In this document: positions 1-48,871 of the stretch, piece after piece
Layout of the letters: the number at the start of each line of letters is the position of its first letter
How positions within the stretch are numbered: the stretch's first letter is position 1
Origin: an uncultured Candidatus Saccharibacteria bacterium
Lineage (GTDB): Bacteria; Patescibacteriota; Saccharimonadia; CAILAD01; GCA-016700035
Length of the DNA stretch: 48,871 nucleotides
Assembly: GCA_937996675.1 (NCBI GenBank)
Contig: CALKUN010000113.1
Coordinates: 1 to 48,871, forward strand
Reading direction: 5' to 3'
The notes under the pieces: generated by a model
The model's input: only the letters and a program-made list of their open reading frames with translations
Database searches by the model: none
Told to the model about the DNA's origin: nothing
Position numbers and translations under genes: made by a program

Positions 1-1
1 T

Positions 2-343
2 GTTACGATGTACGTCTTAGTAGCCCTTATCAATCTTAGTGCCAAAAATACGGCACTGCGCGATCAGGCTGACTCGGTCGAAGAAGATACGATCCGGCTG
101 GAGAGCGAAATTAGCGGCCTTCAGGCGCAGGTAGCTTACTTTGGCACAGATCAGTTTAAAGAAAAGCAGGTTCGCGAGAAGCTTGGCCTGCAGGCACCGG
201 GCGAGAATGTGGTGATCGTCGGACGTGGCGACGCTGATCGTGGTGTGAAGGGAGGCGACACGAGTGCAAGCAGCGTCGACTTACCAGATCAGACACATAT
301 TGAGGAGTGGGCCACCTTTCTATTTGGCGGTGATAAAGGCTAG
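2..343 (+). CDS. FtsB/DivIC-like septum formation initiator, N-terminus cut by window edge
   Basis: The frame is open back to position 2. The tail of a hydrophobic segment (YVLVALINL) is followed by the coiled-coil-like LESEISGLQAQVAYF and KEKQVREKLGL...GENVVIV, the usual FtsB/DivIC layout. Motif-level recognition only. Confidence 0.55.
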   Translation, partial: VTMYVLVALINLSAKNTALRDQADSVEEDTIRLESEISGLQAQVAYFGTDQFKEKQVREKLGLQAPGENVVIVGRGDADRGVKGGDTSASSVDLPDQTHIEEWATFLFGGDKG

Positions 344-364
344 TCGCCGACGTGATTCACCACC

Positions 365-400
365 ATAGTAAAAGCCCCGCCGAAGCGGGGCTTTTACTAT
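365..400. terminator. Bidirectional hairpin terminator between the ftsB-like gene and tRNA-CAT
   Basis: Perfect 16-bp stem ATAGTAAAAGCCCCGC / GCGGGGCTTTTACTAT with loop CGAA. It has A/T runs on both sides and abuts the 3' end of the minus-strand tRNA. Confidence 0.7.
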
Positions 401-475
401 GGTGGCTGTGGGTGGAATCGAACCACCGACCTTTGGCTTATGAGTCCACTGCTCTAACCCCTGAGCTACACAGCC
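400..475 (-). tRNA. tRNA with anticodon CAT (elongator Met or lysidine-dependent Ile2)
   Basis: The reverse complement reads GGCTGTG-TA-GCTC-AGGGGTTA-GAGC-A-GTGGA-CTCATAA-GCCAA-AGGTC-GGTGG-TTCGATT-CCACC-CACAGCC-A-CCA. This is a 76-nt cloverleaf with encoded CCA. The acceptor, D and T arms pair well, but the anticodon stem has only 3 Watson-Crick pairs. Confidence 0.8.
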
Positions 476-593
476 ATGTGCGATATTGTGCTTACACAAT
501 CAGTTTACTATACCAAACCAATCTTATATCGAGAAGGGCTGGCATGCCAGCTATGCCAAAAATGTTAGGATAGAGGTATGAAGGTATCGCTCC

Positions 594-3122
594 ATGGATC
601 GCTCTAAAAGTCAGCTCTACAACTTGGAGATCGACGAAGCTCTTCTCTCTCAGGCATCTCAACTTGATGGCTTGTCGACTGAAGATGTTTTGGCTCGCCT
701 CAAAAAGCATGGCCGGAATGAGTTGACCTCGAAGAAAACGCCGCTCTGGCGGCAGATTGTTGAACCGTTTACGAGTTATTTTGTCATTGTGATTATTGGT
801 GCTGCGCTCCTGAGTGTATACGAACGACAGTGGTTTGAAGCAATCATCATTAGCGTTATCGTTGTGATCAACGCCATGATTTACTACTTCCAGCAGTTTG
901 CGGTCAATCGTGTGCTCAAGACTTTGCGAGACCAGGACAAGTTGAGTGTGAACGTGGTCCGCAATGGAGCTGATGTAGTAGTTGCGAGTGAAGAGCTCGT
1001 GCCAGGCGACATTGTTCATGTTGTCGAAGGCATGAAGGTATCGGCTGATGGGCGGTTGGTCGAATCAAATCACATTCAGCTCGATGAGTCAGCCCTTACG
1101 GGGGAGTCATTGCCCGTACACAAACATGCCGCCGCAATCCCCGGTACAAAGGCAATTTACGATCAGGAGAACATGATTTTCAAGGGAACCTACGTGAAGA
1201 GCGGGAGTGGGCTGATGCTCGTCACGGGTACGGGTAATGAGACACAGCTGGGTAGTATTAACACCTTGGCTGCCGAAGCGGATGACGGTAAGGCCCCGAT
1301 TGAGCAAAAGATAGACGACATTACAAAGAAGCTCCTCGTCGCTATCGGCGCGGTTAGTGTCGTGGTTTTTATGCTAGCGATTGTGCGAGGGATAGTGCTC
1401 GATGAGGCACTTAAGTTTACTCTGAGTCTGATTGTGTCAGCCGTGCCGGAGGGTCTACCGGTAGCGATAACTCTGGTACTCCTTTTTAGTGCTCGGCGCA
1501 TGGCCAAGCACAAGGCGCTCGTCAAAAAAATATCAGCTATGGAGACGCTGGGAGCGGTTACACTGATCGCGACCGACAAGACAGGGACACTTACCAAGAA
1601 TAAATTATCGGTGGCAGATACATACACCCCTCATGCCAAGGCGCACGCTTTTCATGAGACGATTCGCGCGAGTCTAAATGGAGACACTGGTTTTGCCGAA
1701 GATCCACTCGATCAAATTCTCCACCACTCAATTGCCGACGTGCGAACGCCTCGGTCATGGAAGAAGGTCAAGGAGTTTCCGTTCAACCAACAGCTGAGAT
1801 TGAGTGGAACAGTCTGGAGGCATACCGAAGGATACGTACTTCATATTAAGGGTGCGCCAGAGCAGGTGTTATCGCACTGCAAGCCAGGCGATGATCGTGA
1901 GACCGCCTTGGTAAGCTTGCAGAAGTTTACGGGAAAGGGATATCGAACAATTGGCTTTGCGCATCGCACAGTGACGACAATTCCCGAGGCGCTGACGCAC
2001 ACTACGCTCAAGGGCTTGAAACTAGATGGATTTGTGGCGTTGAGTGATCAAATTCGCCAGAACGTGAGTAAGGCAATCGCAGAGGCGCACGAGGCAGGGA
2101 TCAAGGTAATTATGCTGACGGGTGATCATGTTGAGACGGCTGGGTATATTGCCTCGCGTGTTGGAATCATAACCGATAGAAGCGAAGTAGCCGATAGTTC
2201 TCTCTTAGCACATGGAAGCCCGACGCAAGTACGATCAGCGCTGAAGAAATTCAAGGCCTTTGGTCGCGTTTTGCCCGAGCATAAGTATGCTTTGCTGAAG
2301 GCCACAAAGAATTACGAGATCACCGCGATGACCGGTGACGGCGTCAATGACATCCCGGCGCTGGTGGAGGCGGATATCGGTTTTGCAATGGGGAGTGGTA
2401 CCTCGGCTGCTAAGGATGCGAGCGACGTGATACTTATGAATAACAACTTCCATACCATTATGCATGCAGTTCGAGCTGGGCGTACCGTCCTCGCGAATAT
2501 CCGCAAGATGGTCGTGTACTTACTTGGCACGAATGGAGGAGAAGTACTGACAATGCTGTCGGCGCTTCTCATCGGTGTGCAACTGCCCATCACCGCGGTC
2601 ATGGTGCTCTGGATAAACCTCGTAACCGATGGCTTTACCGTGATCCCGCTCGGCCTCAGCCCCTCGGAGACTCACCAGATGAAACACCCACCTCGGGATC
2701 CGCGCGGACCTCTCTTGGATGGTGTGATGTTGACGCGATCAATTCTACTCGCGGTTGTTATCGCAGTCTCGGTGGTGTGGATCTTCATATTGAACCTTCC
2801 GAAAGGCCTCGCCTATGCGCAGACAGCGGCTTTTTTGAGCCTTATCGTGATTCAGTGGGCTAATGCATTCAATATGAACTACGAGTTCAAATCGTGGCTC
2901 TACAACTTCGTTCGACCGAACTGGGCATTAGTGGCTGCCATTGCTGCTTCTATTATATTGAACGGCATTGTTTTTATGACGCCTATCGGAGAATACTTTG
3001 GGGTAGTGCCAATCCAGTTCAAGGATGCTATAGGGGCAATAATCTACCCAATGATTGCTGCGTTTGTCACGGCCGACCTACATAAACTCGTCTGTGCTCA
3101 AATAATCAGACGGAGAGTGTAG
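594..3122 (+). CDS. Cation-transporting P-type ATPase (P2-type, Ca2+/Mg2+-like)
   Basis: 842-aa ORF with the DKTGTLT phosphorylation motif, the PEGLP transmembrane motif, TGD, and the GDGVNDIPAL hinge. It has a multi-TM N- and C-terminal layout. Confidence 0.93.
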   Translation: MDRSKSQLYNLEIDEALLSQASQLDGLSTEDVLARLKKHGRNELTSKKTPLWRQIVEPFTSYFVIVIIGAALLSVYERQWFEAIIISVIVVINAMIYYFQQFAVNRVLKTLRDQDKLSVNVVRNGADVVVASEELVPGDIVHVVEGMKVSADGRLVESNHIQLDESALTGESLPVHKHAAAIPGTKAIYDQENMIFKGTYVKSGSGLMLVTGTGNETQLGSINTLAAEADDGKAPIEQKIDDITKKLLVAIGAVSVVVFMLAIVRGIVLDEALKFTLSLIVSAVPEGLPVAITLVLLFSARRMAKHKALVKKISAMETLGAVTLIATDKTGTLTKNKLSVADTYTPHAKAHAFHETIRASLNGDTGFAEDPLDQILHHSIADVRTPRSWKKVKEFPFNQQLRLSGTVWRHTEGYVLHIKGAPEQVLSHCKPGDDRETALVSLQKFTGKGYRTIGFAHRTVTTIPEALTHTTLKGLKLDGFVALSDQIRQNVSKAIAEAHEAGIKVIMLTGDHVETAGYIASRVGIITDRSEVADSSLLAHGSPTQVRSALKKFKAFGRVLPEHKYALLKATKNYEITAMTGDGVNDIPALVEADIGFAMGSGTSAAKDASDVILMNNNFHTIMHAVRAGRTVLANIRKMVVYLLGTNGGEVLTMLSALLIGVQLPITAVMVLWINLVTDGFTVIPLGLSPSETHQMKHPPRDPRGPLLDGVMLTRSILLAVVIAVSVVWIFILNLPKGLAYAQTAAFLSLIVIQWANAFNMNYEFKSWLYNFVRPNWALVAAIAASIILNGIVFMTPIGEYFGVVPIQFKDAIGAIIYPMIAAFVTADLHKLVCAQIIRRRV

Positions 3123-3261
3123 GGAACGGACAGCGCACGACTATCGTTTACAAAGAACGATAAAAACTTCACTCCTCGTCATGAGTTCGAGCAAGCTCGA
3201 CTCAAGCTAGCGGGGCTAGATTATCGGGCCTAGGGTTTAAGCCCTTCCGCTTACTCAGAAT

Positions 3262-3291
3262 AAAAAGACCAGCATGAATGCTGATCTTTTT
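3262..3291. terminator. Bidirectional terminator (ATPase on +, tRNA-fMet on -)
   Basis: AAAAA-GACCAGCA-TGAA-TGCTGATC-TTTTT. The 8-bp stem has one mismatch and is flanked by A and T runs. Confidence 0.6.
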
Positions 3292-3295
3292 ATTC

Positions 3296-3371
3296 TGGTA
3301 GCGGGGGAAGGACTCGAACCTCCGACCTTCAGGTTATGAGCCTGACGAGCTGCCAACTGCTCCACCCCGCG
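3296..3371 (-). tRNA. Initiator-type tRNA-fMet (anticodon CAT)
   Basis: The reverse complement is CGCGGGGTGGAGCAGTTGGCAGCTCGTCAGGCTCATAACCTGAAGGTCGGAGGTTCGAGTCCTTCCCCCGCTACCA. The 5' part closely resembles my recollection of E. coli tRNA-fMet. Position 1:72 is unpaired (C opposite U), which is typical of bacterial initiators. CCA is encoded. Confidence 0.88.
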
Positions 3372-3405
3372 ACAGGGCATGAATATTTTCTTCGTACGGG
3401 TGATT

Positions 3406-3435
3406 ATTATATCTGTTGGGGGTGGTTTTTGTCAA
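3406..3435 (-). promoter_or_regulatory. sigma70-type promoter for tRNA-fMet
   Basis: On the minus strand TTGACA (3435-3430), an 18-nt spacer, then TATAAT (3411-3406), about 35 nt upstream of the mature tRNA 5' end. Confidence 0.6.
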
Positions 3436-3457
3436 TGTTGTCAGAATGTGATAATTA

Positions 3458-3486
3458 TTGACCAGCTCGAGAAGTCTCGCTATACT
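3458..3486 (+). promoter_or_regulatory. sigma70-type promoter of GC-rich cassette A
   Basis: TTGACC (3458-3463), a 17-nt spacer, then TATACT (3481-3486). It is divergent from the tRNA-fMet promoter. Confidence 0.6.
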
Positions 3487-3505
3487 AGCAACTCCGCTGA
3501 GAGAA

Positions 3506-3862
3506 ATGAGTGCACCTATGTCCACGTCCGTCCTGCTTACGCGCCGCGCAGATCTGCGCGACCGCCAACCGCACCCTGACCACTGCTTGCCGCACCCCGA
3601 CTGCTGCGGTGAGTGCGCTTGGGGCTTCGTCGACCCGTCGTCACCGGGCTACCAGCCAGGTCTTCCGCTTCCGGACGACATCAAGACCGCCTACGAGACC
3701 ATGCCGGGTGGCTACGACAGCCACTGCGGTGAGGTGCAGATCGTCCGGCACTGTGCCACCGGCGTGATCTACGCCATTCGCAACGGGCGACTGTACGTCG
3801 CCGACACCGAGTCCACGGCCTTCATCGGCTACCGCGAGGCCATGGGTCTCGTCGCTGCCTGA
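3506..3862 (+). CDS. GC-rich orphan protein A (Cys/His/Pro-rich N-terminal half), no family recognised
   Basis: ATG at 3506 lies in frame within track ORF 3458..3862, whose annotated TTG start is the -35 box itself. An alternative ATG is at 3518. Third codon positions are G/C-dominated, and a hand count of line 3601 gave about 70% G+C. Shadow ORFs occur on both strands. Contains HPDHCLPHPDCCGEC and HCGEVQIVRHC. Confidence 0.6.
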   Translation: MSAPMSTSVLLTRRADLRDRQPHPDHCLPHPDCCGECAWGFVDPSSPGYQPGLPLPDDIKTAYETMPGGYDSHCGEVQIVRHCATGVIYAIRNGRLYVADTESTAFIGYREAMGLVAA

Positions 3863-3866
3863 CCCT

Positions 3867-3911
3867 GTGCTCCCTGCCTCTATCACTGAGGTAGGGAGCA
3901 CAACCATTTTG
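3867..3911 (+). terminator. Hairpin terminator of cassette A
   Basis: 14-bp stem GTGCTCCCTGCCTC / GAGGTAGGGAGCAC (one G-T pair) with a 7-nt loop, followed by AACCATTTTGTT. Confidence 0.55.
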
Positions 3912-4076
3912 TTGACAAAATACTCAAAAGCTTATGCTTTACAGATAGGGCACCTGATGCTAGTATCGGGCATCACTTATTAACTTGTTCGTAAACCATA
4001 AGCAAACAGATATTCGGCAAAGGAGAGCGAGATTCGGGTTTTGTCGTCTATCAGCGAATGAAAAGGAGAAGGTACA

Positions 4077-6191
4077 ATGTCACACAGTATTCTAAAGGGG
4101 GGAATCGGAGTTCTGCTAGGATTGGCTGCCGCAACGGTAATTAGCTTCACCGCTTTTACCCCGCTCGTCACAGGCGCAACCTCGAACCTTGTTACTAATA
4201 ACTCATTTGAGACCAGTACTGCATCGTCAGCGACTGGTTGGGCACCTGTCCGATGGGGTAGCTCAACGGCTGCTTTCTCGATCAAGAATGAAGGACAGTC
4301 TGGCGGAAAGTCAGCTTACGTTCAGGTCTCAAACTATAAAAACGGTGATGCTAAGTGGGAACCAGCAGTTACTGCTGTCACTGGCGGAACCAAACTCCAG
4401 TATAGCGACTGGTACAAGAGCTCCGTCGCTACCGAAGTAAATGCCGAGATCACGCTTACCAACGGTAAAGTTCAGTATGTGTGGCTCGCTAATGCAGCTG
4501 CTAGCTCGACTACCTGGAAGAAACTGGCTGCTACTATCACGCTTCCTGCCAATGCTAAGTCGATCCGTGTCTACCATTTGATCGCCAAAAATGGCTGGCT
4601 CCAGACTGACAACTACGAACTCAGCGACGCAGTTGCAACACCAACAGTTGCTCCGACTGTTTCTGCGACGCCGACTCCGTCTGCTACCAAGACGCCAACC
4701 CCATCAGCTACAGCTGTTCCGACCAAGACACCGACTCCATCGGCGACAGTTACGCCAGTCCCGACCGTAGCTCCAACTGCCACCCCAAAGCCTTCTGCTA
4801 CACCGGTCCCGACCGCTGTCCCAACTGCTTCACCTTCGGTAACTCCAAAGCCGAGCGCTACTCCAGTGCCAACCGCTGTCCCGACAGTGACACCAACTCC
4901 TACTGCTACTCCAGTTCCGACAGTCGCCCCAACTGTTACTCCGGTACCAAGCACTACCCCAACTCCATCGGCCAACCTGATCCTGAACCCATCTATGGAG
5001 TCAGGTGACGCAACGACCATCATGAACTGGGTTGCTTCATACTGGGGTACGCTCACACCAGTCTTTTCGGTCAACACAGCTGGTGTACAGAACGGTACTC
5101 GTTCAGCTACCGTTACTGTGACCGCCTACACCGATGGCGATGCCAAGTGGGTATCTGACTCCGTGACCGTGCTGCCGAACACGACGTACACATTCAGCGA
5201 CTATTACAAAGCTACCGCCGGTACTCAGCTTGATGCTGCGATCACTGACACAGCCGGAGTCACTACGTACACATGGCTCGGTGACCTCCCAGCTGCAACA
5301 GCTTGGACCAAGGCCAGCGCTACCATCACTACTCCTGCCAATGCGTCCAAGATGACGATCTTCCACCTCATCTACAGCAACGGTACGCTCGAGATCGACA
5401 ACGCATCACTCACGACCGGAACACCTGTCGTGACGCCTACACCGACGCCAACTCCTACAACCACCCCAACGCCATCCAGCACACCGACACCAAGTCCTGG
5501 AGCACACGCACCGTTCTCACGGCCGCTGGCATCGATCGAGTTTGACGACGGTTGGACGTCTGCTTACATCAACGGCCTCCCAATTGTCCGAAGCTTCGGA
5601 TGGGTACCAACTCAGTACATCATCACGGACACGGCTGCAAACAATGCCAATTACGGTGCGGGTACATACATGACACCTGCGCAGATCAAGGACTGGGTAG
5701 CTAAGGGCGGAGACATCGGATCACATACAGTAGATCACTCTGACCTCGCTACGCTGACTCAGGCTCAGGTGACTGCCCAGCTCAGCACCAGCAAGAGCTA
5801 TCTCGAAACGCTCCTGAATCGCAAGGTTAATCTCTTCGCTACACCACTCTGTAGCGCGAATGCCACCGTTACTGCTGCGGCCAAGCTGTTCTACCAAGAC
5901 CTCCGCAACTGTGACAGCTCTACAAACTTCAAGGCGAGTTTTGATGCCTACAACGTACAGGACATCAACATCCTCTCTACGACTACCGACGCCGAGATCA
6001 TCTCGATCCTCAACGCTGCCAAGGCCAACAATGGCTGGGTAGACTTCACCTGGCACATGGTCGGCGGTACTGCAGGGGATACATACAATGTGACTCCAGC
6101 GCAGTTTACCCACCAGCTTCAGTTGATCAAGGATAGCGGGATCACTGTTCTCTCGACACAAGAAGCACTCAACGAGTCTCAGGGTAAGTAA
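4077..6191 (+). CDS. Secreted or anchored polysaccharide deacetylase (NodB domain) with two CBM-like beta-sandwich modules and Pro/Thr linkers
   Basis: Strong SD AAAGGAGAAGG and an N-terminal TM/signal segment. A module is duplicated (NxxxNxSFE...GDAKW...IRVYHLI / MTIFHLI). The C-terminal domain has FDDGW...HTVDHSDL, typical of NodB deacetylases. Confidence 0.8.
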   Translation: MSHSILKGGIGVLLGLAAATVISFTAFTPLVTGATSNLVTNNSFETSTASSATGWAPVRWGSSTAAFSIKNEGQSGGKSAYVQVSNYKNGDAKWEPAVTAVTGGTKLQYSDWYKSSVATEVNAEITLTNGKVQYVWLANAAASSTTWKKLAATITLPANAKSIRVYHLIAKNGWLQTDNYELSDAVATPTVAPTVSATPTPSATKTPTPSATAVPTKTPTPSATVTPVPTVAPTATPKPSATPVPTAVPTASPSVTPKPSATPVPTAVPTVTPTPTATPVPTVAPTVTPVPSTTPTPSANLILNPSMESGDATTIMNWVASYWGTLTPVFSVNTAGVQNGTRSATVTVTAYTDGDAKWVSDSVTVLPNTTYTFSDYYKATAGTQLDAAITDTAGVTTYTWLGDLPAATAWTKASATITTPANASKMTIFHLIYSNGTLEIDNASLTTGTPVVTPTPTPTPTTTPTPSSTPTPSPGAHAPFSRPLASIEFDDGWTSAYINGLPIVRSFGWVPTQYIITDTAANNANYGAGTYMTPAQIKDWVAKGGDIGSHTVDHSDLATLTQAQVTAQLSTSKSYLETLLNRKVNLFATPLCSANATVTAAAKLFYQDLRNCDSSTNFKASFDAYNVQDINILSTTTDAEIISILNAAKANNGWVDFTWHMVGGTAGDTYNVTPAQFTHQLQLIKDSGITVLSTQEALNESQGK
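4634..4972 (+). repeat. In-frame low-complexity Pro/Thr/Ala/Val linker with internal tandem units
   Basis: It encodes about 113 aa of TPTPSAT/PVPTAVPT units. PKPSATPVPTAVPT occurs twice. A second, shorter PT linker lies at about 5417-5500. Confidence 0.85.
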
Positions 6192-6208
6192 AGACGTACT
6201 AGTTCCCA

Positions 6209-6240
6209 CAAAAACACCCTCGAAAGAGGGTGTTTTTGTT
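6209..6240 (+). terminator. Intrinsic terminator after the deacetylase gene
   Basis: ACACCCTC-GAAA-GAGGGTGT followed by TTTTTGTTT. Confidence 0.8.
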
Positions 6241-6269
6241 TCTAGCCATAACCATGATGGTTCAGTATC

Positions 6270-7058
6270 ATGGGGAGCATGCTATTGCTCATCGCCATCG
6301 TATTGCATCTATCTCTCGCGGCTTGGTTCCTGTATTACTTATTGACACACGACAAAGGGAATCGGGAGCCCACCTGGGCACTCGTCGTATCTTGTTTGCT
6401 TGGCATCATCTCGATCGTACTGGCGTTGATTGGAAACGGGGCTTGGGCAGACTACTACTTTGGTATTGCTCAACAGACCCATACCTTGGGAGACGCGTGG
6501 GCTGGTGCATGGCGGGTCGGCGTCGTTGAAGAAGTTGCTAAGGCACTACCAGTGGGCCTCTTCATCTTTCGTCGCAGGTTCTTTAATGAATCAACTGACG
6601 GAGTAATCTATTTCGGTCTTGCAGCCTTGGTTTTTGGGACCCTTGAAAACATTATGTATTCTCTCTCAGAAGGGGGCGAAACTGGCATCGTACGGATTTT
6701 TATGACGCCCTTCCTTCACGTCGCCCTGACTGCAGCATTTGGCTATTATGTTGCACGGTGGAGGCTTGGCTTGAGCGCATTCTGGAAGGCAGCTCTGGTA
6801 TTTATTGGAGCAATATTAGTGCATGCGATCTATGATGCATCGCTTCTTGCTATGCCGACTTCGGCTTGGCTGGGCCTCGTGTCGCTCACTCTATCACTCT
6901 CTACCACGATCGGGATTTTTCTCATCTATGCCCATGCCCACAAGTCGGATCTCACACTTGGATTAGCCACAGATGGTGTTCGTGCGTTCTGTCGGAGTTG
7001 TGGTCGACCAAATCCACAGCATGACCTGCACTGTTCGGTATGCGGCAAAAAAGCATGA
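6270..7058 (+). CDS. PrsW-family intramembrane protease with C-terminal zinc ribbon
   Basis: Multi-TM protein with the EEVAK (EExxK) and HAIYD (HxxxD) motifs of the PrsW family. The C-terminal CRSCG...CSVCG forms a zinc ribbon. Confidence 0.7.
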   Translation: MGSMLLLIAIVLHLSLAAWFLYYLLTHDKGNREPTWALVVSCLLGIISIVLALIGNGAWADYYFGIAQQTHTLGDAWAGAWRVGVVEEVAKALPVGLFIFRRRFFNESTDGVIYFGLAALVFGTLENIMYSLSEGGETGIVRIFMTPFLHVALTAAFGYYVARWRLGLSAFWKAALVFIGAILVHAIYDASLLAMPTSAWLGLVSLTLSLSTTIGIFLIYAHAHKSDLTLGLATDGVRAFCRSCGRPNPQHDLHCSVCGKKA

Positions 7059-7098
7059 CCTTGTTGAAGCCCTCAGAATTCTGTAGCATAAGGGCAAT

Positions 7099-7728
7099 AT
7101 GAGCCCAGAACCAACTTTGCTTTGCCCACAGTGCCACAATAAAGTGACCGCCAATGACACGTTTTGTGGGAGCTGCGGTCATCAGCTGAAAGCCGGAGAG
7201 GCGACAACAGCTCCCGTCGTTGCTCCTGCTCACCAAGATCAGCCAGTAGTACCACCGCCGCCGACTCCTTCCCCGGGCCCAGCACCAGTAGCTCAGCCCG
7301 TAGTCGCCCCTACACCCCCGGTCGTACCGGCTGTATCCGGTCCAGTTGTTGACCAAGGGAATAGCCAGAAGAACGGTGTAGCAACTGCCAGCATGGTTAT
7401 CGCCCTGGCTGGACTTGGCACGAGCCTGCTCAGTCTATTTGTACCATTCTACGGATTTGTCTTAATCCTCATGTATATCACAGCTGTCGTACTCGGTATC
7501 ATGGGGTTAAAGTCTCAAAAACGTGGTCGAGCAATCGCTGGCCTTATTATGGGAATCATTTTTGCACTTATCTCGATCGGCCTTACTCTTTTGTACCTCT
7601 TGGGAGTAGCTGTTTGTAAGGACCCCGAGAAGTATGGGGCCGACCCAAATGACGAGCGGTGCGCCTCGGTAATCGAAGATGTGTCATCACGAGTTCCTTC
7701 TCTCGTCGAGTTGATTTGGGATCGCTAG
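7099..7728 (+). CDS. Zinc-ribbon / proline-rich / DUF4190-like membrane protein
   Basis: N-terminal CPQC...CGSCG zinc ribbon, a Pro-rich spacer, then two or three TM helices with a GxxxG-rich pattern as in DUF4190 proteins. Confidence 0.55.
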   Translation: MSPEPTLLCPQCHNKVTANDTFCGSCGHQLKAGEATTAPVVAPAHQDQPVVPPPPTPSPGPAPVAQPVVAPTPPVVPAVSGPVVDQGNSQKNGVATASMVIALAGLGTSLLSLFVPFYGFVLILMYITAVVLGIMGLKSQKRGRAIAGLIMGIIFALISIGLTLLYLLGVAVCKDPEKYGADPNDERCASVIEDVSSRVPSLVELIWDR

Positions 7729-7773
7729 CTTTGATCTTTGCGTCGAAGGTCTTCTCCTCTTACAATAGATAGT

Positions 7774-9099
7774 ATGCTTGACCGCTTTGCGCAACTTCTC
7801 GAAAAAGACCAGCTGATGCCGGCTGGGGAGAGCTATATTGTTGCAGTTTCGGGTGGGGTTGATTCGATGGTCTTGCTCGACCTCCTTACTCAGTTGTCCG
7901 AGGGGTGGGGCTGGAATCTTATTGTGGCCCACGTTGATCATGCGCAGCGGCCCGAATCTATGGACGATGCTATGTTTGTAAGTCAAGCTGCCGATCGGGC
8001 GGGACATAGATTTTTATTGCACCGACTGCGCCCTGGTTCTGGGTCGGAAAACCGCTTACGCAACGCTCGGCATGCTTGGCTCGAAGACATGCGCCAGCAA
8101 TACGGTGCTCGCTCGATTGTAACGGCGCACCACCTGAATGACCGACTGGAGACTGCCGTCTGGCATGCTATTCGTGGAAGTGATCGTTTGGGTCTCACGA
8201 GCTTGGGTCAGAAGAGCCAGAACCTTATCCGTCCGCTCATTCGCTTCTCACGTGGAGAGATCTTGACGCATGCCCAGCTGCGGGATCTGGCGTGGCGCGA
8301 GGATCGCACGAATGCCGATCGTAGCTACACACGCAATCTCATCCGTCATGAACTCCTCCACGAAGCGCCCACTCTAGATCCTCATTACCACAACAACCTC
8401 TCTGGTTGGCTCGATCATCTGGAGGTGGTCAATGCGCGCATTGATAGTCGCTTGGATCACCTCAGCGAGAAGATCAGCACCCTCAAGGAGCACGAGCGTA
8501 GCATTAAGCTCTCGTCTTTTCTAAGCTTCTCACCGGCTATTCAGTCCGGCCTTCTGACCTACTGGGCGCGCCAGTGGACTGGCGGCACCGGTTTGACTCA
8601 AGCCAACGTTTCAACGGCTTTAGACTGGATCGCTTCAGCCCCCACGGGCACCTACACAGAGGCCCTGCCTGGCTTGATCCTAATCAGGGAATATGATAAA
8701 GTCAGTCTCGTCCCGAGGTCAGCTCCCGTAGAATCGTTAGCCCCCGAAGGAGCTGTACCCCTCGTACTCCATGAGCCGGTTCGCTACGGCCACTTACGCC
8801 TCACGCTTGTTCCTGCCGACGATCATCCCGACGATATTCCGTTGATGACATCGGGCAGTTATCTCGTACGTTCTTGGCAGTCGGGTGATCGCATCCAGCC
8901 GGTCGGTATGCAGGGGTCGAAAAAAGTCCAAGACATTTTTGTTGATCAAAAGATCCCACGCCGTCAGCGTCACACCTGGCCACTCGTGGTAACACCACAG
9001 AATGACATCGCACTCATTCCGAGGCTAGCCCGCGATCGTCGCTTCGCTAGCTCTGAGCATCACACCGCAGTAAAACTTCATGTAGAGGAGGTAGATTAA
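7774..9099 (+). CDS. tilS: tRNA(Ile)-lysidine synthase
   Basis: PP-loop SGGVDS near the N-terminus, the conserved tilS-ftsH gene order, and a C-terminal TilS substrate-binding-like segment (GSKKVQDIFVDQKIP). ATG 7774 is chosen because TACAAT sits 7 nt upstream; the track ORF starts at TTG 7738. Confidence 0.88.
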   Translation: MLDRFAQLLEKDQLMPAGESYIVAVSGGVDSMVLLDLLTQLSEGWGWNLIVAHVDHAQRPESMDDAMFVSQAADRAGHRFLLHRLRPGSGSENRLRNARHAWLEDMRQQYGARSIVTAHHLNDRLETAVWHAIRGSDRLGLTSLGQKSQNLIRPLIRFSRGEILTHAQLRDLAWREDRTNADRSYTRNLIRHELLHEAPTLDPHYHNNLSGWLDHLEVVNARIDSRLDHLSEKISTLKEHERSIKLSSFLSFSPAIQSGLLTYWARQWTGGTGLTQANVSTALDWIASAPTGTYTEALPGLILIREYDKVSLVPRSAPVESLAPEGAVPLVLHEPVRYGHLRLTLVPADDHPDDIPLMTSGSYLVRSWQSGDRIQPVGMQGSKKVQDIFVDQKIPRRQRHTWPLVVTPQNDIALIPRLARDRRFASSEHHTAVKLHVEEVD

Positions 9100-9102
9100 A
9101 TT

Positions 9103-10953
9103 ATGTTCAAGAAAATTCCTCGCAATTTCTGGTTCGCCATCATCGGTGTCGTCGTGCTCGTCGCGCTCCTTATCATCCCTGATGCCACTACCACAAAGCC
9201 GCAGTCTGTTTCTATCAGCCGCGTTATCGAGCAGGTAGACAAGGGCGAAGTCCAGAAGGTCGAAGTTTCGGGAGACAAGCTGACCGTAACGCTCAAGAGT
9301 GGCAGCAAAGAAGAAGCCTTCAAGGAAGCTGGCTCGACGCTCAAGGACTACGGTATTGATTCAGGCAAAGTCTTAATTGACCCGAAGAACCCCGACGACG
9401 GCTCGGGGCGATGGGTTGATGCGCTCTTTGCCTTCCTCCCGGTTGTTTTCATCATCGGCTTCTTCTGGTTGATCATGCGACAAGCCCAGGGGCAGAGCAA
9501 TGCCGCTATGAGCTTCGGACGATCCAAGGCTCGGGTGGCTGGTCTTGACCAAGAAAAGGTGACTTTTGGTGACGTCGCTGGCGCGCAAGAGGCTAAGCAA
9601 GAGCTCCAAGAGATCGTAGAGTTTCTCAAGTATCCAGCAAAGTTTGAAGCGCTTGGCGCGAAGATTCCTAAGGGAGCCTTACTGTTCGGATCGCCTGGTA
9701 CTGGTAAGACTCTCCTGGCTCGCGCAGTAGCCGGCGAAGCTGGCGTGCCATTCTTTTCAATCTCTGGATCTGAGTTTGTCGAAATGTTTGTCGGTGTCGG
9801 TGCGAGTCGTGTGAGAGATCTCTTTGCTAAGGCCAAGAAGAATGCTCCATGTATTATCTTCATCGATGAGATCGACGCTGTCGGACGGCAGCGTGGCACC
9901 GGTCACGGTGGCGGACATGATGAACGTGAACAGACCCTGAACCAGATTCTCACTGAGATGGACGGATTCGAGCAGGGAACAAACGTCATAGTGATGGCAG
10001 CAACCAACCGTCCTGACGTCCTCGATCCAGCCCTTCTCCGACCAGGTCGATTTGATCGACGCATCACGATCGATCCGCCAGATCGCAAGCAACGTGCTGA
10101 GATCCTCGAGGTTCATACCAAGGCTAAGCCACTTGAGAAAGGCGTTGATCTCGATCAGATTGCCGCCAAGACTCCTGGACTGTCTGGAGCAGATCTCGCT
10201 AATATCACCAACGAAGCGGCTATCTTCGCGGCTCGCAAGGACCGCAAGAAGATTCTTCAGAGTGACCTCAACGAAGCTGTTGAGAAGGTCGCCCTCGGGC
10301 CGGAGCGTAAGAGTCGCGTGATGAACGAGCAAGAGCGCAAGATCACTGCTTGGCACGAAGCCGGTCACGCTGTGCTCTCACACGTTCTGCCAAACTGCGA
10401 TCCAGTTCACAAGGTTTCGATTGTGTCTCGAGGTATGGCTGGTGGTGTAACGTGGTCACTCCCATTAGAAGACCGCAATTATCATTCAGTGTCAGACTTC
10501 CTCGACGACATCGCTATGAGTCTCGGTGGGCGTACGGCCGAGCAAATGATCTTCGGCGATATCACAACTGGAGCATCGTCTGACCTCCAGCATGCTAACG
10601 GTATCGCTCGTCGTATGATTATGGACTTTGGTATGGGGACTGGCGGACTCCGCAACCAAGTCTTTGGTGGAGAAGAGTCTTCATTCATGGGTCGATCATT
10701 CGGTGGTGAGAAGAACTTCTCCGAACAGACCCAAGATAAGATTGATGCAGAAGTGGCCCTCATCATGGCTGAAGCTACCAAACGTGCCGAAGCTACGCTC
10801 AAAGTCCATCGCAATAAGCTTGATGCGATTGCTGAGAAGCTTCTCAAAGAAGAGACCATTGAAGGTCCAGAGTTTGTAAAACTCTTTGAGAGCATCGATA
10901 AGGCCAAGAAGAAAGATCCGAAAGGTGTATCGCCCGTCACCGACGAAGTCTAA
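9103..10953 (+). CDS. ftsH: ATP-dependent zinc metalloprotease FtsH
   Basis: N-terminal TM pair, Walker A GSPGTGKT, the AAA second region of homology, and the HEAGH zinc motif. Confidence 0.97.
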
Positions 10954-10969
10954 GAATTAAACAGATGTG

Positions 10970-11010
10970 AAAAGACCCCCGGTGTGTACCGAGGGTCTTT
11001 TGTTTTTTTG
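10970..11010. terminator. Bidirectional terminator shared by ftsH (+) and GC-rich cassette B (-)
   Basis: AAAAGACCCCCGG-TGTGTA-CCGAGGGTCTTTT followed by GTTTTTTT. It reads as a hairpin plus T-run on both strands. Confidence 0.75.
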
Positions 11011-11023
11011 CTGGACCTGAGCG

Positions 11024-11617
11024 CTAGCCGCTTGTCCTCTCCCAGAGCCTGAGAACGCAATCTTGCACAGTGATGCCATGCTGCTCTGACTCGAGAGCCA
11101 CCAGCCGAGTCCGCTGTTCGTTGATGAGATCCTGCAGCACCCTGTTGAGTCCGCTACAGATTTCTTGAGGCGAGATAAGGCCCATGCCCGAGAGGCTTTC
11201 TACAGTGCAGCCGTTTTGGCTGGGCGCGATGATCTTCACGACCTCACCCCCTTCATCCGTCCTCTCGTACTCAATCCACAAGGTTGACCAGGTGGCATCC
11301 TCTTTGAGCTGTATGACGGTGAGGTTGTGCGTGGAGGCAATGGACGCAGGCATTGCGCGCGTGCTGGGAGCCAGCATGTAGATGCCGCGCTTCCCGGACC
11401 ACTCTGCCAGTCGTCCGGACAATCGCATTGGGCAAAGGCTGCCTCGCTGGTTGGTGAGTAGCTTCAAGGAGCCAAGGGTAGGGAACCGGTACTTTTCAAG
11501 AAGCCCCACCATGGTCTTGGCTCGTAGCTCGGCGAGCTGGATCCATTCTTCTGGGGTGAACGCACGCCGTTCTGATGGCATGAGAAAATCAATTTGATCT
11601 AGGGTAGATTGAGGCAT
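11024..11617 (-). CDS. Moderately GC-rich orphan protein B (197 aa), no family recognised
   Basis: ATG at 11617 is preceded by GAGCGAGGA. The longer track ORF (to 11896) would overlap the murJ start and its own promoter. Composition is visibly richer in G/C than the flanks. Confidence 0.55.
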   Translation of the reverse strand: MPQSTLDQIDFLMPSERRAFTPEEWIQLAELRAKTMVGLLEKYRFPTLGSLKLLTNQRGSLCPMRLSGRLAEWSGKRGIYMLAPSTRAMPASIASTHNLTVIQLKEDATWSTLWIEYERTDEGGEVVKIIAPSQNGCTVESLSGMGLISPQEICSGLNRVLQDLINEQRTRLVALESEQHGITVQDCVLRLWERTSG

Positions 11618-11674
11618 TCCTCGCTCTTTCTTTTTGGCCTTCGAGGCAGTCCTCTCCGGCGGGTGCGGACCTAA

Positions 11675-11703
11675 ATTATGCAATAGTATCGAGTAGCGCT
11701 CAA
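11675..11703 (-). promoter_or_regulatory. sigma70-type promoter of cassette B
   Basis: On the minus strand TTGAGC (11703-11698), a 17-nt spacer, then CATAAT (11680-11675). Confidence 0.5.
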
Positions 11704-11720
11704 GCATAAGGATAAAGGGG

Positions 11721-11749
11721 TTGGCACTAAGAGTCCTACAGGGTAGAAT
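11721..11749 (+). promoter_or_regulatory. sigma70-type promoter upstream of murJ leader
   Basis: TTGGCA (11721-11726), a 17-nt spacer, then TAGAAT (11744-11749). Confidence 0.6.
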
Positions 11750-11770
11750 AGGTGCAGAGTTTAGAACTGT

Positions 11771-11815
11771 GAGGTCGCGGAAATACGGGTAGCCCGTCCG
11801 CGACTCCATTTTTTT
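11771..11815 (+). terminator. Promoter-proximal intrinsic terminator-like hairpin in murJ leader (attenuator or short sRNA)
   Basis: GAG(G)TCGCGGA ... TCCGCGACTC stem with an inner CGGG-TAG-CCCG hairpin, followed by CA-TTTTTTT. It lies about 15 nt after the predicted TSS and 16 nt before the murJ ATG. Confidence 0.5.
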
Positions 11816-11831
11816 ATGATCGATACTATTT

Positions 11832-13469
11832 ATGCCTAGTTTTTCATCCAAGCCCCTCACCAAGCTATCTGTCCGCAATATCCTGAAGCGCATCAATAAG
11901 CAGCGTTCGATTTCGATTGCGGCAACATTAATATCGCTTTCGTATTTGTTGAGCCGTATGCTCGGGCTGGTGCGCGATCGTCTCTTGGCCTCAAACTTTG
12001 GTCTCTCGGCTCAGACCGATGCTTACTCAGCTGCCTTCCGTATTCCTGACTTGCTATTCACCTTGCTTGTTTCTGGTGCACTCGCTGTATCTTTCATCCC
12101 GGTTTTCGTAGGATATCTTGAGCGTAAGAAGATCGAAGATGCCTGGAATATTGCCAGCACTATTCTCAACTTTATTATAATAACTACGCTCGGATTTGGT
12201 CTCGTTGCCATGATCTGGACTGGTCCACTCGTGAAGCTCATAGCACCAGGCTTTGATCCCGAGCGATTTCAGCTGACGGTTGACCTGACGCGCATCATGC
12301 TCATTACACCGTTACTCTTTGGTGTTTCTTCTGTTCTCGGCGCCATTCAGCAGTCTTTCCAGCGCTTCTTGCTCTTTGCGCTAGCCAGTGTATTCTACAA
12401 TGTCGGGATCATCATCGGGATCATCTTCTTCGCACCGATGTTTAATACGCCAATATATGGCGTAGCGCTCGGTGTCGTAACGGGTGCCGCTTTGCAGACG
12501 CTCATGCAGTGGTTTGGTTTACGTGGTCTTGATTTTCGATATCGCTTCCGACTTAATCTACGCGACCCAGCCGTCTTCCGTATTATCAAGCTTATGATCC
12601 CACGCTCGCTCGACATGGGCCTCGAGCAGATCAATATCATCGTCGTGACGGCTATCGGCTCACAGCTTGCTGCCGGATCACTGACGAGCTTCTACTTCGC
12701 TAATAACCTCAGTAATGTGCCGCTAGGCCTCTTCGGTGCAGCGATCGCGACCGCTATTTTCCCATCACTCATCCGTTCAGCTAAGTCGCATGATCCTGAG
12801 CGTTTGCCGCACTCTATCCGACAGAGTATTAAGTTTGTACTCTTCCTGGTTGTGCCGGCTGCAGCCGTAGCGGTCATTATGCGTGGATATATCGTCCGCC
12901 TGCTACTCGGGTTTGGTGATCAGGTTACGGCCGACGTGCTAGGCTGGCTATCCGGCGTGATTATCGCTCAATCAGTTTTTTACGTTGTGGCACGTATCTT
13001 CTACGCGCTCGAAGACACTCGCACACCACTCTTTACGAGTCTCATGACACTTGGGCTCAATGTGTTCTTCAGTTTTTGGATGGCCAAGGAATTTGGTGTA
13101 CCAGGTCTGGCTATGGCTATCTCACTTGTCACATCAATTGAGCTTTTGTTCTTGCTCTTTATGCTCAAGCGCAAGATTGGTGATTACGGTGTCCGTGCAA
13201 TTGCTTGGCTCGCCGCCAAAGTTTTCTTTGCAGCAGCAGTTATGTCTGGGGTTATGTATGGACTCATCACCGTCTTCTTCCCGCTCTACCGTGATGAGCG
13301 GGGATGGCGCGTACTTGGTCCAAAGTTTCTCATCGTTTGTATTGTCGGTGGTCTGATCTACTTTGCGATCTGTTGGATTCTGCGAGTCGAGGAGACGCGG
13401 GCTGTCTGGCGCTTGACCGAGTCGAAGTATCTGAATAAGCTGCGCAAGAAAGTGTGGGGCCGTGGATAA
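11832..13469 (+). CDS. murJ: Lipid II flippase MurJ (MviN family)
   Basis: 545-aa protein with about 14 TM helices. The N-terminal LSRMLGLVRDRLLASNFG is characteristic of MurJ. Confidence 0.9.
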   Translation: MPSFSSKPLTKLSVRNILKRINKQRSISIAATLISLSYLLSRMLGLVRDRLLASNFGLSAQTDAYSAAFRIPDLLFTLLVSGALAVSFIPVFVGYLERKKIEDAWNIASTILNFIIITTLGFGLVAMIWTGPLVKLIAPGFDPERFQLTVDLTRIMLITPLLFGVSSVLGAIQQSFQRFLLFALASVFYNVGIIIGIIFFAPMFNTPIYGVALGVVTGAALQTLMQWFGLRGLDFRYRFRLNLRDPAVFRIIKLMIPRSLDMGLEQINIIVVTAIGSQLAAGSLTSFYFANNLSNVPLGLFGAAIATAIFPSLIRSAKSHDPERLPHSIRQSIKFVLFLVVPAAAVAVIMRGYIVRLLLGFGDQVTADVLGWLSGVIIAQSVFYVVARIFYALEDTRTPLFTSLMTLGLNVFFSFWMAKEFGVPGLAMAISLVTSIELLFLLFMLKRKIGDYGVRAIAWLAAKVFFAAAVMSGVMYGLITVFFPLYRDERGWRVLGPKFLIVCIVGGLIYFAICWILRVEETRAVWRLTESKYLNKLRKKVWGRG

Positions 13470-15234
13470 GATACGCAATTTCTGCATCATTGCACACATC
13501 GATCACGGTAAGTCGACACTGGCCGATCGTCTCTTAGAGATCACAAACACTGTGTCAGGCCGTGATATGAAGGCGCAGATCATGGATACCATGGAGCTCG
13601 AGCAGGAGAAGGGTATTACGATTAAGCTCCAGCCAGCTCGCATGGGATGGAAAGGTCATGAGCTCAACCTCATTGATACGCCTGGTCACGTCGACTTCTC
13701 ATATGAGGTCTCCCGGTCGCTTGCAGCCGTCGAAGGGGCTATTTTAGTAGTCGATTGTACGCAGGGTATTCAGGCGCAAACCCTGGCAAATGTCTACATG
13801 GCGATTGAAGCCGGGCTCACTATTATCCCGGTCCTCAATAAGATTGATCTTCCCGCCGCGGAGCCTGAGCGGGTAGCCAAAGAAGTCGGACAGCTGCTAG
13901 GTGTGGATCCGAATTCGATTGGTAAGATCTCTGGCAAGACCGGTGAAGGCGTGGCGGAGTTGCTCGATCGCATCGTGATCGACGTGCCAGCCCCGACTAG
14001 CGATAGCGATGAGACTCAGGCGCTCGTCTTTGACTCGATTTTTGATGGGTATCAGGGCGTCATCCTATATCTGCGCATGGTGAACGGTTCGATCAAAACC
14101 AATCAGCCAATTCGCCTCATCCAATCAGAGAGCTCAAGCTTGGCTCTTGAGACAGGACACTTTATCCCCAGTCGTGTGACTGATCAGGAGCTGACCACCG
14201 GCCAGATTGGCTACGTTACGACCAATATTAAGTCAGTCCAGTTTGCGCGCGTGGGAGATACTGTCACTCTGGAGACCCAGAAGGACACTAAGCCGCTGCC
14301 CGGATATAAGAAGGTACAGCCACTTATCTTCGCGAGTCTCTATCCGACCAGCCAGGAAGAATATCCCAAGCTCAAAGACTCACTCGAGAAGCTGGCCCTC
14401 AATGATGCGTCATTGTCGTATTCCACAGAGAACTCAGCCGCCTTGGGATTTGGTATGCGCATTGGTTTCCTCGGCTTGCTGCACCTTGAGATCATCAAGG
14501 AGCGTTTGGAACGCGAATTTGATCTCGACCTCATCGTGACGAGTCCAAGCGTGAGCCATAAGGTCACTATGACGAACGGTGACCAGAGCATCATTGAGCA
14601 GGCTAGTGCGTTGCCGGATGCCAGTACTATCCTAGAGATTGCCGAGCCATGGGTACGTGGTGAAGTCGTGACGCCTAGTCAGTTTATCGGCGGTATCTTA
14701 CAGCTGATCATTGATGCTCGAGGCAGGCAGACCAAGCTCGACTATCTTGATGAGACTCGTGCCGTGTTGGGCTTTGAGGCGCCTCTAGCTGAAGTGCTGA
14801 CGGATTTTTATGACGCCCTCAAGAGCCTCACGGCTGGATACGCTTCGCTTTCGTATGAGTGGGACCGCTATGAGGTTGGCGATCTCGTCCGAGTAGATAT
14901 CTTACTCGGTGGAGATAAGGTGGACGCACTGGGTACAATCACTGCTCGATCTAAGTCTGTGGCATATGGCAAGAAGATTTGCGCTCGACTCAAAGAGCTC
15001 ATTCCGAGACAAAACTTTGAAGTCGCCGTGCAGGCAGCCATTGGCGCGAAGTTCATCGCCCGTGAAAATATCTCAGCGGTGCGTAAAGACGTGACGGCCA
15101 AACTCTATGGCGGAGACGTCTCACGCAAGAAAAAACTTCTTCAGAAGCAGAAGAAGGGTAAGGCAAGAATGAAGCAGTTCGGCAAGGTGTCAGTACCGAG
15201 TGACGTCTTTATGGATCTTATTAAGCGCGATTAG
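13462..15234 (+). CDS. lepA: Elongation factor 4 (LepA)
   Basis: GTG start. G1 motif AHIDHGKST and DTPGHVDF, plus LepA-specific C-terminal domain sequences (KLYGGDVSRKKKLL). Confidence 0.97.
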   Translation: MDKIRNFCIIAHIDHGKSTLADRLLEITNTVSGRDMKAQIMDTMELEQEKGITIKLQPARMGWKGHELNLIDTPGHVDFSYEVSRSLAAVEGAILVVDCTQGIQAQTLANVYMAIEAGLTIIPVLNKIDLPAAEPERVAKEVGQLLGVDPNSIGKISGKTGEGVAELLDRIVIDVPAPTSDSDETQALVFDSIFDGYQGVILYLRMVNGSIKTNQPIRLIQSESSSLALETGHFIPSRVTDQELTTGQIGYVTTNIKSVQFARVGDTVTLETQKDTKPLPGYKKVQPLIFASLYPTSQEEYPKLKDSLEKLALNDASLSYSTENSAALGFGMRIGFLGLLHLEIIKERLEREFDLDLIVTSPSVSHKVTMTNGDQSIIEQASALPDASTILEIAEPWVRGEVVTPSQFIGGILQLIIDARGRQTKLDYLDETRAVLGFEAPLAEVLTDFYDALKSLTAGYASLSYEWDRYEVGDLVRVDILLGGDKVDALGTITARSKSVAYGKKICARLKELIPRQNFEVAVQAAIGAKFIARENISAVRKDVTAKLYGGDVSRKKKLLQKQKKGKARMKQFGKVSVPSDVFMDLIKRD

Positions 15235-15241
15235 GAGTGAT

Positions 15242-15754
15242 ATGAAGTATCGAATCGCACTCTTGCCTACACAACGTGAAACCAAGCAGCTCATCGAATA
15301 TTCACAGTCATTGCCGGTGAGTGGCCCAGGCTTTCGCCTTGATCAAGACCATCATCCGCATATCACTATTGTGGCTTTTGAGGCCGAAGAAGCTACCGCC
15401 CTGGAGTATTGGAGCAAGCTGGAGGGTGTAGTCCTTGTCCCGGCTACCTCTCCGCTCGAGAAACTTCACTTCTCGCCTGAAGAGGGCTACATACTCTACG
15501 ACGTAGCGTTATCCTCCAGCCTGCAGTCACTCGCGAGGCACATTCGCGCGGTGCTCGAAGGTGATATCGGTAGAGATCGTTTTGATAAATACGCTGGCCG
15601 TGCTCCGCACCTCACGTTGGGTGTGGACGATTCCCCGGTTGAAGTAGTATTGCCCGAACCGCCATTACACGAAATACACTTTGATCGGTTGGTTCTAGCT
15701 GAGAGTGCCGAGCTCGGCTCAATCCGAAAGATGCTAAAGCAACGAGGCCTGTAA
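15242..15754 (+). CDS. 2H phosphoesterase superfamily protein (LigT / 2'-5' RNA ligase-like)
   Basis: Two HxT/S-type motifs (HPHITIV and APHLTLG) at the expected spacing. AGGAG SD lies before ATG 15242. Confidence 0.6.
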   Translation: MKYRIALLPTQRETKQLIEYSQSLPVSGPGFRLDQDHHPHITIVAFEAEEATALEYWSKLEGVVLVPATSPLEKLHFSPEEGYILYDVALSSSLQSLARHIRAVLEGDIGRDRFDKYAGRAPHLTLGVDDSPVEVVLPEPPLHEIHFDRLVLAESAELGSIRKMLKQRGL

Positions 15755-15801
15755 CCCAAGGCTTGACCTGAAAAAGCTCACGCTCGTAGTCTGGGAAGAA
15801 T

Positions 15802-15951
15802 ATGAAGTTACGACTCGCAATATTTTTCATGCTTGGGCTATGCTACTACAGCTACATACGTTCGACTGCTGACTTGGCACTCGTCCGTTTGGAGGCATTT
15901 CAGACGAGCTACCTTAGGGCTATTGAGACATACTCAATGCCGCAAAACTAA
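15802..15951 (+). CDS. Possible 49-aa hydrophobic small protein
   Basis: The unlisted short ORF MKLRLAIFFMLGLCYYSYIRST... has a weak GGGAAG SD and TTGACC-18-TAGTCT upstream. It overlaps the stop of the convergent CHAP gene by 4 nt. Weak evidence. Confidence 0.2.
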   Translation: MKLRLAIFFMLGLCYYSYIRSTADLALVRLEAFQTSYLRAIETYSMPQN

Positions 15952-16628
15952 TAGATGTAGCTAAACGAGGTTTCTGGTGCCCAACGGTAGCTGAGTCGGT
16001 TCCAGCCAACATAGTTCATCTCTGATACGTAGACCCGGCCATTTTCGACCTTTTCGACATACACAACGTGACCATAGCGGCCGGCTGTAGTCTGACCGAT
16101 TGCACCTGGACGGGCATTTGGTCCTGTCGTGAAGCCTGCAGCCTTGGCACGAGTCAGCCAGTCACGGGCGTTGCCCCAGTTCTGAGGAATGGGACGGCGT
16201 TTTGAGACATAGGCGGTACATTGACCGTAGGCATAGCCAGTAGCAGTATATTGTTCAGCCTGACTTGGACCCGATTCGCTTGGTTGATCAGTAGCCGGGA
16301 GGGTAGTGACGCTTGAGCTCGCTTCTGGCTTGGCGGCTATTGGGGTTGGCTTTGGTGCTGAGCTGGCAGACAGGACTGGCTGACTTGTGGCGCTACCGCC
16401 ATTGTCTACCGATAAGAATGCCGAAGACTTTGACTCAAAGTCATTACGACTTGCCTGGAAACAAATTGAGAATATAAAGAGGTAGGCCACCACCGTGAGG
16501 GCAGATTTCAGGGTCGGCATTGATGTGCGCAGGCTACGGATCTTTTGTGACAACGGCGAATTCGCCCGGCGGAGTTGTCGGGTGTGGGCTTCGAGTATTT
16601 GGCGTTGTTCGAGCGTAGCTGTGTTCAT
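15948..16628 (-). CDS. Membrane-anchored CHAP-domain peptidoglycan hydrolase
   Basis: N-terminal TM anchor, a Ser/Pro-rich spacer, and a C-terminal CHAP signature (YGQCTAYV ... GHVVYVE ... SEMNY). Confidence 0.8.
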   Translation of the reverse strand: MNTATLEQRQILEAHTRQLRRANSPLSQKIRSLRTSMPTLKSALTVVAYLFIFSICFQASRNDFESKSSAFLSVDNGGSATSQPVLSASSAPKPTPIAAKPEASSSVTTLPATDQPSESGPSQAEQYTATGYAYGQCTAYVSKRRPIPQNWGNARDWLTRAKAAGFTTGPNARPGAIGQTTAGRYGHVVYVEKVENGRVYVSEMNYVGWNRLSYRWAPETSFSYIY

Positions 16629-16754
16629 AAGATATGACGTCCTGAAAAAAGACGATTTGACATAGTAGCATGACCTGAGGATATATGCAATGTTTTTGAC
16701 GTTTTTGCGATCTCAAACTGCTATCATAAGCGTAAGAATAAAAGGAACCACTCT

Positions 16755-17336
16755 ATGCGCAAAGGATCAGCTCATCTCATTGTCGTCCTGCTTGTTGCCC
16801 TCATTATTATTTGTGGACTTGTATACTACGCACTTTTTATGGGCAAGAAGGCTACTGCGCCTGTTGCAAAATCTACGCCAACCGCAGTTTTGCCGGTCAA
16901 AGATGGATACCGCAGAGTAGCTATGGAGGAAGTTACGATTGATGTACCTGCAGGTTGGCAAGAAACAATCGATGATCCGAGTGAGACTGTGCGTACATAT
17001 AAGGAGTACGATGCGGTGACAGGCGACTATGTGTCTTTGACGATTGGCGGTGGTGGACGTTCGAACCCTAGCGATGCATCTTGGGCATATCGACTTAGCG
17101 ATACGAGGCCTAAGTCATTGATTTTGGTAAAAGAAGATGAAGTCCTTTGTGCGGAGTCTGAACCACTCTGTATCGTCGGGGATGGCCAATTGGATATCGG
17201 TGTAAAAATAGATAATGATGGAATGATCGGCATTATTGCAGGCAATCTTTACAGCCTTTATATCGGAAATTCTAAGAATGAAGCGGCGAGTCGACAGCTA
17301 TATCGGGACATCTTGAGCACCGTCCGCGTACAATAA
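16755..17336 (+). CDS. Hypothetical membrane-anchored or exported protein
   Basis: 193-aa ORF with an AAAAGGAA SD and one N-terminal TM helix. No family recognised. Confidence 0.6.
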   Translation: MRKGSAHLIVVLLVALIIICGLVYYALFMGKKATAPVAKSTPTAVLPVKDGYRRVAMEEVTIDVPAGWQETIDDPSETVRTYKEYDAVTGDYVSLTIGGGGRSNPSDASWAYRLSDTRPKSLILVKEDEVLCAESEPLCIVGDGQLDIGVKIDNDGMIGIIAGNLYSLYIGNSKNEAASRQLYRDILSTVRVQ

Positions 17337-17354
17337 TGGTATGAATAAATAAAA

Positions 17355-17381
17355 CTAGCACTCTTGACATGAGAGTGCTAG
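17355..17381. promoter_or_regulatory. CIRCE operator 1 (HrcA binding site) overlapping the hrcA promoter
   Basis: CTAGCACTC-N9-GAGTGCTAG compared with the consensus TTAGCACTC-N9-GAGTGCTAA. The spacer contains TTGACA, and TAGTAT lies 18 nt downstream. The hairpin plus TTTTT could also terminate the upstream gene. Confidence 0.85.
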
Positions 17382-17400
17382 TTTTTGTAGTATAGGGGTA

Positions 17401-17427
17401 CTGGCACTCAGCAATATACAGTGCTAG
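17401..17427. promoter_or_regulatory. CIRCE operator 2 (degenerate)
   Basis: CTGGCACTC-N9-CAGTGCTAG, just downstream of the -10 box. Confidence 0.65.
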
Positions 17428-17489
17428 AATATGTGTAGCACGAGACTGAATTTTCTCGATATAAACGACGTTTTATCTTACAACCACTT

Positions 17490-18194
17490 ATGTCTATCAC
17501 CGCACGACAAGCAGCTATTCTAGCTGAAATCATTCGTCAGTACGCCCATGGAGCCGAACCTGTTGGGAGCCATGCTCTTGCTGAGACGTTTGATGTGTCG
17601 AGTGCGACGATCCGAGCCGATATGGCCGCTCTGGAGCGCGAAGACTACATCTATCAGCCCCACATCTCATCAGGGCGCGTACCTACCGACAAAGGCTATC
17701 GCTTTTACGTCAATAACCTTACTGGTAGCGAAATGGCTACTCGTACGGCTATGACGATGGAGAAGCGCGTTGCGAGCCTCAAAGACCGAACGGATCATGC
17801 TATTAAAATTGCGACTGAGACTCTGTCAGATCTGACTGGTAATATGGCTTTTGCTACGCTCGCGGACAATGTGTACTTCCATGGTCTCCACCAGCTCTTT
17901 TCGCAGCCGGAGTTCGCTCACGCCCTACAGGCCGCCGCCGCCGCTCGCTATCTAGATGCTATGAGTGAATGGCTCTACGGTCGAGGCTTTCGCGATGACA
18001 TGGGCATCTTCATCGGCGCAGAGAACCCCTTCGCCCGTTCGAGCGGAATGGCCATGGTGCTAGCTCGATTCGAGAGCCCTTACTCGCCGTATTCCTACGT
18101 CGGCGTCGTCGGACCGACCAGACAAGATTACGCCAAAGTCACCGGACTCGTTCAGCTCACCGGACAAAAATTAGAGGAGGTCTTCAATGCCTAA
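17490..18194 (+). CDS. hrcA: Heat-inducible transcription repressor HrcA (compact, 234 aa)
   Basis: N-terminal winged helix (RQAAILAEIIRQY...SSATIRADMAALE) and the C-terminal VGVVGPTRQDY motif. The hrcA-grpE-dnaK order and upstream CIRCE sites support the call. Confidence 0.9.
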   Translation: MSITARQAAILAEIIRQYAHGAEPVGSHALAETFDVSSATIRADMAALEREDYIYQPHISSGRVPTDKGYRFYVNNLTGSEMATRTAMTMEKRVASLKDRTDHAIKIATETLSDLTGNMAFATLADNVYFHGLHQLFSQPEFAHALQAAAAARYLDAMSEWLYGRGFRDDMGIFIGAENPFARSSGMAMVLARFESPYSPYSYVGVVGPTRQDYAKVTGLVQLTGQKLEEVFNA

Positions 18195-18753
18195 ACCATC
18201 AGATAACACACCAGAAATTCCCGAACAACCAAAGGGCGCAAAGTCATCTAAGTTTGCAAAGAAGCAGCCCAAGATCGATCCAGTAGAAGTACTTACAGCT
18301 GATCTTCAGCGTGTTCAGGCAGACTTTGAAAACTACAAGAAACGCGTCGCTGGTGAGCGTAGCGAGCTCATGAATAGCGCCAAGCTATCAGTGCTCTCTG
18401 ACCTTCTTCCGGCCCTTGATAATTTTGACCGAGCAGCCACTCATCTTCCTGAGCATCTCACGAGTGATCCATGGGCACAGGGGATGAGCTATGTTGGCTC
18501 GCAGCTCGAGACAATTCTGTCCGACATGGGCGTCAAGAAATTTGATCCAGCCGGCCAGGAATTTGATGCCACAGAGCATGAAGCTCTGGAGTACGTTGAG
18601 TCGGACAAGCCAGAGGGGATCGTGCTTGAAACGCTCACTCCGGGCTATATCATTGGCGATCGGGTCGTCCGCCCAGCCACCGTTCGCGTGAGCTCAGGAG
18701 CTTTTCAGCCAAACCAACAAGACATTGATGACGCTAAGGAGGATACCGCATGA
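18187..18753 (+). CDS. grpE: Nucleotide exchange factor GrpE
   Basis: The coiled-coil LQRVQADFENYKKR motif and a C-terminal beta domain. It overlaps the hrcA stop. Confidence 0.93.
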   Translation: MPKPSDNTPEIPEQPKGAKSSKFAKKQPKIDPVEVLTADLQRVQADFENYKKRVAGERSELMNSAKLSVLSDLLPALDNFDRAATHLPEHLTSDPWAQGMSYVGSQLETILSDMGVKKFDPAGQEFDATEHEALEYVESDKPEGIVLETLTPGYIIGDRVVRPATVRVSSGAFQPNQQDIDDAKEDTA

Positions 18754-18932
18754 ACAAACCAAAACTTAAAATCATCTTGACGGCGATTTTAGCTTTCATC
18801 CTCGCTGTTCTGCTCTTTCGCGTCACAATGATTTTTGTTCAGGTAATTATCGGCTTCAGTATCATACTTGCACTTACGGTTATTATCTTTACAGCAATTA
18901 ATTCACGCTCGCAGAAAGGGCCCATCGAATGA
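18750..18932 (+). CDS. Small two-TM membrane protein inside the heat-shock operon
   Basis: 60-aa ORF with an ATGA overlap on the grpE stop and two clear hydrophobic helices. Confidence 0.45.
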   Translation: MNKPKLKIILTAILAFILAVLLFRVTMIFVQVIIGFSIILALTVIIFTAINSRSQKGPIE

Positions 18933-19011
18933 ATGAATTTTTGAAAGCTCTCGCACTCATCAAGAAGCGTAACGAAGACAAGAAACAAGAAGCAGCTAAG
19001 AAGGAGAATAA

Positions 19012-20925
<1,914 letters not shown>

Positions 20926-20955
20926 AAATGATCGAAAAAGAAGTAAACTAGAAGT

Positions 20956-21294
20956 ATGAAGACACTCATCGCCATGAGCTTGGCAGTGCTGCTCCTCCTC
21001 TCAGCAGGCTACTTCGCTACCACAACGATCACTACTAAGGTTGATCAAACCTGTAGTAGCGAATCAAACTACCAAAACTCATGGCGTGATGTGTATTTTT
21101 TCACGCAGCAGTCTGAGACCGGAGGCACGCCCTCCATGGACCTTAGGATGTGCACAGGGCCCTCAGTATACGTCCGTTACCACCCGGTAGACGTCGCGGC
21201 TGTGAGCTTCCTTGGCGCCCTGACGGCTGGCTTCATAACCTACAGAAATGAGACAATGCATACTAAGAAACCAAAACAGAAGGAGACAAAATAA
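20956..21294 (+). CDS. Hypothetical exported or membrane protein
   Basis: 112-aa ORF with an N-terminal signal/TM segment and a C-terminal hydrophobic segment. Its stop overlaps the next start (TAATG). Confidence 0.5.
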   Translation: MKTLIAMSLAVLLLLSAGYFATTTITTKVDQTCSSESNYQNSWRDVYFFTQQSETGGTPSMDLRMCTGPSVYVRYHPVDVAAVSFLGALTAGFITYRNETMHTKKPKQKETK

Positions 21295-21689
21295 TGACTG
21301 AAACACCTGATAATCTCCGTACTATTCATATCTACGTCGTCGAAGGCGATGACGTGTGGATCAAGCAGAATAATGACAGTCTGAACATCCAGTGGGATCC
21401 ACAGTCGGACGTCAAAGCGGGCGAGACGGTGTCTCGTCTGATGAACGAAGTATTCAATGGGAAACCGTTTGAGTTTCTCAACAGCGCCGAAAAGGCGTAT
21501 GATCCTACAGCGAAGGCCTTTTACTTTCTCGTCATGCTGCGCAACATCGGTGGGCCGACCGCAGCAGCGTCGGATTTGAAGAAGGTCAAGTCGATCTGGC
21601 TCACAGATGAAATCAACAAGCCAGACGGCGAATCAGAACTAATCAAAGATAGCTTCAAGCACTTTAAGCTATTACATAAACGAGTATAA
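21294..21689 (+). CDS. Hypothetical protein
   Basis: 131-aa ORF tightly packed in the operon. No family recognised. Confidence 0.5.
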   Translation: MTETPDNLRTIHIYVVEGDDVWIKQNNDSLNIQWDPQSDVKAGETVSRLMNEVFNGKPFEFLNSAEKAYDPTAKAFYFLVMLRNIGGPTAAASDLKKVKSIWLTDEINKPDGESELIKDSFKHFKLLHKRV

Positions 21690-21691
21690 CT

Positions 21692-22597
21692 ATGAAGACA
21701 ATATTTTTTATTGATGGCGAAAACTTCGTCTACCAACTACGTGACACATTGGCTAAAGGCCGCCTCATCCGCTACCGCGATGAGCTGGCACGTGTGGATA
21801 TTCGCAAGCTCTTTGTGAATACCCTGCAAGATGAAGGTGTGAAGGACTCGAGTATCCGCTACTATGCCTCCAAGATCCACATTATTGACCGTACGCCAGA
21901 GCTGAAAGAACGTACTGAGCGCTACCTAGCCGACTCTGAAGTCTGGCAGAAGGTCCTGGCTGACCAAAAGGTCGAATATATCGAAGCAGGTCACTTGCTC
22001 GTCCGTGACGGCAAACCATGCGTGGAGTGCGGACACCGTGAGCCTGTTTTGACCGAGAAGGGAACAGATGTAACTATCGCGACTGATCTCATCCGTGCAT
22101 CAGGCGAGAATGTTCGACTCGTCCTCTTGAGCTCAGATGGAGACCTCATGCCGGCGCTCGAAGAGTCCAAGCGACGTGGCTCCGAAGTGATTTATGTTGG
22201 ATTCCGCGGCGTGAGCAATGCGGCTCTCGCGCGGAATGCGACCAGCCGATTTACGATTACTACCAAGCTCGCCGCTGCCGTATTGGCACCAAAGTCCAAG
22301 TCTGATCCTGAATCAAAGGCTCGTCCAAAAGTTGGCGAGGTCAAAGGCAAAGGCACGACACAGCAGCAGAAGCCGCAAGCGACTGAGCACACTCACGCCG
22401 AACAGCCAGCTCCAGCTCAGGAAGTAAAGCCAAAGCCACAGAATCAGCAACGACGTGGACGAAATAATAACAATACTAATCGACAGAAGCCCGCCGCCGA
22501 TCAGCCAAGCGTATTTACCGGCTCTCGTCTAGCGAGCATTCTGCCAGGACCAGCGCCTGCCCAAAAGAAGGATAAGACCGATGGCCGAAAAGCGTGA
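21692..22597 (+). CDS. NYN-domain (LabA-like, PIN-fold) putative RNase with inserted zinc-ribbon-like segment and disordered basic tail
   Basis: [19 protein letters not shown] and [11 protein letters not shown] motifs of NYN domains, plus a CVECGH insert. The last 100 aa or so are low-complexity and K/P/Q-rich. It overlaps the dnaJ start by 17 nt. Confidence 0.7.
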
Positions 22598-23495
22598 TTA
22601 CTACGATATCCTCGGAGTACAGCGCGATGCGAGCCCCGACGATATCAAGAAGGCTTTTAAGAAGGCGGCTCTAAAGCACCATCCCGATCGCGAGGGCGGT
22701 GACGAAGCGAAGTTCAAAGAAGTTGGTGAGGCCTATGAGGTACTCTCCGATGATCAGAAGCGCGCTGCCTACGATCAGTATGGTCATGCGGCTGGCGCAG
22801 CCAACGCGGGCGGACCAGGCGGGGGTAATCCCTTTGGTGGTGGAGCTGGTGGATTTGATTTTGGCGGAATTCATTTCGACTTTGGTGGCGAACAAGCCGG
22901 AGGCTTTGGCGATATGTTTGGCGATTTATTTAGCACGGTGCGTGGTCGTCCGCGCGACGTCCAGGTCGCTCTGGCCATTGAGTTTATGGAAGCTATCCAT
23001 GGAGTCGAGCGCGAGCTCAGTCTGCGTATTATGGATCGCAGCACCAATGAGCGTAAGTCTGAAACGGTGAAGATCAAAGTGCCAGCCGGTATTGATGACG
23101 GTCAGACGATTCGCGTCGGTGGACGCGGTGAGTATGGGAGCCAAGGACAACGTGGCGATCTGTACGTAGAGATTCACGTTCGTCCAGATCGCAACTTTGA
23201 ACGGCAGGGTCCACACATTGTGAGTCGCGTAAAGGTTGATATGGTCGATGCCGCTCTCGGTACCGAGGTTGAGATCAAGACCCTTGAGGGCGATGTAACA
23301 ATTAAGGTCCCAGCTGGAACGCAGCCAGGCAAAGTACTCAAGTTGAGTGGCAAAGGGGTAGCCGTACCGGGCTCGAACCAGCACGGTGATCATCTCGTGG
23401 AGGTTAGTATTCATATTCCAACTAAGCTGACGGCCAAACAGAAAGCAGCCTTGCAGGACTATCGCAAAGGTCAGAAAAAAAGCCTCTTTCATTAA
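22581..23495 (+). CDS. dnaJ: J-domain co-chaperone lacking the zinc-finger domain (class B, CbpA-like DnaJ)
   Basis: J domain with HPD (KHHPDR), a G/F-rich region and C-terminal substrate-binding domains. The 304-aa protein contains no cysteine at all, so the CxxCxGxG domain is absent. Confidence 0.9.
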
Positions 23496-23503
23496 ATTAC
23501 GAA

Positions 23504-23531
23504 GCCCATGCTTGTAAAAGAAAGCATGGGC
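23504..23531. terminator. Bidirectional hairpin between dnaJ (+) and GC-rich cassette C (-)
   Basis: GCCCATGCTT-GTAAAAGA-AAGCATGGGC. Confidence 0.6.
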
Positions 23532-23539
23532 ACTTGAGT

Positions 23540-23935
23540 CTAGGCGAGAGTGAGGTCGGTGAGGCTGTACAGCCACTCGTAGCCTGACATCTCCTGCAGA
23601 ATTCTCAAGACGGCGTGAATGAGTGGCCTGACCTCGGCATCACTCGGTAGAGCTGATTTGTCCGCGAAGTCGTCGCGGTTGAGGATGAGGTGAAAGCCAT
23701 CACCGATGGAGCCGAGGCGCGTACATGAGGGCAGCTCCGGCGCTACCACATAGAGCTTCACGAACGGGTCATCACCGTGGTGGGCCAACAGTTGGAGCCA
23801 GTTGTCTTCATAGAAGGAAAAGGCGAGCGTGAGTTGTCCTCGCCTGTCGACGGATCGGTCGACAACGAGCCACTTGGTGGGCAGGGGCTGACGCGTGGGG
23901 CCAGCCAGATCAGTGCCTGACTCAGTTGTACTCAT
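23540..23935 (-). CDS. GC-rich orphan protein C (131 aa), no family recognised
   Basis: ATG with a GGGAGA SD. It is G/C-rich with G/C-dominated third positions and has its own promoter and terminator. Confidence 0.6.
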   Translation of the reverse strand: MSTTESGTDLAGPTRQPLPTKWLVVDRSVDRRGQLTLAFSFYEDNWLQLLAHHGDDPFVKLYVVAPELPSCTRLGSIGDGFHLILNRDDFADKSALPSDAEVRPLIHAVLRILQEMSGYEWLYSLTDLTLA

Positions 23936-23971
23936 AGAAGGTTCTCCCGGGTCGAGTGGGTTTGTGGTGAT

Positions 23972-24000
23972 AGCCTACATCTGTCGCTCAGTGCTGTCAA
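23972..24000 (-). promoter_or_regulatory. sigma70-type promoter of cassette C
   Basis: On the minus strand TTGACA (24000-23995), a 17-nt spacer, then TAGGCT (23977-23972). Confidence 0.55.
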
Positions 24001-24011
24001 TAAAATTACAA

Positions 24012-24039
24012 GACCCCTACGCTGGCTTGCGTAGGGGTC
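24012..24039 (-). terminator. Hairpin terminator of cassette D
   Basis: GACCCCTAC-GCAAGCCAGC-GTAGGGGTC on the minus strand, followed by TTGTAATTTTATT. Confidence 0.65.
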
Positions 24040-24048
24040 GGGGAAGGA

Positions 24049-24504
24049 CTAGCCGTCGCACATGATTCGCTCGAAGTACTCCGGCGGGTGCGACCTCAGG
24101 TTGAGGGGATTGGTCAGCGGCGCATCGGTTGGTGCCGGCGGTACTTCCCACTCATCCCAGAGGTCGTCCTCGAAGGACGGTCTGGGTGGGGATCGCTGAG
24201 TAAGGGTGGCCTTGGAGGTGTGGACCGACTCGAAGCCGGGCACTTCGCGGATGGCGATGTCGATTTTCCGGGCGGCGGCTTCGCTCAGAAGGGCCGTGCG
24301 GAAGCGGATCACCAGTTCGCCGCGAGGGCTGGCGATGGAGAGGAGGAGGCCGTCGAGCGCGATGCCGCCGATGCGTTCCAGTCGCTCACGAATGATTCCG
24401 GCCTTCCAGAACTTGCCGTCCTGGCAGTCGCTGCTGAAACCGTGCGGGAGGTGTGTGACGCTCAGTTGGTAGGTATCGGTACCGAAGTGGGGTGCAATGG
24501 TCAT
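24049..24504 (-). CDS. GC-rich orphan protein D (151 aa); shares a roughly 50-aa motif block with protein E
   Basis: ATG with a GGAG SD. A hand count of line 24301 gave about 70% G+C. A shadow ORF on the plus strand (24088..24519) is typical of high-GC coding DNA. Confidence 0.6.
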   Translation of the reverse strand: MTIAPHFGTDTYQLSVTHLPHGFSSDCQDGKFWKAGIIRERLERIGGIALDGLLLSIASPRGELVIRFRTALLSEAAARKIDIAIREVPGFESVHTSKATLTQRSPPRPSFEDDLWDEWEVPPAPTDAPLTNPLNLRSHPPEYFERIMCDG

Positions 24505-24539
24505 GGGTGCTCCAGATGAGTAGAGTTACATCGGAGCAA

Positions 24540-24568
24540 ATATTACATCCTTAAGGTGTAAATGTCAA
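24540..24568 (-). promoter_or_regulatory. sigma70-type promoter of cassette D
   Basis: On the minus strand TTGACA (24568-24563), a 17-nt spacer, then TAATAT (24545-24540). Confidence 0.6.
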
Positions 24569-24605
24569 TATGGGTTCTGTTCCGCTAGCAAGGCTGAGAC
24601 GGACA

Positions 24606-24637
24606 AAGCCTCCCTGTCTGGTGGGACAGGGAGGCTT
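24606..24637 (-). terminator. Hairpin downstream of cassette E
   Basis: 13-bp stem AAGCCTCCCTGTC / GACAGGGAGGCTT with a 6-nt loop. The downstream T-run is weak (TTGTCC). Confidence 0.45.
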
Positions 24638-24660
24638 GATGGGTGAATGTGAGGTGTGGC

Positions 24661-25038
24661 TCAGCCGGCGCTGGCACCTCCGAAGCCGAAGGGCACGCTG
24701 GAGTCGATGGCCATCGGCGTGAAGGGCTGCCGCTCAAAGGCGGCGTGGTTGCCGCTGAGCGTCTCCTGCACGCCGACCTTGCAGCCAGCCAGAGCGGCCA
24801 GGGCGCGTTCGATGTAACGCTGCACCACCTCACTGAGGCGGTTGGAGCGGACGCTGACCACCAGAGTGCCGTTCTCGATTCGGCAAGCAGTGACGTCGAG
24901 CTCCGGAATGGTGCGGTTCAGCCGATCCGCAAACTCCGACATGTCGGCGGCTTCGAGGGAGAGGGCGAGTGGTGGCTTGACGCTGACCTGCTTCTCATCT
25001 CTGGCTGCCGACGTGACTGAGGTACTCGTGTTGATCAT
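24661..25038 (-). CDS. GC-rich orphan protein E (125 aa); paralogous block with protein D
   Basis: ATG 25038 is preceded by a GAGAGGA SD. The track start at 25107 is the TTG of the -35 box. G/C-rich, with a plus-strand shadow ORF at 24643..25020. Confidence 0.6.
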   Translation of the reverse strand: MINTSTSVTSAARDEKQVSVKPPLALSLEAADMSEFADRLNRTIPELDVTACRIENGTLVVSVRSNRLSEVVQRYIERALAALAGCKVGVQETLSGNHAAFERQPFTPMAIDSSVPFGFGGASAG

Positions 25039-25077
25039 GAAAATCCTCTCGGGGAAGTACGGGAATGGACAGTGGTC

Positions 25078-25107
25078 ATCGTACGCCGCATTACGTACTT
25101 TTGTCAA
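25078..25107 (-). promoter_or_regulatory. sigma70-type promoter of cassette E
   Basis: On the minus strand TTGACA (25107-25102), an 18-nt spacer, then TACGAT (25083-25078). Confidence 0.5.
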
Positions 25108-25141
25108 CTTTATTATTGTCTGAAAATGTTACAATAAGCGT

Positions 25142-25669
25142 ATGCAATTTGGCTCAGTTCACGTCGATCCCAACTTCCTGATATTTGGTGTGCTTGGCGT
25201 GTTCTTTGTACTCACCTTTCTCTTCGGTGAAACCCGACTCCGGCGGGTGGCACTTGCACTACTTGCTGGGCTCTTCGCGGCTGACCAACTGACAAATCTC
25301 GCAATGACACAGCTCTCCAAGTCTGGCAGCGGGGGCGGTGAAGAAATGATGATCAAGCTCGGTATCCTTGGTACTATTCTGGTGCTCATGTCGCTGGGCA
25401 AAGCACCATCAGTCGGCGGCCACTTCTCTATACGCAGCATGGTACTCTCATTACTTACTGCAGCAACGCTTCTAGCGAATGTCTTTAGTTACCTGCCATC
25501 AGGGGAACAAAGCCAGTTGGAGAATGACTATAATCTTGCAGCTATCGCGATGAATAATCGTTCGTGGTGGCTCGTAGGTTTAATTTTCTGGCTCATCTTG
25601 CTACAACTCTGGAAGAAGAAGGCCAAAGAAGACGACTCAGCCGGTAAAGGCAAGAAGGGCAAGAAATAG
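25142..25669 (+). CDS. Hypothetical integral membrane protein
   Basis: 175-aa ORF with about 5 hydrophobic helices and a Lys-rich tail. TACAAT lies 6 nt upstream of the ATG and there is no SD. Confidence 0.6.
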   Translation: MQFGSVHVDPNFLIFGVLGVFFVLTFLFGETRLRRVALALLAGLFAADQLTNLAMTQLSKSGSGGGEEMMIKLGILGTILVLMSLGKAPSVGGHFSIRSMVLSLLTAATLLANVFSYLPSGEQSQLENDYNLAAIAMNNRSWWLVGLIFWLILLQLWKKKAKEDDSAGKGKKGKK

Positions 25670-25723
25670 ACTGCATGAGGCCCGGAGCTTGTATCGAGAG
25701 AGTATTTCCACTAGGCTAAATCG

Positions 25724-27016
25724 ATGAAGCAAACGCTCTACGAACGCCTCCTCAGGCGTTTTTTGATCAGCTGTATCCGGCGAGTCATGCGCAAGCAGTC
25801 GCCTCGGGTTATTGTCGTGACTGGTAGTCTCGGCAAGACTTCGACGCGGGCTGCTGTGGCGCGAGCCATCTCTGGTAGCTGGCCAGTCTTCACTCGCAGC
25901 CTCAAGAGCAACTTTGACCGAGGCCCCCTCATGGCGTTCTTCGGCCTGCGCCCCAACAAGAACATTCGCGGACGGCGTTTTTGGGTAGAAGATGTGCCGC
26001 GCATTTTGCGGCTCAGCAAGAAATATCCATATGAGCTGGTAGTGTTGGAAATATCTGAGATATCACTTACCAACCAGCTTGACCTGATAGAGGTGTTGCA
26101 GCCTACGATCTCTGTGCTGACAAGTCTCGCCAAGGTGCACGCATCGGATCACGCCGAGGATGACATCACATTACAGATGCAGAGCCTTATCGAGCATAGT
26201 GAGTCAGTTATCTACAATGCTGACTTTTCATCGCTGAAGGTAGTGGTCGACAATCATCCGCGAGTGAAGAGTTATGGTAGCGCCCGAACAGCCGACTATC
26301 GATTGATAGTGGCTGGGGTTGGCATAGACCAGCTCAGCAATTTCGTAATCCGACATGGCATGCAAGAATGGGACGTGCCGAGCAATCAGATCGGTCAGCA
26401 CTCTGGCGTGGCATACTCCGCGGCATTGGCCGTGACGGATGTGCTGGGCGGTGACATCCCCGATGCAATTGCCGAACTCAAGCTGCTCTACCCGGTGCGA
26501 GGTCGTCTCAATCCATTGCGGGGCATTCGTAAGTCTCTCATCATTGACGACTGCTACAACGCGAACGCTATCTCGATGGGTGCGGCGCTTGATACCCTGG
26601 CTCGGTTCCCGGCACCACGTATCGCTGTCTTGGGCAGTATGAATGAACTCGGCGACCATAGCCCTCGCGAGCACCGGGCTGTCGGTAGGAGAGTAGCGCA
26701 GTCGGCTGATGTGCTCATTGCGATAGGCGAAGATTCTACTCGCTATCTAGCACCTGCTGCGATACAGGCAGGCATGAAGTCCGACCAAGTGCATACATTC
26801 GAGTCGGCCCGAGCAGCCGGTGCCTATCTCAAACGGCATGTAGCCGTAAGCAGTACTGTTATGGGCAAGGGCTCTCAAGACGGCGTCTATACCGAAGAGG
26901 CCTTGCTTCCACTAGTAGTAGGGCGTGACAAGCGGCGACTGATCCGTCAGACGGCTTTCTGGCGAGCCAAAAAAGATCGTTTCTATGCCAATCTACAGAC
27001 TCGTCCAACTGAGTAA
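25724..27016 (+). CDS. Mur ligase family protein, MurF-like, lacking the N-terminal domain
   Basis: P-loop VTGSLGKTST, and DDCYNANAISMGAALDTL and GSMNELG blocks that resemble MurF. It sits next to ATP-grasp ligases rather than in a dcw cluster. Confidence 0.75.
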   Translation: MKQTLYERLLRRFLISCIRRVMRKQSPRVIVVTGSLGKTSTRAAVARAISGSWPVFTRSLKSNFDRGPLMAFFGLRPNKNIRGRRFWVEDVPRILRLSKKYPYELVVLEISEISLTNQLDLIEVLQPTISVLTSLAKVHASDHAEDDITLQMQSLIEHSESVIYNADFSSLKVVVDNHPRVKSYGSARTADYRLIVAGVGIDQLSNFVIRHGMQEWDVPSNQIGQHSGVAYSAALAVTDVLGGDIPDAIAELKLLYPVRGRLNPLRGIRKSLIIDDCYNANAISMGAALDTLARFPAPRIAVLGSMNELGDHSPREHRAVGRRVAQSADVLIAIGEDSTRYLAPAAIQAGMKSDQVHTFESARAAGAYLKRHVAVSSTVMGKGSQDGVYTEEALLPLVVGRDKRRLIRQTAFWRAKKDRFYANLQTRPTE

Positions 27017-27021
27017 AGGTA

Positions 27022-27050
27022 TTTACAAAGATCTTAAAAACAGGTATAAT
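27022..27050 (+). promoter_or_regulatory. sigma70-type promoter directly abutting the first ATP-grasp gene
   Basis: TTTACA (27022-27027), a 17-nt spacer, then TATAAT (27045-27050), then 9 nt to ATG 27060 with no SD. Confidence 0.5.
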
Positions 27051-27059
27051 ATAAGCACT

Positions 27060-27995
27060 ATGACCACCAAGCCACACAATCATGATGTGCTGGTCTTTTT
27101 TAGCTTTAAGTCCCACAAAAAAGGCTACTACAAGACACTCTTCGACCGTCTGACGAGCCAGGCGGCTGATTTTGGTTTGACTCTGCATCAGGGCTCACTC
27201 AAGGACCTCGTTATTTCCTACAAAGATAATAAGATGGAGATCACCGAAACAATGACCGGACGTGATCTATCTTCGTTTGGACTCGTATACTTTGAGCTTT
27301 TTACCAAGGCTCCACAGCAGGCATTGGCCGCCGCCGCTTACTTGGACCGCAAGAGGGTGCCATACTTCTCGCCGCAGGTTCGACAGATCCTTCCAGACTC
27401 TAAGCTGGCCGAAATGGCTCTCTTGGCCGATAATGGGCTCTCGATTCCAGATGGCATCACGTCTTCAAATACTCAGCTCAAGTCGATCTTTCGCGCGGAC
27501 CATCCAATTGAGTACCCATTCATTCTCAAAAGCGTGAAAGCCTTTGGTGGTGCTATGAATTTTTTGGTTCACGACTATGCCGAGCTTGTTGCTCACTTGG
27601 ATGAGAATCCGCAGGAGACGTTTATTATTCAGAGCTTTATTCCAAACCAGTTTGATTACCGCGTTCTGATCTTCGGTGGTGAGGTCAAACTCGTGCTCAA
27701 GCGATCACGCAATAGCGCCGAGACCCATCTCAATAACACATCCAAGGGTGCAGCTGGCGAATTCCTCGACCCATCCGAACTCACCGAAGATCAGATGGCT
27801 GATACACTCAAAGCAGCCAAGCTGCTCGGCCGGGAGGAGTTCTGTGGACTCGACCTGATTATCAATGAGCAGACTGGCGAGCACAGCATTCTGGAGATTA
27901 ATGAATCACCTGGTATCGAGCTTGGTGTCGAGCCTGAGAAGAAAATGGGCATCATGCTGGCCTATATGAAATCACGAATGGAGACACAGTCATGA
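27060..27995 (+). CDS. RimK-type ATP-grasp ligase paralog 1
   Basis: DYRVLIFGGEV, HLNNTSKGAAGE, GLDLI and ILEINESPG blocks matching the RimK/GshB-like ATP-grasp core. The start is chosen at the ATG after the promoter; track ORF 26985 overlaps the upstream gene. Confidence 0.75.
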   Translation: MTTKPHNHDVLVFFSFKSHKKGYYKTLFDRLTSQAADFGLTLHQGSLKDLVISYKDNKMEITETMTGRDLSSFGLVYFELFTKAPQQALAAAAYLDRKRVPYFSPQVRQILPDSKLAEMALLADNGLSIPDGITSSNTQLKSIFRADHPIEYPFILKSVKAFGGAMNFLVHDYAELVAHLDENPQETFIIQSFIPNQFDYRVLIFGGEVKLVLKRSRNSAETHLNNTSKGAAGEFLDPSELTEDQMADTLKAAKLLGREEFCGLDLIINEQTGEHSILEINESPGIELGVEPEKKMGIMLAYMKSRMETQS

Positions 27996-29383
27996 CACGA
28001 CCAGCTATGCAGAAGCCGCGAATTCTCTTCATGTTTGCCCGTGAGGCGGCAGCTGGATCGACTCGTTTTGATGGTTTTGTGAAGCGCCTCAAGAAGTATG
28101 GTGACTTCTCATTTGCGGACGCTGATGTTGCAGCGATCGAAGATATGGTCTTCCTGATCGATAAGCGCAAGGCCAAAGTCATCGACTGGCGTACGAAGAA
28201 AGACCCAGCCGACTACGACTTTGTGTACTTCAAGAACTGGCAGAGTATGCCCGACCAAGCAGCAGCCCTAGCTGTGTATCTAGAAGCCAAGGGTGTGCCA
28301 TACATCGACTACGCGATCACTCAGCGTCGTGGTAATGCTGGTAAGATTATCACTATGCTCAAGCTTTGGGCGGCACGCATTGCTACGCCGCGTACTGTTT
28401 ACGCATCGCCGAAACGCGTCGCGGACGTAGTGAGTTCCGATCTTGTGCAGTATCCGATGGTGATCAAGGCTGCGAATGGTGAGAAAGGTCAGAATAATTA
28501 TCTTGTAAAGACTGCTGCAGCAGCCCGCAAGGTCATTGCTGAACAGCCCGAGATCGACTGGATCATTCAGGACTTCATTCCAAATGATGGCGATTGGCGT
28601 GTACAAGTCTATGGCGGAGAGCCGGCCATGGTGATCAAGCGCAAGGGGAGTGGCGCGTCGCATCTCAATAATACTTCGGCTGGCGGAACGGCTGAGCTCT
28701 TTGAGCACAAAAAGGTACCCACAGCTGTGCTAGACTTGGCAGTCAAGGCTGCCGAGGTAATGGATCTTGCAGTATCGGGAGTAGACGTCATCGTCGACAA
28801 AGAGACCGGACGCAAGGCTATTCTTGAGGTGAACCAAGGTTCGCAAGTAGTCACTGGCGCGCATATCGAAGAAAACATCCAGGGCTTTGTAAAGTTCCTG
28901 AAGCGCACCACTCGCCGCCGCTACCATCGTAAGTCGACCCACGGCCTGCCGAAGAAAGTCATCGGACGCATCGAGCTGGTAGGGCTTCCCGAGTTTGGCC
29001 TCACCGACATTGCTGCAAAGTCTGACACTGGTGCATATAGTGGTGCATTGCACGCTGAGAACATCCGCCTGATCGAAAAAGGAAACAAGAAAGAACTTCA
29101 TTTTCAAATCCCGCACTTCACCGATGGCCGCACCCACACCACTGAACTCGTCGATTGTGTCAGTCATGACTTTGAAGCAGTTTTTGTAAAAAGCTCCAAT
29201 GGACAACGGCAGAACCGCTATAAGATCAGTACACTAGTACGTATACAAGGGCGCGGCTATCAGGCGCAATTCACCCTTACGAACCGTCAAACCCAGAAGG
29301 TGCCAATGCTGCTCGGCCGCAAGCTGTTGCGCGGCAACTTCCTAGTCAATGTAGAACTATCAAGAGGAGAAACACAATCATGA
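27992..29383 (+). CDS. Fusion of RimK-type ATP-grasp ligase (paralog 2) and a RimB/DUF785-like retropepsin-type aspartic peptidase domain
   Basis: The ATP-grasp blocks DWRVQVYGGEP, HLNNTSAGGTAE, GVDVIVD and ILEVNQGS are present. The C-terminal 150 aa or so carry AKSDTGAYSGALHA (DTG active-site-like) and MLLGRKLLRGNFLVN, as in proteins annotated 'putative ATP-dependent zinc protease' (RimB). ATGA overlap with the upstream gene. Confidence 0.7.
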   Translation: MTRPAMQKPRILFMFAREAAAGSTRFDGFVKRLKKYGDFSFADADVAAIEDMVFLIDKRKAKVIDWRTKKDPADYDFVYFKNWQSMPDQAAALAVYLEAKGVPYIDYAITQRRGNAGKIITMLKLWAARIATPRTVYASPKRVADVVSSDLVQYPMVIKAANGEKGQNNYLVKTAAAARKVIAEQPEIDWIIQDFIPNDGDWRVQVYGGEPAMVIKRKGSGASHLNNTSAGGTAELFEHKKVPTAVLDLAVKAAEVMDLAVSGVDVIVDKETGRKAILEVNQGSQVVTGAHIEENIQGFVKFLKRTTRRRYHRKSTHGLPKKVIGRIELVGLPEFGLTDIAAKSDTGAYSGALHAENIRLIEKGNKKELHFQIPHFTDGRTHTTELVDCVSHDFEAVFVKSSNGQRQNRYKISTLVRIQGRGYQAQFTLTNRQTQKVPMLLGRKLLRGNFLVNVELSRGETQS

Positions 29384-30288
29384 AAATCGCCATTCTATCA
29401 GCCGGACGAAAAAACTACTCTACTCAACGTCTCATGGAGGCGGCGGTTGCGCGTGGTCACGAAGCTATTATCGTCAACTACACCAAGGCATATATGGCGA
29501 TTGAGAGCTCTAACCAGACGGTACACGCTGCCGATCAGGAGATCACTGAAGATGTGCAGGCGGTAATTCCTCGTATTGCAGCCAAGCACACCAACTACGG
29601 TACGGCTGTGTTGCGTCAGTTTGAAATGATGCGTGCCTATACAGCGACCAGCTCACTGGCTCTCGTCCGTAGCCGTGACAAGCTCCGTTCGATGCAGCTT
29701 CTCGCTCGTGCTGGCGTGGGTATTCCCAAGACCGTCTTTGCGAGCCAGACAGCTGATGCTAACGACCTCCTTGAGCTCGTCGGCGGCGCACCGGTAGTTG
29801 TGAAACTCCTCGAAAGTACTCATGGATCAGGCGTCGTGTTGGGTGAGACTAAGAAAACTGCCAAGTCTATTATTGAGGCCTTCAACTCGATCAATGCCAA
29901 GATCATCTTGCAGGAGTTTGTGGAAGAAGCTGACGGCGCTGACATTCGTGTAGTCGTGGTAGGCGATCGCATCGTGGCTTCGATGATGCGTAAGGGCGGT
30001 GAAGGTGAATTCCGTAGTAACACTCATCGTGGCGGACAGGTTCTTCCAGTCCAACTCACCAAGAAGGAGGCAAACATCGCGCTCAAGGCGGCTCGTACGC
30101 TCGGTATTAATATTGCTGGTGTAGATATCATCCGATCAAAGCGTGGCCCATTGATCCTCGAAGTAAACAGCTCACCAAGCCTCAAGGGCGTGGAGCGTCT
30201 CACCGGGCAGGACATCGCTGGCGAGATGATCGACTATGTAGTCGCGCGAGCACAGGGCAAGCGAACGCGCGATAAGATAGGGGCATAA
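29380..30288 (+). CDS. rimK: Ribosomal protein S6--L-glutamate ligase-type ATP-grasp enzyme (RimK)
   Basis: Canonical RimK length and blocks: DIRVVVVGDRIVASM, EFRSNTHRGG, GVDIIRS, ILEVNSSPSL. ATGA overlap with the upstream gene. Confidence 0.85.
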   Translation: MKIAILSAGRKNYSTQRLMEAAVARGHEAIIVNYTKAYMAIESSNQTVHAADQEITEDVQAVIPRIAAKHTNYGTAVLRQFEMMRAYTATSSLALVRSRDKLRSMQLLARAGVGIPKTVFASQTADANDLLELVGGAPVVVKLLESTHGSGVVLGETKKTAKSIIEAFNSINAKIILQEFVEEADGADIRVVVVGDRIVASMMRKGGEGEFRSNTHRGGQVLPVQLTKKEANIALKAARTLGINIAGVDIIRSKRGPLILEVNSSPSLKGVERLTGQDIAGEMIDYVVARAQGKRTRDKIGA

Positions 30289-30337
30289 AGCTTTCTTAGC
30301 TGTTGCTGGCTTACGTTCGTGACGGTGTAGATAATAC

Positions 30338-30366
30338 TTGATTATTACTGATAAAAATAGTATAAT
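30338..30366 (+). promoter_or_regulatory. sigma70-type promoter of GC-rich cassette F
   Basis: TTGATT (30338-30343), a 17-nt spacer, then TATAAT (30361-30366). A strong SD AAGGAAGGAG lies at 30397-30406. Confidence 0.6.
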
Positions 30367-30411
30367 ATCGAACTGCACCACTACATCTCTCTACATAAGG
30401 AAGGAGCTCGC

Positions 30412-31701
30412 ATGAGCTCAACCGCAACCCGTTGGAAGGATCAGTCCTTCGCTATCGCATCCTCAAATGGAGCGGCGCCGATCCATGATTGGTTCGAACA
30501 GACACCCGAGGTGCTGGCACGCTTGCGTGCAGCTCTTCTCGCCGGCAGCCCGTTGAATCCTCAGTACCCCGTACTTCAGGCTCAGGATCTCACCGCCAAG
30601 GTCGCAAGTCTGAGCGGATACACGGCATCCGACCAGCCGCTGGAGAAGTTGTACTCGCAGGTCTTCAGCCAGCGCAGGAGGCTTCTGCAGCTGGCCATCG
30701 CCGCGCAGGCGGGTGACATGGCAGCCTTCAGGGTCGCCACAGAGAACATGGCCCTGCAGCCGGACGTCGGATCGTTTCGACGCATTCTCGGCAATCTCGC
30801 CGAGCGTGCTGGAGACCGACCCAACCGGGCCGCCGAAGAGCTGTTCGGCATGTTCCCGCCGGACTACGGCTTCAAGCCGAGCTTGCCGCGAGCAGCCTTC
30901 GTTCAGAAGCTGCGCGATCCAGTGATGGCACTGGTCGAGTCGCTCGGTCTGCCAACCGTCATCCCTCCCGCCGAGGAGGTGTGGGATGCCAAGCGCATCG
31001 CTGCGACCCTGGAAGCCACGGTTCTGCCACCGGCGTTCGATGATGCGCGCGTCAAGATGCGCGTCGTCATCACCGCCAAGAAGCCACGCCCCGTCGCCAC
31101 GCGGAAGGGCACGATGTACATCCCGGAGAGCCTCATGCTCAACGGGGTGGATGCATATGTGCTGATGGTGCGCCTTCGACTCACCGTCGAGCGCTGGTAC
31201 CGAGGTGAGCTCACCGGCTACTACATCATGCTCAACGGCACCGTTGCCGACCTGACTGCCGGCCCGGCCATCCTCACGGTGGTCGAGCAGGTTCTGAGGA
31301 GCAATGCCAACTTCTACGCCGAGGAAGATGCCTACCTGGCATGCTCGTTGGCGGAGGGGATCGGCTCTGAGCCCAAGTCCATCTACGAAGTGTACGCCGC
31401 CATGGTGGCGTACTACCGCTTCGTGGACACGCAGCTGCCCACGGGTGCCGCCATTCCACGCTCGATCGAAGACCGCGCGTGGTCGATGACCTGGAAGACC
31501 TTCGCCGGAACCGACTGCAAGACCCCCGGGGTCTACGCCGGTTTCGGTACCAGGGCTTTGCGAGCCACGGTCAGCCTCTGGGATGCCCTTATGCGCGAGC
31601 CGCGCATCGTCGAGTGCTTCCACCTGGGTCGATTCGATCCTGGCTTCGCGACCGAAGTGAACCTTCTGGTCGAAGCGGGGGCCATTCCGGCTCTGAGGTA
31701 G
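30412..31701 (+). CDS. GC-rich orphan protein F (429 aa), no family confidently recognised
   Basis: Hand counts of lines 30481 and 30781 gave about 65-68% G+C, with G/C-dominated third positions on the plus frame. The 386-aa antisense shadow ORF (30463..31623) is typical of high-GC coding DNA. A strong SD precedes the start and a terminator follows. Confidence 0.7.
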   Translation: MSSTATRWKDQSFAIASSNGAAPIHDWFEQTPEVLARLRAALLAGSPLNPQYPVLQAQDLTAKVASLSGYTASDQPLEKLYSQVFSQRRRLLQLAIAAQAGDMAAFRVATENMALQPDVGSFRRILGNLAERAGDRPNRAAEELFGMFPPDYGFKPSLPRAAFVQKLRDPVMALVESLGLPTVIPPAEEVWDAKRIAATLEATVLPPAFDDARVKMRVVITAKKPRPVATRKGTMYIPESLMLNGVDAYVLMVRLRLTVERWYRGELTGYYIMLNGTVADLTAGPAILTVVEQVLRSNANFYAEEDAYLACSLAEGIGSEPKSIYEVYAAMVAYYRFVDTQLPTGAAIPRSIEDRAWSMTWKTFAGTDCKTPGVYAGFGTRALRATVSLWDALMREPRIVECFHLGRFDPGFATEVNLLVEAGAIPALR

Positions 31702-31716
31702 GAGGATTTAGTACCC

Positions 31717-31759
31717 GCGACTGTTGCTATGACGTACGTCATAGCAACAGTCGCTTTTT
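31717..31759. terminator. Strong hairpin terminator after cassette F, shared with the convergent trpC-like gene
   Basis: Perfect 17-bp stem GCGACTGTTGCTATGAC / GTCATAGCAACAGTCGC with loop GTAC, followed by TTTTT. Confidence 0.85.
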
Positions 31760-32298
31760 CATGCGTGCCGGCTGGCTACAAATTGTTCAAGGTGAGTGCC
31801 GACGAGTATGGCATCGGCAGCTGGATCGACATCGTTCATTGTCATGATGTTGCTGGCTTGGCAAAGCCATCCTCTGAAAGCTTTGCGGGCCTCCGCGAAT
31901 GTTTCTGATTTGAGCCCGCCAGTAGCAAGGTCGCGGCTGTTCCAGACAGCACGACATTGCCCGGGCAGTCTGGTGAGTTCAGCGATGGTGTAGGGTTCAA
32001 TGAGGCACTTATCTAGATGGATAGCAGGTATTCGTCCGACAACGAGCACATGGTCGGCGCCTGCCACGAGAGCTTGTTTGATGTCATCATCGCTCGCATG
32101 GATTCCTTTTGCGAGGATTGGCTTAGTGGTGAGGCTACGGGCTTTCCGCACCAGGTCAAAAGATCCATGCCAGCGTGGATCGGTATGGATTGAGATAATA
32201 TCACCGACCTCGTTCGCCATTGCGAAGAGTTCGCTCCAGCTCTTGTCGGACTGCCATCCAAAAGGGGAGTGAGTTTTTACCTCGGCGATGACCTGCAT
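31759..32298 (-). CDS. Short indole-3-glycerol-phosphate synthase (TrpC)-like TIM-barrel protein
   Basis: IAEVKTHSP.G, ISIHTD...GSF, PILAKG, GADHVLV, NSRDL and LVG blocks occur in IGPS order. It is only 179 aa, and no other trp genes are in the window. Confidence 0.55.
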   Translation of the reverse strand: MQVIAEVKTHSPFGWQSDKSWSELFAMANEVGDIISIHTDPRWHGSFDLVRKARSLTTKPILAKGIHASDDDIKQALVAGADHVLVVGRIPAIHLDKCLIEPYTIAELTRLPGQCRAVWNSRDLATGGLKSETFAEARKAFRGWLCQASNIMTMNDVDPAADAILVGTHLEQFVASRHA

Positions 32299-32300
32299 AG

Positions 32301-32639
32301 CTAGCCTTTGAGTATCTGGGCTTGGCGAAGCGTAACGATCTCTCTGATGACAGTCTCTGGAAGCGGCTTGTTTTCGGTAAACTGCAGTGTGCCATGGCCA
32401 GAGAGGGTGAAGCCTTCGAGCTTGTCGGCGATCTCGTCCACGTTACCAAAGATGCTCATGTGGTTCTTAAAGGCTGCAAACATGAAGAGCTGTTTACCAT
32501 TTAGCTTGAAGGTTGGCATATCGTAGCTGATAGTTTCTTCAGCCTCGGGCACGGCTTCGTGCACGATTTTGCGAATGCGTTCCATTTCAGTACGCTGTGA
32601 TGGTGTGACTTTGGCGAGGTATTCATCGATGGTTTTCAT
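32301..32639 (-). CDS. DUF1801 (YdhG-like) domain protein
   Basis: MKTIDEYL...QR..MERIRKIV...PEAEETISYDMPTFK pattern, typical of DUF1801. Confidence 0.7.
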   Translation of the reverse strand: MKTIDEYLAKVTPSQRTEMERIRKIVHEAVPEAEETISYDMPTFKLNGKQLFMFAAFKNHMSIFGNVDEIADKLEGFTLSGHGTLQFTENKPLPETVIREIVTLRQAQILKG

Positions 32640-32707
32640 GAGGTTATATTAACAGATGTAAATATTTCCATACGAATGCCCTGGAGATAGAAGAACGGCG
32701 GCCTTAT

Positions 32708-33250
32708 CTACTTAATAAGACCGCCGCCGTTGCGAGTTGTTGAGACAAAGTCACGAATATGTGTTGCCAGCTCGTTGACTCGCTCTCGTTTCATTTTTAT
32801 GAGCAAGAATATGACAGCGACACACTCTACGATGATGAATCCGACTAGTAGCGGAGATAGGTGTTGAATGACACCGACAAAAACGACTATCTGGCAGGTT
32901 GGTCGGTACCATTTGAGCCAAACCTTACCGGTCATCAGTGTTACGTAGTCTTGTAGCCATATAGGCACTAGCAAGCCGAGGGTTGCCCAGAGGTACATGT
33001 TGCTTGTGGTGAGGATGCCAAATACAGCACCTGCAAGCAGGATTCGATCAGACTGAGTATCAAATACTGAGCCGTATGTGGTCGAGACTGACCAAAGCCG
33101 CGCTAGGAAGCCATCTATTAAATCCGTGATCACTCCAATGAGGAGGAGCTGAGCAGCGAACATCCAGTGTTCGTTGCTGAGAAGAAACACTACTGCTGGC
33201 ACAGCCATGAGACGATAGGCTGTGAGTAGACTTACGAGGAACAGCTTCAC
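32708..33250 (-). CDS. CDP-alcohol phosphatidyltransferase family protein (PgsA-like)
   Basis: DLIDGFLAR-x8-G-x3-D-x3-D signature in a 6-TM protein. Confidence 0.85.
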   Translation of the reverse strand: MKLFLVSLLTAYRLMAVPAVVFLLSNEHWMFAAQLLLIGVITDLIDGFLARLWSVSTTYGSVFDTQSDRILLAGAVFGILTTSNMYLWATLGLLVPIWLQDYVTLMTGKVWLKWYRPTCQIVVFVGVIQHLSPLLVGFIIVECVAVIFLLIKMKRERVNELATHIRDFVSTTRNGGGLIK

Positions 33251-33305
33251 AAATTAACCACCTCTCAGGTCGTGGATGGAATATTCTTAGTATAGAAGTT
33301 GTGAG

Positions 33306-33335
33306 ATAAAAAACAAACGACTCCCGAAAGAGTCG
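33306..33335 (-). terminator. Intrinsic terminator downstream of tRNA-Lys
   Basis: On the minus strand CGACTC-TTTCGG-GAGTCG followed by TTTGTTTTTT. Confidence 0.7.
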
Positions 33336-33345
33336 ATTTTAATAT

Positions 33346-33422
33346 TGGAGGGCCTACTGGGATTCGAACCCAGGACGCACAGCTTAAAAGGCTGTCGCTC
33401 TAACCAACTGAGCTATAGGCCC
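33346..33422 (-). tRNA. tRNA-Lys (anticodon TTT)
   Basis: The reverse complement is GGGCCTATAGCTCAGTTGGTTAGAGCGACAGCCTTTTAAGCTGTGCGTCCTGGGTTCGAATCCCAGTAGGCCCTCCA. All four arms pair, the anticodon loop is CTTTTAA, and CCA is encoded. Confidence 0.93.
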
Positions 33423-33572
33423 GCGTCGTAAGATTTACGACGCGATAAGAACTTTTGCAAATGAAATTCAAACGCGTCTGCATGACCTATTTAACCTGAT
33501 AGCAGCCCTCAAGTCAATCTGGAGATCGGGCTCATGCTTGGATGAGAATGTGTGCGGGCGTAGCATGGCGCT

Positions 33573-34979
33573 ATGAGGCGGTTTACGCAGATCTTCGCAG
33601 CTATGGGCGCCTGGCTCGCGGGACTCGTCATCGCCAGTCAGTGGATATTAGCGCTTAATCTTCTCGCCATGTCGCTACTGGTAGCTCTCGCGCTCACTGC
33701 TCTTTGGATCGTGCGGTCCAAGCTCGGCTATATCCTGGTATTCGTCGCCTTTGTGTCACTCGGCATGGTCAGGGGGCAGCTCTACTTTGCACAACAGGAG
33801 CGTTGGTCGGTGGAGAATCTGCTAGGCGAGAAGGTAGAGCTTGTCGGGCGAGTGACTGGTGAGCCGAGCTGGAATGCTGATCGACTTCATGAATTCTATA
33901 TCGACGGCATTACTCTGAACGGACGCCCGGTACCAGGCATGATGAAGATCAAGAGTCTGGTCGGGAGCTCGCAGGAGGGCCAGGTTGTGCGGGTCGTAGG
34001 CAAGGTAGGCCATGCACTTGGTCGGGCGCCAACGCAAATATGGTATGCCAAGGTCGAGACGATAGACCGGAATATTCCGTATCCGATTCGATTGAAGAAC
34101 CTGCTCGGACATGGACTGGCGGTGGCGCTTCCGCGCGAGGAGGCAGGCTTTGTGCGAGGGCTGCTCTTCGGCACGAGTGCAGCCGTGTCGACACAACTAG
34201 AGGCAAACTTACGCGCTGTTGGGCTCACGCATATCATTGCGGTGTCTGGCTACAACCTCACGATCATCGTGGCGGCGTTGACTGTTTTTTCACGACGGAG
34301 GAGCAGCAACTCATTGCTACTAGCTCTGGCGGGTATTAGTTTCTTCATTATTATGACGGGTGCACCTGCCTCCATTGTGCGGGCTGGAGTGATGGCCGGA
34401 ATATTCTTGCTGGTGAGCTACTATCGTCGCGAGCTTGATCCTCGTATCGCACTTGCTGCTACTGTTGTTGCGATGAGCGCCTGGAATCCAACGTATCTTT
34501 ATGCAGATATTGGGTGGCAGTTGTCTGTCTTAGCGCTGGCTGGTGTGTTGTGGCTGGCGCCTGGCTTCCGGCCAAAAGCCATCACTCGACACAAGACATT
34601 TTGGGAGGTCTTCTCGACCGCTATTGGTGCCTACATCGCGACCGCACCTATCCTGGCGTACTATTTTGGGACTGTGTCTTTTGTCGCACCACTCGCCAAC
34701 ATATTTATCCTGCCTGTTGTGCCGGTGATTATGTTGTTGGGATTTGTGGCAGCGCTGGTCGGCGTATTAGTACCGAGCGCAGCCTTTGTGTTCATGCAGC
34801 CGGTCGCATGGGTGGTTTCATTAGTCGTGCGGATGATAACGGCATTTGCGCATGTGCCACATGCCAGCGAACATTTTGTTCTGGATGCCAGCGTAGTGCT
34901 CACGACATACATCGGTCTGCTCGTGATTGCATTCGTAATGATGCGTCGGGGTTCAAAATTGATAGCAAAAAGGCTATAA
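33573..34979 (+). CDS. comEC: ComEC/Rec2 DNA internalisation channel protein (no C-terminal metallo-beta-lactamase domain)
   Basis: An N-terminal OB/DUF4131-like region is followed by a polytopic competence domain with GLTHIIAVSGYNLTII. The 468 aa end straight after the membrane domain. Confidence 0.85.
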   Translation: MRRFTQIFAAMGAWLAGLVIASQWILALNLLAMSLLVALALTALWIVRSKLGYILVFVAFVSLGMVRGQLYFAQQERWSVENLLGEKVELVGRVTGEPSWNADRLHEFYIDGITLNGRPVPGMMKIKSLVGSSQEGQVVRVVGKVGHALGRAPTQIWYAKVETIDRNIPYPIRLKNLLGHGLAVALPREEAGFVRGLLFGTSAAVSTQLEANLRAVGLTHIIAVSGYNLTIIVAALTVFSRRRSSNSLLLALAGISFFIIMTGAPASIVRAGVMAGIFLLVSYYRRELDPRIALAATVVAMSAWNPTYLYADIGWQLSVLALAGVLWLAPGFRPKAITRHKTFWEVFSTAIGAYIATAPILAYYFGTVSFVAPLANIFILPVVPVIMLLGFVAALVGVLVPSAAFVFMQPVAWVVSLVVRMITAFAHVPHASEHFVLDASVVLTTYIGLLVIAFVMMRRGSKLIAKRL

Positions 34980-34987
34980 TTCCAGAT

Positions 34988-35722
34988 ATGAGTGGTCACA
35001 GTAAATGGGCAAGCATCAAGCACAAAAAAGGTGCTCTAGATGCTAAGCGCGGTAAGATCTTTACCAAGCTTGGCAACGAGATCGCTATCGCGGCACGCGA
35101 TGGTGCGGATCCGGATGCAAACTTTCGCCTTCGTCTAGCTATCCAAAAAGCCAAGCAGTCTAATATGCCAGCGGCCAACATCGATCGATCGATTGCTCGT
35201 GGTGCTGGCACGGCCGGTGGTGCCGCATTGGACGAGCTCACCTACGAGGGCTACGGTCCGGCTGGTGTAGCTGTCATGGTGCAGGCGCTGACGGACAACC
35301 GCAACCGCACGGCTTCTGATGTGAAGCTGGCATTTTCTAAGCATGGCGGTACCTTGGGTAGTCAGGGCAGTGTGGCCTATCTCTTTGAAACAAAAGGCGT
35401 ATTGGTCTGCACGACAGATGCCGATGCCGATGAAGTGACACTGGCAGCCATTGAGGCCGGCGCACTCGACATAGATGATAGCGGGGAGCAGGTGATTATT
35501 TATACTAAGCCTAGCGAGCTCGAAGCTATTCGCATGGCTGTTGGTGAGAACAATGTTGAGAGCTCGGACGTTGAGCAAATAGCTAGCCAGACCATCGCAG
35601 TGGAAGACGCGGGCAAAGCCGGCACACTGATGCGTATGATTGACGCCCTCGAAGATCTTGATGATGTCGCGACAGTGACAGCCAACTACGACATCGCTGA
35701 GTCGATTCTCGAAAGTCTCTAA
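34988..35722 (+). CDS. yebC: YebC/PmpR family DNA-binding regulator
   Basis: MSGHSKWASIKHKKG...KRGKIFTKL N-terminus. The start is set at ATG 34988; the track ORF extension from 34514 overlaps comEC and is discarded. Confidence 0.93.
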   Translation: MSGHSKWASIKHKKGALDAKRGKIFTKLGNEIAIAARDGADPDANFRLRLAIQKAKQSNMPAANIDRSIARGAGTAGGAALDELTYEGYGPAGVAVMVQALTDNRNRTASDVKLAFSKHGGTLGSQGSVAYLFETKGVLVCTTDADADEVTLAAIEAGALDIDDSGEQVIIYTKPSELEAIRMAVGENNVESSDVEQIASQTIAVEDAGKAGTLMRMIDALEDLDDVATVTANYDIAESILESL

Positions 35723-36309
35723 TGAACATACAGGATTGGTACGGTCTCATTGCGGGTGTGCTCTCGGCCTCGTGCTACGTTCCGTATATCCGTGACATTT
35801 TGTCGGGTACGACTCGTCCGGAGCGCGCCACTTGGCTCATATGGACAATTCTCGGTCTCATTTTGCTCGCATCTCAATTGGCTAAGGGCGCGAGTGCGTC
35901 GGTGTGGCTGACGGTTGCACAGACAGCCGGTGTGACAACGATCTTTTTGTTGTCCCTCAAGTACGGTGAGGGCGGCTTGGCCCGTTCGGATATCGTTGCA
36001 CTGGGAGTTGCGGCGGCTGGTCTGGTGGCCTGGTACTTTACGCGCGAAGCCTCTGTCGCTCTCTATATCGCTATTGGAGTAGACTTTTCTGGAGGGATAT
36101 TGAGTGTCGTGAAGGCTTACCGTGACCCGGAGAGCGAGACCGCCCTGACTTGGCTCATCGCGGCTTTTGCTGGAGGTTTTGGAGTACTTGCCGTGGGCCT
36201 CGATGGCTCAATTGCATTGCTGGCATTTCCGACATATTACGTCATCATTAGTCTCATGCTGTATGGTGCAATACAACTTGGGCATCGCAAAGTTGTATCA
36301 CGCGCATGA
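35722..36309 (+). CDS. Hypothetical polytopic membrane protein
   Basis: 195 aa with about 6 TM helices. TAATG overlap with yebC and a 4-nt overlap with ruvC. Confidence 0.6.
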   Translation: MNIQDWYGLIAGVLSASCYVPYIRDILSGTTRPERATWLIWTILGLILLASQLAKGASASVWLTVAQTAGVTTIFLLSLKYGEGGLARSDIVALGVAAAGLVAWYFTREASVALYIAIGVDFSGGILSVVKAYRDPESETALTWLIAAFAGGFGVLAVGLDGSIALLAFPTYYVIISLMLYGAIQLGHRKVVSRA

Positions 36310-36782
36310 TTATCCTCGGTGTAGACCCCGGCACTGCTACTACAGGATTTGGTGTGATCCGCGTGGAGAAAGGCCGCTCGACCATGCTCGACTGTGGCAT
36401 CATCTCGACGCCAAAAGACTTAGCGCACGCTGAGCGCTTGCGTATTCTCTACGATGACCTGAGCGAACTCATCGCCTATCACAAGCCGGTGCGGGTAGGC
36501 GTGGAGAAGCTTTTTTTCTCATCAAATATTACGACAGCCATGGCCGTGAGCGAGGCGCGCGGAGTTGTTCTGCTCGCCATTGAGCAAGCAGGACTGGAGC
36601 TCGCTGAGTTCACGCCGACTCAAGTGAAGCAGGCTACAACAGGCTATGGGCAGGCGAAGAAAAAACAAATGCAAGCCATGGTACAAAAGATATTGCAGCT
36701 AGAGGTAGTCCCACAGCCCGACGATGCCGCTGATGCACTGGCTATCGCCCTCGCTGCTGCCCACATGATTACCCCGCGATAG
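36306..36782 (+). CDS. ruvC: Holliday junction resolvase RuvC
   Basis: IILGVDPGTATTGFGVI N-terminus and C-terminal DDAADALAIAL. Confidence 0.95.
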   Translation: MIILGVDPGTATTGFGVIRVEKGRSTMLDCGIISTPKDLAHAERLRILYDDLSELIAYHKPVRVGVEKLFFSSNITTAMAVSEARGVVLLAIEQAGLELAEFTPTQVKQATTGYGQAKKKQMQAMVQKILQLEVVPQPDDAADALAIALAAAHMITPR

Positions 36783-36946
36783 GGCTCGGGTGAGCTCGAT
36801 CGCGGGGAGATTAACGCTTGTACGGACTGCGTTGAGTCCGAGGTCGGTAGAAGCGGGGAGGCGCTTCGCGGGTGGGACGGATGCATTTCGGCAAATGCGG
36901 CGAGTGAAAGAGGCGGATGAGGAAGGTTGGGGGATGAACGATCTGG

Positions 36947-37312
36947 CTAGGCAACCCGACCTCCGAAGCGGTGCCGCGCTGCGTCGATGTGTGCCTGAGA
37001 GCTGGCCGCGATGGCGCTCTGCTCCAAGTCGATGAGCTTATAGCGCTCGTCTCGCGCTCGTCGGTAGGCATTCAGCTCGATGGGCTTCATCCCACTTCGC
37101 ATGTCCACCATGGTGTTGGTTCTCAGCGCGTCTTCGAGACACGAAACCTCAACCCGACAACCGGTACAAGCCTTTTGAGCCCGTTCGGTGACGGTGGGGC
37201 AGCAGAATTCTTCGTGCTGCATGTCCTTACAACCAGCCTCAGCTCGCCAGGGCTGTTGACTGAAGCTCACTCCACCACAGGGGTGGGGCGAGTGTGCCGT
37301 GGGTCGCCCCAT
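36947..37312 (-). CDS. GC-rich WhiB-like (Wbl) iron-sulfur protein
   Basis: W-x5-C ... C-TG-C-RVEVS-C-LEDAL reproduces the Wbl pattern C-x(n)-C-x2-C-x5-C (compare the M. tuberculosis WhiB1 segment VCNRCPVTTECLSWAL). A basic region AYRRARDERY follows. ATG 37312 has a GGGAG SD 7 nt upstream. An alternative TTG at 37336 has AAGAGG 5 nt upstream. A hand count of line 36961 gave about 70% G+C. Confidence 0.6.
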   Translation of the reverse strand: MGRPTAHSPHPCGGVSFSQQPWRAEAGCKDMQHEEFCCPTVTERAQKACTGCRVEVSCLEDALRTNTMVDMRSGMKPIELNAYRRARDERYKLIDLEQSAIAASSQAHIDAARHRFGGRVA

Positions 37313-37368
37313 GACGATACTCCCGGTAACCGTCAAAAGAACCTCTTTTCTATCGTAGGGTGCTGATA

Positions 37369-37383
37369 CTTGTAGAATACAAG
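37369..37383. promoter_or_regulatory. Perfect inverted repeat in the WhiB-like / ruvA divergent intergenic region
   Basis: CTTGTA-GAA-TACAAG. It overlaps a possible TTGTAT -35 for the WhiB-like gene, with TACGAT 19 nt downstream on the minus strand. Confidence 0.35.
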
Positions 37384-37413
37384 ACCGGTCATGCTCTCCA
37401 CAAGGGGATAGTT

Positions 37414-37442
37414 TTGGCTTGTGTTCGCTGTACCGGTATAAT
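37414..37442 (+). promoter_or_regulatory. sigma70-type promoter for ruvA-ruvB
   Basis: TTGGCT (37414-37419), a 17-nt spacer, then TATAAT (37437-37442), 7 nt before ATG 37450. Confidence 0.6.
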
Positions 37443-37449
37443 GGGAGGA

Positions 37450-38010
37450 ATGATTGCATTACTACAGGGTGAGGTAGTTTCGAAGGGGAGTGATAGTCTC
37501 ACGCTTCTGGTTGGTGGTGTTGGATATGACCTCGCAGTACCGAGCCGTGATATGCACCACTTGGCACTTGGCGAGCTTCAAACCTTCTATGTTGCCGAGC
37601 AGATTCGCGAAGATGCCTATGACCTCTATGGGTATATGGAAGAGGCTGAGAAACGGCTGCATTTCAAGCTCGTGACGGTGCAGGGGATAGGGCCACGCAT
37701 GGCGCACGCTATTCTGTCGGTCTATGACGCAGCGACGTTTGCGGAGATCATCGAACATGAAGACTTAGTGCGACTCGGTCAAGTATCTGGGGTGGGCAAG
37801 AAGACTGCTCAACGCATGTTGCTCGACCTCAAGGGCAAGCTCGTTGACGTAGCGAGCGGCGAAGGCATGGTGAGTGATGATCCGGCTCTGATGGCGCTCG
37901 TACAGCTCGGCTTTAGCCGTGATCAGGCGAGTCAGTCACTGAAGAATATTGATAGCACGCAGCCCACCAGCGAGCGAGTGCGTGAGGCGCTGAAGGGGAT
38001 ACAGGGATGA
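37450..38010 (+). CDS. ruvA: Holliday junction helicase subunit RuvA
   Basis: [10 protein letters not shown]-terminus, HhH motifs ([24 protein letters not shown]), and a C-terminal domain III. Confidence 0.93.
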
Positions 38011-39053
38011 TCGAGCGACCAGCTGAAGAGCTACGCCCCGAAGCACTACCAACTGACGATGTGGTCGTCGAAGAGACACTGCGTCCGCGAGCCTTTGATG
38101 ATTACGTTGGTCAGCGTCAGGCGATTGACTCGCTGAAGGTGGCTATCCAGGCAGCCAAGCAGCGTGGCGATGCGCTGGACCATGTCTTACTCTATGGTCC
38201 TCCAGGGCTCGGGAAGACGACGCTGGCACATATCGTGGCCAACGAAATGGGCGCACAGCTGAAGATCACATCTGGCCCGGCCATTGAGCGAGCCGGCGAT
38301 CTGGCTAGTCTCCTTACGAACCTGAATGAAGGCGATATGCTTTTTATCGACGAAATTCACCGGCTGGGACGAACGGTCGAGGAGATACTCTATCCAGCGA
38401 TGGAAGATTATGCGATCGACATCATGCTTGGCAAGGGACCATCAGCTCAGTCACTACGACTCGACTTGCCGCCGATTACTATCATCGGTGCCACCACCCG
38501 GTATGGCGCGCTGTCTGGACCGCTGCGCGATCGCTTCGGGCTCATCCATCGACTAGAGTTCTACAAGCCGGAAGAAATCGCTCAGATCCTGACGCGTTCG
38601 TCGAAGTTGCTGAACGTAGAGATTGAGCCAGAGTCTCTCACGATGTTGGCTGCTCGCTCCAGGCTCACTCCACGTATTGCAAATCGACTTATCAAACGAG
38701 TGCGAGATTATGCCGAGGTGCACAATAAGGGTCAAGTCGATGCGACGTCTCTTGACTCTGCCTTGGGTCTTCTGGAAATTGATGCACTTGGCCTCGATAG
38801 CTCTGACCGCCGTCTCCTCCAGACGCTCGTCGATCACTACCAAGGTGGTCCAGCCGGCGTCGAAGCGCTTGCCGCCGCTCTGTCTGAAGAGCGCCAGACG
38901 ATTGAGGATGTGATTGAACCGTATTTGATCCAAGTCGGGCTCCTCAAACGCACAACCCGGGGCCGTCAATTGAGCAATCAAGGCTGGAAGCATCTTGGGT
39001 ATACGCCGCCTACCCCGGACGTCGCCCAGCCCTCGCTCGATCTTGAGGAATAA
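38007..39053 (+). CDS. ruvB: Holliday junction helicase RuvB
   Basis: LRP..FDDYVGQ, Walker [10 protein letters not shown], and DEIHRL. ATGA overlap with ruvA. Confidence 0.97.
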
Positions 39054-39067
39054 GCTAAGATAACTGT

Positions 39068-39697
39068 ATGCAAGAACGACCCGAAGCCTGTACATTTCCC
39101 GGCCAGGACGACGATGAAGTCGTCCAGATTCTCATCTACAAGCATATCTTCTCTGTCTTGCCGGTGTTTGTCGTATCGATAGCTACCTTCATCGGCGGGT
39201 TGTTTCTCCTGGCCTACGCGGCATCCGGCGCTGCCTTACGCATCCCAAGCGACTTCGGGGCAACCGGCTCGACGGACACGATTGGTTTTCCGCTCATCAC
39301 ATTGAGTTTAATCATTATAGTCATTGGAGTGTTGCTTGGAGTCGGCGCGCTGTATGTCTGGCGACAGAATAAGATGCTCATCACGAATGAGAATGTGGTT
39401 GATATTGATCAGCACGGGATATTCGGCCGCGTGATCTCTACTCTCCGACTCAGCCGCGTGCAGGACGTCACCGTTCAGGTGAAGGGGCCGATGCAGACAA
39501 TGTTCAAGTATGGCACGATCAATATCCAGACAGCTGGTGAGAAAGACCTGTTTGAGTTTGATTATGTACCCGATCCATACGAGGTGAAGGCGCGAGTTCA
39601 GGATCTCTTCGAAAAGTTTGTTGAGAACAAGCCGCATGAAGGCGATGGTGTGCGGCACACCAAGACCCTGGACGAAGAAGCACTGGTTGACGAATAG
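39068..39697 (+). CDS. Bacterial PH domain (bPH_2 / YdbT-like) membrane protein
   Basis: Two TM helices are followed by ITNENVVDIDQHGIFGR...VQDVTVQ...GTINIQTAG, typical of bPH_2/DUF304. Confidence 0.7.
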   Translation: MQERPEACTFPGQDDDEVVQILIYKHIFSVLPVFVVSIATFIGGLFLLAYAASGAALRIPSDFGATGSTDTIGFPLITLSLIIIVIGVLLGVGALYVWRQNKMLITNENVVDIDQHGIFGRVISTLRLSRVQDVTVQVKGPMQTMFKYGTINIQTAGEKDLFEFDYVPDPYEVKARVQDLFEKFVENKPHEGDGVRHTKTLDEEALVDE

Positions 39698-39716
39698 ACC
39701 TTACAAGGCTTGAACT

Positions 39717-39744
39717 AAAAATGACCGCCAGGAGCGGTCATTTT
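39717..39744. terminator. Bidirectional terminator between the PH-domain gene and the pilin gene
   Basis: AAAA-ATGACCGC-CAGGA-GCGGTCAT-TTT. Confidence 0.75.
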
Positions 39745-39765
39745 AGTAACGTACCATTTTGGGGT

Positions 39766-40188
39766 CTACTGAGAGCTAGTTATTTCGTATGTACGACTAT
39801 TGTTAGCATTAGATTTGATATCCTTGTCGTTTTCATACTCGAGGGTAGTTTGGACTGTATAGCTCGAATAAGTTGGTCCGCCAGCTGGGGCTGGAGTATA
39901 GGTGTAGTCTTTGCCCGTCTTCGGGTCTTGTGGCACCGAAGGAATGTACCCGGCTGAGCCAGCTGTGAGCGCGCTGAGTGCGGCTGGGTAGTTTGAGTTG
40001 TCGTTGTAGTATTGCTCAAGACCATCCTTGATCGAGCGGAGGTCGGCTTTGCGTCGTGCATCACGCGCTCGAGCTGGTCCAGCGATGAGGTTTGGTAGTA
40101 CGAGTAAAAGTAGGATGCCGATAATGACGACGACGATCAAGAGTTCGAGGAGGGTAAAACCCTTTTGTTTATGAAGACCAAATAGCAT
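39766..40188 (-). CDS. Type IV pilin / pseudopilin with prepilin-type N-terminal methylation motif
   Basis: KGFTLLELLIVVVIIGIL prepilin cleavage/methylation signature after a short leader. Confidence 0.9.
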   Translation of the reverse strand: MLFGLHKQKGFTLLELLIVVVIIGILLLLVLPNLIAGPARARDARRKADLRSIKDGLEQYYNDNSNYPAALSALTAGSAGYIPSVPQDPKTGKDYTYTPAPAGGPTYSSYTVQTTLEYENDKDIKSNANNSRTYEITSSQ

Positions 40189-40248
40189 GGTGTGGCAACG
40201 CTCCGGTGTGTATTAATAGTGGATATTCGTAATCGAAAGCTAGTATGG

Positions 40249-40278
40249 ATTATAAGCGCTTATGATTAGGTCAGTCAA
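40249..40278 (-). promoter_or_regulatory. sigma70-type promoter for the pilin gene
   Basis: On the minus strand TTGACT (40278-40273), an 18-nt spacer, then TATAAT (40254-40249). Confidence 0.5.
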
Positions 40279-40295
40279 TCAAGAGCCAGCTGTGG

Positions 40296-41810
40296 CTAGG
40301 TGGCAGCTAGAGGAATGATCTCTTCAGCTGTAGTCATACCTTGGAGTGCTTTGATGAATCCATCTTCCTGCAGAGTTAACATCCCGTCATTGGCGGACTT
40401 CTTCTGAATGTCCTCAGCTGTGGCGCGCTCCGTAACGAGCTTAATGATGTGAGGCGTTACATCAAGTACTTCAAAGACGCCGACACGTCCGAAATAGCCC
40501 GTCATGCTGCACTGGGTACAACCTTTGGCCCGATAGAGCTTGAGATCTGAAGGGCTATAGTTGCGACCACTAGATTTAAACTTGGCATGCTTAGACGCTT
40601 CGTCATCATCATTGATCCCGGCACGCTCAATGAGGCTGGGGTCGGCTGCGATGCGGTCCAGGATGCCGCCGCGATCGGTGACGAGATCATCTGGCACGGG
40701 AATAGTCTTACGGTTCTCGCCGTTAGCATTCTTGTTTGTGCGAGAGTTCTCCTCGGACAAAGCCGGAAGGCTGTCAGGATAGTCACCTGTGTCTTCAAGC
40801 GAGTGGAAGACTTCGATGGCGCGGTGAATCGGGAAAGACTCTCCGATACGTGCTAGTTCATCCGTTGATACGGTGTATGTCTCTCGACAGTCGGGGCAAA
40901 GTCTACGCACGAGCCGTTGAGCAACGACTGTCTTGACTGATGTCGCTACAACAAAAGGCTCAACGTTCATATTGATGAGATGAGGAAACGCACTGGCAGC
41001 ATTCTTGGTGTAGAGTCCGGCAAAGACGGGGTGACCACTCATAGTAGCCTGCATGGCAAGATTGGCAGTCTCGTTGTCTCGGAGTTCCCCAACCATAATG
41101 ACGTTTGGATCTTGGCGCAACACAGCGCGGAGTGAGTTGGCAAACGACATGCCACTGCGGGTGTCGACCTGCACTTGGTTGATCCCTGGGACAGCATACT
41201 CGACCGGGTCTTCGATCGTAGAGATGTTGGCATCTTTGGCGTTGATGGCGCCAAGCATGGAATACAGCGTGGTCGACTTGCCTGAGCCAGTCGGTCCGGT
41301 GACGATGGTCATACCTTGGCCACGCTTGAGCTGATGTTCGATCTCGTGTAGGGCGGGTGTGGCGATGCCGAGGTTATCAAGAGGGCGGATCTTACTGGCA
41401 TCATCGAGAATGCGAATGACCACCTTTTCACCGCCTACGACTGGCAGAACTGAGATACGAGCTTCGATAGTTTCGCTCCCGATCGTGTACTTGAGGCGAC
41501 CGTTCTGAGGTACTACACATTCGTCGGCTTTGAGCTGCGCCATGAGCTTGATGCGGCCGGTGACGGCTGGAGCAATCTGATGAGGCACGGTCATAACATC
41601 CCTTAGTGTGCCATCGATACGAAATCGTACCTGGACGAGGGTTTCGTGTGGTTCGATATGAATATCGGTGGCCCGTGTGTCGTGAGCTTGTTGCAGGATC
41701 AAGTCTACTGCCTGGGTGATGGGCGCATCCACAGGTGTCTCAGCTGGCACGGGCGGTGCGGCTGTGGCTATCTTTACTGGGGCTGGGAGGGGGAGATTAG
41801 CGGGCGACAT
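40296..41810 (-). CDS. pilB: Type IV pilus assembly ATPase (PilB/GspE family)
   Basis: Walker A GPTGSGKST, Asp box, Walker B VIMVGELRD, His box, and a tetracysteine motif (CPDC...CTQC). Confidence 0.92.
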   Translation of the reverse strand: MSPANLPLPAPVKIATAAPPVPAETPVDAPITQAVDLILQQAHDTRATDIHIEPHETLVQVRFRIDGTLRDVMTVPHQIAPAVTGRIKLMAQLKADECVVPQNGRLKYTIGSETIEARISVLPVVGGEKVVIRILDDASKIRPLDNLGIATPALHEIEHQLKRGQGMTIVTGPTGSGKSTTLYSMLGAINAKDANISTIEDPVEYAVPGINQVQVDTRSGMSFANSLRAVLRQDPNVIMVGELRDNETANLAMQATMSGHPVFAGLYTKNAASAFPHLINMNVEPFVVATSVKTVVAQRLVRRLCPDCRETYTVSTDELARIGESFPIHRAIEVFHSLEDTGDYPDSLPALSEENSRTNKNANGENRKTIPVPDDLVTDRGGILDRIAADPSLIERAGINDDDEASKHAKFKSSGRNYSPSDLKLYRAKGCTQCSMTGYFGRVGVFEVLDVTPHIIKLVTERATAEDIQKKSANDGMLTLQEDGFIKALQGMTTAEEIIPLAAT

Positions 41811-41923
41811 ACTTACATATATTTTAGCATAAGGGGGATAGATAGTTGCCTACGAAACTGCATGCGCTTTACTTTCGGTTTTGGGTGCGACTATTATCAC
41901 CGTATAACGAGGGGAGGGGAAAT

Positions 41924-43222
41924 ATGAAGCCGGGATATATCAAGTATGGCCTGATGATCGGTGCCCTGTTCTTTTCAGGAGGTGCCGTCCAGCACGTCTC
42001 TGCAGCATCTGATCCCTCCTCGCTACTTATTCAATCGGTACAGCTTGGATCGGGCGCCGATGCAACTGACGAATATGTCAGGGTTATCAATACCAGCACG
42101 CAGTCGGTCGAAACTAAGGGACTCACTATCGAGTATAAGGCCGCGACTGGCACCTCGTGGGCCAAAAAAGCGTCAGTAGGTGAGAGCCATGTACTCTCCC
42201 CTGGCGCCACGCTTACTGTGGCGAGTAAGCAGGCTCACGATGTACCACTCACGGCCGGGCTCGCTCAAGCCGGCGGTAATCTTCGGCTCGTTCTGACCTC
42301 TAAAACTTTGGACCAGCTCGCGTGGGGTAAGGGGGATAGCCCGGAGGGAAAAGCCATCTCGGCTCCAGCTATCGGCCAAACGATCGATAGGGTCTGTACG
42401 GTCACTTGTCAGGACACGAACGACAATAGTGCGGATTTTGAACTGAGAGGCACTGCAGATGGTAGCGTTCGGGTAGAGCCTGTGTCGCTCGATGATGCCT
42501 CGGCTGCATACTCAATTGAGATAACAGAGCTCTTCCCTGATCCAGCGAGCCCACAGACTGATGCGCAGGATGAATATATCGAGATCTTTAATGCTGGGGA
42601 TCGGACAGCTATTCTTGTCGGCTGGAAACTGGTGAGTGGTAAGCAGTCTTATAAGCTTGATGGCGTACAACTGACGGCTGGTCAGTATCTGGCGCTCAGC
42701 TCGGCTACGACAAAGCTTGGTCTGACCAATACTGGTGACACAGTCTCACTTCTCGATGCGTCTGGAGGCGAAGTCATGACAACGCCAAACTATGCAGCTG
42801 CAAAGTCTGGCAAGTCCTTCGGTGTGACGGATGGCGGCTGGGCTTGGCTGGATCATCCAACACCAAGTGCAGTGAACGCCGGGGTACTCATGGAAGGGCT
42901 GGTGCCCGAGAAGACGCCGAAAACAACTGACAAAAAAGCCACAACTACCAAGAAAGCAACCGCTAGCTCCAAGGCTACTTCGGCAAAATCTGTCTCCAGC
43001 GCGGTCAAAGAAGCAGCCAAGTCTACCTCCACTGAGGGTGATTCGGAGTCTTCAACAACCTTCTCGAGTGGATGGGTGCTGGCTATCTTGGGGATATTCG
43101 CGATAGGATATGGGGTATATGAATACCGACCAGAACTTCTCAGTCTCTACACACGGCTCCGAGCAAAGTCTCAAGCTGGGCGAGAGCCTGTCAAAAATTC
43201 TCAAGCTGGGCGACGTCGTTGA
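41924..43222 (+). CDS. Surface protein with two lamin-tail domains (LTD) and a C-terminal TM anchor
   Basis: Signal peptide, then two LTD-like repeats (DEYVRVINTS...; ITELFPDPASPQTDAQDEYIEIFNAG), a Ser/Thr/Lys-rich stalk and a TM helix. The start is set at ATG 41924 after GGGGAGGGG. Confidence 0.75.
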   Translation: MKPGYIKYGLMIGALFFSGGAVQHVSAASDPSSLLIQSVQLGSGADATDEYVRVINTSTQSVETKGLTIEYKAATGTSWAKKASVGESHVLSPGATLTVASKQAHDVPLTAGLAQAGGNLRLVLTSKTLDQLAWGKGDSPEGKAISAPAIGQTIDRVCTVTCQDTNDNSADFELRGTADGSVRVEPVSLDDASAAYSIEITELFPDPASPQTDAQDEYIEIFNAGDRTAILVGWKLVSGKQSYKLDGVQLTAGQYLALSSATTKLGLTNTGDTVSLLDASGGEVMTTPNYAAAKSGKSFGVTDGGWAWLDHPTPSAVNAGVLMEGLVPEKTPKTTDKKATTTKKATASSKATSAKSVSSAVKEAAKSTSTEGDSESSTTFSSGWVLAILGIFAIGYGVYEYRPELLSLYTRLRAKSQAGREPVKNSQAGRRR

Positions 43223-43601
43223 GCTCGTCGGTGACCTCGGTGGCGGCAAGACCACGCTGGCCAAGGGCATTGCTGCAGGCATTGGCGTAATCGAGACAGT
43301 GACAAGCCCGACCTATAACATTCAGCGATCATACAAGATACCAACGGGTGGCTTGCTCGAACACTATGATCTCTACCGCCTGGGCGACGATGAGATCTTG
43401 CTCGACGAAATGCGTGAAGTGATTGAGGCCAAAGACGCGATCATAGTGGTCGAGTGGGCCGATCACTTCCAGCAGCATCTCATTGAAGACCGCTTCGTCG
43501 TGAATATTACCTTTGTGGATGACGACACACGAGAAGTGAAGATTGAGGCAACGGGGCCATCGACGAGTGAACGACTCGCGAAGCTGGAGTACACGGCATG
43601 A
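43110..43601 (+). CDS. tsaE: tRNA t6A biosynthesis ATPase TsaE
   Basis: GDLGGGKTTLAKGI P-loop and HYDLYRL motif. An alternative ATG is at 43119. It overlaps the LTD gene by more than 100 nt. Confidence 0.88.
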   Translation: MGYMNTDQNFSVSTHGSEQSLKLGESLSKILKLGDVVELVGDLGGGKTTLAKGIAAGIGVIETVTSPTYNIQRSYKIPTGGLLEHYDLYRLGDDEILLDEMREVIEAKDAIIVVEWADHFQQHLIEDRFVVNITFVDDDTREVKIEATGPSTSERLAKLEYTA

Positions 43602-43990
43602 TCCTGGCACTCCGCACCGATAAGCCTGAGGCAGAACTGCATCTACTTGATGTGAGTGGTGCTGAAGTAGCTACTTACTCCTGGGAGGCTCATCGCACGC
43701 TGGCTGCTACGCTCGTCGGTAAGATTGGTGAGTTTCTCGAGGAGAATAAAACGTCTACCAAAGAGCTCACAGGTCTCATAGTCTTCACTGGTGCGGGCTC
43801 ATTTACTGGTCTGCGTATCGGTACAACTGTCGCGAATGCGCTGGCATATTCAAATGAGATCCCAATTGTCGCAGGAGAAGGCGATGGGTGGATTATGGAT
43901 GGCTTGAAGAAATTACCTGGCGCCAAGCTCGAGCAGTACGTCATCCCGACCTATGATCGCGAACCAAATATCACGAAGCCAAAGAATTGA
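43598..43990 (+). CDS. tsaB: tRNA t6A biosynthesis protein TsaB (short, 130 aa)
   Basis: GAGSFTGLRIGTTVANALAY motif. ATGA overlap with tsaE. Confidence 0.85.
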   Translation: MILALRTDKPEAELHLLDVSGAEVATYSWEAHRTLAATLVGKIGEFLEENKTSTKELTGLIVFTGAGSFTGLRIGTTVANALAYSNEIPIVAGEGDGWIMDGLKKLPGAKLEQYVIPTYDREPNITKPKN

Positions 43991-43998
43991 TCACTAAT

Positions 43999-44832
43999 AT
44001 GAGCTCAGAACCCTCCTCTCTCGCCGCACCATTACTTGATCCGCGTATCCTACCTATCGGGTCCATTGTCCGCATGGATGCTGACGGCTACTTTCCTGAT
44101 AGCATTGGGCATCATCCCGTTACTTCGCCGTGGGATCAGCCGGCGCAAGAACTGGTTGCGGAATACAATGAGCGGTTGGGCAGTAGTCTACATAGTCTGT
44201 ACCTACGCGGCTCGCTCATCCGAGGTACGGCCATAGAAGGGGTGTCCGATGTTGATCTGTTGCTGCTTGTAGACGGGGATGCAGCCATCATCGATTGGAG
44301 TTGGCTCAGGCCTTTCCACGTCTCGCTTACAAAAAAATATCCATTTATGAATGGCGTAGATCTTGGAATTAACAACCTAGACCGCGTACTGAATGGTGAG
44401 AACAAAACCCGAGCCTTCTTGCTGAAGGTTATGTCAGAGTGTATCCAAGGAGAAGACATTCGTGGGCAACTGCCGCGCGTTAAGCTCGGACGCGATGCAC
44501 TCATTGCGCGTTGGCAATTTCGCGAAAGAACCAGCCCTGATTTCCTTGCTGGTAGCAAGGCAAGTCTTGAGGATCGAGTGAGCTTGATAGGCAAGCAAAT
44601 AGTTCGCGCTGGCATGGAGCTCGTGATGGAAGAGGAGGGGTACTACTCGCGGGATCTCTATCCTTGCTATGAGACTTTTGCGCGACATTATCCAGAAAAA
44701 GCCACCGTGATGGCGCGGGCTCTCACCCAAGCACTTTTTTCAGCCGAGAGCGAGGCTGACTTTGCTGAAATGCGCGATGACATTAGCCCGTGGCTCGCCA
44801 ATGAGCTTGATAAGAAGTATCCTGAACTATAG
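43999..44832 (+). CDS. Nucleotidyltransferase-domain protein (ANT/AadA-like architecture)
   Basis: LYLRGSLIRGTAIEGVSDVDLLLLV matches the GS-x(n)-DxD minimal nucleotidyltransferase fold. A helical C-terminal domain follows. Confidence 0.6.
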   Translation: MSSEPSSLAAPLLDPRILPIGSIVRMDADGYFPDSIGHHPVTSPWDQPAQELVAEYNERLGSSLHSLYLRGSLIRGTAIEGVSDVDLLLLVDGDAAIIDWSWLRPFHVSLTKKYPFMNGVDLGINNLDRVLNGENKTRAFLLKVMSECIQGEDIRGQLPRVKLGRDALIARWQFRERTSPDFLAGSKASLEDRVSLIGKQIVRAGMELVMEEEGYYSRDLYPCYETFARHYPEKATVMARALTQALFSAESEADFAEMRDDISPWLANELDKKYPEL

Positions 44833-45267
44833 TTGAGATAGTATTTTCTGGATATCTCTCTTAAAATTGGTGGGACTAATCCATTCAGTCTGGTTATCAG
44901 CATCTTTCTGCATATGCTCCATGAGATTAAGGAAGCAATATTCAGAAACATGTTCCGTGGTGGTAATCTGACTTTCATCGACTGTGACCCGATATACCAG
45001 CCAGAGGAGGTGCTGTCGCTCTTCAACATTTGCCCAAGGAGTGACGAGTATGGGCAGCGGTTCGATCTCGCCGCTACAACCGATCTCCTCAGTGAGCTCT
45101 CGATGCAATCCATCTATCGGATCTTCTCCCCAATCTAGTCCGCCACCTGGGAGATCCCAGTCGCGACCATTCTCTCGAACCATGAGCACTTGGCAGGCTT
45201 CGTTGGTGATGAGTGCACGTACCGAGACTCGGTAGTAGCAGTTGGGGATGTCTGGACCTAGCTTCAT
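44827..45267 (-). CDS. NUDIX hydrolase
   Basis: Nudix box GGGLDWGEDPIDGLHRELTEEIG. Confidence 0.88.
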   Translation of the reverse strand: MKLGPDIPNCYYRVSVRALITNEACQVLMVRENGRDWDLPGGGLDWGEDPIDGLHRELTEEIGCSGEIEPLPILVTPWANVEERQHLLWLVYRVTVDESQITTTEHVSEYCFLNLMEHMQKDADNQTEWISPTNFKRDIQKILSQL

Positions 45268-45347
45268 CTTACTAGTATATCCTGGAAATAGGTTTGCGAC
45301 ACGGGAGTAGCCAGGCTAAAATACTCTGGAACGAAAGGTATAAAAGA

Positions 45348-45680
45348 ATGAACTTTAAACGCGTAAAAATATCCATCAATGTTCCGGCCGAGGCGACTGC
45401 AAAAGTACAGGAAGCGCTTGGAGAAGCCGGTGCAGGTGTGATCGGCGAGTATTCATTCTGTAGCTTTGTCATCAAGGGCACAGGATATTCGATACCAAGC
45501 GACAAGGCTCATCCATATAAGGGCTCTGCTAACCAGCTGGAAGTATCGGATGAGGACCGCCTCGAAGTAATCTGTGATCGAGATAAGGTACATGCTGCAA
45601 TCGACACCATGAAGGCTGTCCACCCTCACGAAGAGGTGGCTTTTGATATTGTGCCGCTCTTGAGTAGGGAAGATATTTAG
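45348..45680 (+). CDS. Stand-alone NIF3/YqfO cap-domain-like (PII-fold) protein
   Basis: VKISINVPAEATAKVQEALGEAGAGVIGEYSFCSF...GTG and AVHPHEEVAFDIVPL resemble the inserted domain of Nif3-family proteins. Confidence 0.55.
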   Translation: MNFKRVKISINVPAEATAKVQEALGEAGAGVIGEYSFCSFVIKGTGYSIPSDKAHPYKGSANQLEVSDEDRLEVICDRDKVHAAIDTMKAVHPHEEVAFDIVPLLSREDI

Positions 45681-46019
45681 ATGCCCGAGATCACCTACGA
45701 CAACTTTGCTGCGGTGGATATCCGTGTGGGAAAGATCGTGGCGGTCGAAGACTTTCCAGAAGCTCGCAAGCCAGCTTATAAGCTGACGGTCGATTTTGGT
45801 GACGAGATTGGTACGAAGCGATCCAGTGCTCAGCTTACTAAGCACTACACAAAGGAAGACCTCAAAGATCGACTCGTTCTCGGCGTAGTAAACTTTCCGC
45901 CACGACAAATCGGACCATTCATGAGTGAATGTCTGACACTCGGCGTACCAGACGAAACGGGCGAGTGTGTTCTTGTGCAGCCTGACACGGGCGCCGTAAT
46001 AGGCGGAAAGCTCTACTAA
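45681..46019 (+). CDS. tRNA-binding domain protein (CsaA/YgjH-like)
   Basis: F..VDIRVGKIV.VE.FPEARKPAYKL.VDFG...SSAQ pattern of CsaA/EMAP-type OB folds. Confidence 0.85.
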   Translation: MPEITYDNFAAVDIRVGKIVAVEDFPEARKPAYKLTVDFGDEIGTKRSSAQLTKHYTKEDLKDRLVLGVVNFPPRQIGPFMSECLTLGVPDETGECVLVQPDTGAVIGGKLY

Positions 46020-46492
46020 TGCATCTCTACAAACTACTCATCTTCGATTGGGAAGGGTGCCTGGTTCAGCTTGGCGCCAAGGCCGAGCTATCCGATGGTG
46101 TGGAGGAGTTTCTCAAAAAGCTTCACTCGGATGGTGTGAAGCTAGCTATTGTGACAAACGGCGGCACCGCCCAGTTTGATCGCCCAGCCGAGTTTGCTGC
46201 GCTCAAACCGCTCTTCGCGACTATCATTACCGCCCATGATGTTGAGCGATCTAAGCCACACCCTGAAGGTATAGAAAAAATATTGACTCAATTGGACCTC
46301 ACGCCAGATGATGCACTTATGGTGGGGGATACAGAACGAGACATTATGGCTGGACGGACTGCAGGACTCGATACGGCACTATATTTACCAGATCAGAACG
46401 CGGCTTCTTATCAGGATAAGGATATTGGACAGCTTGATCCCACATATACCTTTCGTAGCTTTGCAGAGCTCAAGTCACTCATATTGGTCTAA
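46019..46492 (+). CDS. Short HAD-superfamily hydrolase
   Basis: Motif I-like FDWEG, motif III/IV VGDTERDIMAGRTAG. 157 aa. TAATG overlap with the upstream gene. Confidence 0.65.
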   Translation: MHLYKLLIFDWEGCLVQLGAKAELSDGVEEFLKKLHSDGVKLAIVTNGGTAQFDRPAEFAALKPLFATIITAHDVERSKPHPEGIEKILTQLDLTPDDALMVGDTERDIMAGRTAGLDTALYLPDQNAASYQDKDIGQLDPTYTFRSFAELKSLILV

Positions 46493-46497
46493 AACCA

Positions 46498-46526
46498 TTG
46501 ACAAATAGGCAATAACATGCTATTAT
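46498..46526 (+). promoter_or_regulatory. sigma70-type promoter of GC-rich cassette H
   Basis: TTGACA (46498-46503), a 17-nt spacer, then TATTAT (46521-46526). Confidence 0.6.
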
Positions 46527-46562
46527 GTCTGGTATCCGTTTACCGACGAAAGGCTTCCCCCT

Positions 46563-46694
46563 ATGTCACACACGGAAGACAAGAAAGCACCGCAGCACAA
46601 GTCGTCCTGGCCGAAAGGCCTTGTCGTCCTGGGCAGCAACTCTTGGGGTCGCGAAGCCCCTCTCAACACGCATTCCCCGTACCAGCCGAAGTAA
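46563..46694 (+). CDS. Possible 43-aa upstream ORF within the cassette H leader
   Basis: The unlisted ORF MSHTEDKKAPQHKSSWPKGLVVLGSNSWGREAPLNTHSPYQPK has fairly high G/C at third positions but only a weak GAAAGG 13 nt upstream. Confidence 0.3.
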   Translation: MSHTEDKKAPQHKSSWPKGLVVLGSNSWGREAPLNTHSPYQPK

Positions 46695-46734
46695 TTCCCT
46701 TCATTCCCCACATTTCTACACGGAGGTAGAATAC

Positions 46735-46965
46735 ATGCGCAAGCGCCAGACCAAGCCCACCGCCCACCCCACTTCTCTCGACACGTTGAGCTACCGGCTC
46801 CTCTGTTTCGGTCGTCGGGCCAACCAGGTGGCGTCCATGCCGTTCCATCCGAAGCGGGTCGACCTGACCCAATTCGCGGAGCCCGCGATCCATCGCTCGC
46901 CGTCCTTCGGTGACGACCCGCACGTCGTGGTCAGGCTCAGTCAGCGTGACCTCGTCTTGGCCTAG
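46735..46965 (+). CDS. GC-rich orphan protein H (76 aa), no family recognised
   Basis: GGAGG SD 8 nt upstream of the ATG. Third codon positions are almost all G/C. The in-frame upstream part of track ORF 46525 lacks that bias. Confidence 0.55.
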   Translation: MRKRQTKPTAHPTSLDTLSYRLLCFGRRANQVASMPFHPKRVDLTQFAEPAIHRSPSFGDDPHVVVRLSQRDLVLA

Positions 46966-47012
46966 CCAAGACAACCCCTTCCGGGTCCCCATTCTCGCCA
47001 CACGGCCAGAAA

Positions 47013-47032
47013 GGGGACCCGTCCCCATTTTT
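47013..47032 (+). terminator. Terminator-like hairpin after cassette H
   Basis: GGGGA-CCCG-TCCCC followed by ATTTTT. An alternative longer pairing is GGGTCCCC (46983) with GGGGACCC (47013). Confidence 0.45.
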
Positions 47033-47123
47033 ACTCTTGTAAAATGCTTACTGTTCGGGTATCATTCGGTATTATTATCACTTATTCCGCCCCTCTCTTA
47101 TTTGAGGCTAGTTAGAAATATTT

Positions 47124-47924
47124 ATGAAAGTCCTACACATCGGCGATATCGTAGCCCGTCTCGGTCGCCGCACTGTCCAGAAGCTCTTACCCGATCTCAT
47201 AGCTGAGTACGGGATTGATCTCGTCATCGCACAGTCAGAGAATGTGACGACCGGCAATGGCCTTACAATCAAGGCAATACATGAGCTCATGGGAGCTGGT
47301 GTTAATGCTTTTACCGGTGGCAATCACAGCTTCCGCAAAGAAGTCTTTCGCTCATATTTTCAAGACCCCAGCGTCCCCGTCCTCCGACCGGCTAACTATC
47401 CAGCCGATCGTCCAGGCCGAGGATCGATGCTGGTGGAGACCCCATACGGCCCCTTTTTACTCATATCTGTAGAAGCTGCTCGTTACAATGCTGATCAGTC
47501 TGAACTTGGTCATCCGCTCAAGGTAGTCGATGAAATCCTGAAGAAGTACGAACATACCCAGCTAGCTGGCTCGCTCATCGATATGCACGGCGACCTTACC
47601 AGTGAAAAAGTCGCCGCCGGCTATCACTTTGATGGGCGGGCGAGTGTGGTCGTAGGTACGCATACACACGTCCCAACAGCCGATGCGCGTGTATTGCCGG
47701 GCGGAACGGCAACGATTACGGATGTTGGAATGGTCGGTGGAGCTGGGACAGTCTTGGGGGTAGACAAAGACATCATTATCGGTCGATGGCTCGATGACCA
47801 GCCGCGTCGACATGAAGTGCCGACTCACGGTGAGGCAGTCTTTAATGCTGTCCTGGTGGACATTGATACAGCTACCGGAAAAGCCCGTTCGATTCAACAA
47901 ATCCTCCGTACGACTACGATCTAA
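47124..47924 (+). CDS. ymdB: YmdB-family metallophosphoesterase (2',3'-cyclic-nucleotide phosphodiesterase-like)
   Basis: Collinear along its whole length with B. subtilis YmdB as I recall it: GDIV, ENVTTGNG, GGNH, RPANYP, DMHGDLTSEK, GTHTHVPTAD, ITDVGM. Confidence 0.9.
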   Translation: MKVLHIGDIVARLGRRTVQKLLPDLIAEYGIDLVIAQSENVTTGNGLTIKAIHELMGAGVNAFTGGNHSFRKEVFRSYFQDPSVPVLRPANYPADRPGRGSMLVETPYGPFLLISVEAARYNADQSELGHPLKVVDEILKKYEHTQLAGSLIDMHGDLTSEKVAAGYHFDGRASVVVGTHTHVPTADARVLPGGTATITDVGMVGGAGTVLGVDKDIIIGRWLDDQPRRHEVPTHGEAVFNAVLVDIDTATGKARSIQQILRTTTI

Positions 47925-47977
47925 TCCTTTTCATACCTCTTACGTTCTCGGTATGACTGCGTTACAATGAAAACAAT

Positions 47978-48871
47978 ATGGCTCGCCAAAACTCACAGCT
48001 AGCCCCGTCATCTCGCGACGAACTCGTCCGTGAGCTCCGTCGCTCGCGCCGACGCATCAATATCTTTCGTGATATAGCCGTAGCCGACCAGGCTTCTGTG
48101 CTCGAAGTCGCGCCGCCAGCTCTGCAGCGCAAGATTTTCACGAGCCTACATAATGATGAGATTATTGCGCTGCTCAATCCGCTCGATCCTGACAGAGCTA
48201 CCCAGCTGATCCGCCAGCTTCCGCAGAAACGCGGTACCCGTATCACCAACGAACTCTCCGCTCAGCTCAAGGAAAAGGTTGAGTTTCTTTTGCGTTTTCA
48301 TCCACAGACTGCAGCTGGCATGATGAACACCGACTATCTCATTGCGACGCCAGACATGAAATTTGGTGAGCTCGCCGGAATCATCGAAAAACATGAGGCC
48401 AAGACTGGACGATTCCCGACGACGCTGTGCGTGTCAGGCAAGAAGCTTATCGGTGAGTTGCCGGGGCACATATTGGCACTCAAGCCAGCTAGCACCAGAG
48501 TAGGGGACAACTGTCGCAAGATTGCATCTATGCAATACAACGCAGACGAACGCAGTGTGGTCAGCAAGTTTGTGAGTCATCCGCACGACAAGGTGGTCGT
48601 GTTGGATGATGATAAAAGCATTCTCGGTATCGTCCACTCCGATGACGTACTGTCACTACTCGATCGCCGGGCGCTTCATGATCTCTTTAACTTTGCTGGT
48701 GTCTCGCACGAAGAAGATGCTCTCGACTCGGCATGGAGCAAGTTTAAGAGTCGATATCTCTGGCTCATCATTAACCTCGCGACAGCCTTCCTAGCCGCCT
48801 CAGTCGTCGGCTCGTTCGAAGACACGATCTCAAAGTTTACTCTCCTAGCAGTCTATATGCCGATCGTTGCG
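47978..48871 (+). CDS. mgtE: Magnesium transporter MgtE, C-terminus beyond window end
   Basis: It is not in the ORF track because no stop is reached. An N-domain and CBS pair (VVVLDDDKSILGIVHSDDVL) are followed by the start of the TM domain (RYLWLIINLATAFLAA...AVYMPIVA). TACAAT lies 9 nt upstream of the ATG. Confidence 0.88.
   Translation, partial: MARQNSQLAPSSRDELVRELRRSRRRINIFRDIAVADQASVLEVAPPALQRKIFTSLHNDEIIALLNPLDPDRATQLIRQLPQKRGTRITNELSAQLKEKVEFLLRFHPQTAAGMMNTDYLIATPDMKFGELAGIIEKHEAKTGRFPTTLCVSGKKLIGELPGHILALKPASTRVGDNCRKIASMQYNADERSVVSKFVSHPHDKVVVLDDDKSILGIVHSDDVLSLLDRRALHDLFNFAGVSHEEDALDSAWSKFKSRYLWLIINLATAFLAASVVGSFEDTISKFTLLAVYMPIVA

Follow-up and report, generated by a model that had tools for sequence, protein, structure and literature searches.

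How a small epibiotic bacterium with a genome of ~53% G+C comes to carry strongly G+C-rich genes scattered among its conserved genes is the question raised by the 48,871-nt stretch of DNA analysed here (the window). The nearest relatives, with RimK proteins 68–78% identical, are metagenome-assembled genomes titled Candidatus Saccharibacteria, in agreement with the affiliation proposed in the original prediction. The G+C content of the whole window is 0.527, and the peaks in its sliding profile match the eight open reading frames (ORFs) listed in the table. The proposed comparison with the backbone was run and the ORFs differ clearly: GC3 is 0.68–0.86 versus a mean of 0.553 (standard deviation 0.046, maximum 0.659) in 42 backbone genes, and all eight are outliers (z = 2.7–6.6), with ORF2 and the WhiB-like gene being only mild ones. 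The computed G+C contents are 57–66%, lower than the 65–70% estimated earlier by hand, and the long shadow ORFs described as a mark of these places also occur in the backbone (e.g. 22926–23576 and 9757–10368, both on the minus strand).

Features of the window; cells are empty where no value applies
Feature	Position	Strand	G+C	GC3	Basis or remark
Promoter of ORF1, sigma-70-like, TTGACC-17-TATACT	3458–3486	+			consensus match only; 20 nt upstream of ATG 3506
ORF1, Cys-rich, 118 aa	3506–3862	+	0.66	0.81	no family match
Terminator-like hairpin of ORF1, 15-bp stem	3866–3902	+			scan
ORF2, 197 aa, mildly G+C-rich	11024–11617	-	0.57	0.68	z = 2.7; no family match
Promoter-like site of ORF2	11703–11675				scan
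ORF3, 131 aa, species-restricted ORFan	23540–23935	-	0.59	0.71	
Terminator-like hairpin of ORF4	24039–24012				scan
ORF4, 151 aa, species-restricted ORFan	24049–24504	-	0.64	0.80	
Promoter-like site of ORF4	24568–24540				scan
ORF5, 125 aa, species-restricted ORFan	24661–25038	-	0.65	0.81	
Promoter-like site of ORF5	25107–25078				scan
Operon: Mur-ligase-like gene and three RimK-type ATP-grasp ligases	25724–30288	+			Pfam
Promoter of MATCAP-like gene, TTGATT-17-TATAAT	30338–30366	+			scan; core kept across diverged alleles
MATCAP/DUF1704-like zincin, 429 aa, hypervariable allele locus	30412–31701	+	0.63	0.78	profile, fold, alignments
Perfect palindrome, 38 nt, bidirectional terminator	31717–31754				scan, repeat search, allele comparison
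Degenerate WhiB-like gene, 121 aa	36947–37312	-	0.61	0.68	PF02467, 30 bits vs cut-off 23.6
Promoter-like site, TTGACA-17-TATTAT with TG	46498–46526	+			scan; about 210 nt upstream of ORF8
ORF8, 76 aa	46735–46965	+	0.65	0.86	least certain coding call; Shine-Dalgarno motif GGAGG
Terminator-like hairpin	47013–47026				scan

The bias extends to the encoded proteins, in which arginine is preferred over lysine (K/(K+R) of 0.11–0.29 versus 0.51 in the backbone). Together with GC1, GC2 and GC3, this preference is roughly as expected from a genome of 60–65% G+C. Because the composition fits such a source, uptake and recombination of high-GC DNA is the most likely origin, and the account tentatively favored here is that the ORFs are resident, species-fixed accessory genes, arranged as single-gene units and ultimately derived from an old uptake of such DNA. 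Some compositional details count against a foreign origin. Simple amelioration would predict a higher GC1 and a lower GC3, and the ORFs keep codon choices idiosyncratic to the backbone (CTC over CTG, CGA 0.22, GGT 0.28). The rise and the fall in G+C content lie no more than about 60 nt from the ends of each ORF, except at ORF8, where a leader of roughly 200 nt is likewise G+C-rich; tracts that stop almost exactly at ORF boundaries are not expected of a raw foreign fragment.

An artefact of chimeric assembly, contamination or engineered inserts has a negligible probability. Across JGI, ENA, Logan and NCBI, dozens of independent assemblies contain the same loci with intact junctions at 98–100% identity, and the loci are therefore not assembly artefacts. 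In one ENA contig of low coverage (L050), the window sequence runs at 24340 into a CorC/HlyC gene of 67% G+C, and chimeras can therefore form at G+C-rich tracts. The G+C-rich genes are fixed throughout the strains sampled. The search for a donor is a further point against a foreign origin: tblastn of the ORFs against 50,697 phage and 72,556 plasmid records returned nothing, none of the three ORFs queried has a relative among the viral contigs of IMG/VR, and no actinobacterial homolog was found in large protein collections.

All six slots between conserved genes named in the original prediction were recovered by Pfam or ARAGORN, namely tRNA-Met/polysaccharide deacetylase, FtsH/MurJ, DnaJ/membrane protein, RimK/IGPS-like, RuvC/RuvA and HAD/YmdB. 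The synteny comparison recommended there revealed that the dnaJ/membrane and ruvC/ruvA slots are empty in relatives of 39–40% G+C. In relatives of ~50% G+C, the dnaJ/membrane slot is filled by other, unrelated and mildly GC-enriched ORFs, with GC3 values 0.05–0.2 above their own backbone. Vacant in the former and otherwise filled in the latter, the slots are thus real sites of gene gain. As noted earlier, no integrase or transposase is present among the annotated genes of the window, and no flanking repeats surround the ORFs in a repeat search.

Minimal mobile elements of the Neisseria type consist of lineage-specific content between conserved flanks, carry no mobility genes and are exchanged via homologous recombination in the flanks. 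The slots of the window may act like such sites in naturally transformable bacteria, since their flanks are conserved, mobility genes are absent and the content varies by lineage. Recombination through the flanks is seen at the MATCAP-like locus, and comEC and type IV pilus genes are present in the window, consistent with transformation as the probable route of acquisition. Unlike minimal mobile elements, the one slot with alternative alleles within the species harbors diverged versions of the same gene, and slot content was seen to differ only between genera.

Seven near-consensus promoters had been claimed for the ORFs; in the scan, six of the eight had a promoter-like site. Shine-Dalgarno-like motifs are readable upstream of seven of eight, and four terminator-like hairpins are present. 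As the regional counts of promoter- and terminator-like sites are no higher than chance, only their placement is suggestive. The putative promoters are AT-rich and native-like, and each unit would consist of a native promoter, a Shine-Dalgarno motif, a G+C-rich ORF and a hairpin terminator, forming a monocistron between conserved operons. The atypical acquired genes and islets of Lawrence and Ochman share with these units a strong deviation in GC3 and amino acids from the host backbone and a location at operon boundaries, in one case by a tRNA gene; six of the eight ORFs further share the patchy occurrence in related genomes. In contrast with those islets, the units of the window are single genes with no integrase, repeats or other mobility signature, their G+C-rich tracts are trimmed to the ORF and their donor was not found. 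In addition, at least two of the genes predate the clade yet are still G+C-rich, with no amelioration signal detected.

The largest of the eight ORFs encodes a protein of 429 aa related to the MATCAP/DUF1704 zincins (PF08014). A profile search with this protein yielded 195 representatives, PF08014 is matched by 46 of 51 aligned relatives, and the profile matches human MATCAP (PDB 7z5g). An AlphaFold2 model (pLDDT 93.6) has human MATCAP, a protein of similar length, as its top Foldseek match (probability 0.99–1.0). Unlike the zincins of this family, the window protein itself falls below Pfam significance, is hypervariable between strains, and has V-RLRLTVER where HExxxH(x)RR is expected and AGPA where GEEG is expected. 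Because both motifs are replaced, the protein could not function as a zinc peptidase; judged from its sequence, it is a diverged, catalytically dead member of the family. Another feature shared with the family is the genomic association with RimK-type ATP-grasp ligases. The operon directly 5' of the gene is conserved in Saccharibacteria relatives, and one of its three RimK-type ligases matches Pfam RimK and RimB-like. The protein is a probable pseudo-peptidase, derived from a zincin that accompanies a RimK/Mur-ligase peptide-ligase operon; it has lost its metal-binding and catalytic residues while the former cleft is still conserved. Orthologs occupy the same slot after RimK in five relatives (L013, L016, L018, L019 and L032). 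The gene is thus no orphan, and two of the eight ORFs resemble known families, not the WhiB-like gene alone; the term orphan is retained for the six with no detectable relatives.

In one species background, alleles of the MATCAP-like gene that are only 46–82% identical are embedded in flanks of 100% identity, and the locus is therefore recombination-driven and hypervariable. In one strain (L055), identity to the window is 100% to the left of about 29400 and to the right of 31700 but only 51–75% within the gene, and another (L054) is an intragenic recombinant. The palindrome, common to this gene and the convergent IGPS-like gene, forms the right-hand edge of the variable tract. Such swapping of deeply diverged alleles between strains would be in keeping with a protein that binds or recognizes a partner and is subject to diversifying selection. 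The G+C-rich genes may play a role in host interaction, and the host manipulation or phage interference suggested in the original prediction would be candidate functions. All deeply diverged allele classes of known genomic context have GC3 values of 0.76–0.78, and most diverged alleles have values of 0.72–0.78 (0.63 in P0111). The orthologs of other lineages, which are catalytically intact and saturated at synonymous sites between them, have GC3 values of 0.58–0.67 versus 0.53–0.56 in the backbone (about 0.05–0.11 higher). High across alleles and across orthologs of saturated divergence, the G+C content of this gene looks maintained rather than like a decaying donor signature.

These observations bear on a rather unlikely alternative, in which the ORFs are native, fast-evolving genes whose G+C content is raised and held locally with no foreign donor. 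The candidate processes are GC-biased gene conversion, acting where transformation creates hot spots of recombination, or selection for C/G-ending codons, for example because they favor high expression or certain properties of the mRNA. The MATCAP-like gene has a vertical placement, with one slot shared by at least five relatives, lies in a recombination mosaic and has a higher GC3 than the backbone in all lineages and allele classes observed. The codon choices common to ORFs and backbone and the G+C steps at ORF ends point the same way, as does the predominance of T3 to C3 changes in the GC3 shift; among backbone genes, C/(C+T) peaks at 0.73 in DnaK, likely the one with the strongest expression. 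Polarized SNPs in the G+C-rich ORFs (21 W>S versus 25 S>W; implied equilibrium G+C 0.59, current 0.63) reveal no clear decay, in an underpowered sample of 46 that does not differ significantly from backbone expectation. Against a local process, the flanks adjoining the hot spot are not G+C-enriched, and no allele exchange or excess diversity was detected in the other G+C-rich ORFs of the strains sampled. The shift from lysine to arginine and the G-ending purine codons exceed translational selection, and the GC3 excess of 0.23 is far above any effect of biased conversion in bacteria known to us. Polarized four-fold changes in the backbone (62 W>S versus 55 S>W; implied equilibrium GC4 0.575, current 0.546) place it at compositional equilibrium, so a GC3 of 0.78 is not explained by a genome-wide drive either.

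The second ORF with a known family is the WhiB-like gene. WhiB proteins are typical of Actinobacteria and actinophages, and the window protein, encoded in a Saccharibacteria genome, scores above the PF02467 gathering threshold, matches PHROG WhiB families, is small and has a four-cysteine pattern (C28...C49-x2-C52-x5-C58). It differs from WhiB-like Fe-S factors in lacking the GVWGG-type turn, in its low score compared with the canonical WhiB genes found in the same ruvC/ruvA slot of L013, L015, L017, L019 and L023 (72–92 bits), and in a raised ratio of nonsynonymous to synonymous changes between strains (7/4 and 3/4). The gene is thus a degenerate version of the genuine WhiB gene that occupies this slot throughout the ~50% G+C clade, and probably derives, by fast evolution, from an Fe-S transcription factor common to that clade. 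Given the positional orthologs in five relatives, its gain predates the clade; the family assignment in the original prediction holds, and a recent capture of this gene does not.

Recent piecemeal capture from Actinobacteria or actinophages, followed by domestication under native promoters, is accordingly a doubtful explanation for the set. The WhiB family membership, the competence genes and a high-GC, host-like composition that is not visibly ameliorated (GC3 no lower than the GC1-based prediction) would suit it. The match to an actinophage WhiB is marginal, though (31% identity, E = 0.07), no phage, plasmid or viral homolog exists among the records searched, and the genes are fixed, two of them being old positional orthologs. 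Moreover, the diverged relative L010 (54% different at RimK four-fold sites) carries a MATCAP-like allele 77% identical to that of the window with an equal GC3 of 0.78. Of the capture proposed earlier, the foreign-looking composition stands. Under the favored account of old uptake, acquisition would have occurred long ago, neither recently nor piecemeal, plausibly from actinobacterial hosts; at least two of the genes are older than the diversification of the ~50% G+C clade.

The remaining six ORFs (ORF1–ORF5 and ORF8) are fixed in the species and probably encode small cytoplasmic proteins. ORF1 and ORF2 have no match in Pfam, PHROG, NCBIfam or PADLOC. The exact ORF1 protein occurs in a public collection with 11 variants, in an unchanged context (ATPase/tRNA-Met, ORF1, deacetylase); it has no relative in IMG/VR, and public gene callers start it at the ATG at 3518, giving 114 aa. 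The start codon of ORF2 is uncertain because the exact 197-aa sequence is absent from the protein collection. ORF3 is found in every strain with an identical adjoining membrane protein, and each of its 15 variants has a length of exactly 131 aa, although their amino-acid sequences diverge by up to 10%. Among 5.8 billion proteins, ORF4 matched only its own 90% cluster and one chimeric contig, a further argument against recent capture.

It is very unlikely that some G+C-rich tracts, above all 46533–47030, are structured non-coding RNAs. The predicted G+C-rich transcript around ORF8, roughly 500 nt long and ending at the last hairpin, folds at z = -3.06; G+C enrichment starts about 200 nt ahead of the ORF, and 9/5 nonsynonymous/synonymous changes versus strain L045 indicate weak protein constraint. 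Relaxing the Rfam threshold to E ≤ 0.5 gave no match for the transcript, nor was any Rfam RNA found in the window. The GC1/GC2/GC3 pattern of ORF8 (0.64/0.47/0.86) is typical of coding sequence, so its frame is preferred to that of an antisense ORF of 121 aa (0.72/0.53/0.62), and its Shine-Dalgarno motif and the exact lengths held by other ORFs across variants also favor proteins. For ORF5, a single-sequence model (pLDDT 63) predicts a beta-alpha-beta-beta-alpha core with a disordered tail, for which a fold search gave no convincing match; the protein has weak similarity to ORF4 over 29 residues (E = 0.002).

The window has a G+C content of 52.7%, and the eight named ORFs stand out from it with a G+C content of 0.57-0.66 and a GC3 of 0.68-0.86. 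Relative to 42 backbone genes (mean GC3 0.553, sd 0.046, maximum 0.659) they are outliers with z-scores of 2.7-6.6, six of them strongly and two, ORF2 and the WhiB-like gene, mildly. The G+C peaks of the sliding profile match the eight ORFs, and G+C steps within ~60 nt of the ORF ends, the exception being ORF8, whose ~200-nt leader is likewise G+C-rich. The K/(K+R) ratio of the encoded proteins is 0.11-0.29 versus 0.51 in the backbone, with G, A, R and P increased and F, Y, M, I, N and K decreased. The ORFs have the atypical base and codon composition by which horizontally acquired islands and islets are recognized. The original prediction had claimed this contrast and called for sliding-window G+C and GC3 to be computed against the backbone; the computed values leave the contrast in place. 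The slot architecture and the organism are confirmed as well. Annotation of the neighbors places the ORFs in the predicted intergenic slots between conserved genes, and the nearest genomes in a species-representative collection, with RimK 68-78% identical, are titled Candidatus Saccharibacteria. As the prediction had stated, there is no integrase or transposase among the annotated genes of the window and no repeat family flanking the ORFs.

The G+C-rich loci are not an assembly artefact. Seven of the eight ORFs have an exact protein in public collections, in clusters of 5-24 variants (NCBI, JGI, ENA, Logan), and the gene orders at these loci reappear, at 98-100% nucleotide identity, in many assemblies of independent origin. 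All 15 variants of ORF3 are exactly 131 aa long despite up to 10% divergence, and the exact length kept among variant proteins argues for real coding genes. One contig, L050 (ENA ERZ650265 NODE_9297, coverage 2.2), is 100% identical to the window from 26700 down to 24340, where it switches inside ORF4 to 67% G+C sequence encoding CorC/HlyC and DUF21-like proteins. It is almost certainly a chimeric assembly; its junction indicates that the sample also contains a high-GC organism and that chimeras can arise at these tracts, and its high-GC part holds too few codons for a usable codon comparison.

Features of the window and of related contigs (L handles, public contigs of strains or relatives)
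Feature	Sequence	Position	Strand	Remark
ORF1	window	3506-3862	+	
ORF2	window	11024-11617	-	
ORF3	window	23540-23935	-	
ORF4	window	24049-24504	-	
ORF5	window	24661-25038	-	
MATCAP-like gene	window	30412-31701	+	
WhiB-like gene	window	36947-37312	-	
ORF8	window	46735-46965	+	
tRNA-Met genes	window	400-475; 3296-3371	-	
Hairpins	window	360-405; 3256-3297		probable terminators
Deacetylase gene	window	4077-6191		
Degenerate repeats	window	4641-5468		inside deacetylase gene
Ligase operon	window	25724-30288		
Palindrome	window	31717-31754		38 nt, perfect
comEC	window	33573-34979		
Pilin	window	39766-40188		
Type IV pilus ATPase	window	40296-41810		
Insertion	window	43983-45346		strain-specific
Nucleotidyltransferase-domain protein	window	43987-44832	+	inside insertion
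NUDIX hydrolase	window	44827-45267	-	inside insertion
GC3-enriched yebC|ruvC tract	L013	15542-17590		
GC3-enriched yebC|ruvC tract	L015	14710-16712		
GC3-enriched yebC|ruvC tract	L023	14551-16721		
GC3-enriched yebC|ruvC tract	L032	14698-16890		
Tandem canonical WhiB genes	L017	11416-11676; 11736-11993	-	ruvC|ruvA slot
Frameshifted MATCAP-like allele	L049	93-1382		L055 type
MATCAP-like allele class 1	window type			429 aa
MATCAP-like allele class 2	L054			430 aa; 82% identical to window protein
MATCAP-like allele class 3	L055, L057			431 aa; 46% identical to window protein
MATCAP-like allele class 4	P0111			46% identical to window protein, 56% to L055 type

The claim that the ORFs carry their own expression signals stands in part. 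In a consensus scan, six ORFs are preceded by sigma-70-like sites and four are followed by hairpin terminators, but such sites are regionally no commoner than expected by chance, and therefore their placement alone counts. Shine-Dalgarno-like motifs are readable at seven of the eight, and the promoter core of the 429-aa MATCAP-like gene is conserved across diverged alleles. Only ORF1 adjoins a tRNA gene, and the ORFs match no Rfam family even at E <= 0.5. The idea of a captured gene read out of frame was dropped as without support, since shadow ORFs, whether antisense or in another frame, lack Pfam matches, Pfam being a weak test for an out-of-frame gene.

The description of the ORFs as orphans holds for six of them, ORF1-ORF5 and ORF8, which have no Pfam, PHROG, NCBIfam or PADLOC match, and fails for the 429-aa gene, a transitively assigned member of MATCAP/DUF1704, and for the WhiB-like gene. 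Among 5.8 billion proteins, ORF4 matches only members of its own 90% cluster and a single chimeric contig. Phage and plasmid records yield no relatives by tblastn of the concatenated ORFs, a query whose length inflates E-values about tenfold, and IMG/VR yields nothing for ORF1, ORF4 and the 429-aa family. No donor homologue is identifiable in these records or, for ORF4 and the 429-aa protein, in the large protein collections. The distribution among relatives is patchy for ORF3-5, which are missing from all of them and whose slot is empty in L020-L022, and is not patchy for the MATCAP-like and WhiB-like genes. In relatives of ~50% G+C, the dnaJ|membrane slot holds other small minus-strand ORFs that are unrelated by sequence, and the slot ORFs of these relatives have a GC3 0.05-0.2 above their own backbones. 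The search for empty sites that had been proposed finds both this slot and the ruvC|ruvA slot empty in relatives of 39-40% G+C. The single-sequence structure of ORF5 is of low confidence without a usable fold match, and a possible paralogy of ORF4 and ORF5 is suggested by a single 29-residue match (E = 0.002). Between yebC and ruvC, four relatives carry GC3-enriched genes (0.57-0.73) that are missing from the window. Literature searches found no paper on G+C-rich islets in Saccharibacteria.

The WhiB family is, to our knowledge, regarded as specific to Actinobacteria and actinophages, and no paper describing it in Saccharibacteria or Patescibacteria was found among titles and abstracts. The WhiB-like protein of the window scores 30.0 bits against PF02467 (gathering cut-off 23.6, E = 7.5e-7) and also matches PHROG WhiB families. 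Its translation has the four-cysteine pattern C...C-x2-C-x5-C (C28, C49, C52 and C58) and lacks the conserved G[VI]WGG turn of the family after the cysteine cluster, with ...NTMVDMRSGMKP... in its place. In L013, L015, L017, L019 and L023, which are all the examined ~50% G+C relatives covering the ruvC|ruvA slot, the slot holds a canonical WhiB gene on the minus strand (72-92 bits), while the spacer is an empty 68-109 bp in the 39-40% G+C relatives. This distribution indicates that the gene was gained before the ~50% clade diversified. The window gene is, judging by these features, a fast-evolving derivative of the clade WhiB and a candidate Fe-S protein; its nonsynonymous and synonymous changes between strains number 7/4 and 3/4. 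The slot in L017 contains two tandem canonical copies.

A word-based search with the 429-aa protein returns only three clusters, at 99, 77 and 46% identity, whereas an exhaustive HMMER profile search with the window protein and two relatives returns 195 representatives. The protein itself has no direct Pfam match, and 46 of 51 aligned relatives match PF08014 (MATCAP, formerly DUF1704; best E = 3e-31), so that its membership of the family is transitive. The family profile also matches human MATCAP (PDB 7z5g, E = 1.3e-5). An AF2 model built on the family alignment (pLDDT 93.6, pTM 0.91) points to a MATCAP-like fold: the sole high-probability Foldseek matches are the chains of the human apo structure 7z5g (probability 0.99-1.0, E = 7e-3), at TM-scores of just 0.33-0.41. 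The zinc-binding and catalytic HExxxH and GEEG/QEGLA motifs are missing from the window protein. It is a predicted pseudo-peptidase because V-RLRLTVER stands where the family has HE(I/V)G(T)H..RR, and AGPA where it has GEEG. The aligned sequences of the window protein, of the related proteins P0110, P0111 and P0112 and of the L055 allele show V/A-RLRL-x-x-E/Q-R and AG-P/L-A/G at these sites, and more distant Saccharibacteria orthologues keep HE..H and EEG. The best-conserved segment among the dead alleles is the former cleft (DAYVLMxRLRL...NGTVxDLxAG...VVEQ), which suggests a new constraint, not decay.

In L013, L016, L018, L019 and L032, RimK is immediately followed by an orthologue of 28-33% identity, so the MATCAP-like gene belongs to the RimK/Mur-ligase neighborhood and is old in the clade. 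The operon upstream combines three ATP-grasp ligases of the RimK type, one of which matches Pfam RimK and RimB-like, with a Mur-ligase-like gene, and is followed by the MATCAP-like zincin. The RimK-type genes are kept here in the relatives L013-L023 and the Mur-ligase-like gene in several. The arrangement resembles a ligase system for peptides or poly-amino acids that is accompanied by a carboxypeptidase.

Downstream of an identical 302-aa RimK, contigs differ in their MATCAP-like gene, which falls into at least three allele classes. L055 is 100% identical to the window up to ~29400, 81-97% identical within the last RimK gene and 51-75% identical inside the MATCAP-like gene, and again matches the window exactly (100%) over at least 700 nt starting at the terminator (31700). 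Identity between L054 and the window is 68-80% over the 5' part of the gene but 100% from position 31500 on, which makes L054 an intragenic recombinant. MATCAP-like alleles are exchanged by homologous recombination within one species background. All three classes downstream of the identical RimK are G+C-rich (GC3 0.76-0.78); alleles known from short contigs alone have GC3 values of 0.63 (P0111) and 0.72 (frameshifted P0112). In L049 (Logan SRR28161540) an L055-type allele is frameshifted after about residue 307; its G+C-rich sequence nevertheless retains an open frame of almost the full length, annotated by gene callers as the 429-aa P0112. The palindrome between the convergent MATCAP-like and IGPS-like genes forms the right-hand edge of the variable tract, and many short-read contigs stop exactly there.

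Conserved flanks with recombinational exchange of the insert, as in minimal mobile elements, are shown at the RimK|IGPS-like slot only. Unlike those elements, the window species has no strain-to-strain difference in the genes per slot: the other slots hold an identical gene complement in every sampled strain, no slot of the five tested holds different genes within the species, and differences in slot content are seen between genera only. SNP density is strongly mosaic over 26380-30300 and 33573-46500 of the window relative to L001, L002, L045, L048 and L054-L060, with zero-difference blocks beside blocks 5-19% diverged, such as RimK3 in L055; this indicates frequent homologous recombination. 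Genes for comEC, a pilin and a type IV pilus ATPase are present in the window.

The origin of the G+C excess is constrained by several comparisons. In the backbone, 62 polarized 4-fold changes run W>S and 55 run S>W. The GC4 implied by these counts is 0.575, and the present value is 0.546; backbone composition is at equilibrium, which excludes a genome-wide drive. The ORFs resemble genes of a 60-65% G+C genome, which favors foreign ancestry. The dinucleotide signature (delta*) does not discriminate between the readings, the distance of the ORF set being 42-56 to Myxococcota loci of 69% G+C and about as large, 61-67, to its own backbone. The original prediction of a recent, piecemeal capture from Actinobacteria or actinophages fits such a resemblance but is unsupported and improbable, as no donor was found and the same genes occur in every sampled strain. 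Nor is the proposed phage affinity supported, given the lack of relatives in phage and plasmid records and, for the three queries run, in IMG/VR, and the marginal match of the WhiB-like protein to an actinophage WhiB (31% identity, E = 0.07). Idiosyncratic codon choices are common to ORFs and backbone (CTC over CTG, CGA 0.22, GGT 0.28), and the ORF shift is mainly from T3 to C3, in the same direction as in DnaK. Together with the missing donor, these traits argue for long residence or local maintenance and not for foreign ancestry, as do the trimming of the tract to the ORF and a GC3 of the MATCAP-like gene above backbone in all lineages and alleles. An excess maintained locally in native, fast-evolving genes would account for these traits; this reading is somewhat unlikely.

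Amelioration of the MATCAP-like gene had been considered impossible, on the grounds of equal GC3 in the window and L010 and of saturated RimK synonymous sites; this argument was rejected, since for the 4-fold sites of the gene itself such a model can be solved, giving an ancestral GC4 of 0.85. Polarized SNPs inside the G+C-rich ORFs number just 46 and are compatible with both decay and stationarity. We tentatively prefer, at somewhat short of even confidence, an old acquisition from a high-GC source, by which the genes would have entered recombination-accessible slots and then resided there for long. It is quite unlikely, if conceivable, that the excess, instead of being a fading donor signature, is actively maintained in a few genes that diversify in a naturally competent epibiont, with GC-biased gene conversion at recombination hot spots driven by transformation as one possible mechanism. 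The dead MATCAP-like gene would then act as a frequency-dependent recognition or interaction factor whose alleles cross species boundaries.

Saccharibacteria rely on Actinobacterial hosts of high G+C and import DNA, and gene flow from host to epibiont has mostly been inferred; this set of loci provides concrete test cases. The two most interesting results are a WhiB gene that Saccharibacteria of the whole clade carry at a fixed place between ruvC and ruvA, and the hypervariable, catalytically dead MATCAP-like gene, which is linked to the peptide-ligase operon with RimK and is swapped between strains as alleles down to 46% identical. ORFans are usually AT-rich; with six relative-less ones remaining G+C-rich here, one may ask if transfer in these genomes can be dated, or inferred at all, from composition. 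Existing ideas are not overturned, and the proposed account by horizontal transfer is weaker than it looked.

The insertion near the right end of the window is strain-specific, being present in strain L078 and distinguishing the window from strain L045, to which it is 97% identical. With an ordinary G+C (~0.50), the insertion shows that accessory DNA here is not always G+C-rich. The degenerate 33-46-nt repeats with CC/AC-rich codons in the deacetylase gene look like a predicted Pro/Thr-rich linker; they coincide with a strong negative GC skew and raised G+C at 4600-5800, unrelated to the G+C-rich ORFs. Immediately downstream of each of the two tRNA-Met genes lies a perfect or near-perfect hairpin of 20-21 bp.

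Follow-up and report, generated by a model that had tools for sequence, protein, structure and literature searches.

In a stretch of 48,871 nucleotides (the window), the interval between dnaJ and a membrane-protein gene appears to be a hypervariable slot of real, strongly promoted and fast-diversifying small soluble proteins, plausibly binding or conflict factors, which form no obligate trio; judged from the sequences, we regard this reading as moderately probable. In the window the slot is occupied by three consecutive minus-strand genes, here named C, D and E (Table 1), for which the coordinates and the ORF lengths of 131, 151 and 125 aa given in a first-pass annotation were confirmed. The source lineage of the slot is wastewater (activated-sludge type) Saccharibacteria. 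More than 100 independent assembly blocks, from JGI, ENA, Logan and NCBI, carry the locus with the same synteny; it is therefore not an assembly artefact, a possibility that the first-pass annotation had raised against itself; the exact D protein sequence is indexed in 112 blocks.

Table 1. Coordinates of the slot, its three genes and their predicted expression signals in the window.
Feature	Position	Strand	Remarks
Hypervariable slot, units C+D+E	23497..25122	(-)	blastn, L098 vs window
Gene C	23540..23935	(-)	131 aa, acidic, pI 4.9
Gene D	24049..24504	(-)	151 aa
Gene E	24661..25038	(-)	125 aa
Promoter of C	24000-23972	(-)	TTGACA-17-TAGGCT
Promoter of D	24568-24540	(-)	TTGACA-17-TAATAT
Promoter of E	25107-25078	(-)	TTGACA-18-TACGAT
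Shine-Dalgarno of D	24510-24513	(-)	GGAG
Shine-Dalgarno of E	25045-25050	(-)	GAGAGG
Hairpin after C	23504-23531	(-)	
Hairpin after D	24012-24039	(-)	intrinsic-terminator-like, 11 pairs, then T-run
Hairpin after E	24608-24635	(-)	G+C-rich, 11-bp stem, weak U-tract (then only CTTTG)

Slot content in the window and its relatives

In blastn, homology between the window and its relative L098 (identity 96.7% for DnaJ, 88% for the membrane protein and 80% for MurL) is lost exactly at 23496 and 25123, and these borders correspond to the stop codon of dnaJ on one side and, on the other, to the start region of the gene encoding the membrane protein (175 aa). The slot measures 1626 bp in the window against 532 bp in L098, where only a C homologue (31% identical) was identified, D and E being absent. 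In a further relative, L099, whose DnaJ is 92.4% identical, homologues of C and D were detected (C', 26%; D', 33%), on contigs that end before any E position. The C family was found in all three lineages examined (window, L098 and L099), is strongly acidic (pI 4.0-4.9) and retains the motif PS[DE]xE...EWxY; the D family was found in two, those of the window and L099, and retains TDTY...LS[ED]xAAR; and E was seen only in the lineage and species of the window. On this distribution, C is the resident and oldest family in the slot, D is a second family, and E most likely arose as a tandem duplicate of D in the window's lineage.

These differences in content bear on the proposal of the first-pass annotation that the trio makes up a multi-component system. 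If C, D and E acted together as a three-component system (defence, toxin-antitoxin-like or regulatory), their adjacency, same orientation, similar promoter architecture, leaders of ~30 nt and joint presence in every haplotype of the window's species would be accounted for; however, we consider this improbable, because L098 has C alone and L099 C plus a tailless D', so that the trio is not a fixed set. Moreover, the units are monocistronic and without translational coupling, their products carry no enzymatic or DNA-binding motif, selective regimes differ widely between the three genes, and neither the trio nor its divergent homologues matched Pfam, NCBIfam, PHROGs or PADLOC above threshold. Co-occurrence of the three families elsewhere, on which the proposal had staked itself, was largely contradicted by L098 and L099. 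The trio also differs from a type II toxin-antitoxin module, in which two small, usually overlapping genes are co-transcribed: promoters and hairpins are separate for each gene, gaps of 113 and 156 bp lie between the genes, and no Pfam toxin or antitoxin family matched.

Among the matches listed when GTDB genomes were searched by DnaJ, only distant Saccharibacteria (46-53% identity) appeared and the species itself was absent, and an HMM search for relatives of C, D and E at 80 listed Saccharibacteria dnaJ loci found none.

Expression signals and coding capacity

Each gene was confirmed to have the elements initially ascribed to it, namely a perfect TTGACA -35 box and a TAnnnT -10 box spaced by 17-18 nt, a Shine-Dalgarno and, downstream, a hairpin rich in G+C; the anatomy of three monocistronic units in a row, with a separate promoter and hairpin per gene, stands. 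Each ATG is preceded at 6-9 nt by a Shine-Dalgarno-like sequence (GAGAGG, GGAG or GGGAG). The pattern TTGACA-N16-19-TANNNT occurs at six sites in the window against 0.8 expected, a count that 0 of 100 shuffles reached; three of the six are the promoters of C, D and E, and of the others two precede a tRNA-Met and the hrcA operon and one is at 46498. By this measure, the promoters predicted for the trio are independent, near-consensus sigma-70-type and among the strongest promoter-like sites in the window. When the upstream regions of the three units were compared, nothing in common was found beyond the TTGACA box, and since this is the sole upstream likeness, promoter duplication cannot be shown. 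Coordinate 25107 is both the first base of the -35 box of E and the start of a TTG-extended ORF of 148 aa, which runs across the E promoter and improbably marks the true start of the gene.

Promoter boxes are kept in relatives with unalignable coding sequence. For D, relatives have an unchanged -35 box and either TAATAT or TAAAAT as the -10 box; for C, both hexamers are identical in L098, and L099 has TTGACA-18-TAGTCT. Furthermore, the stem of the hairpin after C is kept in L098 through changes on both sides, and the hairpin after E shows one difference (a loop base, in L095) among four aligned haplotypes. In a terminator scan that included a T-run, the hairpin of D was the only one to pass. 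Genes C and dnaJ are convergent, with the hairpin after C between them.

In composition, the trio has a G+C of 0.59-0.65 against ~0.52 for the backbone and a GC3 of 0.71, 0.80 and 0.81 (E 0.81) against 0.52-0.62 for flanking genes, and the order GC3 > GC1 > GC2 holds only in its sense frames. The opposite strand of the slot also holds ORFs, of 143 and 125 aa; these antisense ORFs were rejected as true genes on G+C by codon position and on the orientation of promoters, Shine-Dalgarno sequences and terminators. The coding signal in the form of purifying selection, named in the first-pass annotation as a check, was found for C and D (pN/pS 0.24-0.65). Judged by codon-position composition, signals and substitutions, C, D and E are real protein-coding genes.

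It is very improbable that the functional products are structured, G+C-rich non-coding RNAs, the ORFs being incidental. The even spread of E substitutions over codon positions (13, 19 and 15) and folding z-scores of -3.05, -1.86 and -2.30 would suit such RNAs, but the z-scores take in the terminator hairpins, and RNAalifold on five E haplotypes gave no covariation support (term +2.8, a single compensatory pair, many pairs broken). In addition, a Rfam scan at the E-value threshold gave two far-sub-threshold matches only, a Shine-Dalgarno and an ATG are rightly spaced in every unit, as they are in the homologues of L098 and L099, and codon-position G+C together with the synonymous excess in C favours coding.

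Relationship and predicted fold of D and E

A collinear block in D and E had been noticed by eye. The block itself is real (BLASTP, 11/29 identical and 16/29 positive, E = 0.002), but the first count of its spacers needs a small correction, from x16 to x17 in D (RLER-x17-G) and from x13 to x14 in E (RLNR-x14-G). A D/E paralogous family, newly defined here, would be marked by significant similarity of profiles, a collinear order of secondary structure and the motif G/T-x-[LI]-V-[IV]-x-[FV]-[RS]-[TS]-x-x-L-S-[ED]-x-x-x-x-R-x-I. The two tails are as first described, that of D (EDDLWDEWEVPPAP) being acidic, rich in Trp and Pro and missing from the L099 homologue D', and that of E ending in FGFGGASAG.

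Profile comparison, the check that the first-pass annotation had put forward, was run with hhalign, which aligned D9-92 with E13-87 (P = 0.0011, probability 21%) at a score of 25.9, above all 400 column shuffles (mean 11.3, maximum 18.4). Moreover, in HMM searches of the 114 window ORFs, D and E each had the other as best non-self match (E = 0.03 and 0.096). The D-family HMM scores E at 7.2 bits, about the best random match among 6480 unrelated segments, and D' against E alone gave no BLASTP alignment. AlphaFold2 predicts the same order of secondary structure in D and E, with pLDDT of 45 and 56, and the fold assignment is therefore tentative. The core of D (approximately residues 9-100) appears homologous to that of E (predicted at residues 15-97), and the two probably share a beta-alpha-beta-beta-alpha module by homology, at P ~1e-3 and with no decisive score, in line with the duplicated beta/alpha module first proposed. 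Since this shared core stands above all the shuffles (P = 0.001), E can be taken as a probable tandem paralogue of D, arisen in the window's lineage. No similarity was found between C and D or between C and E.

The predicted order, beta-alpha-beta-beta-alpha(-beta), is like that of ferredoxin-like or alpha-beta plait folds, and weak matches to three plait domains were obtained over the shared core (E 0.003-0.04). E matched the NapD chaperone NF007840 (17.7 bits against a cut-off of 113 bits, E = 0.0034, residues 25-72), to which neither D nor C gave a match, and the cyanophycin synthetase N-terminal domain PF18921 (14.3 bits against 27, E = 0.041); D matched the PG_0320-like C-terminal domain PF21577 (15.9 bits against 27, E = 0.015), with no match for D'. 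However, scores of 14-18 bits against cut-offs of 27-113 place D and E outside these families, Foldseek with the E model found nothing significant in PDB and BFVD, and profile searches of PDB sequences returned no match below E = 0.2. In agreement with the first-pass annotation, the trio has no 19-residue window of transmembrane-like hydropathy (maxima of 0.72-1.31, where the adjacent membrane protein reaches 2.30), and catalytic motifs were likewise absent.

Selection, origin and possible roles

In the backbone, pN/pS is 0-0.2, below that of C (0.24-0.53; 22 synonymous and 20 nonsynonymous segregating changes), D (0.22-0.65; 7 and 9) and E (~1). On these ratios, C and D are under purifying selection, and E is most likely diverging under relaxed or diversifying selection. 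For E, pN/pS was 0.82 against L003 and 3.4-5.6 against L093-L096, and within the species 15 nonsynonymous changes stand against 1 synonymous, an excess that is not formally significant (P = 0.06); the overall value of ~1 is equally compatible with neutral drift. Variable residues of E cluster at 47-73, with three alleles at residue 58; the hydrophobic core (59-68 and 74-86) is invariant except at residue 82, surface positions vary, and the C-terminal tail, ...PFGFGGASAG, lies in an invariant stretch of 24 residues.

Unlikely, though to be taken seriously, is an account of the trio as nearly neutral young orphans ('proto-genes'), transcribed and perhaps translated with little or no selected function, in a slot that tolerates gain, loss and drift. 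In keeping with it, the pooled changes in E (36 nonsynonymous, 13 synonymous) come close to the neutral 3:1 ratio, the ATG start of D is CTG in L095/L096 and its last three residues are lost in L097, D and E are missing from L098, homologues are confined to a narrow clade, and the G+C-rich sequence keeps both strands open, as in the two antisense ORFs. Indeed, the lost ATG of D in one haplotype and the varying slot content are compatible with dispensability. On the other hand, purifying selection on C and D argues against near-neutrality, as do the position, similar length, motifs, promoter boxes and terminators that both genes keep at 26-33% protein identity and, in E, the invariant hydrophobic core and tail beneath a changing surface.

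A foreign origin, as suggested by the first-pass annotation, found no support. If a G+C-rich cassette had lately been acquired by horizontal transfer, from the high-G+C actinobacterial host or one of its phages or plasmids, this would fit the raised GC3 of the trio, that of D' (0.76 in an L099 backbone of 0.44-0.48) and the synonymous divergence of the trio, which is lower than that of the adjacent dnaJ in the same genome pairs. Nevertheless, we assign it a low probability. A word-indexed search of 5.8 billion proteins with C, D and E returned only near-identical sequences, and an exhaustive search of 1.84 billion representatives with C gave one distant homologue and no donor. By tblastn, nothing was found in 50,697 GenBank phage records and no homologue in PLSDB plasmids; three IMG/VR scans were equally negative, as were two JGI metagenome contig scans, where the window's own organism is apparently also missing. 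In PHROGs no trio match was better than E = 0.42, and no membership in a phage-derived family or prophage cargo was found. Furthermore, the slot borders carry no integrase, repeats or tRNA, and the same fixed slot is used in three lineages, with backbone-type A+T-rich promoters whose boxes are kept across them. The only 'actinobacterial' link of the trio is contig L002, with a D-CorC_HlyC fusion (P0002) that was rejected as a probable chimera: at 2.2x coverage, it is window-identical up to 24340 and then unrelated, and an assembly chimera is the simplest reading.

Compared with known systems, the locus resembles bacterial orphan accessory genes in flexible slots, including those of CPR/Patescibacteria, in its narrow clade, presence/absence between core genes and raised pN/pS, but differs from them in its own near-consensus promoters and terminators, a GC3 far above the backbone and the retention of C across lineages at 26-33% identity when flanking proteins are at 80-97%. 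As in orphan immunity, anti-CRISPR or anti-restriction arrays, the genes are small, soluble, acidic, fast-diversifying, free of enzymatic motifs, strongly expressed by prediction and strain-variable in content; unlike those arrays, they have no cognate toxin gene, mobile-element context, or Pfam, PADLOC or PHROG family. Against PADLOC-DB v2, C, D, E, C', C'' and D' gave no match at E <= 1, which places them in none of its known anti-phage defence systems. The fast evolution of the trio would nonetheless be compatible with the host-directed or anti-phage role that the first-pass annotation had suggested.

Under our preferred reading of a hypervariable slot of small binding or conflict factors, the products, small, soluble and mostly acidic, with D and E on a predicted beta-alpha-beta-beta-alpha plait, would act stoichiometrically, binding or neutralising a fast-changing partner; candidate partners would be an actinobacterial host factor, a competitor toxin or a phage. 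Such a role would explain the turnover of surface residues, gene content and alleles alongside conserved promoters, terminators, length and hydrophobic core. We infer this role from how the genes evolve and from the lack of enzymatic motifs in their products. A more far-reaching version, unlikely and distinctly speculative, would make the slot a dedicated 'conflict locus' of an epibiotic clade, in which the strongly expressed acidic C and plait-fold D and E represent new families of stoichiometric neutralisers, similar to immunity or anti-defence proteins, of fast-evolving toxins or defence factors of host, competitor or phage; their alleles and copies would be exchanged and duplicated in an arms race, and E, the most recent duplicate, would be under positive selection at the beta-hairpin.

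CPR bacteria, Saccharibacteria among them, live attached to bacterial hosts, and to our knowledge very few proteins that mediate or protect this interaction have been described. The slot pairs the strongest promoter-like sites of the region with its fastest-evolving lineage-specific proteins, and thus offers a short, testable list of candidate factors for interaction with host, phage or competitor. The step from D to E would illustrate, as a clean natural case, how a gene is born in a reduced genome when a tandem copy diverges rapidly; if the genes are near-neutral orphans instead, the locus shows the turnover that a 1-Mb-class genome tolerates beside its heat-shock operon.

Regarding the neighbourhood, genes for a Mur-ligase-like protein and a RimK-type ATP-grasp protein adjoin the locus on the strand opposite to the trio. 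Membership of E in the cyanophycin synthetase family would also call for fusion or association with the ATP-grasp and Mur-ligase-like domains of CphA. A split cyanophycin synthetase composed of E and these neighbours was considered and dropped, because the scores were sub-threshold (PF18921, above; NF010623, 10.4 bits) and a RimK cluster exists beside dnaJ in another Saccharibacteria MAG (L060) that has neither the trio nor a D/E homologue. Among the scanned neighbours, HrcA of the heat-shock operon was the only HTH regulator, and the only PADLOC match (HEC-09 / NYN) was a NYN protein upstream of dnaJ.

Three small genes between dnaJ and a membrane-protein gene

The plus strand carries, in this order, hrcA-grpE-dnaK, two orphan genes, a NYN-domain gene and dnaJ; convergent to the latter lie three small minus-strand genes, C, D and E, beyond which a 175-aa membrane-protein gene, a Mur-ligase-like gene and three RimK-type ATP-grasp genes follow on the plus strand (Table). 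The TTGACA box is perfect in all three units, a Shine-Dalgarno-like GGAG-type motif is located 6-9 nt 5' of each ATG, and a G+C-rich hairpin closes each unit, that of D alone having a proper T-run. In the 48.9-kb window, the pattern TTGACA-N16-19-TANNNT occurred six times against 0.8 expected (0/100 shuffles reached six). Three of these sites are the promoters of C, D and E, and two others lie 5' of the tRNA-Met gene and the hrcA operon; therefore, the trio carries promoter-like sites of a class that otherwise precedes a tRNA gene and the heat-shock operon here. The first-pass annotation had described these ORFs, promoters, Shine-Dalgarno motifs and hairpins accurately.

Table. Coordinates of the trio and of other features in the window
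Feature	Position	Strand	Description
C	23540-23935	minus	131 aa
D	24049-24504	minus	151 aa
E	24661-25038	minus	125 aa
Promoter of C	24000-23972	minus	TTGACA, 17-18 nt spacer, TAGGCT
Promoter of D	24568-24540	minus	TTGACA, 17-18 nt spacer, TAATAT
Promoter of E	25107-25078	minus	TTGACA, 17-18 nt spacer, TACGAT
Hairpin after C	23504-23531		G+C-rich
Hairpin after D	24012-24039		G+C-rich
Hairpin after E	24608-24635		G+C-rich
tRNA-Met gene	3296-3371	minus	own consensus promoter at 3406-3435
Orphan ORF	3458-3862	plus	134 aa, GC3 0.77
Two orphan genes and NYN-domain gene	20956-22597	plus	orphans of 112 and 131 aa
dnaJ	22581-23495	plus	304 aa
Mur-ligase-like and three RimK-type genes	25724-30288	plus
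Orphan ORF	30412-31701	plus	429 aa, G+C 0.63, GC3 0.78
G+C-rich unit	46498-47021	plus	TTGACA-17-TATTAT promoter (perfect), then ~450 nt (G+C 0.61)
ORF of this unit	46525-46965	plus	146 aa
Hairpin end of this unit	46982-47021		palindromic

The G+C content of the trio was 0.59-0.65 versus about 0.52, and GC3 reached 0.71, 0.80 and 0.81 in C, D and E, respectively, versus 0.52-0.62 in neighbouring genes. Sense frames followed the order GC3 > GC1 > GC2, which was reversed in the two long ORFs on the antisense strand (143 and 125 aa). A structured-RNA reading of the units was rejected: folding z-scores were -3.05, -1.86 and -2.30 with the terminator hairpins included, RNAalifold on five E haplotypes gave a positive (penalising) covariation term, with a single compensatory pair against many that were broken, and an Rfam scan returned no significant match. 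Regarding an assembly artefact, identical copies of the D protein are indexed in 112 public-assembly blocks, and synteny was identical in every contig read (JGI, ENA, Logan, and NCBI GCA_031973115.1 and GCA_020047435.1); one sample series with the locus, PRJEB14051, is a wastewater metagenome project. Among the matches listed, the nearest DnaJ proteins of GTDB genomes belonged to Saccharibacteria MAGs (46-53% identity). C, D and E are real, separately promoted, lineage-restricted genes.

An apparent D-CorC_HlyC fusion (P0002) was also found on contig L002 (ENA ERZ650265 NODE_9297; 2.2x coverage) and discarded. Up to window position 24340, in a GGCCTCCTCCTC stretch of D, this contig matches the window exactly, and it then continues into an unrelated high-G+C CBS/CorC_HlyC gene, so that a spurious 192-aa "fusion protein" stands in public protein collections; most simply, it would be an assembly chimera.

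A sharply bounded hypervariable slot

At threshold, none of the three proteins had a match in Pfam, NCBIfam, PHROGs or PADLOC; weak matches, all on one core region of E or D, were to NapD (17.7 bits), the CphA N-domain (14.3 bits) and a PG_0320-like C-terminal domain (15.9 bits). A search of 5.8 billion proteins returned nothing below 81% identity, and there was no match in PDB sequence searches, GenBank phages, PLSDB plasmids, IMG/VR contigs or two JGI metagenome scans. Thus, C, D and E match no known family, and the foreign origin previously proposed finds no detectable donor in the protein, phage, plasmid, viral and metagenome collections searched.

An exhaustive representative search with C recovered a single distant homologue (P0049; 30% identity, E = 6e-7), located on a relative's contig, L098, where DnaJ, the membrane protein and the Mur-ligase-like protein are 96.7, 88 and 80% identical to those of the window. 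Its dnaJ-membrane gene interval lacks D and E and holds no gene but the C homologue (31% identical), and DNA homology ends exactly at window positions 23496 and 25123. The promoter hexamers of C (TTGACA/TAGGCT) are the same in both, and the terminator stem is preserved through changes on both sides. A third lineage, reached via a DnaJ cluster (P0051, 92.4% identical), carries homologues of C (123 aa, 26% identical) and D (D'; 100 aa, 33% identical, lacking the acidic/Pro tail), each with its own TTGACA promoter; D' is likewise GC3-elevated, against a backbone of even lower GC3. Hence C is present in 3/3 lineages and D in 2/3, and E, which could be scored in the window's species and L098 as both third-lineage contigs end ~100 bp upstream of D', is present in the former only. 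In a more distant Saccharibacteria MAG (L060), RimK genes follow dnaJ at a little over 1 kb, with none of the three families between. The slot is hypervariable, and since the families do not co-occur, they do not behave as the fixed three-component system that had been envisaged.

Relationship of D and E, and selection on the trio

Paralogy of D and E, proposed in the first-pass annotation from a collinear block, is probable. The block itself was recovered, its spacers being x17 and x14 instead of x16 and x13. BLASTP aligned 29 residues (11 identical, E = 0.002), and Smith-Waterman against 2000 shuffles gave p = 0.006. In hhalign, D9-92 aligned to E13-87 (31% identity, P 0.0024; 0.0011 once D' was added), with a score of 25.9; when the columns of the E alignment were shuffled 400 times, scores averaged 11.3 (sd 2.1) and rose no higher than 18.4. 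Among the 114 ORFs in the window that reach 90 aa, E was the best non-self match of the D-family HMM and reciprocally (E = 0.03 and 0.096), but the bit score was low (7.2), close to the best random match among 6480 unrelated segments. Low-confidence AlphaFold2 models of D and E (pLDDT 45 and 56) share the element order beta-alpha-beta-beta-alpha(-beta); Foldseek returned insignificant alpha/beta-plait-type neighbours only. C resembled neither D nor E. Most simply, E originated as a tandem duplicate.

When the window was compared with 14 related contigs (Nei-Gojobori), pN/pS was 0-0.2 for the backbone (dnaK, dnaJ, NYN, membrane, MurL and RimK), 0.24-0.53 for C (19 synonymous and 14 nonsynonymous differences versus L097) and 0.22-0.65 for D, while E reached 0.82 versus L003, 3.4-5.6 versus L093-L096 and 5:0 versus L004. 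Counting each segregating change once, synonymous:nonsynonymous changes were 22:20 in C, 7:9 in D and 13:36 in E. One haplotype has the ATG of D replaced by CTG, and another has D shortened by three residues. C and D are under weak constraint, and the evolution of E is neutral-to-positive.

Within the species, E showed 1 synonymous and 15 nonsynonymous changes, so few synonymous ones having P = 0.06 under neutrality. Its variable residues cluster at 47-73, the predicted beta-hairpin and start of helix 2, with three alleles (T, I, Q) at residue 58; the strand/helix core is largely invariant, as are the last 24 residues but for one G118D variant. Between lineages, C and D are 26-33% identical beside DnaJ at 92-97%, and because this divergence far exceeds the prediction from within-species ratios, allele replacement or episodic positive selection is suggested. 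The products appear to be small and soluble, with neither transmembrane segment nor catalytic motif, and the C family is acidic (pI 4.0-4.9); we infer that their mode of action may be to bind a partner that changes fast, in a conflict with a host, phage or competitor. The main rival reading holds that the three are nearly neutral young orphans. The trio falls into an already known class, that of accessory genes which are confined to a taxon, evolve fast and occupy a flexible slot of the chromosome, and the locus offers a concrete, testable candidate set for epibiont interaction factors. The earlier interpretation is partly supported: probable D/E paralogy is retained, and a three-component foreign system is not.

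Other orphans and variable spots in the window

Directly downstream of the RimK cluster, the 429-aa ORF is another G+C-rich orphan, with GC3 as in D and E, no match in Pfam and pN/pS of about 0.6 versus L093. The 134-aa ORF adjoining the tRNA-Met gene may belong to the same class. Near the end of the window, the sole ORF after the 46498 promoter looks un-protein-like (basic, low complexity), and Rfam gave no significant match, just a weak one to the hairpin itself; this unit could represent a non-coding RNA that lacks annotation, or a further orphan in the style of the trio. One RimK-type gene is fused to a RimB-like zinc-protease domain. Near dnaJ in L060, RimK genes were present just downstream and a Mur-ligase homologue was not detected.

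DnaJ of the window lacks the Cys-rich zinc-finger (CxxCxGxG) domain, which is present in DnaJ of other Saccharibacteria (362 and 380 aa in the MAGs L054 and L060), and is shorter at 304 aa. The NYN-domain gene between dnaK and dnaJ matched PADLOC HEC-09/NYN models; haplotype L095 has an extra NYN gene there (L095 10459-11444), and in L054 dnaJ directly follows dnaK. This interval is a second variable spot within the heat-shock gene cluster. Across 14049-33354, strain differences from L007-L012 and L093-L095 are strongly patchy, dense synonymous SNP blocks alternating with kilobases of identity, and this pattern indicates that homologous recombination is frequent in this Saccharibacteria species.

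What the first reader, a model, noticed from the sequence alone, without database searches (positions are those of the whole stretch)
25724..30288. Translationally coupled MurF-like ligase plus three RimK-type ATP-grasp ligases, one fused to a RimB-like aspartic peptidase
Seen: four consecutive plus-strand genes. The first is a Mur-ligase-family protein with MurF-like blocks (VTGSLGKTST, DDCYNANAISMGAALDTL, GSMNELG) but no N-terminal domain. It is followed by two divergent ATP-grasp paralogues and a canonical RimK. The last three are linked by ATGA start/stop overlaps. The middle protein carries a C-terminal domain with AKSDTGAYSGALHA and LLGRKLLRGNFLVN, matching the DUF785/RimB retropepsin-like fold.

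Established: RimK adds poly-alpha-glutamate tails to ribosomal protein S6, and RimB trims them in Pseudomonas. Cyanophycin synthetase combines an ATP-grasp domain with a Mur-ligase-like domain to build a branched amino-acid polymer. PgsB-type Mur-like ligases make poly-gamma-glutamate.

Inference: having ATP-grasp and Mur-ligase chemistry on separate polypeptides, together with a built-in trimming peptidase, suggests a non-ribosomal peptide or polymer-tailing system. Candidate products are protein C-terminal tails, a cyanophycin-like storage polymer, or a modified muropeptide stem. I do not know of this having been described for CPR bacteria.
Basis: partly seen in the sequence, partly recalled or inferred. 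Interest (0 to 1): 0.75.

Follow-up and report, generated by a model that had tools for sequence, protein, structure and literature searches.

The report
Saccharibacterial RimK-type ligase module beside MurF
The three ATP-grasp ligase genes, one fused to a RimB-like protease, form a conserved Saccharibacteria variant of the ribosomal-protein-S6 glutamate-tailing system, and the MurF-like gene upstream is most likely the ordinary cell-wall ligase parked next to it, not part of it.

Summary
All four genes and the quoted motifs are real. They are a MurF-type ligase lacking the N-terminal domain, two divergent ATP-grasp paralogues (AG1 and AG2), with AG2 fused to a RimB/PF05618 retropepsin-like domain, and a canonical RimK. 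The two ATGA overlaps are real.

MurF is not coupled to the rest. AG1 starts at 27060, and the 43-nt spacer holds the best promoter-like site in 8.5 kb.

The [AG1]–AG2/RimB–RimK block lies downstream of hrcA-grpE-dnaK-dnaJ in about 85 related loci (365 relatives in species-representative genomes). The RimB domain is variously fused to AG2, free, or fused to RimK. Catalytic residues are kept. S6 of relatives usually ends in Glu-Glu.

MurF belongs to a short MurF family of CPR (candidate phyla radiation) bacteria. It usually sits near leuS, and in two other contigs it follows an FtsI-like PBP. It abuts the Rim block in only four loci, always upstream of the block's promoter.

A different, cyanophycin-synthetase-M-like ligase sits inside the block in three other lineages.

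Verdict: a new variant of the RimK/RimB system; MurF involvement is unsupported but not excluded. I could not test whether the genome has a second murF.

The parts
17490..23495 (+). Upstream heat-shock context: hrcA (17490-18194), grpE (18187-18753), dnaK (19015-20925), NYN-domain gene (21692-22597), dnaJ (22581-23495).
   Evidence: Pfam matches. The same order precedes the Rim block in nearly all related loci.
25142..25669 (+). ORF175: a small membrane protein with a Lys-rich tail. It is the conserved gene upstream of the Rim block in the clade that contains the window.
   Evidence: No Pfam or NCBIfam match. Three hydrophobic segments. Homologues occupy the same position in L001, L004, L009, L010, L014-16, L040-42, L064 and L169.
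25724..27016 (+). Short MurF-type Mur ligase of the CPR kind. It has central and C-terminal domains only, a roughly 25-aa insertion after the P-loop, and a conserved C-terminal helical extension. Probably the housekeeping UDP-MurNAc-tripeptide:D-Ala-D-Ala ligase.
   Evidence: Pfam and NCBIfam matches. The seven best PDB sequence matches are MurF and the eighth is MurE. The top 8 Foldseek hits are all MurF. Alignment shows no domain 1 and intact GKT, E109, H139, N165/D167, R261, DDxYN and H317. AlphaFold pLDDT 92.8. Family contexts.
27022..27050 (+). Sigma-70-like promoter TTTACA-N17-TATAAT in the MurF-AG1 spacer. The -10 box ends 9 nt before the AG1 ATG, which suggests a near-leaderless transcript.
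   Evidence: 11 of 12 matches, the best site in 8.5 kb. Near-consensus equivalents lie upstream of the first ATP-grasp gene in L001, L004, L009-11, L014-16 and L050, and a weaker one lies between MurF and RimB in L169. This is a consensus match only; no transcript data are available.
27060..27995 (+). AG1: a divergent RimK-superfamily ATP-grasp ligase (311 aa from the corrected start; the longest ORF starts at 26985).
   Evidence: Pfam RimK E=8.5e-14; TIGR00768 66.8 bits, below the 143.4 cutoff. 46-49% identical to AG1 of L004 and L007. Keeps the residues equivalent to E. coli RimK K141, Q177, D187, R189, R203, N213, D248, E260 and N262.
27992..28915 (+). AG2: the ATP-grasp ligase part of the fusion protein (residues 1-308). 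It is a paralogue of AG1 (27-34% identity).
   Evidence: Pfam RimK E=5.5e-14; TIGR00768 92.2 bits, below the cutoff. The best Foldseek and PDB sequence matches are RimK structures. Invariant K159, Q193, D201, R203, R217, N226, N227, D265, E279 and N281 across 54 homologues.
28952..29383 (+). RimB-like retropepsin-type aspartic peptidase domain (residues about 321-457), fused to AG2 through a disordered linker (residues 311-316).
   Evidence: PF05618 E=1.5e-16 (61 bits against a cutoff of 27). NF052261 RimB E=1e-20 (74 bits, below the 200 cutoff). PDB 9g59 and 2pma matches. D345-T-G347-A348 invariant (T or S at 346). All-beta domain in the AlphaFold model.
29380..30288 (+). Canonical RimK (alpha-L-glutamate ligase; ribosomal protein S6 modification enzyme).
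   Evidence: NF007764 equivalog 347.3 bits, above the 331 cutoff. Rimk_N plus RimK domains. 50% identical to E. coli RimK. ATGA overlap with the fusion gene.

Best explanation
Genes 2-4 form one operon with its own promoter at 27022-27050, and the genes are translationally coupled through two ATGA overlaps. The operon is a Saccharibacteria-wide variant of the RimK/RimB system.

Proposed mechanism:
- RimK adds alpha-linked glutamates to the Glu-Glu C-terminus of ribosomal protein S6, or makes free poly-alpha-glutamate.
- The DTG retropepsin-like RimB domain trims such tails.
- AG1 and AG2 are catalytically competent sister paralogues of RimK that work in the same complex. Their altered substrate loop suggests a different amino acid or a different acceptor.
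- The position after hrcA-grpE-dnaK-dnaJ suggests a stress-linked role.

Gene 1 is the organism's short MurF of the CPR kind, which adds D-Ala-D-Ala to the peptidoglycan precursor. In one small clade it has come to lie just upstream of this operon without belonging to it.

Shown here: domains, conservation, catalytic residues, overlaps, synteny and S6 C-termini. Inferred: the substrates, the promoter function, and the housekeeping status of MurF.
For: The block is conserved:
- 365 relatives were found in species-representative genomes, nearly all Saccharibacteria.
- In about 85 loci the block follows dnaK/dnaJ.
- Architectures among the 85 loci tabulated: AG>AG-RimB>RimK in 38 loci, AG-RimB>RimK in 19, AG>RimB>RimK in 9, and AG>RimB-RimK hybrid in 3 (L051 confirmed by Pfam). 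The rest are variants.
- The RimB domain moving between AG2, a free gene and RimK is Rosetta-stone evidence, meaning a fusion in one genome that points to partnership elsewhere.

Catalytic residues:
- Ligase residues are invariant in AG1, AG2 and RimK.
- D-T/S-G-A is invariant in the RimB domain.

RimK and its substrate:
- RimK passes NCBI's equivalog cutoff.
- 16 of the 21 closest S6 homologues (52-100% identical), including one named Saccharibacteria, end in -EE.
- RimB cleaves poly-Glu and stimulates RimK in Pseudomonas, and RimB-RimK hybrids are known (PMC11957791).

MurF is a separate unit:
- Corrected AG1 start and a promoter-like site in the spacer.
- Promoter-like sites between MurF and the Rim genes in L001, L050 and L169.
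- MurF is absent from the block in about 84 loci, including the close relatives L004 and L009-13.
- The family is MurF by sequence and fold.
- Family members follow an FtsI-like PBP in L094 and L097 and lie near leuS-nusB-rnc in L003, L170 and L171.
- In the MurF tree the Rim-adjacent copies cluster with the L002/L170 group, which lies next to obg (a leuS gene follows in L170).
Against: - MurF adjacency is patchy within one clade. It is present in the window, L001, L050 and L169. It is absent in L004, L009-16, L040-42 and L064, even though L050 and L064 share 88% RimK identity. An accessory copy that is easily lost explains this more simply than repeated relocation of an essential gene.
- The insertion point is a variable spot that also holds an orphan HExxH gene.
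- The Rim-adjacent MurFs are the most divergent in the family. They show 12-20 deviations at 83 columns that are at least 90% conserved, against a mean of 2.9 for the rest.
- A second, unrelated Mur-type ligase (cyanophycin-synthetase-M-like) sits inside the block in L039, L052 and L068. Mur-type chemistry can therefore be recruited to this module.
- S6 of the window's own genome was not seen.
- The substrates of AG1 and AG2 are unknown.
- The promoter is a consensus match only, and no terminator follows MurF.
Confidence: 0.6

Rival explanations
1. The MurF-like protein is an accessory, specialised ligase that works with the ATP-grasp/RimB module. It would add an amino acid or dipeptide to the tail or polymer the module makes, giving a split, cyanophycin-synthetase-like or tail-capping system. 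This is essentially the first reader's idea.
For: - MurF adjacency is patchy among close relatives, which fits a dispensable extra copy.
- It sits in a variable insertion spot.
- Its sequence divergence is elevated.
- It is retained next to three different Rim configurations: AG1+AG2-RimB, AG2-RimB alone, and RimB alone.
- Stand-alone cyanophycin-synthetase-M-like ligases are embedded in the same block in L039, L052 and L068.
Against: - It has no similarity to the CphA M domain and is clearly MurF-type by sequence and fold.
- All residues invariant in the family alignments, including the DDxYNAN and GSMNELG motifs, are kept.
- It lies outside the operon's promoter-like site in all four loci.
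- It is absent from about 84 of about 88 loci.
- No second MurF has been shown in any of these genomes.
- It does not co-vary with a particular AG2 type.
Confidence: 0.15
2. AG1 and/or AG2 act in peptidoglycan precursor synthesis. They would be a Ddl-like dipeptide ligase feeding MurF, or a side-chain amino-acid ligase. The MurF adjacency would then echo the classical ddl-murF operon.
For: - In many metagenomic contigs a canonical MurF is directly preceded by a roughly 350-370-aa ATP-grasp gene, which I interpret as Ddl but did not annotate.
- AG1 homologues give weak Ddl-family matches.
- The AG1/AG2 substrate loop differs from RimK (HLNNTSAGG instead of SN(L/T)HRGG).
Against: - The Ddl matches are far below cutoff: 22-30 bits against cutoffs of 243-246.
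- AG2 is fused to, or adjacent to, a poly-Glu-type protease and RimK in essentially every locus.
- The AG genes are present in about 84 loci where MurF is not nearby.
- The best structural and sequence relatives are RimK, ArgX and LysX, which modify protein C-termini.
Confidence: 0.05
3. The module does not target S6. It makes a free poly-amino-acid (poly-alpha-glutamate or a mixed polymer), or tails another protein. RimB would generate primers or recycle the polymer, with three ligases giving different residues or chain steps.
For: - RimK makes free poly-alpha-glutamate and RimB stimulates this. The published RimBK hybrid did not glutamylate the Pseudomonas fluorescens SBW25 RpsF it was tested on (PMC11957791).
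- Three ligase paralogues are more than S6 tailing needs.
- Cyanophycin-synthetase-M-like ligases occur in some clusters.
Against: - RimK passes the S6-ligase equivalog cutoff.
- The S6 C-terminal Glu-Glu is conserved in relatives.
- In L007 rpsF lies about 3 kb upstream of the block.
Confidence: 0.2

Closest known systems
RimK/RimB (RimABK) ribosomal protein S6 glutamylation system of Pseudomonas and E. coli (PMC4741518, PMC7343187, PMC11957791)
   Same: - A canonical RimK (above the equivalog cutoff; 50% identical to E. coli RimK).
- A PF05618 DTG retropepsin-like protease encoded in the same operon.
- S6 ends in Glu-Glu in relatives.
   Different: - No RimA.
- One or two additional divergent ATP-grasp paralogues (AG1, AG2), which fall below the RimK-family cutoff and have a different substrate loop.
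- The protease is fused to AG2, not free.
- The block sits in a fixed position after the heat-shock operon in a reduced-genome CPR lineage.
RimBK hybrid enzyme (Desulfotalea psychrophila DP2392; Little et al. 2025, PMC11957791)
   Same: A RimB-type protease domain and an ATP-grasp ligase on one polypeptide. Some relatives (L033, L051, L069, L088) carry exactly this RimB-N-terminal/RimK architecture.
   Different: In the window the domain order is reversed (ligase N-terminal, protease C-terminal). The ligase partner is the divergent paralogue AG2, and a separate canonical RimK is also present.
RloABC operon of Pseudomonas aeruginosa (PMC12239564)
   Same: A retropepsin-like PF05618 protease encoded with a RimK-like ATP-grasp protein that is not RimK itself.
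   Different: RloA proteases are secreted (they have signal peptides), and the operon has a transglutaminase-like membrane protein RloB. Here the protease is a cytoplasmic fusion domain and there is no RloB.
MurF (UDP-MurNAc-tripeptide:D-Ala-D-Ala ligase) and the ddl-murF gene pair
   Same: - Central and C-terminal Mur ligase domains.
- P-loop, DDxYNAN and GSMNELG motifs.
- MurF structures are the best sequence and fold matches.
- An ATP-grasp gene lies next to it.
   Different: - Lacks MurF domain 1.
- Has an insertion and a C-terminal extension shared by the whole short MurF family of CPR bacteria.
- Scores below the TIGR01143 cutoff.
- The neighbouring ATP-grasp genes are RimK-type, not Ddl.
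Cyanophycin synthetase CphA1 (ATP-grasp G domain plus Mur-like M domain; PMC9262961, PMC9427784)
   Same: ATP-grasp and Mur-type ligase chemistry encoded together, with a hydrolytic activity that could create primers.
   Different: The window's Mur ligase has no detectable CphA-M similarity. The domains are on separate proteins and separated by a promoter-like site. Only L039, L052 and L068 carry a true CphA-M-like ligase in the block.

Membership tests
MurF (TIGR01143 / E. coli MurF type) | Central ATP-binding Mur ligase domain with a GxxGKT/S P-loop and conserved Glu, His and NxD residues | tested here: met
   PF08245 E=3.8e-8. G34, G37, K38, T39, E109, H139, N165 and D167 are conserved.
MurF (TIGR01143 / E. 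coli MurF type) | C-terminal domain with MurF-type DDxYNAN and GSMxELG motifs | tested here: met
   PF02875 E=2e-18. DDCYNANAISM and GSMNELG align with E. coli DDSYNANVGSM and GDMAELG.
MurF (TIGR01143 / E. coli MurF type) | N-terminal domain 1 (about residues 1-81 of E. coli MurF) | tested here: not met
   The P-loop is at residues 31-41, against about 104-114 in E. coli. The AlphaFold model shows only helix 5-24 before strand 28-34. The whole CPR family shares this.
MurF (TIGR01143 / E. coli MurF type) | Score above the curated family cutoff | tested here: not met
   TIGR01143 scores 144.7 bits against a cutoff of 288.6. It is still the best-scoring family by about 25 bits.
MurF (TIGR01143 / E. 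coli MurF type) | Closest solved structures are MurF | tested here: met
   The seven best sequence matches are MurF and the eighth is MurE. Foldseek ranks 1-8 are all MurF, E=3e-22 to 2e-20.
MurF (TIGR01143 / E. coli MurF type) | Single-copy housekeeping gene in a cell-wall gene context | tested here: inconclusive
   Family members follow an FtsI-like PBP in L094 and L097 and lie near leuS in L003, L170 and L171. The copy number in the window's genome could not be determined.
MurF (TIGR01143 / E. coli MurF type) | Ligates D-Ala-D-Ala to UDP-MurNAc-tripeptide | not testable with these tools
   Needs an enzyme assay or complementation.
RimK (S6:L-glutamate ligase, NF007764) | Rimk_N plus RimK ATP-grasp domains, scoring above the equivalog cutoff (gene 4) | tested here: met
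   347.3 bits against a cutoff of 331. PF18030 and PF08443 match.
RimK (S6:L-glutamate ligase, NF007764) | Same criterion applied to AG1 and AG2 | tested here: not met
   NF007764 scores 22.1 and 36.5 bits. TIGR00768 scores 66.8 and 92.2 bits against a cutoff of 143.4. They are RimK-superfamily paralogues, not RimK.
RimK (S6:L-glutamate ligase, NF007764) | ATP- and Mg-binding residues (E. coli K141, D248, E260, N262 and others) | tested here: met
   Invariant in RimK, AG1 and AG2.
RimK (S6:L-glutamate ligase, NF007764) | Acceptor: ribosomal protein S6 ending in Glu-Glu | tested here: inconclusive
   16 of the 21 closest S6 homologues, including L007's and one named Saccharibacteria, end in -EE. 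rpsF of the window's own genome is not in the window.
RimB / PF05618 retropepsin-like peptidase | PF05618 domain above the gathering score | tested here: met
   61 bits against a cutoff of 27, residues 323-457.
RimB / PF05618 retropepsin-like peptidase | Catalytic Asp in a D-T/S-G motif | tested here: met
   D345-T-G347-A348 is invariant across 54 homologues.
RimB / PF05618 retropepsin-like peptidase | RimB equivalog cutoff (NF052261) | tested here: not met
   74.1 bits against a cutoff of 200. It is a distinct subfamily.
RimB / PF05618 retropepsin-like peptidase | Cleaves poly-glutamate tails | not testable with these tools
   Needs a protease assay.
RimBK hybrid (PMC11957791) | RimB domain at the N-terminus of a bona fide RimK | tested here: not met
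   In the window RimB is C-terminal to the divergent AG2, and RimK is separate. The published architecture does occur in L051.
Cyanophycin synthetase-like system | Mur-type ligase related to the CphA M domain | tested here: not met
   No TIGR02068 or NF010623 match for the window's Mur ligase. The feature is met by the L007/L039, L052 and L068 proteins (E=2.7e-47, 6.4e-45, 1.9e-49).
Known anti-phage defence systems (PADLOC) | Any component matching a PADLOC model | tested here: not met
   No matches for six proteins.

The most novel reading that the evidence does not exclude
The window's N-domain-less MurF-like protein would be a second, accessory copy that cooperates with the AG1/AG2-RimB/RimK module, as the cyanophycin-synthetase-M-like ligases may do in L039, L052 and L068. 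It would then not be the cell-wall MurF. Saccharibacteria would then build a capped or branched peptide tail, or a cyanophycin-like polymer, from separate ATP-grasp and Mur-type ligases with a built-in trimming protease.
Probability: 0.13. Interest if true: 0.8.

Novelty: new variant of a known kind. Interest (0 to 1): 0.42.

Why it matters
Saccharibacteria have genomes of roughly 0.7-1 Mb and lack most biosynthetic pathways (from my own knowledge of the group). Even so, many of them, all the loci sampled here, keep two or three RimK-type ligase genes and a dedicated protease right after the heat-shock operon.

That points to an important role for glutamate (or other amino-acid) tailing of S6 or another target in these epibionts. 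It also extends the RimK/RimB story to a new architecture with extra ligase paralogues of unknown specificity.

The short MurF without domain 1, shared across CPR bacteria, raises the question of how the UDP-MurNAc substrate is bound.

The occasional cyanophycin-synthetase-M-like partner marks lineages where a split poly-amino-acid synthetase could be tested.

Tried and rejected
- **Closer relatives of the window's MurF.** The metagenome scan found none; the best hit was 31% identical.
- **A second murF or the rest of the genome.** Not possible. The window holds no obg/leuS or dcw (cell-division/cell-wall) region, and the window's species is not among the scanned species representatives (best AG2 match 67%).
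- **MurF remnants in relatives lacking MurF.** tblastn found none in L004, L009-16, L040-42 or L064.
- **rpsF in the window and in about 170 loci.** Found only in L007/L039, so S6 C-termini came from a protein search instead.
- **DnaK or DnaJ as alternative acceptors.** DnaK ends in a conserved ...EEGE(I/V)VD-KK and DnaJ in basic or hydrophobic residues. Neither ends in Glu, so there is no support.
- **AG1/AG2 as Ddl.** Only sub-threshold matches.
- **Defence system.** No PADLOC matches.
- **Literature.** No paper links RimK to Patescibacteria or Saccharibacteria, or discusses murF in Saccharibacteria or CPR bacteria.
- **Fold search with the fusion model.** It recovered only ATP-grasp matches. 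The protease domain was not reported separately, so its assignment rests on sequence.
- **Caveat on my own analyses.** The trees are rough neighbour-joining trees on BLOSUM distances, and the neighbourhood census used my own ORF caller with phmmer seeds from the window.

Full report
**1. Observation**

The four plus-strand ORFs lie exactly where stated. Profile searches confirm the domain assignments:
- Gene 1 (25724-27016) has Mur ligase central and C-terminal domains. Its best family is murF (144.7 bits, below the 288.6 cutoff).
- Genes 2 and 3 are weak RimK-family ATP-grasp proteins.
- Gene 3 carries a C-terminal PF05618 domain (E=1.5e-16; RimB model E=1e-20).
- Gene 4 is a RimK that passes NCBI's equivalog cutoff (347.3 bits against 331).

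The ATGA overlaps at 27992-27995 and 29380-29383 are real. Each has GGAG 8-10 nt upstream.

The loss of the MurF N-terminal domain is also real. The P-loop sits at residues 31-41, against about 104-114 in E. coli MurF. A confident AlphaFold model (pLDDT 92.8) shows only one helix before the P-loop strand. Its eight best PDB fold matches are all MurF.

One part fails: MurF is not coupled to the next gene. AG1 homologues align from Met26 of the long ORF, so AG1 starts at 27060. The 43-nt spacer after the MurF stop holds TTTACA-N17-TATAAT at 27022-27050. At 11 of 12 matches this is the best promoter-like site in 8.5 kb.

**2. Organism and setting**

Protein hits are named Candidatus Saccharibacteria or Saccharimonadia.

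Upstream of the finding lie hrcA, grpE, dnaK, a NYN-domain gene, dnaJ and a small membrane protein I call ORF175. Elsewhere the window carries murJ, ftsH, tilS, lepA, comEC and ruvABC. It has no dcw (cell-division/cell-wall) cluster and no leuS or obg region.

**3. The ATP-grasp block is a conserved module**

A scan of one genome per species with an alignment of the fusion protein found 365 relatives, almost all Saccharibacteria. I surveyed 80 of these loci plus others by phmmer. In nearly every case the block lies after dnaK/dnaJ.

Architectures among the 85 loci tabulated:

| Architecture | Loci |
|---|---|
| AG > AG-RimB > RimK | 38 |
| AG-RimB > RimK | 19 |
| AG > free RimB > RimK | 9 |
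| AG > RimB-RimK hybrid | 3 (L051 confirmed by Pfam) |
| Other variants | 16 |

The protease domain therefore moves between the C-terminus of AG2, a free gene, and the N-terminus of RimK. This is classical evidence that the three proteins work together.

AG1 and AG2 are sister paralogues (27-34% identical, E about 1e-38). They are more distant from RimK (E about 1e-9).

All three keep the residues equivalent to E. coli RimK K141, Q177, D187, R189, R203, N213, D248, E260 and N262. AG1 and AG2 replace RimK's SN(L/T)HRGG loop with HLNNTSAGG, so their substrate may differ.

The protease domain keeps an invariant D-T/S-G-A motif. The fusion model shows an ATP-grasp body, a disordered linker (residues 311-316) and an all-beta domain. 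RimK, ArgX and LysX are its nearest structures.

**4. Link to S6**

Published work shows four things (PMC11957791, PMC12239564):
- RimK adds alpha-glutamates to the C-terminus of S6 and makes free poly-alpha-glutamate.
- RimB is a DTG retropepsin-like endopeptidase that removes such tails and stimulates RimK.
- A RimB-RimK hybrid exists in Flavobacteriales and Rhodobacterales.
- That hybrid has RimB at the N-terminus.

The S6 gene seen in L007 ends in ...KKAKEE. Of the 21 closest S6 homologues, 16 end in -EE, including one named Saccharibacteria. This fits RimK acting on S6. The S6 of the window's own genome was not available.

No paper in the searchable library mentions RimK in Patescibacteria or Saccharibacteria.

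**5. The MurF gene**

Its homologues are a large family of about 425-435-aa proteins from Saccharibacteria and other CPR (candidate phyla radiation) bacteria, many annotated as MurF.

All lack domain 1. All share a roughly 25-aa insertion and a conserved C-terminal extension (KGSQ..V..EEA...LVRQS..W..KK). A few have two or three N-terminal transmembrane helices instead.

Contexts of family members:
- Next to leuS-nusB-rnc in L003 (a complete TM7i genome), L170 and L171.
- After obg in L002.
- Directly after an FtsI-like class B PBP in two other contigs whose MurF falls in the same short family, L094 and L097.

These contexts, together with the fold result, make this family the likely housekeeping MurF of CPR bacteria.

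Only the window, L001, L050 and L169 have MurF beside the Rim block. In each, a promoter-like element lies between MurF and the Rim genes.

Close relatives with 66-69% identical fusion proteins (L004, L009-13) have the same synteny without MurF. tblastn finds no MurF remnants there.

**6.

- *Patchy adjacency.* In a RimK tree the four MurF-adjacent loci are scattered within one clade. L050 and L064 share 88% identical RimK yet differ in MurF presence. An expendable extra copy explains this more simply than repeated relocation of an essential gene.
- *Variable insertion point.* The spot also holds an orphan HExxH protein of about 617 aa in several relatives.
- *Divergence.* The Rim-adjacent MurFs are the most divergent members of the family: 12-20 deviations at 83 well-conserved columns, against a mean of 2.9. 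All residues invariant in the family alignments remain.
- *A second Mur-type ligase.* Three other lineages (L007/L039, L052, L068) carry a different, stand-alone Mur-type ligase inside the block. It matches the M domain of cyanophycin synthetase (E=2.7e-47, 6.4e-45, 1.9e-49).

Against this:
- The window's protein has no CphA-M similarity.
- In a MurF tree the Rim-adjacent copies cluster with the L002/L170 group, which lies next to obg (a leuS gene follows in L170), and are not a deep separate branch.
- MurF presence does not track either of the two AG2 types in the clade.

Whether the window's genome has another murF could not be tested.

**7. Other rivals**

- *Ddl-like role for AG1/AG2.* In many metagenomic contigs a canonical MurF is directly preceded by an ATP-grasp gene, which I interpret as the classical ddl-murF pair. 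This makes a Ddl-like role worth considering. It is unlikely here. Ddl scores are far below cutoff. The AG genes are tied to RimB and RimK everywhere, whether or not MurF is near.
- *Defence function.* No PADLOC matches.
- *Free polymer or another protein target.* This remains plausible and is listed as a rival explanation.

**8. Verdict**

The thing of interest is a three-ligase RimK/RimB-type module. The RimB domain is fused to the divergent paralogue in the reverse order from the published hybrid. The module is conserved across Saccharibacteria downstream of the heat-shock operon and is apparently undescribed. It is a new variant of a known kind.

The MurF-like gene is most likely the lineage's housekeeping MurF in a lineage-specific position (about 0.6). 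A modest chance remains (about 0.13-0.15) that it is an accessory partner.

Noticed in passing
window 25724-27016; P0024, P0098, P0032, P0059, P0069, P0092; L094:6990-8282; L097:8001-9293: The whole Saccharibacteria/CPR 'MurF' family lacks MurF domain 1. It has a roughly 25-aa insertion after the P-loop and a conserved C-terminal helical extension. Some members (about 540 aa) carry 2-3 N-terminal transmembrane helices instead. How such an enzyme binds the UDP moiety of its substrate is unclear, and I found no paper on it.
   Followed up: partly
L007/L039:7273-8556; L052:3968-5260; L068:3557-4840: Stand-alone Mur-type ligases of about 427-430 aa that match the M domain of cyanophycin synthetase (E=1e-45 to 1e-49). 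They sit inside the AG/RimB/RimK block in three lineages, at two different positions. This could be a split cyanophycin-synthetase-like system.
   Followed up: partly
L011:12-1865; also L001:2365-4221, L009:7179-9032, L014:5408-9029 (two copies), L050:1-525, L055: An orphan protein family of about 617 aa with an HEIAH (HExxH) motif and no Pfam or NCBIfam match. It occupies the variable spot between ORF175 and the Rim block in several relatives and is absent from the window.
   Followed up: partly
L033, L051:10922-12322, L069, L088; L055, L062, L065, L070, L075-L079, L083, L085, L169:6412-6837: The RimB domain changes place within the same operon. It is C-terminal to AG2 in most loci, a free gene of about 140-160 aa in about a dozen, and N-terminal to RimK (the published RimBK architecture) in four.
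   Followed up: yes
L001 compared with L004/L009 and L050/L064: The L001 cluster looks recombinant. Its RimK is 84-85% identical to L004/L009, but its AG2-RimB is only 33-34% identical to theirs and 54% identical to L050. Two AG2 types exist in the clade: one found with AG1 and one found mostly without it.
   Followed up: partly
window 30412-31701 (and 30338-30366, 31717-31754): A 429-aa orphan ORF in a GC-rich stretch (0.59, against about 0.52 elsewhere). It has its own promoter-like site and a strong 17-bp-stem terminator. It has no family match and no homologue in about 170 related loci, so it may be a recent insertion downstream of rimK.
   Followed up: partly
window 27045-27060: The -10 box of the predicted AG1 promoter ends 9 nt before the ATG, and no Shine-Dalgarno sequence lies between them. 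This suggests a leaderless or near-leaderless first gene. The two downstream genes have GGAG sites and ATGA overlaps.
   Followed up: no
window 400-475 and 3296-3371: Two tRNA-Met (CAT) genes on the minus strand flank a P-type cation ATPase gene (594-3122).
   Followed up: no
window 21692-22597: A NYN-domain (predicted RNase) gene with a long low-complexity, Lys/Gln-rich tail sits between dnaK and dnaJ. This placement is conserved in the clade containing the window (L004, L009, L010, L014-16, L040-42, L169).
   Followed up: no
window 34514-35722: The longest YebC/TACO1 ORF (402 aa) overlaps comEC by about 460 nt. The Pfam match begins at residue 163, so the true start is probably near 35000.
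   Followed up: no

What the first reader, a model, noticed from the sequence alone, without database searches (positions are those of the whole stretch)
30338..31759. 429-aa G+C-rich orphan gene placed directly after the ATP-grasp cluster
Seen: this is the largest of the G+C-rich ORFs, with hand counts of about 65-68% in two lines. It has a textbook promoter (TTGATT-17-TATAAT), a very strong SD (AAGGAAGGAG), and a perfect 17-bp stem terminator followed by TTTTT. A 386-aa antisense shadow ORF is present.

The protein has only two His and two Cys (a single CK pair, no clustered Cys motif). It has no TM or signal sequence and no motif I can assign.

Established: in many proteobacteria, RimK-like ATP-grasp genes are neighbours of DUF1704 proteins of about 400 aa. 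These are the QEGLA-motif proteins, the family of the MATCAP tyrosine carboxypeptidase.

Inference, which is weak: the size and position invite the idea of a degenerate or analogous tail-processing partner. However, I see no HExxxH or QEGLA motif, only LAEGIG, so I do not assert homology. Alternatively it is simply another foreign cassette that landed here.
Basis: partly seen in the sequence, partly recalled or inferred. Interest (0 to 1): 0.7.

Follow-up and report, generated by a model that had tools for sequence, protein, structure and literature searches.

The report
Dead, hypervariable MATCAP-like gene beside rimK
The "orphan" gene is a real, fast-evolving relative of the MATCAP/DUF1704 tail-trimming carboxypeptidases that has lost every metal-binding and catalytic residue, sits right after the tail-adding ligase RimK in a Saccharibacteria genome, and exists as very different swappable versions in otherwise near-identical strains.

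Summary
The ORF (30412-31701, +, 429 aa), its G+C excess (63% overall, GC3 78% against about 56% in neighbours), promoter-like site, SD and 17-bp terminator are all present.

It is not an orphan. It has no direct Pfam, NCBIfam, PHROG or PDB hit. An exhaustive HMMER scan and profile-profile comparison (99.9-100%) nevertheless place it in the MATCAP/DUF1704 "QEGLA" family (PF08014).

It is the positional orthologue of an HExxH-bearing gene that follows rimK in other Candidatus Saccharibacteria. In this clade, HExxH has become R-L-R-L-T and the EEG metal ligand has become G-P-A. The gene is still under purifying selection (dN/dS 0.14-0.25), and the former active-site helices are its best-conserved part. 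It is therefore a pseudoenzyme, not a relic.

Unexpectedly, contigs with 95-100% identical flanks carry alleles only 46% or 77% identical in protein, plus intragenic chimeras.

The mechanism is inferred: a non-catalytic binder or regulator of the C-terminal tails built by the adjacent ATP-grasp ligases. The cause of the G+C excess and of the allele diversity remains unexplained.

The parts
30338..30366 (+). Sigma-70-like promoter TTGATT-17-TATAAT of the ORF's own transcription unit.
   Evidence: Found by the scan (10 of 12 positions). It is not significant on its own. The core ACTTGAT(T/A)ATTACTG(A/T)TAAAA..AGTATAATATCGA(A/C)CTGCACC is conserved in allele classes A, B and C, while the adjacent spacer and 5'UTR diverge.
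30398..30425 (+). SD (AAGGAAGGAG, 30398-30407), ATG (30412) and a 6-bp hairpin GAGCUC-NNAU-GAGCUC (30404-30419). The hairpin pairs the 3' end of the SD with the G of the AUG and codons 2-3.
   Evidence: One search gives about -10 kcal/mol and predicts the same stem in alleles A, B/A and C. The stem is invariant in all four allele classes while the loop varies.
30412..31701 (+). CDS of 429 aa: a catalytically dead member of the MATCAP/DUF1704 (PF08014) lineage. The N-terminal helical region (about residues 1-185) is the more variable part. The peptidase-like core (about residues 190-429) is the more conserved part.
31171..31185 (+). Former HExxH site, now R254-L255-R256-L257-T258. RLRL is invariant in all four allele classes.
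   Evidence: MAFFT and hhalign against the Saccharibacteria orthologues agree. hhalign against the canonical set shifts the register by one residue, but there is no His or Glu in 252-259 in either register.
31261..31269 (+). Former EEG (third metal ligand) site, now G284-P285-A286. The equivalent is G-L-G in allele C.
   Evidence: The motif definition comes from PMC10499314.
31717..31759 (+). Intrinsic terminator: a perfect 38-nt palindrome followed by TTTTT, lying between convergent genes.
   Evidence: It is 100% identical in alleles A, B/A and C. One stem position shows a change on both sides (G-C to A-U) in L001.
29380..30288 (+). rimK (ATP-grasp S6-glutamate ligase type), immediately upstream of the ORF.
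   Evidence: PF08443 at 210 bits and PF18030 at 111 bits. The protein is 100% identical across strains that carry different ORF alleles.
27992..29383 (+). Fusion of an ATP-grasp domain with a RimB-like (PF05618) protease domain.
26985..27995 (+). A second RimK-like ATP-grasp gene.
25724..27016 (+). Mur-ligase-like gene at the head of the cluster.
30372..31686 (+). Approximate segment replaced in allele C strains (5'UTR plus almost the whole CDS). Nucleotide identity here is 50-72%, inside flanks that are 95-100% identical.
30044..31440 (+). Approximate tract of B-type sequence in the chimeric strain L036. Its right breakpoint lies inside the CDS.

Best explanation
ORF 30412-31701 encodes a pseudoenzyme. 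It is a descendant of the MATCAP/DUF1704 ('QEGLA') gluzincin-type metallocarboxypeptidase that, in other Candidatus Saccharibacteria, is encoded directly after rimK.

Shown:
- It is homologous to that family and is the positional orthologue of the rimK-linked gene.
- In one monophyletic clade (four allele classes known) the HExxH motif and the EEG metal ligand have all been replaced by R-L-R-L-T and G-P-A.
- The protein keeps the predicted fold and the other family motifs.
- It is under purifying selection, and its former active-site helices are its most conserved part.
- It carries promoter-like, SD and terminator sequences of its own.
- It exists in the population as deeply divergent alleles (46-77% protein identity) that replace one another by homologous recombination inside near-identical genomes.

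Inferred: the protein no longer cleaves. It acts instead as a non-catalytic binder (reader, cap or regulator) of the acidic C-terminal tails made and trimmed by the adjacent ATP-grasp ligases and RimB-like protease. This is the behaviour of engineered catalytic-site mutants of MATCAP, which stay bound to their substrate.

My confidence in the identity (dead MATCAP-family orthologue) is about 0.9. My confidence in the tail-binder mechanism is about 0.35.
For: Gene reality:
- The exact protein occurs on contigs from 46 blocks of the collection, always in the order rimK, gene, IGPS-like gene.
- dN/dS is 0.22, 0.22 and 0.14 between allele classes.
- The antisense ORF is not conserved.

Family:
- The exhaustive phmmer scan gives 145 representatives.
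- Of ten scanned against Pfam, eight pass the PF08014 gathering score of 27 bits; one reaches 26.6 bits and one 13 bits.
- The syntenic genes in L006, L009, L011 and L012 score 30-48 bits against PF08014.
- hhalign gives 99.94% and 100% probability.
- The canonical bacterial profile hits MATCAP structure 7Z5G at E 5e-8, across the HEIGTH and EEG motifs.

Position and descent:
- A homologue lies directly after rimK in four Saccharibacteria genomes.
- In the NJ tree the dead clade has 100% bootstrap. It is nested (86%) inside the Saccharibacteria HExxH group, which itself has 100%.

Loss of the active site:
- Searches give the alignments.
- Among 146 family proteins, only the four of this clade and two short fragments lack HExx(x)H.
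- The defining residues H280, E281, H285 and E316 of the EEG motif, and the inactivity of the E281A and E316A mutants, are from PMC10499314.

Retained structure and constraint:
- The AF2 model has pLDDT 88 and pTM 0.88, with the two helices 245-267 and 280-295.
- Its best solved-structure matches are M32 metallocarboxypeptidases. The same is true of the model of an active orthologue.
- Residues 241-300 are the most conserved stretch within the dead clade, at 55-75% against 47% overall.

Binder analogy: inactive MATCAP mutants stay on and bundle microtubules (PMC10499314), and E281Q localises to microtubules (PMC13269789).

Context: the cluster has three RimK-like ATP-grasp genes, a RimB-like domain and a Mur-ligase-like gene. 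RimK, RimB and RpsF tail biology is described in PMC7343187 and PMC11957791.
Against: - No direct hit of the ORF itself to any curated family, even at E <= 10. The profile that included the ORF did not reach the PDB at E <= 0.01.
- Foldseek support is weak: E 0.01-0.3 and TM 0.25-0.30. MATCAP structures are not among the top 50 hits for either model.
- The binding function is pure analogy. No substrate, partner or expression data exist.
- Recent polymorphism within allele A is not clearly constrained: 9 nonsynonymous against 5 synonymous changes in L043, and 5 against 1 in L005. All of these changes lie in residues 5-228.
- Active orthologues also evolve fast. At 91% RimK identity they are only 54% identical. 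Rapid divergence is therefore not a consequence of the dead state.
- Two canonical family members examined on short contigs had no ATP-grasp neighbour.
- The G+C excess is not explained by this account.
Confidence: 0.55

Rival explanations
1. Conflict or recognition module. The dead peptidase is kept as a set of deeply divergent alleles by diversifying or negative frequency-dependent selection, for example as a decoy, sensor or immunity-like binder for a phage or host factor. Its link to RimK is secondary.
For: - Allele C (46% protein identity) sits in flanks that are 95-100% identical, in three independent assemblies.
- Allele B tracts and at least three chimeric proteins exist.
- In L042 the 7.4 kb upstream of the gene, which includes the other G+C-rich ORFs, is 95-100% identical, and the gene itself is the only stretch below 75%. 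In L046 it is by far the most divergent segment (51-72% against 81% or more elsewhere).
- Two independent replacements have breakpoints that hug the CDS.
Against: - No match to any PADLOC defence family.
- No signal peptide or TM segment.
- dN/dS between alleles is well below 1.
- Active orthologues diverge almost as fast, so fast evolution followed by neutral introgression could give the same picture.
- Only about 21 contigs were sampled.
Confidence: 0.2
2. Neofunctionalised enzyme. The scaffold has acquired a different, metal-independent or differently liganded catalytic activity that uses the newly fixed residues.
For: - The replaced positions are themselves invariant (RLRL, A-G-x) across alleles only 46% identical. 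The surrounding helices are the most conserved part of the protein.
- Several invariant acidic and basic residues remain, including E292, D306, E353, D354, R355, D368 and K370.
Against: - No recognisable alternative catalytic motif.
- Neither of the two His residues is invariant in the clade, and no Cys cluster is present.
- There is no precedent in this family.
Confidence: 0.12
3. Decaying relic. After the active site was lost, the gene is drifting towards pseudogenisation and has no function.
For: - All catalytic residues are lost.
- Recent polymorphism shows a high ratio of nonsynonymous to synonymous changes.
- One contig (L025) carries a frameshifted copy.
Against: - Full-length ORFs are kept in four allele classes that have diverged to 46% identity, with dN/dS 0.14-0.25.
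- The promoter core, SD, start-codon hairpin and terminator are conserved.
- The intact version of the L025 allele exists in L042 and L046.
Confidence: 0.08
4. Foreign G+C-rich cassette acquired from outside Saccharibacteria (for example from an actinobacterial host or a phage) and unrelated to the ATP-grasp cluster.
For: - GC3 is 0.78 against about 0.56 for the neighbours, and the shift is sharp at the gene borders.
- Five other GC3-rich ORFs in the window have no homologue in the related loci.
Against: - The nearest relatives are the rimK-linked Saccharibacteria genes, and the clade is nested among them.
- The gene occupies the same position in several genomes.
- The orthologues in other genomes are also G+C-enriched relative to their own rimK, by 2 to 10 points of GC3.
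- There are no flanking direct repeats.
- No PHROG hit.
Confidence: 0.05

Closest known systems
MATCAP1/TMCP1 (KIAA0895L) and MATCAP2/TMCP2 (KIAA0895), the eukaryotic tubulin tyrosine/glutamate carboxypeptidases (Pfam PF08014)
   Same: Same protein family by transitive and profile-profile homology. They remove residues from acidic C-terminal tails that ATP-grasp ligases (TTL/TTLL) extend, which parallels the gene's position beside RimK. Engineered catalytic-site mutants behave as stable substrate binders (PMC10499314, PMC13269789).
   Different: The window protein lacks HExxxH and the EEG glutamate. It is bacterial (CPR) and has a helical N-terminal region of about 185 residues. It does not reach the Pfam model directly. 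Foldseek did not list it against 7Z5G.
[quoted passage not shown]
   Same: Homologous core. Relatives of the window protein give sub-threshold TIGR02421 hits of 42-85 bits. In Photobacterium a QEGLA gene lies next to, and is co-induced with, a GshB-type ATP-grasp gene (PMC10308900).
   Different: None of the relatives meets the equivalog cut-off of 338 bits. The window protein has no hit at all and lacks the eponymous QEGLA/EEG glutamate and the HExxxH motif.
rimK-linked HExxH orthologues in other Candidatus Saccharibacteria (L006, L009, L011, L012; P0005-P0008)
   Same: Same length (423-439 aa) and same position directly after rimK. Protein identity is 28-34%, and hhalign gives 100% probability. 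They are also fast-evolving and mildly G+C-enriched.
   Different: They keep H-E-x-x-H and E-E-G as invariant residues. The window clade has replaced all of them.
M32 (Taq/BsuCP-type) metallocarboxypeptidases
   Same: They are the best solved-structure matches for both the window model and the active orthologue model. They are gluzincin carboxypeptidases.
   Different: The similarity is weak (E 4e-3 to 0.3, TM 0.25-0.36). There is no sequence similarity, and the window protein has no HExxH.
RimB, the retropepsin-like protease partner of RimK in Pseudomonas (PF05618)
   Same: It is the known tail-trimming and regulatory partner encoded beside rimK (PMC7343187, PMC11957791). A RimB-like domain is present in this cluster at 27992-29383.
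   Different: The fold and the catalytic mechanism are unrelated. The ORF studied here is not RimB.

Membership tests
MATCAP / DUF1704 (Pfam PF08014; NCBIfam TIGR02421) | Direct significant match of the protein to the curated family profile | tested here: not met
   There are 0 families at E <= 10 in Pfam and NCBIfam.
MATCAP / DUF1704 (Pfam PF08014; NCBIfam TIGR02421) | Common descent shown by intermediate sequences or profile-profile comparison | tested here: met
   phmmer relatives pass the PF08014 threshold. hhalign gives 99.94% over 406 columns and 100% over 425 columns. The canonical profile hits 7Z5G at E 5e-8.
MATCAP / DUF1704 (Pfam PF08014; NCBIfam TIGR02421) | HExxxH (or HExxH) motif supplying two metal-binding His and the catalytic Glu | tested here: not met
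   The aligned positions are R254-L255-R256-L257-T258. The protein has only H25 and H404. The motif definition is from PMC10499314.
MATCAP / DUF1704 (Pfam PF08014; NCBIfam TIGR02421) | Third metal ligand, the Glu of the EEG/QEGLA motif | tested here: not met
   The aligned positions are G284-P285-A286.
MATCAP / DUF1704 (Pfam PF08014; NCBIfam TIGR02421) | Gluzincin-type peptidase fold | tested here: inconclusive
   The AF2 model is confident (pLDDT 88). Its best PDB matches are M32, M3 and ACE gluzincins, but only at E 0.01-0.3, and MATCAP is not listed. The active orthologue model behaves the same way.
MATCAP / DUF1704 (Pfam PF08014; NCBIfam TIGR02421) | Metal-dependent carboxypeptidase activity on C-terminal tails | not testable with these tools
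   This needs biochemistry. The sequence predicts that the activity is absent.
RimK-associated tail-modification cluster (RimK with a trimming or regulatory partner) | Encoded adjacent to, and on the same strand as, a RimK-type ATP-grasp ligase, conserved across genomes | tested here: met
   The gene starts 123 nt after the rimK stop codon in the window. The arrangement is the same in all contigs that carry it and in the orthologue-bearing genomes L006, L009, L011 and L012.
RimK-associated tail-modification cluster (RimK with a trimming or regulatory partner) | Co-transcription or functional coupling with rimK | not testable with these tools
   The gene has its own promoter-like site and terminator. 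No expression data are available.
Mobile gene cassette / genomic island | Flanking direct repeats, an integrase, or a tRNA or att site at the borders | tested here: not met
   There are no direct repeats of 14 nt or more in 29300-32400. The neighbours are housekeeping-type genes. The replacement tracts have homologous-recombination-like mosaic borders.
M32 metallocarboxypeptidase | HExxH zinc site and significant structural or sequence similarity | tested here: not met
   There is no HExxH. Foldseek gives TM of 0.30 or less and E of 0.01 or more. There is no sequence hit.

The most novel reading that the evidence does not exclude
Bacteria may have a 'reader' for C-terminal tail modifications. 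On this reading the gene is a natural substrate-trap version of a MATCAP-type carboxypeptidase. It recognises, but does not cut, the tails written by RimK-family ligases. Its specificity surface is kept polymorphic and is swapped between strains of an episymbiotic Saccharibacterium, because what it recognises (its own, its host's or a phage's tails) is itself under conflict.
Probability: 0.15. Interest if true: 0.8.

Novelty: new variant of a known kind. Interest (0 to 1): 0.6.

Why it matters
MATCAP became known in 2022-2023 as the missing tubulin detyrosinase. Its bacterial relatives (DUF1704/QEGLA) have no established function.

This locus shows a lineage in which a MATCAP-type gene is hard-wired next to RimK, the bacterial counterpart of the tubulin tail ligases. 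That supports an ancient pairing of a ligase with a carboxypeptidase for C-terminal tails.

It also provides a natural experiment: an orthologue with every catalytic residue removed that is still conserved. This is the signature of a pseudoenzyme with a binding or regulatory role, and it gives a concrete handle for finding the substrate of these systems in uncultivated CPR bacteria.

The deep allelic diversity in near-identical genomes is a second, independent oddity. It points either to selection for diversity or to unusually frequent introgression at one gene.

Tried and rejected
Direct family searches
- Pfam, NCBIfam, PHROGs and PDB sequence searches with the ORF gave nothing.
- The word-indexed homologue search found only three clusters.

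Searches for more loci
- Scanning genome contigs with the ORF's own peptides found nothing.
- Both metagenome-contig scans (the protein alignment, then the promoter DNA pattern) found nothing. Extra alleles therefore had to come from exact-protein look-ups.

Structure
- The PDB profile search with the mixed alignment A3 found nothing at E <= 0.01. Only the canonical alignment A4 reached MATCAP.
- Foldseek did not return MATCAP structures for either model, so the fold evidence stays weak.

Rejected readings
- Antisense 386-aa ORF as the real gene: it is not conserved.
- Known RNA element in the UTRs: Rfam gave no match.
- Defence-system membership: PADLOC gave no match.
- Insertion-type cassette: no flanking direct repeats.
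- Second, active copy nearby: none in the 48.9-kb window. The rest of the genome was not seen.
- G+C richness as a mark of hypervariability in general: the other G+C-rich ORFs are 96-99% identical in the strain that carries allele C.
- High expression as the cause of the high GC3: DnaK has GC3 of only 0.62.

Not possible
- The Landskron 2022 paper is not held in the library.
Full report
**1. Observation**

The ORF is at 30412-31701 on the + strand and encodes 429 aa. The 386-aa antisense ORF lies at 30463-31623.

G+C is 63.3%, with GC1/2/3 of .637/.481/.779. Every neighbouring gene has 48-55% G+C and GC3 of .53-.61.

TTGATT-17-TATAAT lies at 30338-30366 and AAGGAAGGAG at 30398-30407. A perfect 38-nt palindrome followed by TTTTT lies at 31717-31759 (17 pairs, -34.3 kcal/mol, z = -5.6).

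The promoter match alone is no better than chance in this region: 4 sites against 5.9 +/- 2.3 in shuffles. Its two hexamers are, however, conserved in diverged relatives whose surrounding spacer has changed.

The protein has two His (H25, H404) and three Cys (not two).

The antisense ORF is a by-product of the high G+C. Its stop-free run drops from 412 codons here to 212, 203 and 84 codons in homologues.

**2. It is a real gene**

The identical protein is recorded in 46 blocks of the public assembly collection, from JGI, ENA, NCBI and Logan. In every contig read it has the same context: rimK, then the gene, then a convergent IGPS-like gene.

Between allele classes dN/dS is 0.22, 0.22 and 0.14.

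Many Logan contigs stop about 45 nt after the stop codon, inside the palindromic terminator. That is an assembly effect, not biology.

**3. Family**

The ORF gives no hit in Pfam, NCBIfam, PHROGs or PDB sequences. The word-indexed search found only three clusters.

The exhaustive phmmer scan of 1.84 billion representatives found 145 proteins at E <= 1e-3. Most are 420-500 aa long and align best over the C-terminal half.

Ten of these were scanned against Pfam. Eight pass the PF08014 (MATCAP, formerly DUF1704) gathering score of 27 bits. One reaches 26.6 bits and one 13 bits. Several give sub-threshold TIGR02421 'QEGLA' hits.

Profile-profile comparison of the ORF's clade gave two results:
- Against 25 canonical members: 99.94% probability (E 3e-37, 406 columns).
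- Against eight Saccharibacteria proteins: 100% (E 1e-73, 425 columns).

The canonical bacterial profile reaches the human MATCAP structures 7Z5G, 7Z5H and 7Z6S (E 5e-8). The alignment runs through HEIGTH and EEG.

**4. Host and synteny**

RimK relatives identify the organism as a Candidatus Saccharibacteria (CPR) bacterium.

In four Saccharibacteria genomes (L006, L009, L011, L012) a 433-439-aa homologue lies directly after rimK. It is 28-34% identical to the ORF and exceeds the PF08014 threshold.

The cluster in the window contains these genes in order:
- a small membrane protein
- a Mur-ligase-like gene
- an ATP-grasp gene
- an ATP-grasp/RimB-like fusion
- rimK
- the ORF

Other Saccharibacteria have variant clusters. 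Those without a gene after rimK (L008, L010, L016) carry a 618-aa ORF at the cluster head. It gives a weak family hit that includes an HEITH motif.

**5. The active site is gone**

PMC10499314 defines the family's site as HExxxH (H280, E281, H285 in TMCP1) plus the Glu of an EEG motif (E316). The E281A and E316A mutants are inactive.

The rimK-linked Saccharibacteria proteins have invariant H-E-x-x-H and E-E-G.

In the window protein the aligned residues are R254-L255-R256-L257-T258 and G284-P285-A286. MAFFT and hhalign against the orthologues agree on this. hhalign against the canonical set shifts the register by one, but there is still no His or Glu in residues 252-259.

Among 146 family proteins, only the four of this clade and two short fragments lack HExx(x)H.

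The dead clade is monophyletic (100% bootstrap). It is nested (86%) within the Saccharibacteria HExxH group, which has 100% support. This indicates a single loss within the lineage, not an import from outside.

**6. Not a relic**

- The replaced residues are themselves fixed. RLRL and A-G-x are invariant across alleles only 46% identical.
- Residues 241-300, the two former active-site helices, are the most conserved stretch in the clade.
- Other family motifs persist: YLA..LA, AW, GTDxKxP and G(K/R)(Y/F)DP.
- AlphaFold2 gives a confident model (pLDDT 88, pTM 0.88) with helices 245-267 and 280-295.
- The model's best solved-structure matches are M32 metallocarboxypeptidases, followed by M3 and ACE-type gluzincins, all weak (E 0.01-0.3).
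- A control model of the active orthologue P0006 (pLDDT 94.5) returns the same class and also does not list MATCAP. The fold evidence is therefore consistent but not decisive.

**7. Unexpected allelic diversity**

L036 (seen in four samples) was compared with the window gene by gene:
- The four downstream genes are 99-100% identical at the nucleotide level.
- The terminator region is 100% identical.
- RimK is 100% identical in protein.
- The ORF is only 82.6% identical in nucleotides (dN 0.12, dS 0.48).

A 100-nt sliding comparison shows a B-type tract from about 30044 to 31440. Its right breakpoint lies inside the CDS. Three cluster members are N-terminal B / C-terminal A chimeras.

L046 (two samples), L042 (a 29-kb contig) and L025 carry a third allele, C. 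It is 431 aa long, 46% identical to the window protein, has GC3 of .76, and is also dead (MARLRLS, AGLG). Its flanks are 95-100% identical over 7.4 kb upstream and 100% identical over 2.4 kb downstream.

The replaced segment is essentially the 5'UTR plus the CDS. The promoter core and the last 14 nt of the CDS plus the terminator are shared.

A fourth allele, D (P0003), is known only from a 1.3-kb contig.

In L042 the other G+C-rich ORFs upstream are 96-99% identical, so the diversity is specific to this gene.

Two findings temper the interpretation:
- Active orthologues also diverge quickly relative to RimK. At 91% RimK identity they are only 54% identical.
- Recent polymorphism within allele A is conservative, confined to residues 5-228, and not clearly constrained.

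**8. Mechanism**

Shown: the protein is a conserved, catalytically disabled orthologue of a carboxypeptidase-type gene, tied to a cluster of tail-adding ATP-grasp ligases and a RimB-like protease.

Established elsewhere:
- MATCAP-type enzymes trim acidic C-terminal tails (PMC10499314).
- Inactive MATCAP mutants stay bound to their substrate (PMC10499314, PMC13269789).

Inferred: the protein binds such tails, or the ligase complex, without cleaving. It would act as a reader, protector or regulator.

The 6-bp hairpin over the SD and AUG is conserved in all alleles and suggests that translation is restrained.

The allele diversity suggests either selection for diversity or frequent introgression of a fast-evolving gene.

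The G+C excess remains unexplained. The orthologues share it mildly (GC3 +2 to +10 points over their own rimK). GC-biased gene conversion at a recombination-prone gene is one possibility, but it was not tested.

**9. Verdict**

The gene is a degenerate MATCAP/DUF1704 partner of the RimK cluster.

It is a new variant of a known kind: a natural pseudoenzyme with cassette-like allelic turnover. It is not a new kind of system, and not an orphan.

Noticed in passing
window 3458-3862(+), 23540-23935(-), 24049-24504(-), 24661-25107(-), 46525-46965(+): Five further ORFs have GC3 of 0.71-0.80 in a genome whose genes average about 0.55. The two scanned (24049-24504 and 24661-25107) have no Pfam hit, and none has a homologue in the related Saccharibacteria loci. 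In the strain that carries allele C, the three at 23540-25107 are 96-99% identical; the other two lie outside that contig. They are therefore G+C-rich but not hypervariable.
   Followed up: partly
L008 5791-7647, L010 12-1865 (and L016 5794-7647): Saccharibacteria clusters with no gene after rimK carry a 617-618-aa ORF at the cluster head, in place of the Mur-ligase-like gene (split into two ORFs in L016). It has no Pfam hit. It gives a weak match (E 3e-6) to the MATCAP-family profile, and the match includes an HEITH motif. It may be a second, very distant peptidase of the same kind.
   Followed up: partly
A5 alignment (P0005-P0008; L006, L009, L011, L012): The rimK-linked Saccharibacteria orthologues have HExxH (for example HERLH), with one residue fewer between the histidines than the HExxxH that defines MATCAP and the canonical bacterial members.
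   Followed up: no
window 30404-30419: An inverted repeat GAGCTC-NNAT-GAGCTC forms a 6-bp hairpin of about -10 kcal/mol. It pairs the end of the SD with the start codon and codons 2-3. The stem is invariant in all four allele classes although the 5'UTR and CDS are otherwise diverged. This may also explain the invariant Met-Ser-Ser N-terminus.
   Followed up: partly
window 27992-29383: A single ORF fuses a RimK-like ATP-grasp domain to a RimB-like (PF05618) protease domain. In L006 and L012 the RimB-like domain is a separate gene of 143-173 aa.
   Followed up: no
window 29458-30157 compared with L046: The 3' two-thirds of rimK is only 81-94% identical in nucleotides between two strains, yet the RimK proteins are 100% identical. 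This is an imported tract in which every difference is synonymous. Between the window and L001, the rimK C-terminal part has dS of 1.4 and dN of 0.003.
   Followed up: partly
window 27756-28556 compared with L045; window 27144-29343 compared with L036: Further mosaic patches (75-96% nucleotide identity) lie inside the ATP-grasp genes of otherwise identical strains. Recombination with diverged lineages therefore affects the whole cluster, though far less deeply than the ORF.
   Followed up: no
L025 near codon 305-309: One Logan contig of allele C has a frameshift. The protein database therefore holds a 429-aa product (P0004) with an unrelated C-terminus. Intact copies of the allele exist in L042 and L046.
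   Followed up: yes
L013 10912-12087, L014 10903-12087: In a more distant Saccharibacteria group, the slot after rimK holds a 391-394-aa ORF. It has no significant Pfam hit and no similarity to the MATCAP-like gene.
   Followed up: no
window 31759-32298 (-): The convergent downstream gene (179 aa) matches only positions 49-140 of the 254-position IGPS profile. It may be a truncated or divergent TIM-barrel fragment. It is conserved and 100% identical across strains.
   Followed up: no
L039 beyond the position equivalent to window 33280: One JGI contig that is otherwise 100% identical to the window diverges completely downstream of the CDP-alcohol phosphatidyltransferase gene. This is a strain-level rearrangement or insertion next to comEC.
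   Followed up: no

What the first reader, a model, noticed from the sequence alone, without database searches (positions are those of the whole stretch)
36783..37442. WhiB-like Fe-S regulator gene wedged between ruvC and ruvA on the opposite strand
Seen: ruvC ends at 36782 and ruvA starts at 37450. The 667-nt gap is G+C-rich and carries a minus-strand ORF whose product contains W-x5-C, then 25 residues, then C-TG-C-RVEVS-C-LEDAL, followed by a basic AYRRARDERY stretch.

Established: the C-x(n)-C-x2-C-x5-C arrangement with a following basic segment defines WhiB-like (Wbl) proteins. As far as I know, these are confined to Actinobacteria and their phages. The GVWGG turn is replaced here by DMRSG, so the protein is divergent.

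About 165 nt of G+C-rich non-coding sequence (36783-36946) trails the stop codon, as expected for a larger foreign fragment. ruvA has acquired its own TTGGCT-17-TATAAT promoter 7 nt from its ATG. A perfect inverted repeat CTTGTA-GAA-TACAAG (37369-37383) lies in the divergent control region.

Inference: this is a horizontally acquired actinobacterial or actinophage regulator in a non-actinobacterial genome. It could sense redox or NO, or could mimic a host factor.
Basis: partly seen in the sequence, partly recalled or inferred. Interest (0 to 1): 0.8.

Follow-up and report, generated by a model that had tools for sequence, protein, structure and literature searches.

The report
WhiB-like gene in a Saccharibacterium
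A small iron-sulfur regulator of the WhiB type, a family the literature calls exclusive to Actinobacteria and their viruses, is a conserved and selected gene in a group of Saccharibacteria, tiny bacteria whose cultivated members live attached to Actinobacteria.

Summary
A minus-strand ORF (36947-37312, 121 aa) lies in the 667-nt ruvC-ruvA gap. It passes Pfam's Whib cut-off (29.0 vs 23.6 bits), and its Cys28/49/52/58 align with the cluster ligands of solved WhiB/WhiB1 structures.

The genome is a Candidatus Saccharibacteria (CPR) genome, so it is not actinobacterial. The gene is not a recent insertion. The same ruvC | wbl(-) | ruvA arrangement occurs in five Saccharibacterial lineages. Three of them carry a canonical WhiB (FFP, GVWGG) about 60% identical to ordinary actinobacterial WhiBs.

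The window's version is a fast-evolving but selected derivative or replacement. Its dN/dS is 0.15, against 0.015-0.03 for the ruv genes. It has lost the GVWGG turn and two of the four aromatic-patch residues, and gained a long C-terminal helix. Its nearest distant relatives (38%) sit in phage-like contigs.

The "non-coding" 3' tail is probably a conserved 47-codon ORF coupled to the wbl stop codon. The inverted repeat is not conserved.

The most likely function is a [4Fe-4S]-dependent factor that binds sigma region 4 inside the Saccharibacterium. This is inferred, not shown. No paper reporting Wbl proteins in Saccharibacteria was found. I file it as a new variant of a known kind.

The parts
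36947..37312 (-). wbl: gene for a divergent WhiB-like protein of 121 aa. Cluster ligands are C28, C49, C52 and C58. Extra conserved Cys are C12, C37 and C38. The usual GVWGG turn is DMRSG. Residues 77-117 are predicted as one long helix.
   Evidence: Pfam Whib 29.0 bits against a cut-off of 23.6. Ligands align to PDB 8dy9_H and 5oay. PHROG phrog_1333 scores 42 bits. The AF2 model has pLDDT 77, and the top Foldseek hit is WhiB 8dy7_H at probability 0.93. dN/dS is 0.15 against L001 with no indels. Residues 35-63 and 65-80 do not vary among the strain variants.
37313..37336 (-). Possible N-terminal extension. A conserved TTG at 37336 is preceded by AGAGG (37342-37346) with a 5-nt spacer, and would give a 129-aa product.
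   Evidence: The TTG and the AGAGG are conserved in L001. The GGGAG before the ATG at 37312 is not. The true start is unresolved.
36811..36954 (-). Candidate 47-codon ORF: (M)PSQIVHPPTFLIRLFHSPHLPKCIRPTREAPPRFYRPRTQRSPYKR. Its TTG start overlaps the wbl stop codon (G-TTG-CCT-AG), in the +1 frame relative to wbl. In the window, GGAGG lies 5 nt upstream.
   Evidence: The first 75 nt after the wbl stop are about 83% identical to L001, against about 40% in the next 55 nt. The frame is open in the window, in 7 strain variants and in L001. Of 14 polymorphic sites, 10 are synonymous and 4 are not, with codon positions 5/0/9 and P=3.4e-4. Of 11 codons that differ from L001, 6 are synonymous in this frame and 0-3 in the other five frames. 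No homologue and no family were found.
36772..36807 (.). Conserved G+C-rich hairpin (CCCCGCGAT...ATCGCGGGG with an inner GCTC/GAGC stem). It overlaps the ruvC stop codon and lies 3 nt beyond the stop of the small ORF. It is a likely two-way transcript end for the convergent ruvC and wbl units, but has no T-run.
   Evidence: The last ~26 nt of the aligned gap, covering this hairpin, are identical between window and L001 apart from one C/T at the end. It is present in the MFE and centroid folds of both sequences. The simple terminator scan did not call it.
37313..37449 (.). Divergent control region between wbl and ruvA.
   Evidence: It is 47% G+C. Only 4 of 137 sites vary among strains, against 8% in the wbl CDS. 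It is well conserved against L001.
37414..37442 (+). ruvA promoter-like site, TTGGCT-17-TATAAT, ending 7 nt before the ATG. This implies a leaderless or nearly leaderless ruvA(B) transcript.
   Evidence: It is the only sigma-70-type match in 36200-37700. The same site is found in L001. In L012 a TATAAT lies 6 nt before the ruvA ATG. These are consensus matches only.
37369..37383 (.). Inverted repeat CTTGTA-GAA-TACAAG. It is probably not a functional operator.
   Evidence: It is present. One arm has 3 mismatches in L001, and it is polymorphic in strains L096, L099 and L100.
36306..36782 (+). ruvC
   Evidence: Pfam RuvC, 160 bits.
37450..38010 (+). ruvA
   Evidence: Pfam RuvA_N, HHH_5 and RuvA_C.
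38007..39053 (+). ruvB
   Evidence: Pfam RuvB_N, 260 bits. The best species-level match is 74%, to a Candidatus Saccharibacteria MAG.

Best explanation

Origin. A wbl gene entered an ancestor of this Saccharibacterial clade by horizontal transfer from Actinobacteria or their phages. Actinobacteria are the hosts of cultivated Saccharibacteria. The gene landed between ruvC and ruvA on the opposite strand and split the ruvCAB operon, so ruvAB now has its own promoter. The gene has been inherited at that spot since. In the window's lineage it either diverged strongly in place or was replaced by a phage-type wbl.

Mechanism (inferred). C28, C49, C52 and C58 hold a [4Fe-4S] cluster. The cluster face, with W22 and F36, docks on region 4 of the cell's own primary sigma factor. 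The long C-terminal helix with its RRAR stretch lies near promoter DNA. Loss or nitrosylation of the cluster changes the output.

What is shown and what is not. Family membership, locus conservation and selection are shown here. Cluster binding, sigma binding and target genes are inferred from the family. A translationally coupled 47-codon ORF just downstream probably belongs to the same unit.
For: Family membership:
- Pfam Whib score is above the curated cut-off.
- The four Cys, W22 and G74 are invariant in an alignment with distant Wbls. They align with the ligands of solved WhiB and WhiB1.
- The AF2 model shows four short helices plus one long helix. Its best structural matches are WhiB and WhiB7, weakly.

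Real gene under selection:
- Against L001 the length is identical with no indels at dS 1.4, and dN/dS is 0.15 (0.21 in the core).
- Residues 35-63 and 65-80 do not vary among 14 strain variants.

Organism:
- RuvB, RuvA and RuvC best matches are Saccharibacteria MAGs (74/56/60% to L012).

Locus conservation:
- L001, L012, L092/93 and L094/95 all have wbl on the opposite strand next to ruvC and/or ruvA.
- L013, L015 and L017 have contiguous ruvC-ruvA.

Actinobacterial source:
- The L012-type Wbl is 57-66% identical to ordinary 80-85-aa WhiBs, one of them labelled Acidimicrobiales. It is at most 50% identical to actinophage WhiBs.

Canonical interface kept in sister lineages:
- FFP and GVWGG are intact in L012, P0041 and P0042.

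Literature on mechanism and family range:
- PMC13013590, PMC6954389 and PMC6282962.
Against: - Two of the four aromatic-patch residues used for sigma binding are lost (AP3 F->C37, AP4 W->R72), and so is the Gly-rich turn. Sigma binding by this particular protein is therefore uncertain.
- The protein evolves 5-10 times faster than its neighbours at non-synonymous sites.
- In a neighbour-joining bootstrap the five Saccharibacterial Wbls never form one clade (0 of 200). The window clade sits nearer to phage-encoded Wbls. Common descent with the L012-type gene rests on position alone.
- No sigma factor gene, Fe-S assembly genes or expression data could be examined.
- The SD-like motif before the ATG is not conserved in L001.
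Confidence: 0.6

Rival explanations
1. Neofunctionalised Wbl. The protein still holds a cluster or a metal but no longer works through sigma region 4. It might act through its long C-terminal helix and/or the coupled 47-aa basic peptide, or as a thiol/redox protein using its three extra conserved cysteines.
For: The GVWGG turn and AP3/AP4 are lost, while C12, C37 and C38 are conserved in both lineages. The 77-117 helix is predicted with high confidence. A selected small ORF is coupled to the stop codon, and it is absent from the loci that carry canonical Wbls.
Against: W22 and F36 (AP1, AP2) remain. That meets the minimal aromatic-patch criterion met by 98.7% of Wbls (PMC13013590). Arg at the AP4 position recurs in other Wbls (GVRGG, GVRAG, DFRAG). 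WhiB6 binds sigma with an Arg cap, a non-aromatic residue at the AP3 position and a long h4.
Confidence: 0.2
2. Host-directed factor. The Wbl is delivered to, or acts on, the actinobacterial host. It would compete with host Wbls for host sigma-A region 4, as the phage TM4 WhiB interferes with host whiB2.
For: Cultivated Saccharibacteria are epibionts of Actinobacteria (PMC10633639 abstract). The nearest distant relatives are phage-encoded Wbls. Non-synonymous evolution at the termini is fast. A ~900-bp block of low divergence around wbl, between strains whose flanks differ by 6-13%, suggests recent allele exchange. The TM4 precedent is in PMC8612146.
Against: There is no evident secretion signal and no nearby secretion genes tied to the gene. 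It has a stable housekeeping position, sharing a control region with ruvA. The core is strongly conserved. There is no evidence that Saccharibacteria deliver proteins into host cytoplasm. The actinobacterial host of this lineage is assumed, not shown.
Confidence: 0.1
3. The window's wbl is a second acquisition. A phage-type wbl cassette, with its small downstream ORF, replaced the older canonical wbl at the same site. This rivals only the in-place-divergence part of the history, not the function.
For: BLASTP against the L012 Wbl finds only a 19-residue match. The best distant hits, P0017 and P0021, are in phage-like contigs and share the short 19-20-residue loop and the GM.P.E motif. phrog_1333 is the best profile. 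G+C and GC3 are higher than in the neighbours. There is an extra 164 nt and a small ORF that L012-type loci lack. The five Saccharibacterial Wbls are never monophyletic (0 of 200).
Against: Same site and same orientation in all five lineages. The branch is long and only ~70 sites are alignable, so the tree is unreliable. No donor closer than 38% exists among 1.84 billion representative proteins. There is no tblastn hit in 50,697 phage genomes.
Confidence: 0.4
4. Artefact or remnant: a spurious ORF, a decaying pseudogene, or host DNA mis-binned or mis-assembled into the contig.
For: The Pfam score is only modestly above threshold. NCBIfam gives no hit. In the related lineage, P0041 has lost one Cys ligand.
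Against: The 821-nt region is identical in 9 independent assemblies, and a tenth is identical over the 645 nt it covers. The flanks are Saccharibacterial on both sides within single contigs of up to 195 kb, and 644 kb for L012. dN/dS is 0.15 with no indels at dS 1.4.
Confidence: 0.03

Closest known systems
Canonical actinobacterial Wbl proteins (M. tuberculosis WhiB1, PDB 5oay/6ono; Streptomyces venezuelae WhiB, PDB 8dy7/8dy9)
   Same: Both are small proteins with W-x5-C...C-x2-C-x5-C-L-x2-A-L. All four cluster ligands, AP1 (Trp) and AP2 (Phe) are aligned. The model shows helices packed around the ligands and a basic stretch after the turn.
   Different: The organism is a Saccharibacterium, not an actinobacterium. 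The turn is DMRSG, not G[VI]WGG. AP3 is Cys and AP4 is Arg. The first loop is shorter (20 residues, against 22-27). There is a 21-residue N-terminal extension with a conserved Cys, and a ~40-residue C-terminal helix in place of a short basic tail.
Canonical-type Wbl of related Saccharibacteria (L012 ORF 3065-3363, P0041, P0042)
   Same: Same locus and orientation, between ruvC and ruvA. Same phylum. Same family.
   Different: These keep FFP and HGVWGG and are ~60% identical to ordinary actinobacterial WhiBs. Pairwise similarity to the window protein is confined to 19 residues. They have no downstream small ORF, because the wbl stop lies 14-35 nt from the ruvC stop.
Phage-encoded Wbls (PHROG phrog_1333/phrog_472; P0017 and P0021 in phage-like metagenome contigs; mycobacteriophage TM4 WhiB as the studied case)
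   Same: The best profile score is to phrog_1333 (42 bits). P0017 and P0021 share the short loop and the G-M-x-P-x-E segment, and P0021 also has Arg at AP4.
   Different: Identity is at most 38%. There is no tblastn hit in 50,697 phage genomes. The window gene sits among housekeeping genes of a cellular genome, not in a phage replication module.
M. tuberculosis WhiB6
   Same: It is a Wbl that departs from the standard aromatic patch. It has a non-aromatic residue at the AP3 position, an Arg that caps the cluster pocket, and a much longer helix h4, yet it still binds sigma-A region 4 (PMC13013590).
   Different: The Arg in WhiB6 is at a different position (R38, a functional stand-in for AP1). 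WhiB6 keeps Trp at AP4. The resemblance comes from the paper's description and was not tested by alignment here.

Membership tests
WhiB-like (Wbl) family, Pfam PF02467 | Profile match above the curated gathering score | tested here: met
   29.0 bits against 23.6, E=1.6e-6, residues 71-125 of the 170-aa ORF matched to profile positions 1-58 of 65. Phage Wbl profiles also match: phrog_1333 at 42 bits and phrog_472 at 30 bits.
WhiB-like (Wbl) family, Pfam PF02467 | Four invariant Cys (C-Xn-C-X2-C-X5-C) that ligate the [4Fe-4S] cluster | tested here: met
   C28-x20-C49-x2-C52-x5-C58. They align to the ligands of S. venezuelae WhiB and M. tuberculosis WhiB1. They are invariant in alignment A1 and in all strain variants.
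WhiB-like (Wbl) family, Pfam PF02467 | Gly-rich beta-turn G[V/I]WGG after helix 3 | tested here: not met
   The sequence is D70-M-R-S-G74. Only the last Gly is kept. Partial variants (GVRGG, GVRAG, DFRAG) occur in other distant Wbls.
WhiB-like (Wbl) family, Pfam PF02467 | Aromatic patch AP1-4 (W3, F17, F18, W60 of WhiB1) used to bind sigma-A region 4 | tested here: inconclusive
   AP1 is W22 and AP2 is F36, both present. AP3 is C37 and AP4 is R72, both non-aromatic (alignment). This meets the minimal rule of at least 2 aromatics with at least 1 at AP2-3, a rule met by 98.7% of Wbls (PMC13013590). It falls short of the canonical patch.
WhiB-like (Wbl) family, Pfam PF02467 | Small helical fold wrapped around the cluster | tested here: inconclusive
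   The AF2 model has pLDDT 77 with helices at 21-25, 33-37, 43-49, 55-65 and 77-117. The top Foldseek hits are WhiB (8dy7_H, probability 0.93, E 0.09, TM 0.32-0.49) and WhiB7. This is consistent but weak. The model has no cluster, and its coordinates could not be inspected.
WhiB-like (Wbl) family, Pfam PF02467 | Binds an O2/NO-sensitive [4Fe-4S] cluster | not testable with these tools
   This needs anaerobic purification with UV-vis and EPR.
WhiB-like (Wbl) family, Pfam PF02467 | [quoted passage not shown] | not testable with these tools
   No sigma factor gene is in the window or in any locus held. From my own knowledge, the RHPSR motif that holds this pair is widespread in group-1 sigma factors, E. 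coli sigma-70 included. I did not check this for Saccharibacteria.
WhiB-like (Wbl) family, Pfam PF02467 | Taxonomic range: Actinobacteria and actinobacteriophages only, as stated in reviews | tested here: not met
   The flanking ruvB, ruvA and ruvC genes and their synteny are Saccharibacterial. This is a statement about distribution, not a molecular criterion. It is the point of interest here.

The most novel reading that the evidence does not exclude
The Saccharibacterial Wbl, perhaps together with its coupled 47-aa basic peptide, is a tool of the epibiotic lifestyle. It would be a phage-like Wbl that targets or mimics the Wbl-sigma-A system of the actinobacterial host. The host-facing parts would evolve fast and alleles would be exchanged between strains. 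Under this reading it is not a purely internal regulator.
Probability: 0.1. Interest if true: 0.9.

Novelty: new variant of a known kind. Interest (0 to 1): 0.62.

Why it matters
Reviews and a 2026 structural survey describe Wbl proteins as exclusive to Actinobacteria and their phages (PMC6282962, PMC8612146, PMC13013590). In this clade of Saccharibacteria, part of the candidate phyla radiation, a wbl gene has been kept at one chromosomal site through considerable divergence and is under selection.

That has three consequences:
- It extends the family to a second phylum.
- It adds a concrete case of regulatory-gene flow along the epibiont-host (or host-phage) axis.
- It offers a natural experiment on how portable the Wbl-sigma region 4 mechanism is. 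Sister lineages keep the canonical interface, while this lineage has remodelled it.

Saccharibacteria have very few known regulators, so a redox/NO-responsive one next to the Holliday-junction genes would be a useful handle on their physiology. The finding is a distribution and variant result. It is not a new mechanism.

Tried and rejected
- A scan of species-representative genomes with the Wbl protein itself found no relative. The organism was identified through RuvB instead.
- tblastn of the Wbl against 50,697 phage genomes gave no hit.
- NCBIfam gave no hit for the Wbl, the L012 Wbl, the small ORF or the neighbouring 195-aa membrane protein.
- Rfam at E<=1 over 36500-37700 gave no RNA family, so the conserved 3' block is not a known RNA.
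- A search for a sigma region 4 coding sequence in the window and all 103 held sequences found nothing usable.
- A homologue search with the 47-aa peptide found nothing. PHROGs also gave nothing.
- The ORF downstream of the phage Wbl P0021 is unrelated to the small ORF.
- That tree cannot separate in-place divergence from replacement.
- The inverted repeat was rejected as an operator because it is not conserved.
- A programmed +1 frameshift joining Wbl to the small ORF was considered and judged unlikely. GCC-TAG is not a slippery site, and a TTG start overlapping the stop is the simpler reading.
- Literature searches for WhiB together with Saccharibacteria, TM7, Patescibacteria, CPR, Saccharimonadia or Nanosynbacter returned only papers about the actinobacterial host or unrelated co-mentions, judged from titles and abstracts.
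Full report
**1. What is in the sequence**

ruvC (36306-36782, Pfam RuvC 160 bits) and ruvA (37450-38010, RuvA_N matched from residue 1) are separated by 667 nt. ruvB follows at 38007-39053.

The gap holds a minus-strand ORF. From the ATG at 37312 to the stop at 36947 it encodes 121 aa: MGRPTAHSPHPCGGVSFSQQPWRAEAGCKDMQHEEFCCPTVTERAQKACTGCRVEVSCLEDALRTNTMVDMRSGMKPIELNAYRRARDERYKLIDLEQSAIAASSQAHIDAARHRFGGRVA. This exact protein is in public collections as P0001, a cluster of 24 members seen on 31 contigs up to 195 kb. The 821-nt region is 100% identical in 9 independent assemblies, and a tenth is identical over the 645 nt it covers. That excludes a misassembly.

The spacer between the first and second ligand Cys is 20 residues, not 25. 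The gap is 58.5% G+C against 52.7% for the window, the 95th percentile. The wbl GC3 is 68%, against 58-61% in the ruv genes. This is a mild compositional deviation.

**2. Family**

- Pfam Whib (PF02467) scores 29.0 bits against a gathering score of 23.6.
- Against PDB sequences the only meaningful hits are S. venezuelae WhiB (8dy9_H) and M. tuberculosis WhiB1 (5oay, 6ono).
- C28, C49, C52 and C58 align to the four cluster ligands. W22 aligns to WhiB1 W3 and F36 to F17.
- In an alignment with the best distant homologues, the four Cys and G74 are invariant and W22 is nearly so.
- An AlphaFold2 model (mean pLDDT 77) has four short helices and one long helix at 77-117.
- Its best Foldseek matches in the PDB are WhiB (probability 0.93, E 0.09) and WhiB7. 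This agrees with the family assignment but is weak.

Measured against the family motifs in PMC13013590, the protein keeps the four Cys, AP1 and AP2. It has Cys at AP3 and Arg at AP4, and DMRSG in place of the G[V/I]WGG turn. Arg at the AP4 position recurs in other distant Wbls (GVRGG, GVRAG, DFRAG). The window protein is therefore a member by profile and ligands, with a remodelled sigma-facing surface.

**3. Organism**

- The window carries a P-type ATPase, tilS, ftsH, murJ, lepA, hrcA-grpE-dnaK-dnaJ, comEC, yebC, ruvCAB, a type IV pilus ATPase and a pilin.
- RuvB's best species-representative match is a Candidatus Saccharibacteria MAG (L012, 74%). Saccharimonadales MAGs follow at 59-64%.
- RuvA and RuvC discriminate better. 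They are 56% and 60% identical to L012 and 35-39% and 47-56% to other Saccharibacteria. Against Firmicutes they are 28-35% and 43-46%.

The genome is therefore a Saccharibacterium of the candidate phyla radiation, not an actinobacterium.

**4. The locus in relatives**

The sister lineage L001 has RuvB 98%, RuvA 95% and RuvC 92% identity. It has the same ruvC | wbl(-) | ruvA layout, with a 121-codon wbl that is only 69% identical.

L012 has a minus-strand ORF in the same gap that is a textbook WhiB...DPKTFFPG...CNTCPVKDRCLEYALANRIDHGVWGGESERSRRRILK.... Its close relatives P0041 (89%) and P0042 (77%) also lie next to ruvC and/or ruvA on the opposite strand.

More distant Saccharimonadales differ:
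- L013, L015 and L017 have ruvC and ruvA essentially contiguous.
- L016 and L018 have unrelated genes in the gap.

So a wbl was inserted into ruvCAB in an ancestor of one Saccharibacterial clade and has been kept there. A TATAAT 6-7 nt before the ruvA ATG is shared by the window, L001 and L012. This fits a leaderless ruvAB transcript that arose once the operon was split.

**5. Source**

The L012-type protein is 57-66% identical to many ordinary 80-85-aa WhiBs that share ANRIDHGVWGG. One of them is named Acidimicrobiales by NCBI. It is at most 50% identical to WhiBs in 1,199 actinophage records. This points to a cellular actinobacterial donor for that type.

The window protein is an orphan:
- An exhaustive HMMER scan of 1.84 billion representatives finds only itself and P0002, then nothing better than 38% identity at E 3.5e-6.
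- There is no phage tblastn hit.
- The best distant hit, P0017, lies in a 70-kb contig next to DnaB, a primase and a DnaE-like polymerase. That polymerase is closest to those of Gordonia phages.
- P0021 lies in a run of small same-strand ORFs with a methyltransferase and a Gp3-like protein.
- The best profile is the phage family phrog_1333.
- In a neighbour-joining bootstrap the five Saccharibacterial Wbls were never monophyletic (0 of 200). The window clade is a long branch without a stable sister.

Either the gene diverged very fast in place, or a phage-type wbl replaced the older one at the same site. The data do not decide between these.

**6. Selection**

| Comparison with L001 | dN/dS |
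|---|---|
| wbl | 0.15 (dS 1.41, no indels) |
| ruvC | 0.026 |
| ruvA | 0.030 |
| ruvB | 0.015 |

Within wbl, pN/pS is 0.21 in the core (residues 22-80) and 0.42 in the C-terminal part. Among 14 strain variants, residues 35-63 and 65-80 never change, and variation lies in the two termini.

The gene is functional. It is much less constrained than its neighbours outside the cluster-binding core.

**7. The 3' tail is not junk**

Between the window and L001, the first 75 nt after the wbl stop are about 83% identical. The next ~55 nt are about 40% identical. The last ~26 nt are identical apart from one terminal C/T.

That last block is a strong hairpin (36772-36807) overlapping the ruvC stop. It is found in the folds of both sequences.

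The conserved block fits a 47-codon ORF at 36954-36811:
- It is on the minus strand, in the +1 frame relative to wbl.
- Its TTG start overlaps the wbl stop (G-TTG-CCT-AG).
- It stays open in the window, in seven strain variants and in L001, where it is 45 codons long.
- Of 14 polymorphic sites among strains, 10 are synonymous in this frame. Codon positions are 5/0/9, and P=3.4e-4 against a 25% expectation.
- The other two same-strand frames give 5 and 0 synonymous sites.
- Against L001, 6 of 11 differing codons are synonymous in this frame, and 0-3 in the other five frames, most of which contain stops.

The peptide is basic and Pro-rich. It has no homologue or family hit, and gene callers did not call it. 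It is absent from L012-type loci. I read it as a small gene translationally coupled to wbl. This rests on sequence evolution only.

**8. Control region**

- The 137-nt wbl-ruvA spacer is A+T-richer (47% G+C). It is the least variable part of the locus among strains, with 4 of 137 sites varying.
I do not regard it as an operator.
- A conserved AGAGG-N5-TTG at 37346-37334 could be the true wbl start and would give 129 aa. The GGGAG before the ATG is not conserved in L001.
- No Rfam family matches.

**9. Mechanism**

Shown here: family membership, ligand conservation, a fixed locus and purifying selection.

Inferred from the family (PMC6954389, PMC13013590): a [4Fe-4S] cluster on C28/C49/C52/C58, and docking of the cluster face on the His-Pro pair of primary sigma region 4. 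Output would depend on the cluster state (O2, NO). The sister lineages keep FFP and GVWGG intact. This argues that a compatible partner for that surface exists in, or is met by, these Saccharibacteria.

For the window protein, the loss of AP3, AP4 and the turn makes sigma binding less certain. As described in PMC13013590, WhiB6 tolerates a non-aromatic AP3, uses an Arg cap and has a long h4, and it still binds sigma.

Rival readings:
- A neofunctionalised cluster or thiol protein working with the small peptide (0.2).
- A host-directed mimic in the manner of phage TM4 WhiB (0.1).
- An artefact or remnant (0.03).

I could not test the sigma factor, because no sigma gene is in any sequence held.

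**10. Novelty**

The literature in the library states that Wbls are exclusive to Actinobacteria and actinophages (PMC6282962, PMC8612146, PMC13013590). Searches combining WhiB with Saccharibacteria, TM7, Patescibacteria, CPR, Saccharimonadia or Nanosynbacter returned only papers on the actinobacterial host or unrelated co-mentions, judged from titles and abstracts. Database pipelines already tag the protein with PF02467, so its existence is recorded but not discussed.

I rate it a new variant of a known kind. It is a Wbl kept by selection in a second phylum, with a remodelled interface, a long C-terminal helix and a probable coupled small ORF. It is interesting mainly for Wbl evolution and for the biology of Saccharibacteria and their hosts. 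It is not a new mechanism.

Noticed in passing
window 36811-36954 (-): A 47-codon ORF overlaps the wbl stop codon (TTG start). It has a coding-type substitution pattern, with 10 synonymous and 4 non-synonymous polymorphisms and none at codon position 2. It encodes a basic, Pro-rich peptide with no known relatives. Gene callers did not call it.
   Followed up: yes
window about 36750-37650, against L096: Strain L096 differs from the window by 6-13% per 150 nt in ruvB, ruvC and further out. It differs by only 0-3% across a ~900-bp block covering the ruvA 5' end, the control region, wbl, the small ORF and the hairpin. Synonymous divergence is 0.05 in wbl against 0.25-0.27 in ruvA and ruvC. This looks like recent recombination or a sweep of the wbl cassette between strains.
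   Followed up: partly
L092 80-463 and L093 80-463 (P0041): A canonical-type Saccharibacterial Wbl has Phe in place of the second Cys ligand (AIFNTCPV, against AICNTCPV in L012). The change is seen in two independent samples. It could be a three-Cys variant or a gene starting to decay.
   Followed up: no
window 36772-36807: A conserved G+C-rich hairpin overlaps the ruvC stop codon, between the convergent ruvC and wbl units. It has no T-run, and the terminator scan missed it.
   Followed up: partly
window 25724-30288 (+): A Mur-ligase-like gene is followed by three consecutive RimK-type ATP-grasp genes, one of them fused to a Zn_protease domain. This may be a peptide- or polyglutamate-adding module.
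   Followed up: no
window 30412-31701 (+) and 24000-25000: These are the most G+C-rich stretches of the window (57-62%). One holds a 429-aa ORF with no Pfam family and a 386-aa shadow ORF on the other strand.
   Followed up: no
window 31759-32298 (-): A 179-aa ORF matches only positions 49-140 of the 254-position indole-3-glycerol-phosphate synthase profile. It may be a truncated trpC remnant.
   Followed up: no
window 21294-22597 (+): A NYN-domain gene and a 131-aa ORF with no family sit between dnaK and dnaJ in the hrcA-grpE-dnaK-dnaJ cluster.
   Followed up: no
window 35722-36309 (+): A 195-aa ORF with no family hit lies between yebC and ruvC and overlaps the ruvC start. Strains have it at the same place, and L001 has a shorter 146-aa ORF at the equivalent spot whose homology was not checked.
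   Followed up: no
window 400-475 and 3296-3371 (-): Two tRNA-Met (CAT) genes flank a P-type cation ATPase gene.
   Followed up: no
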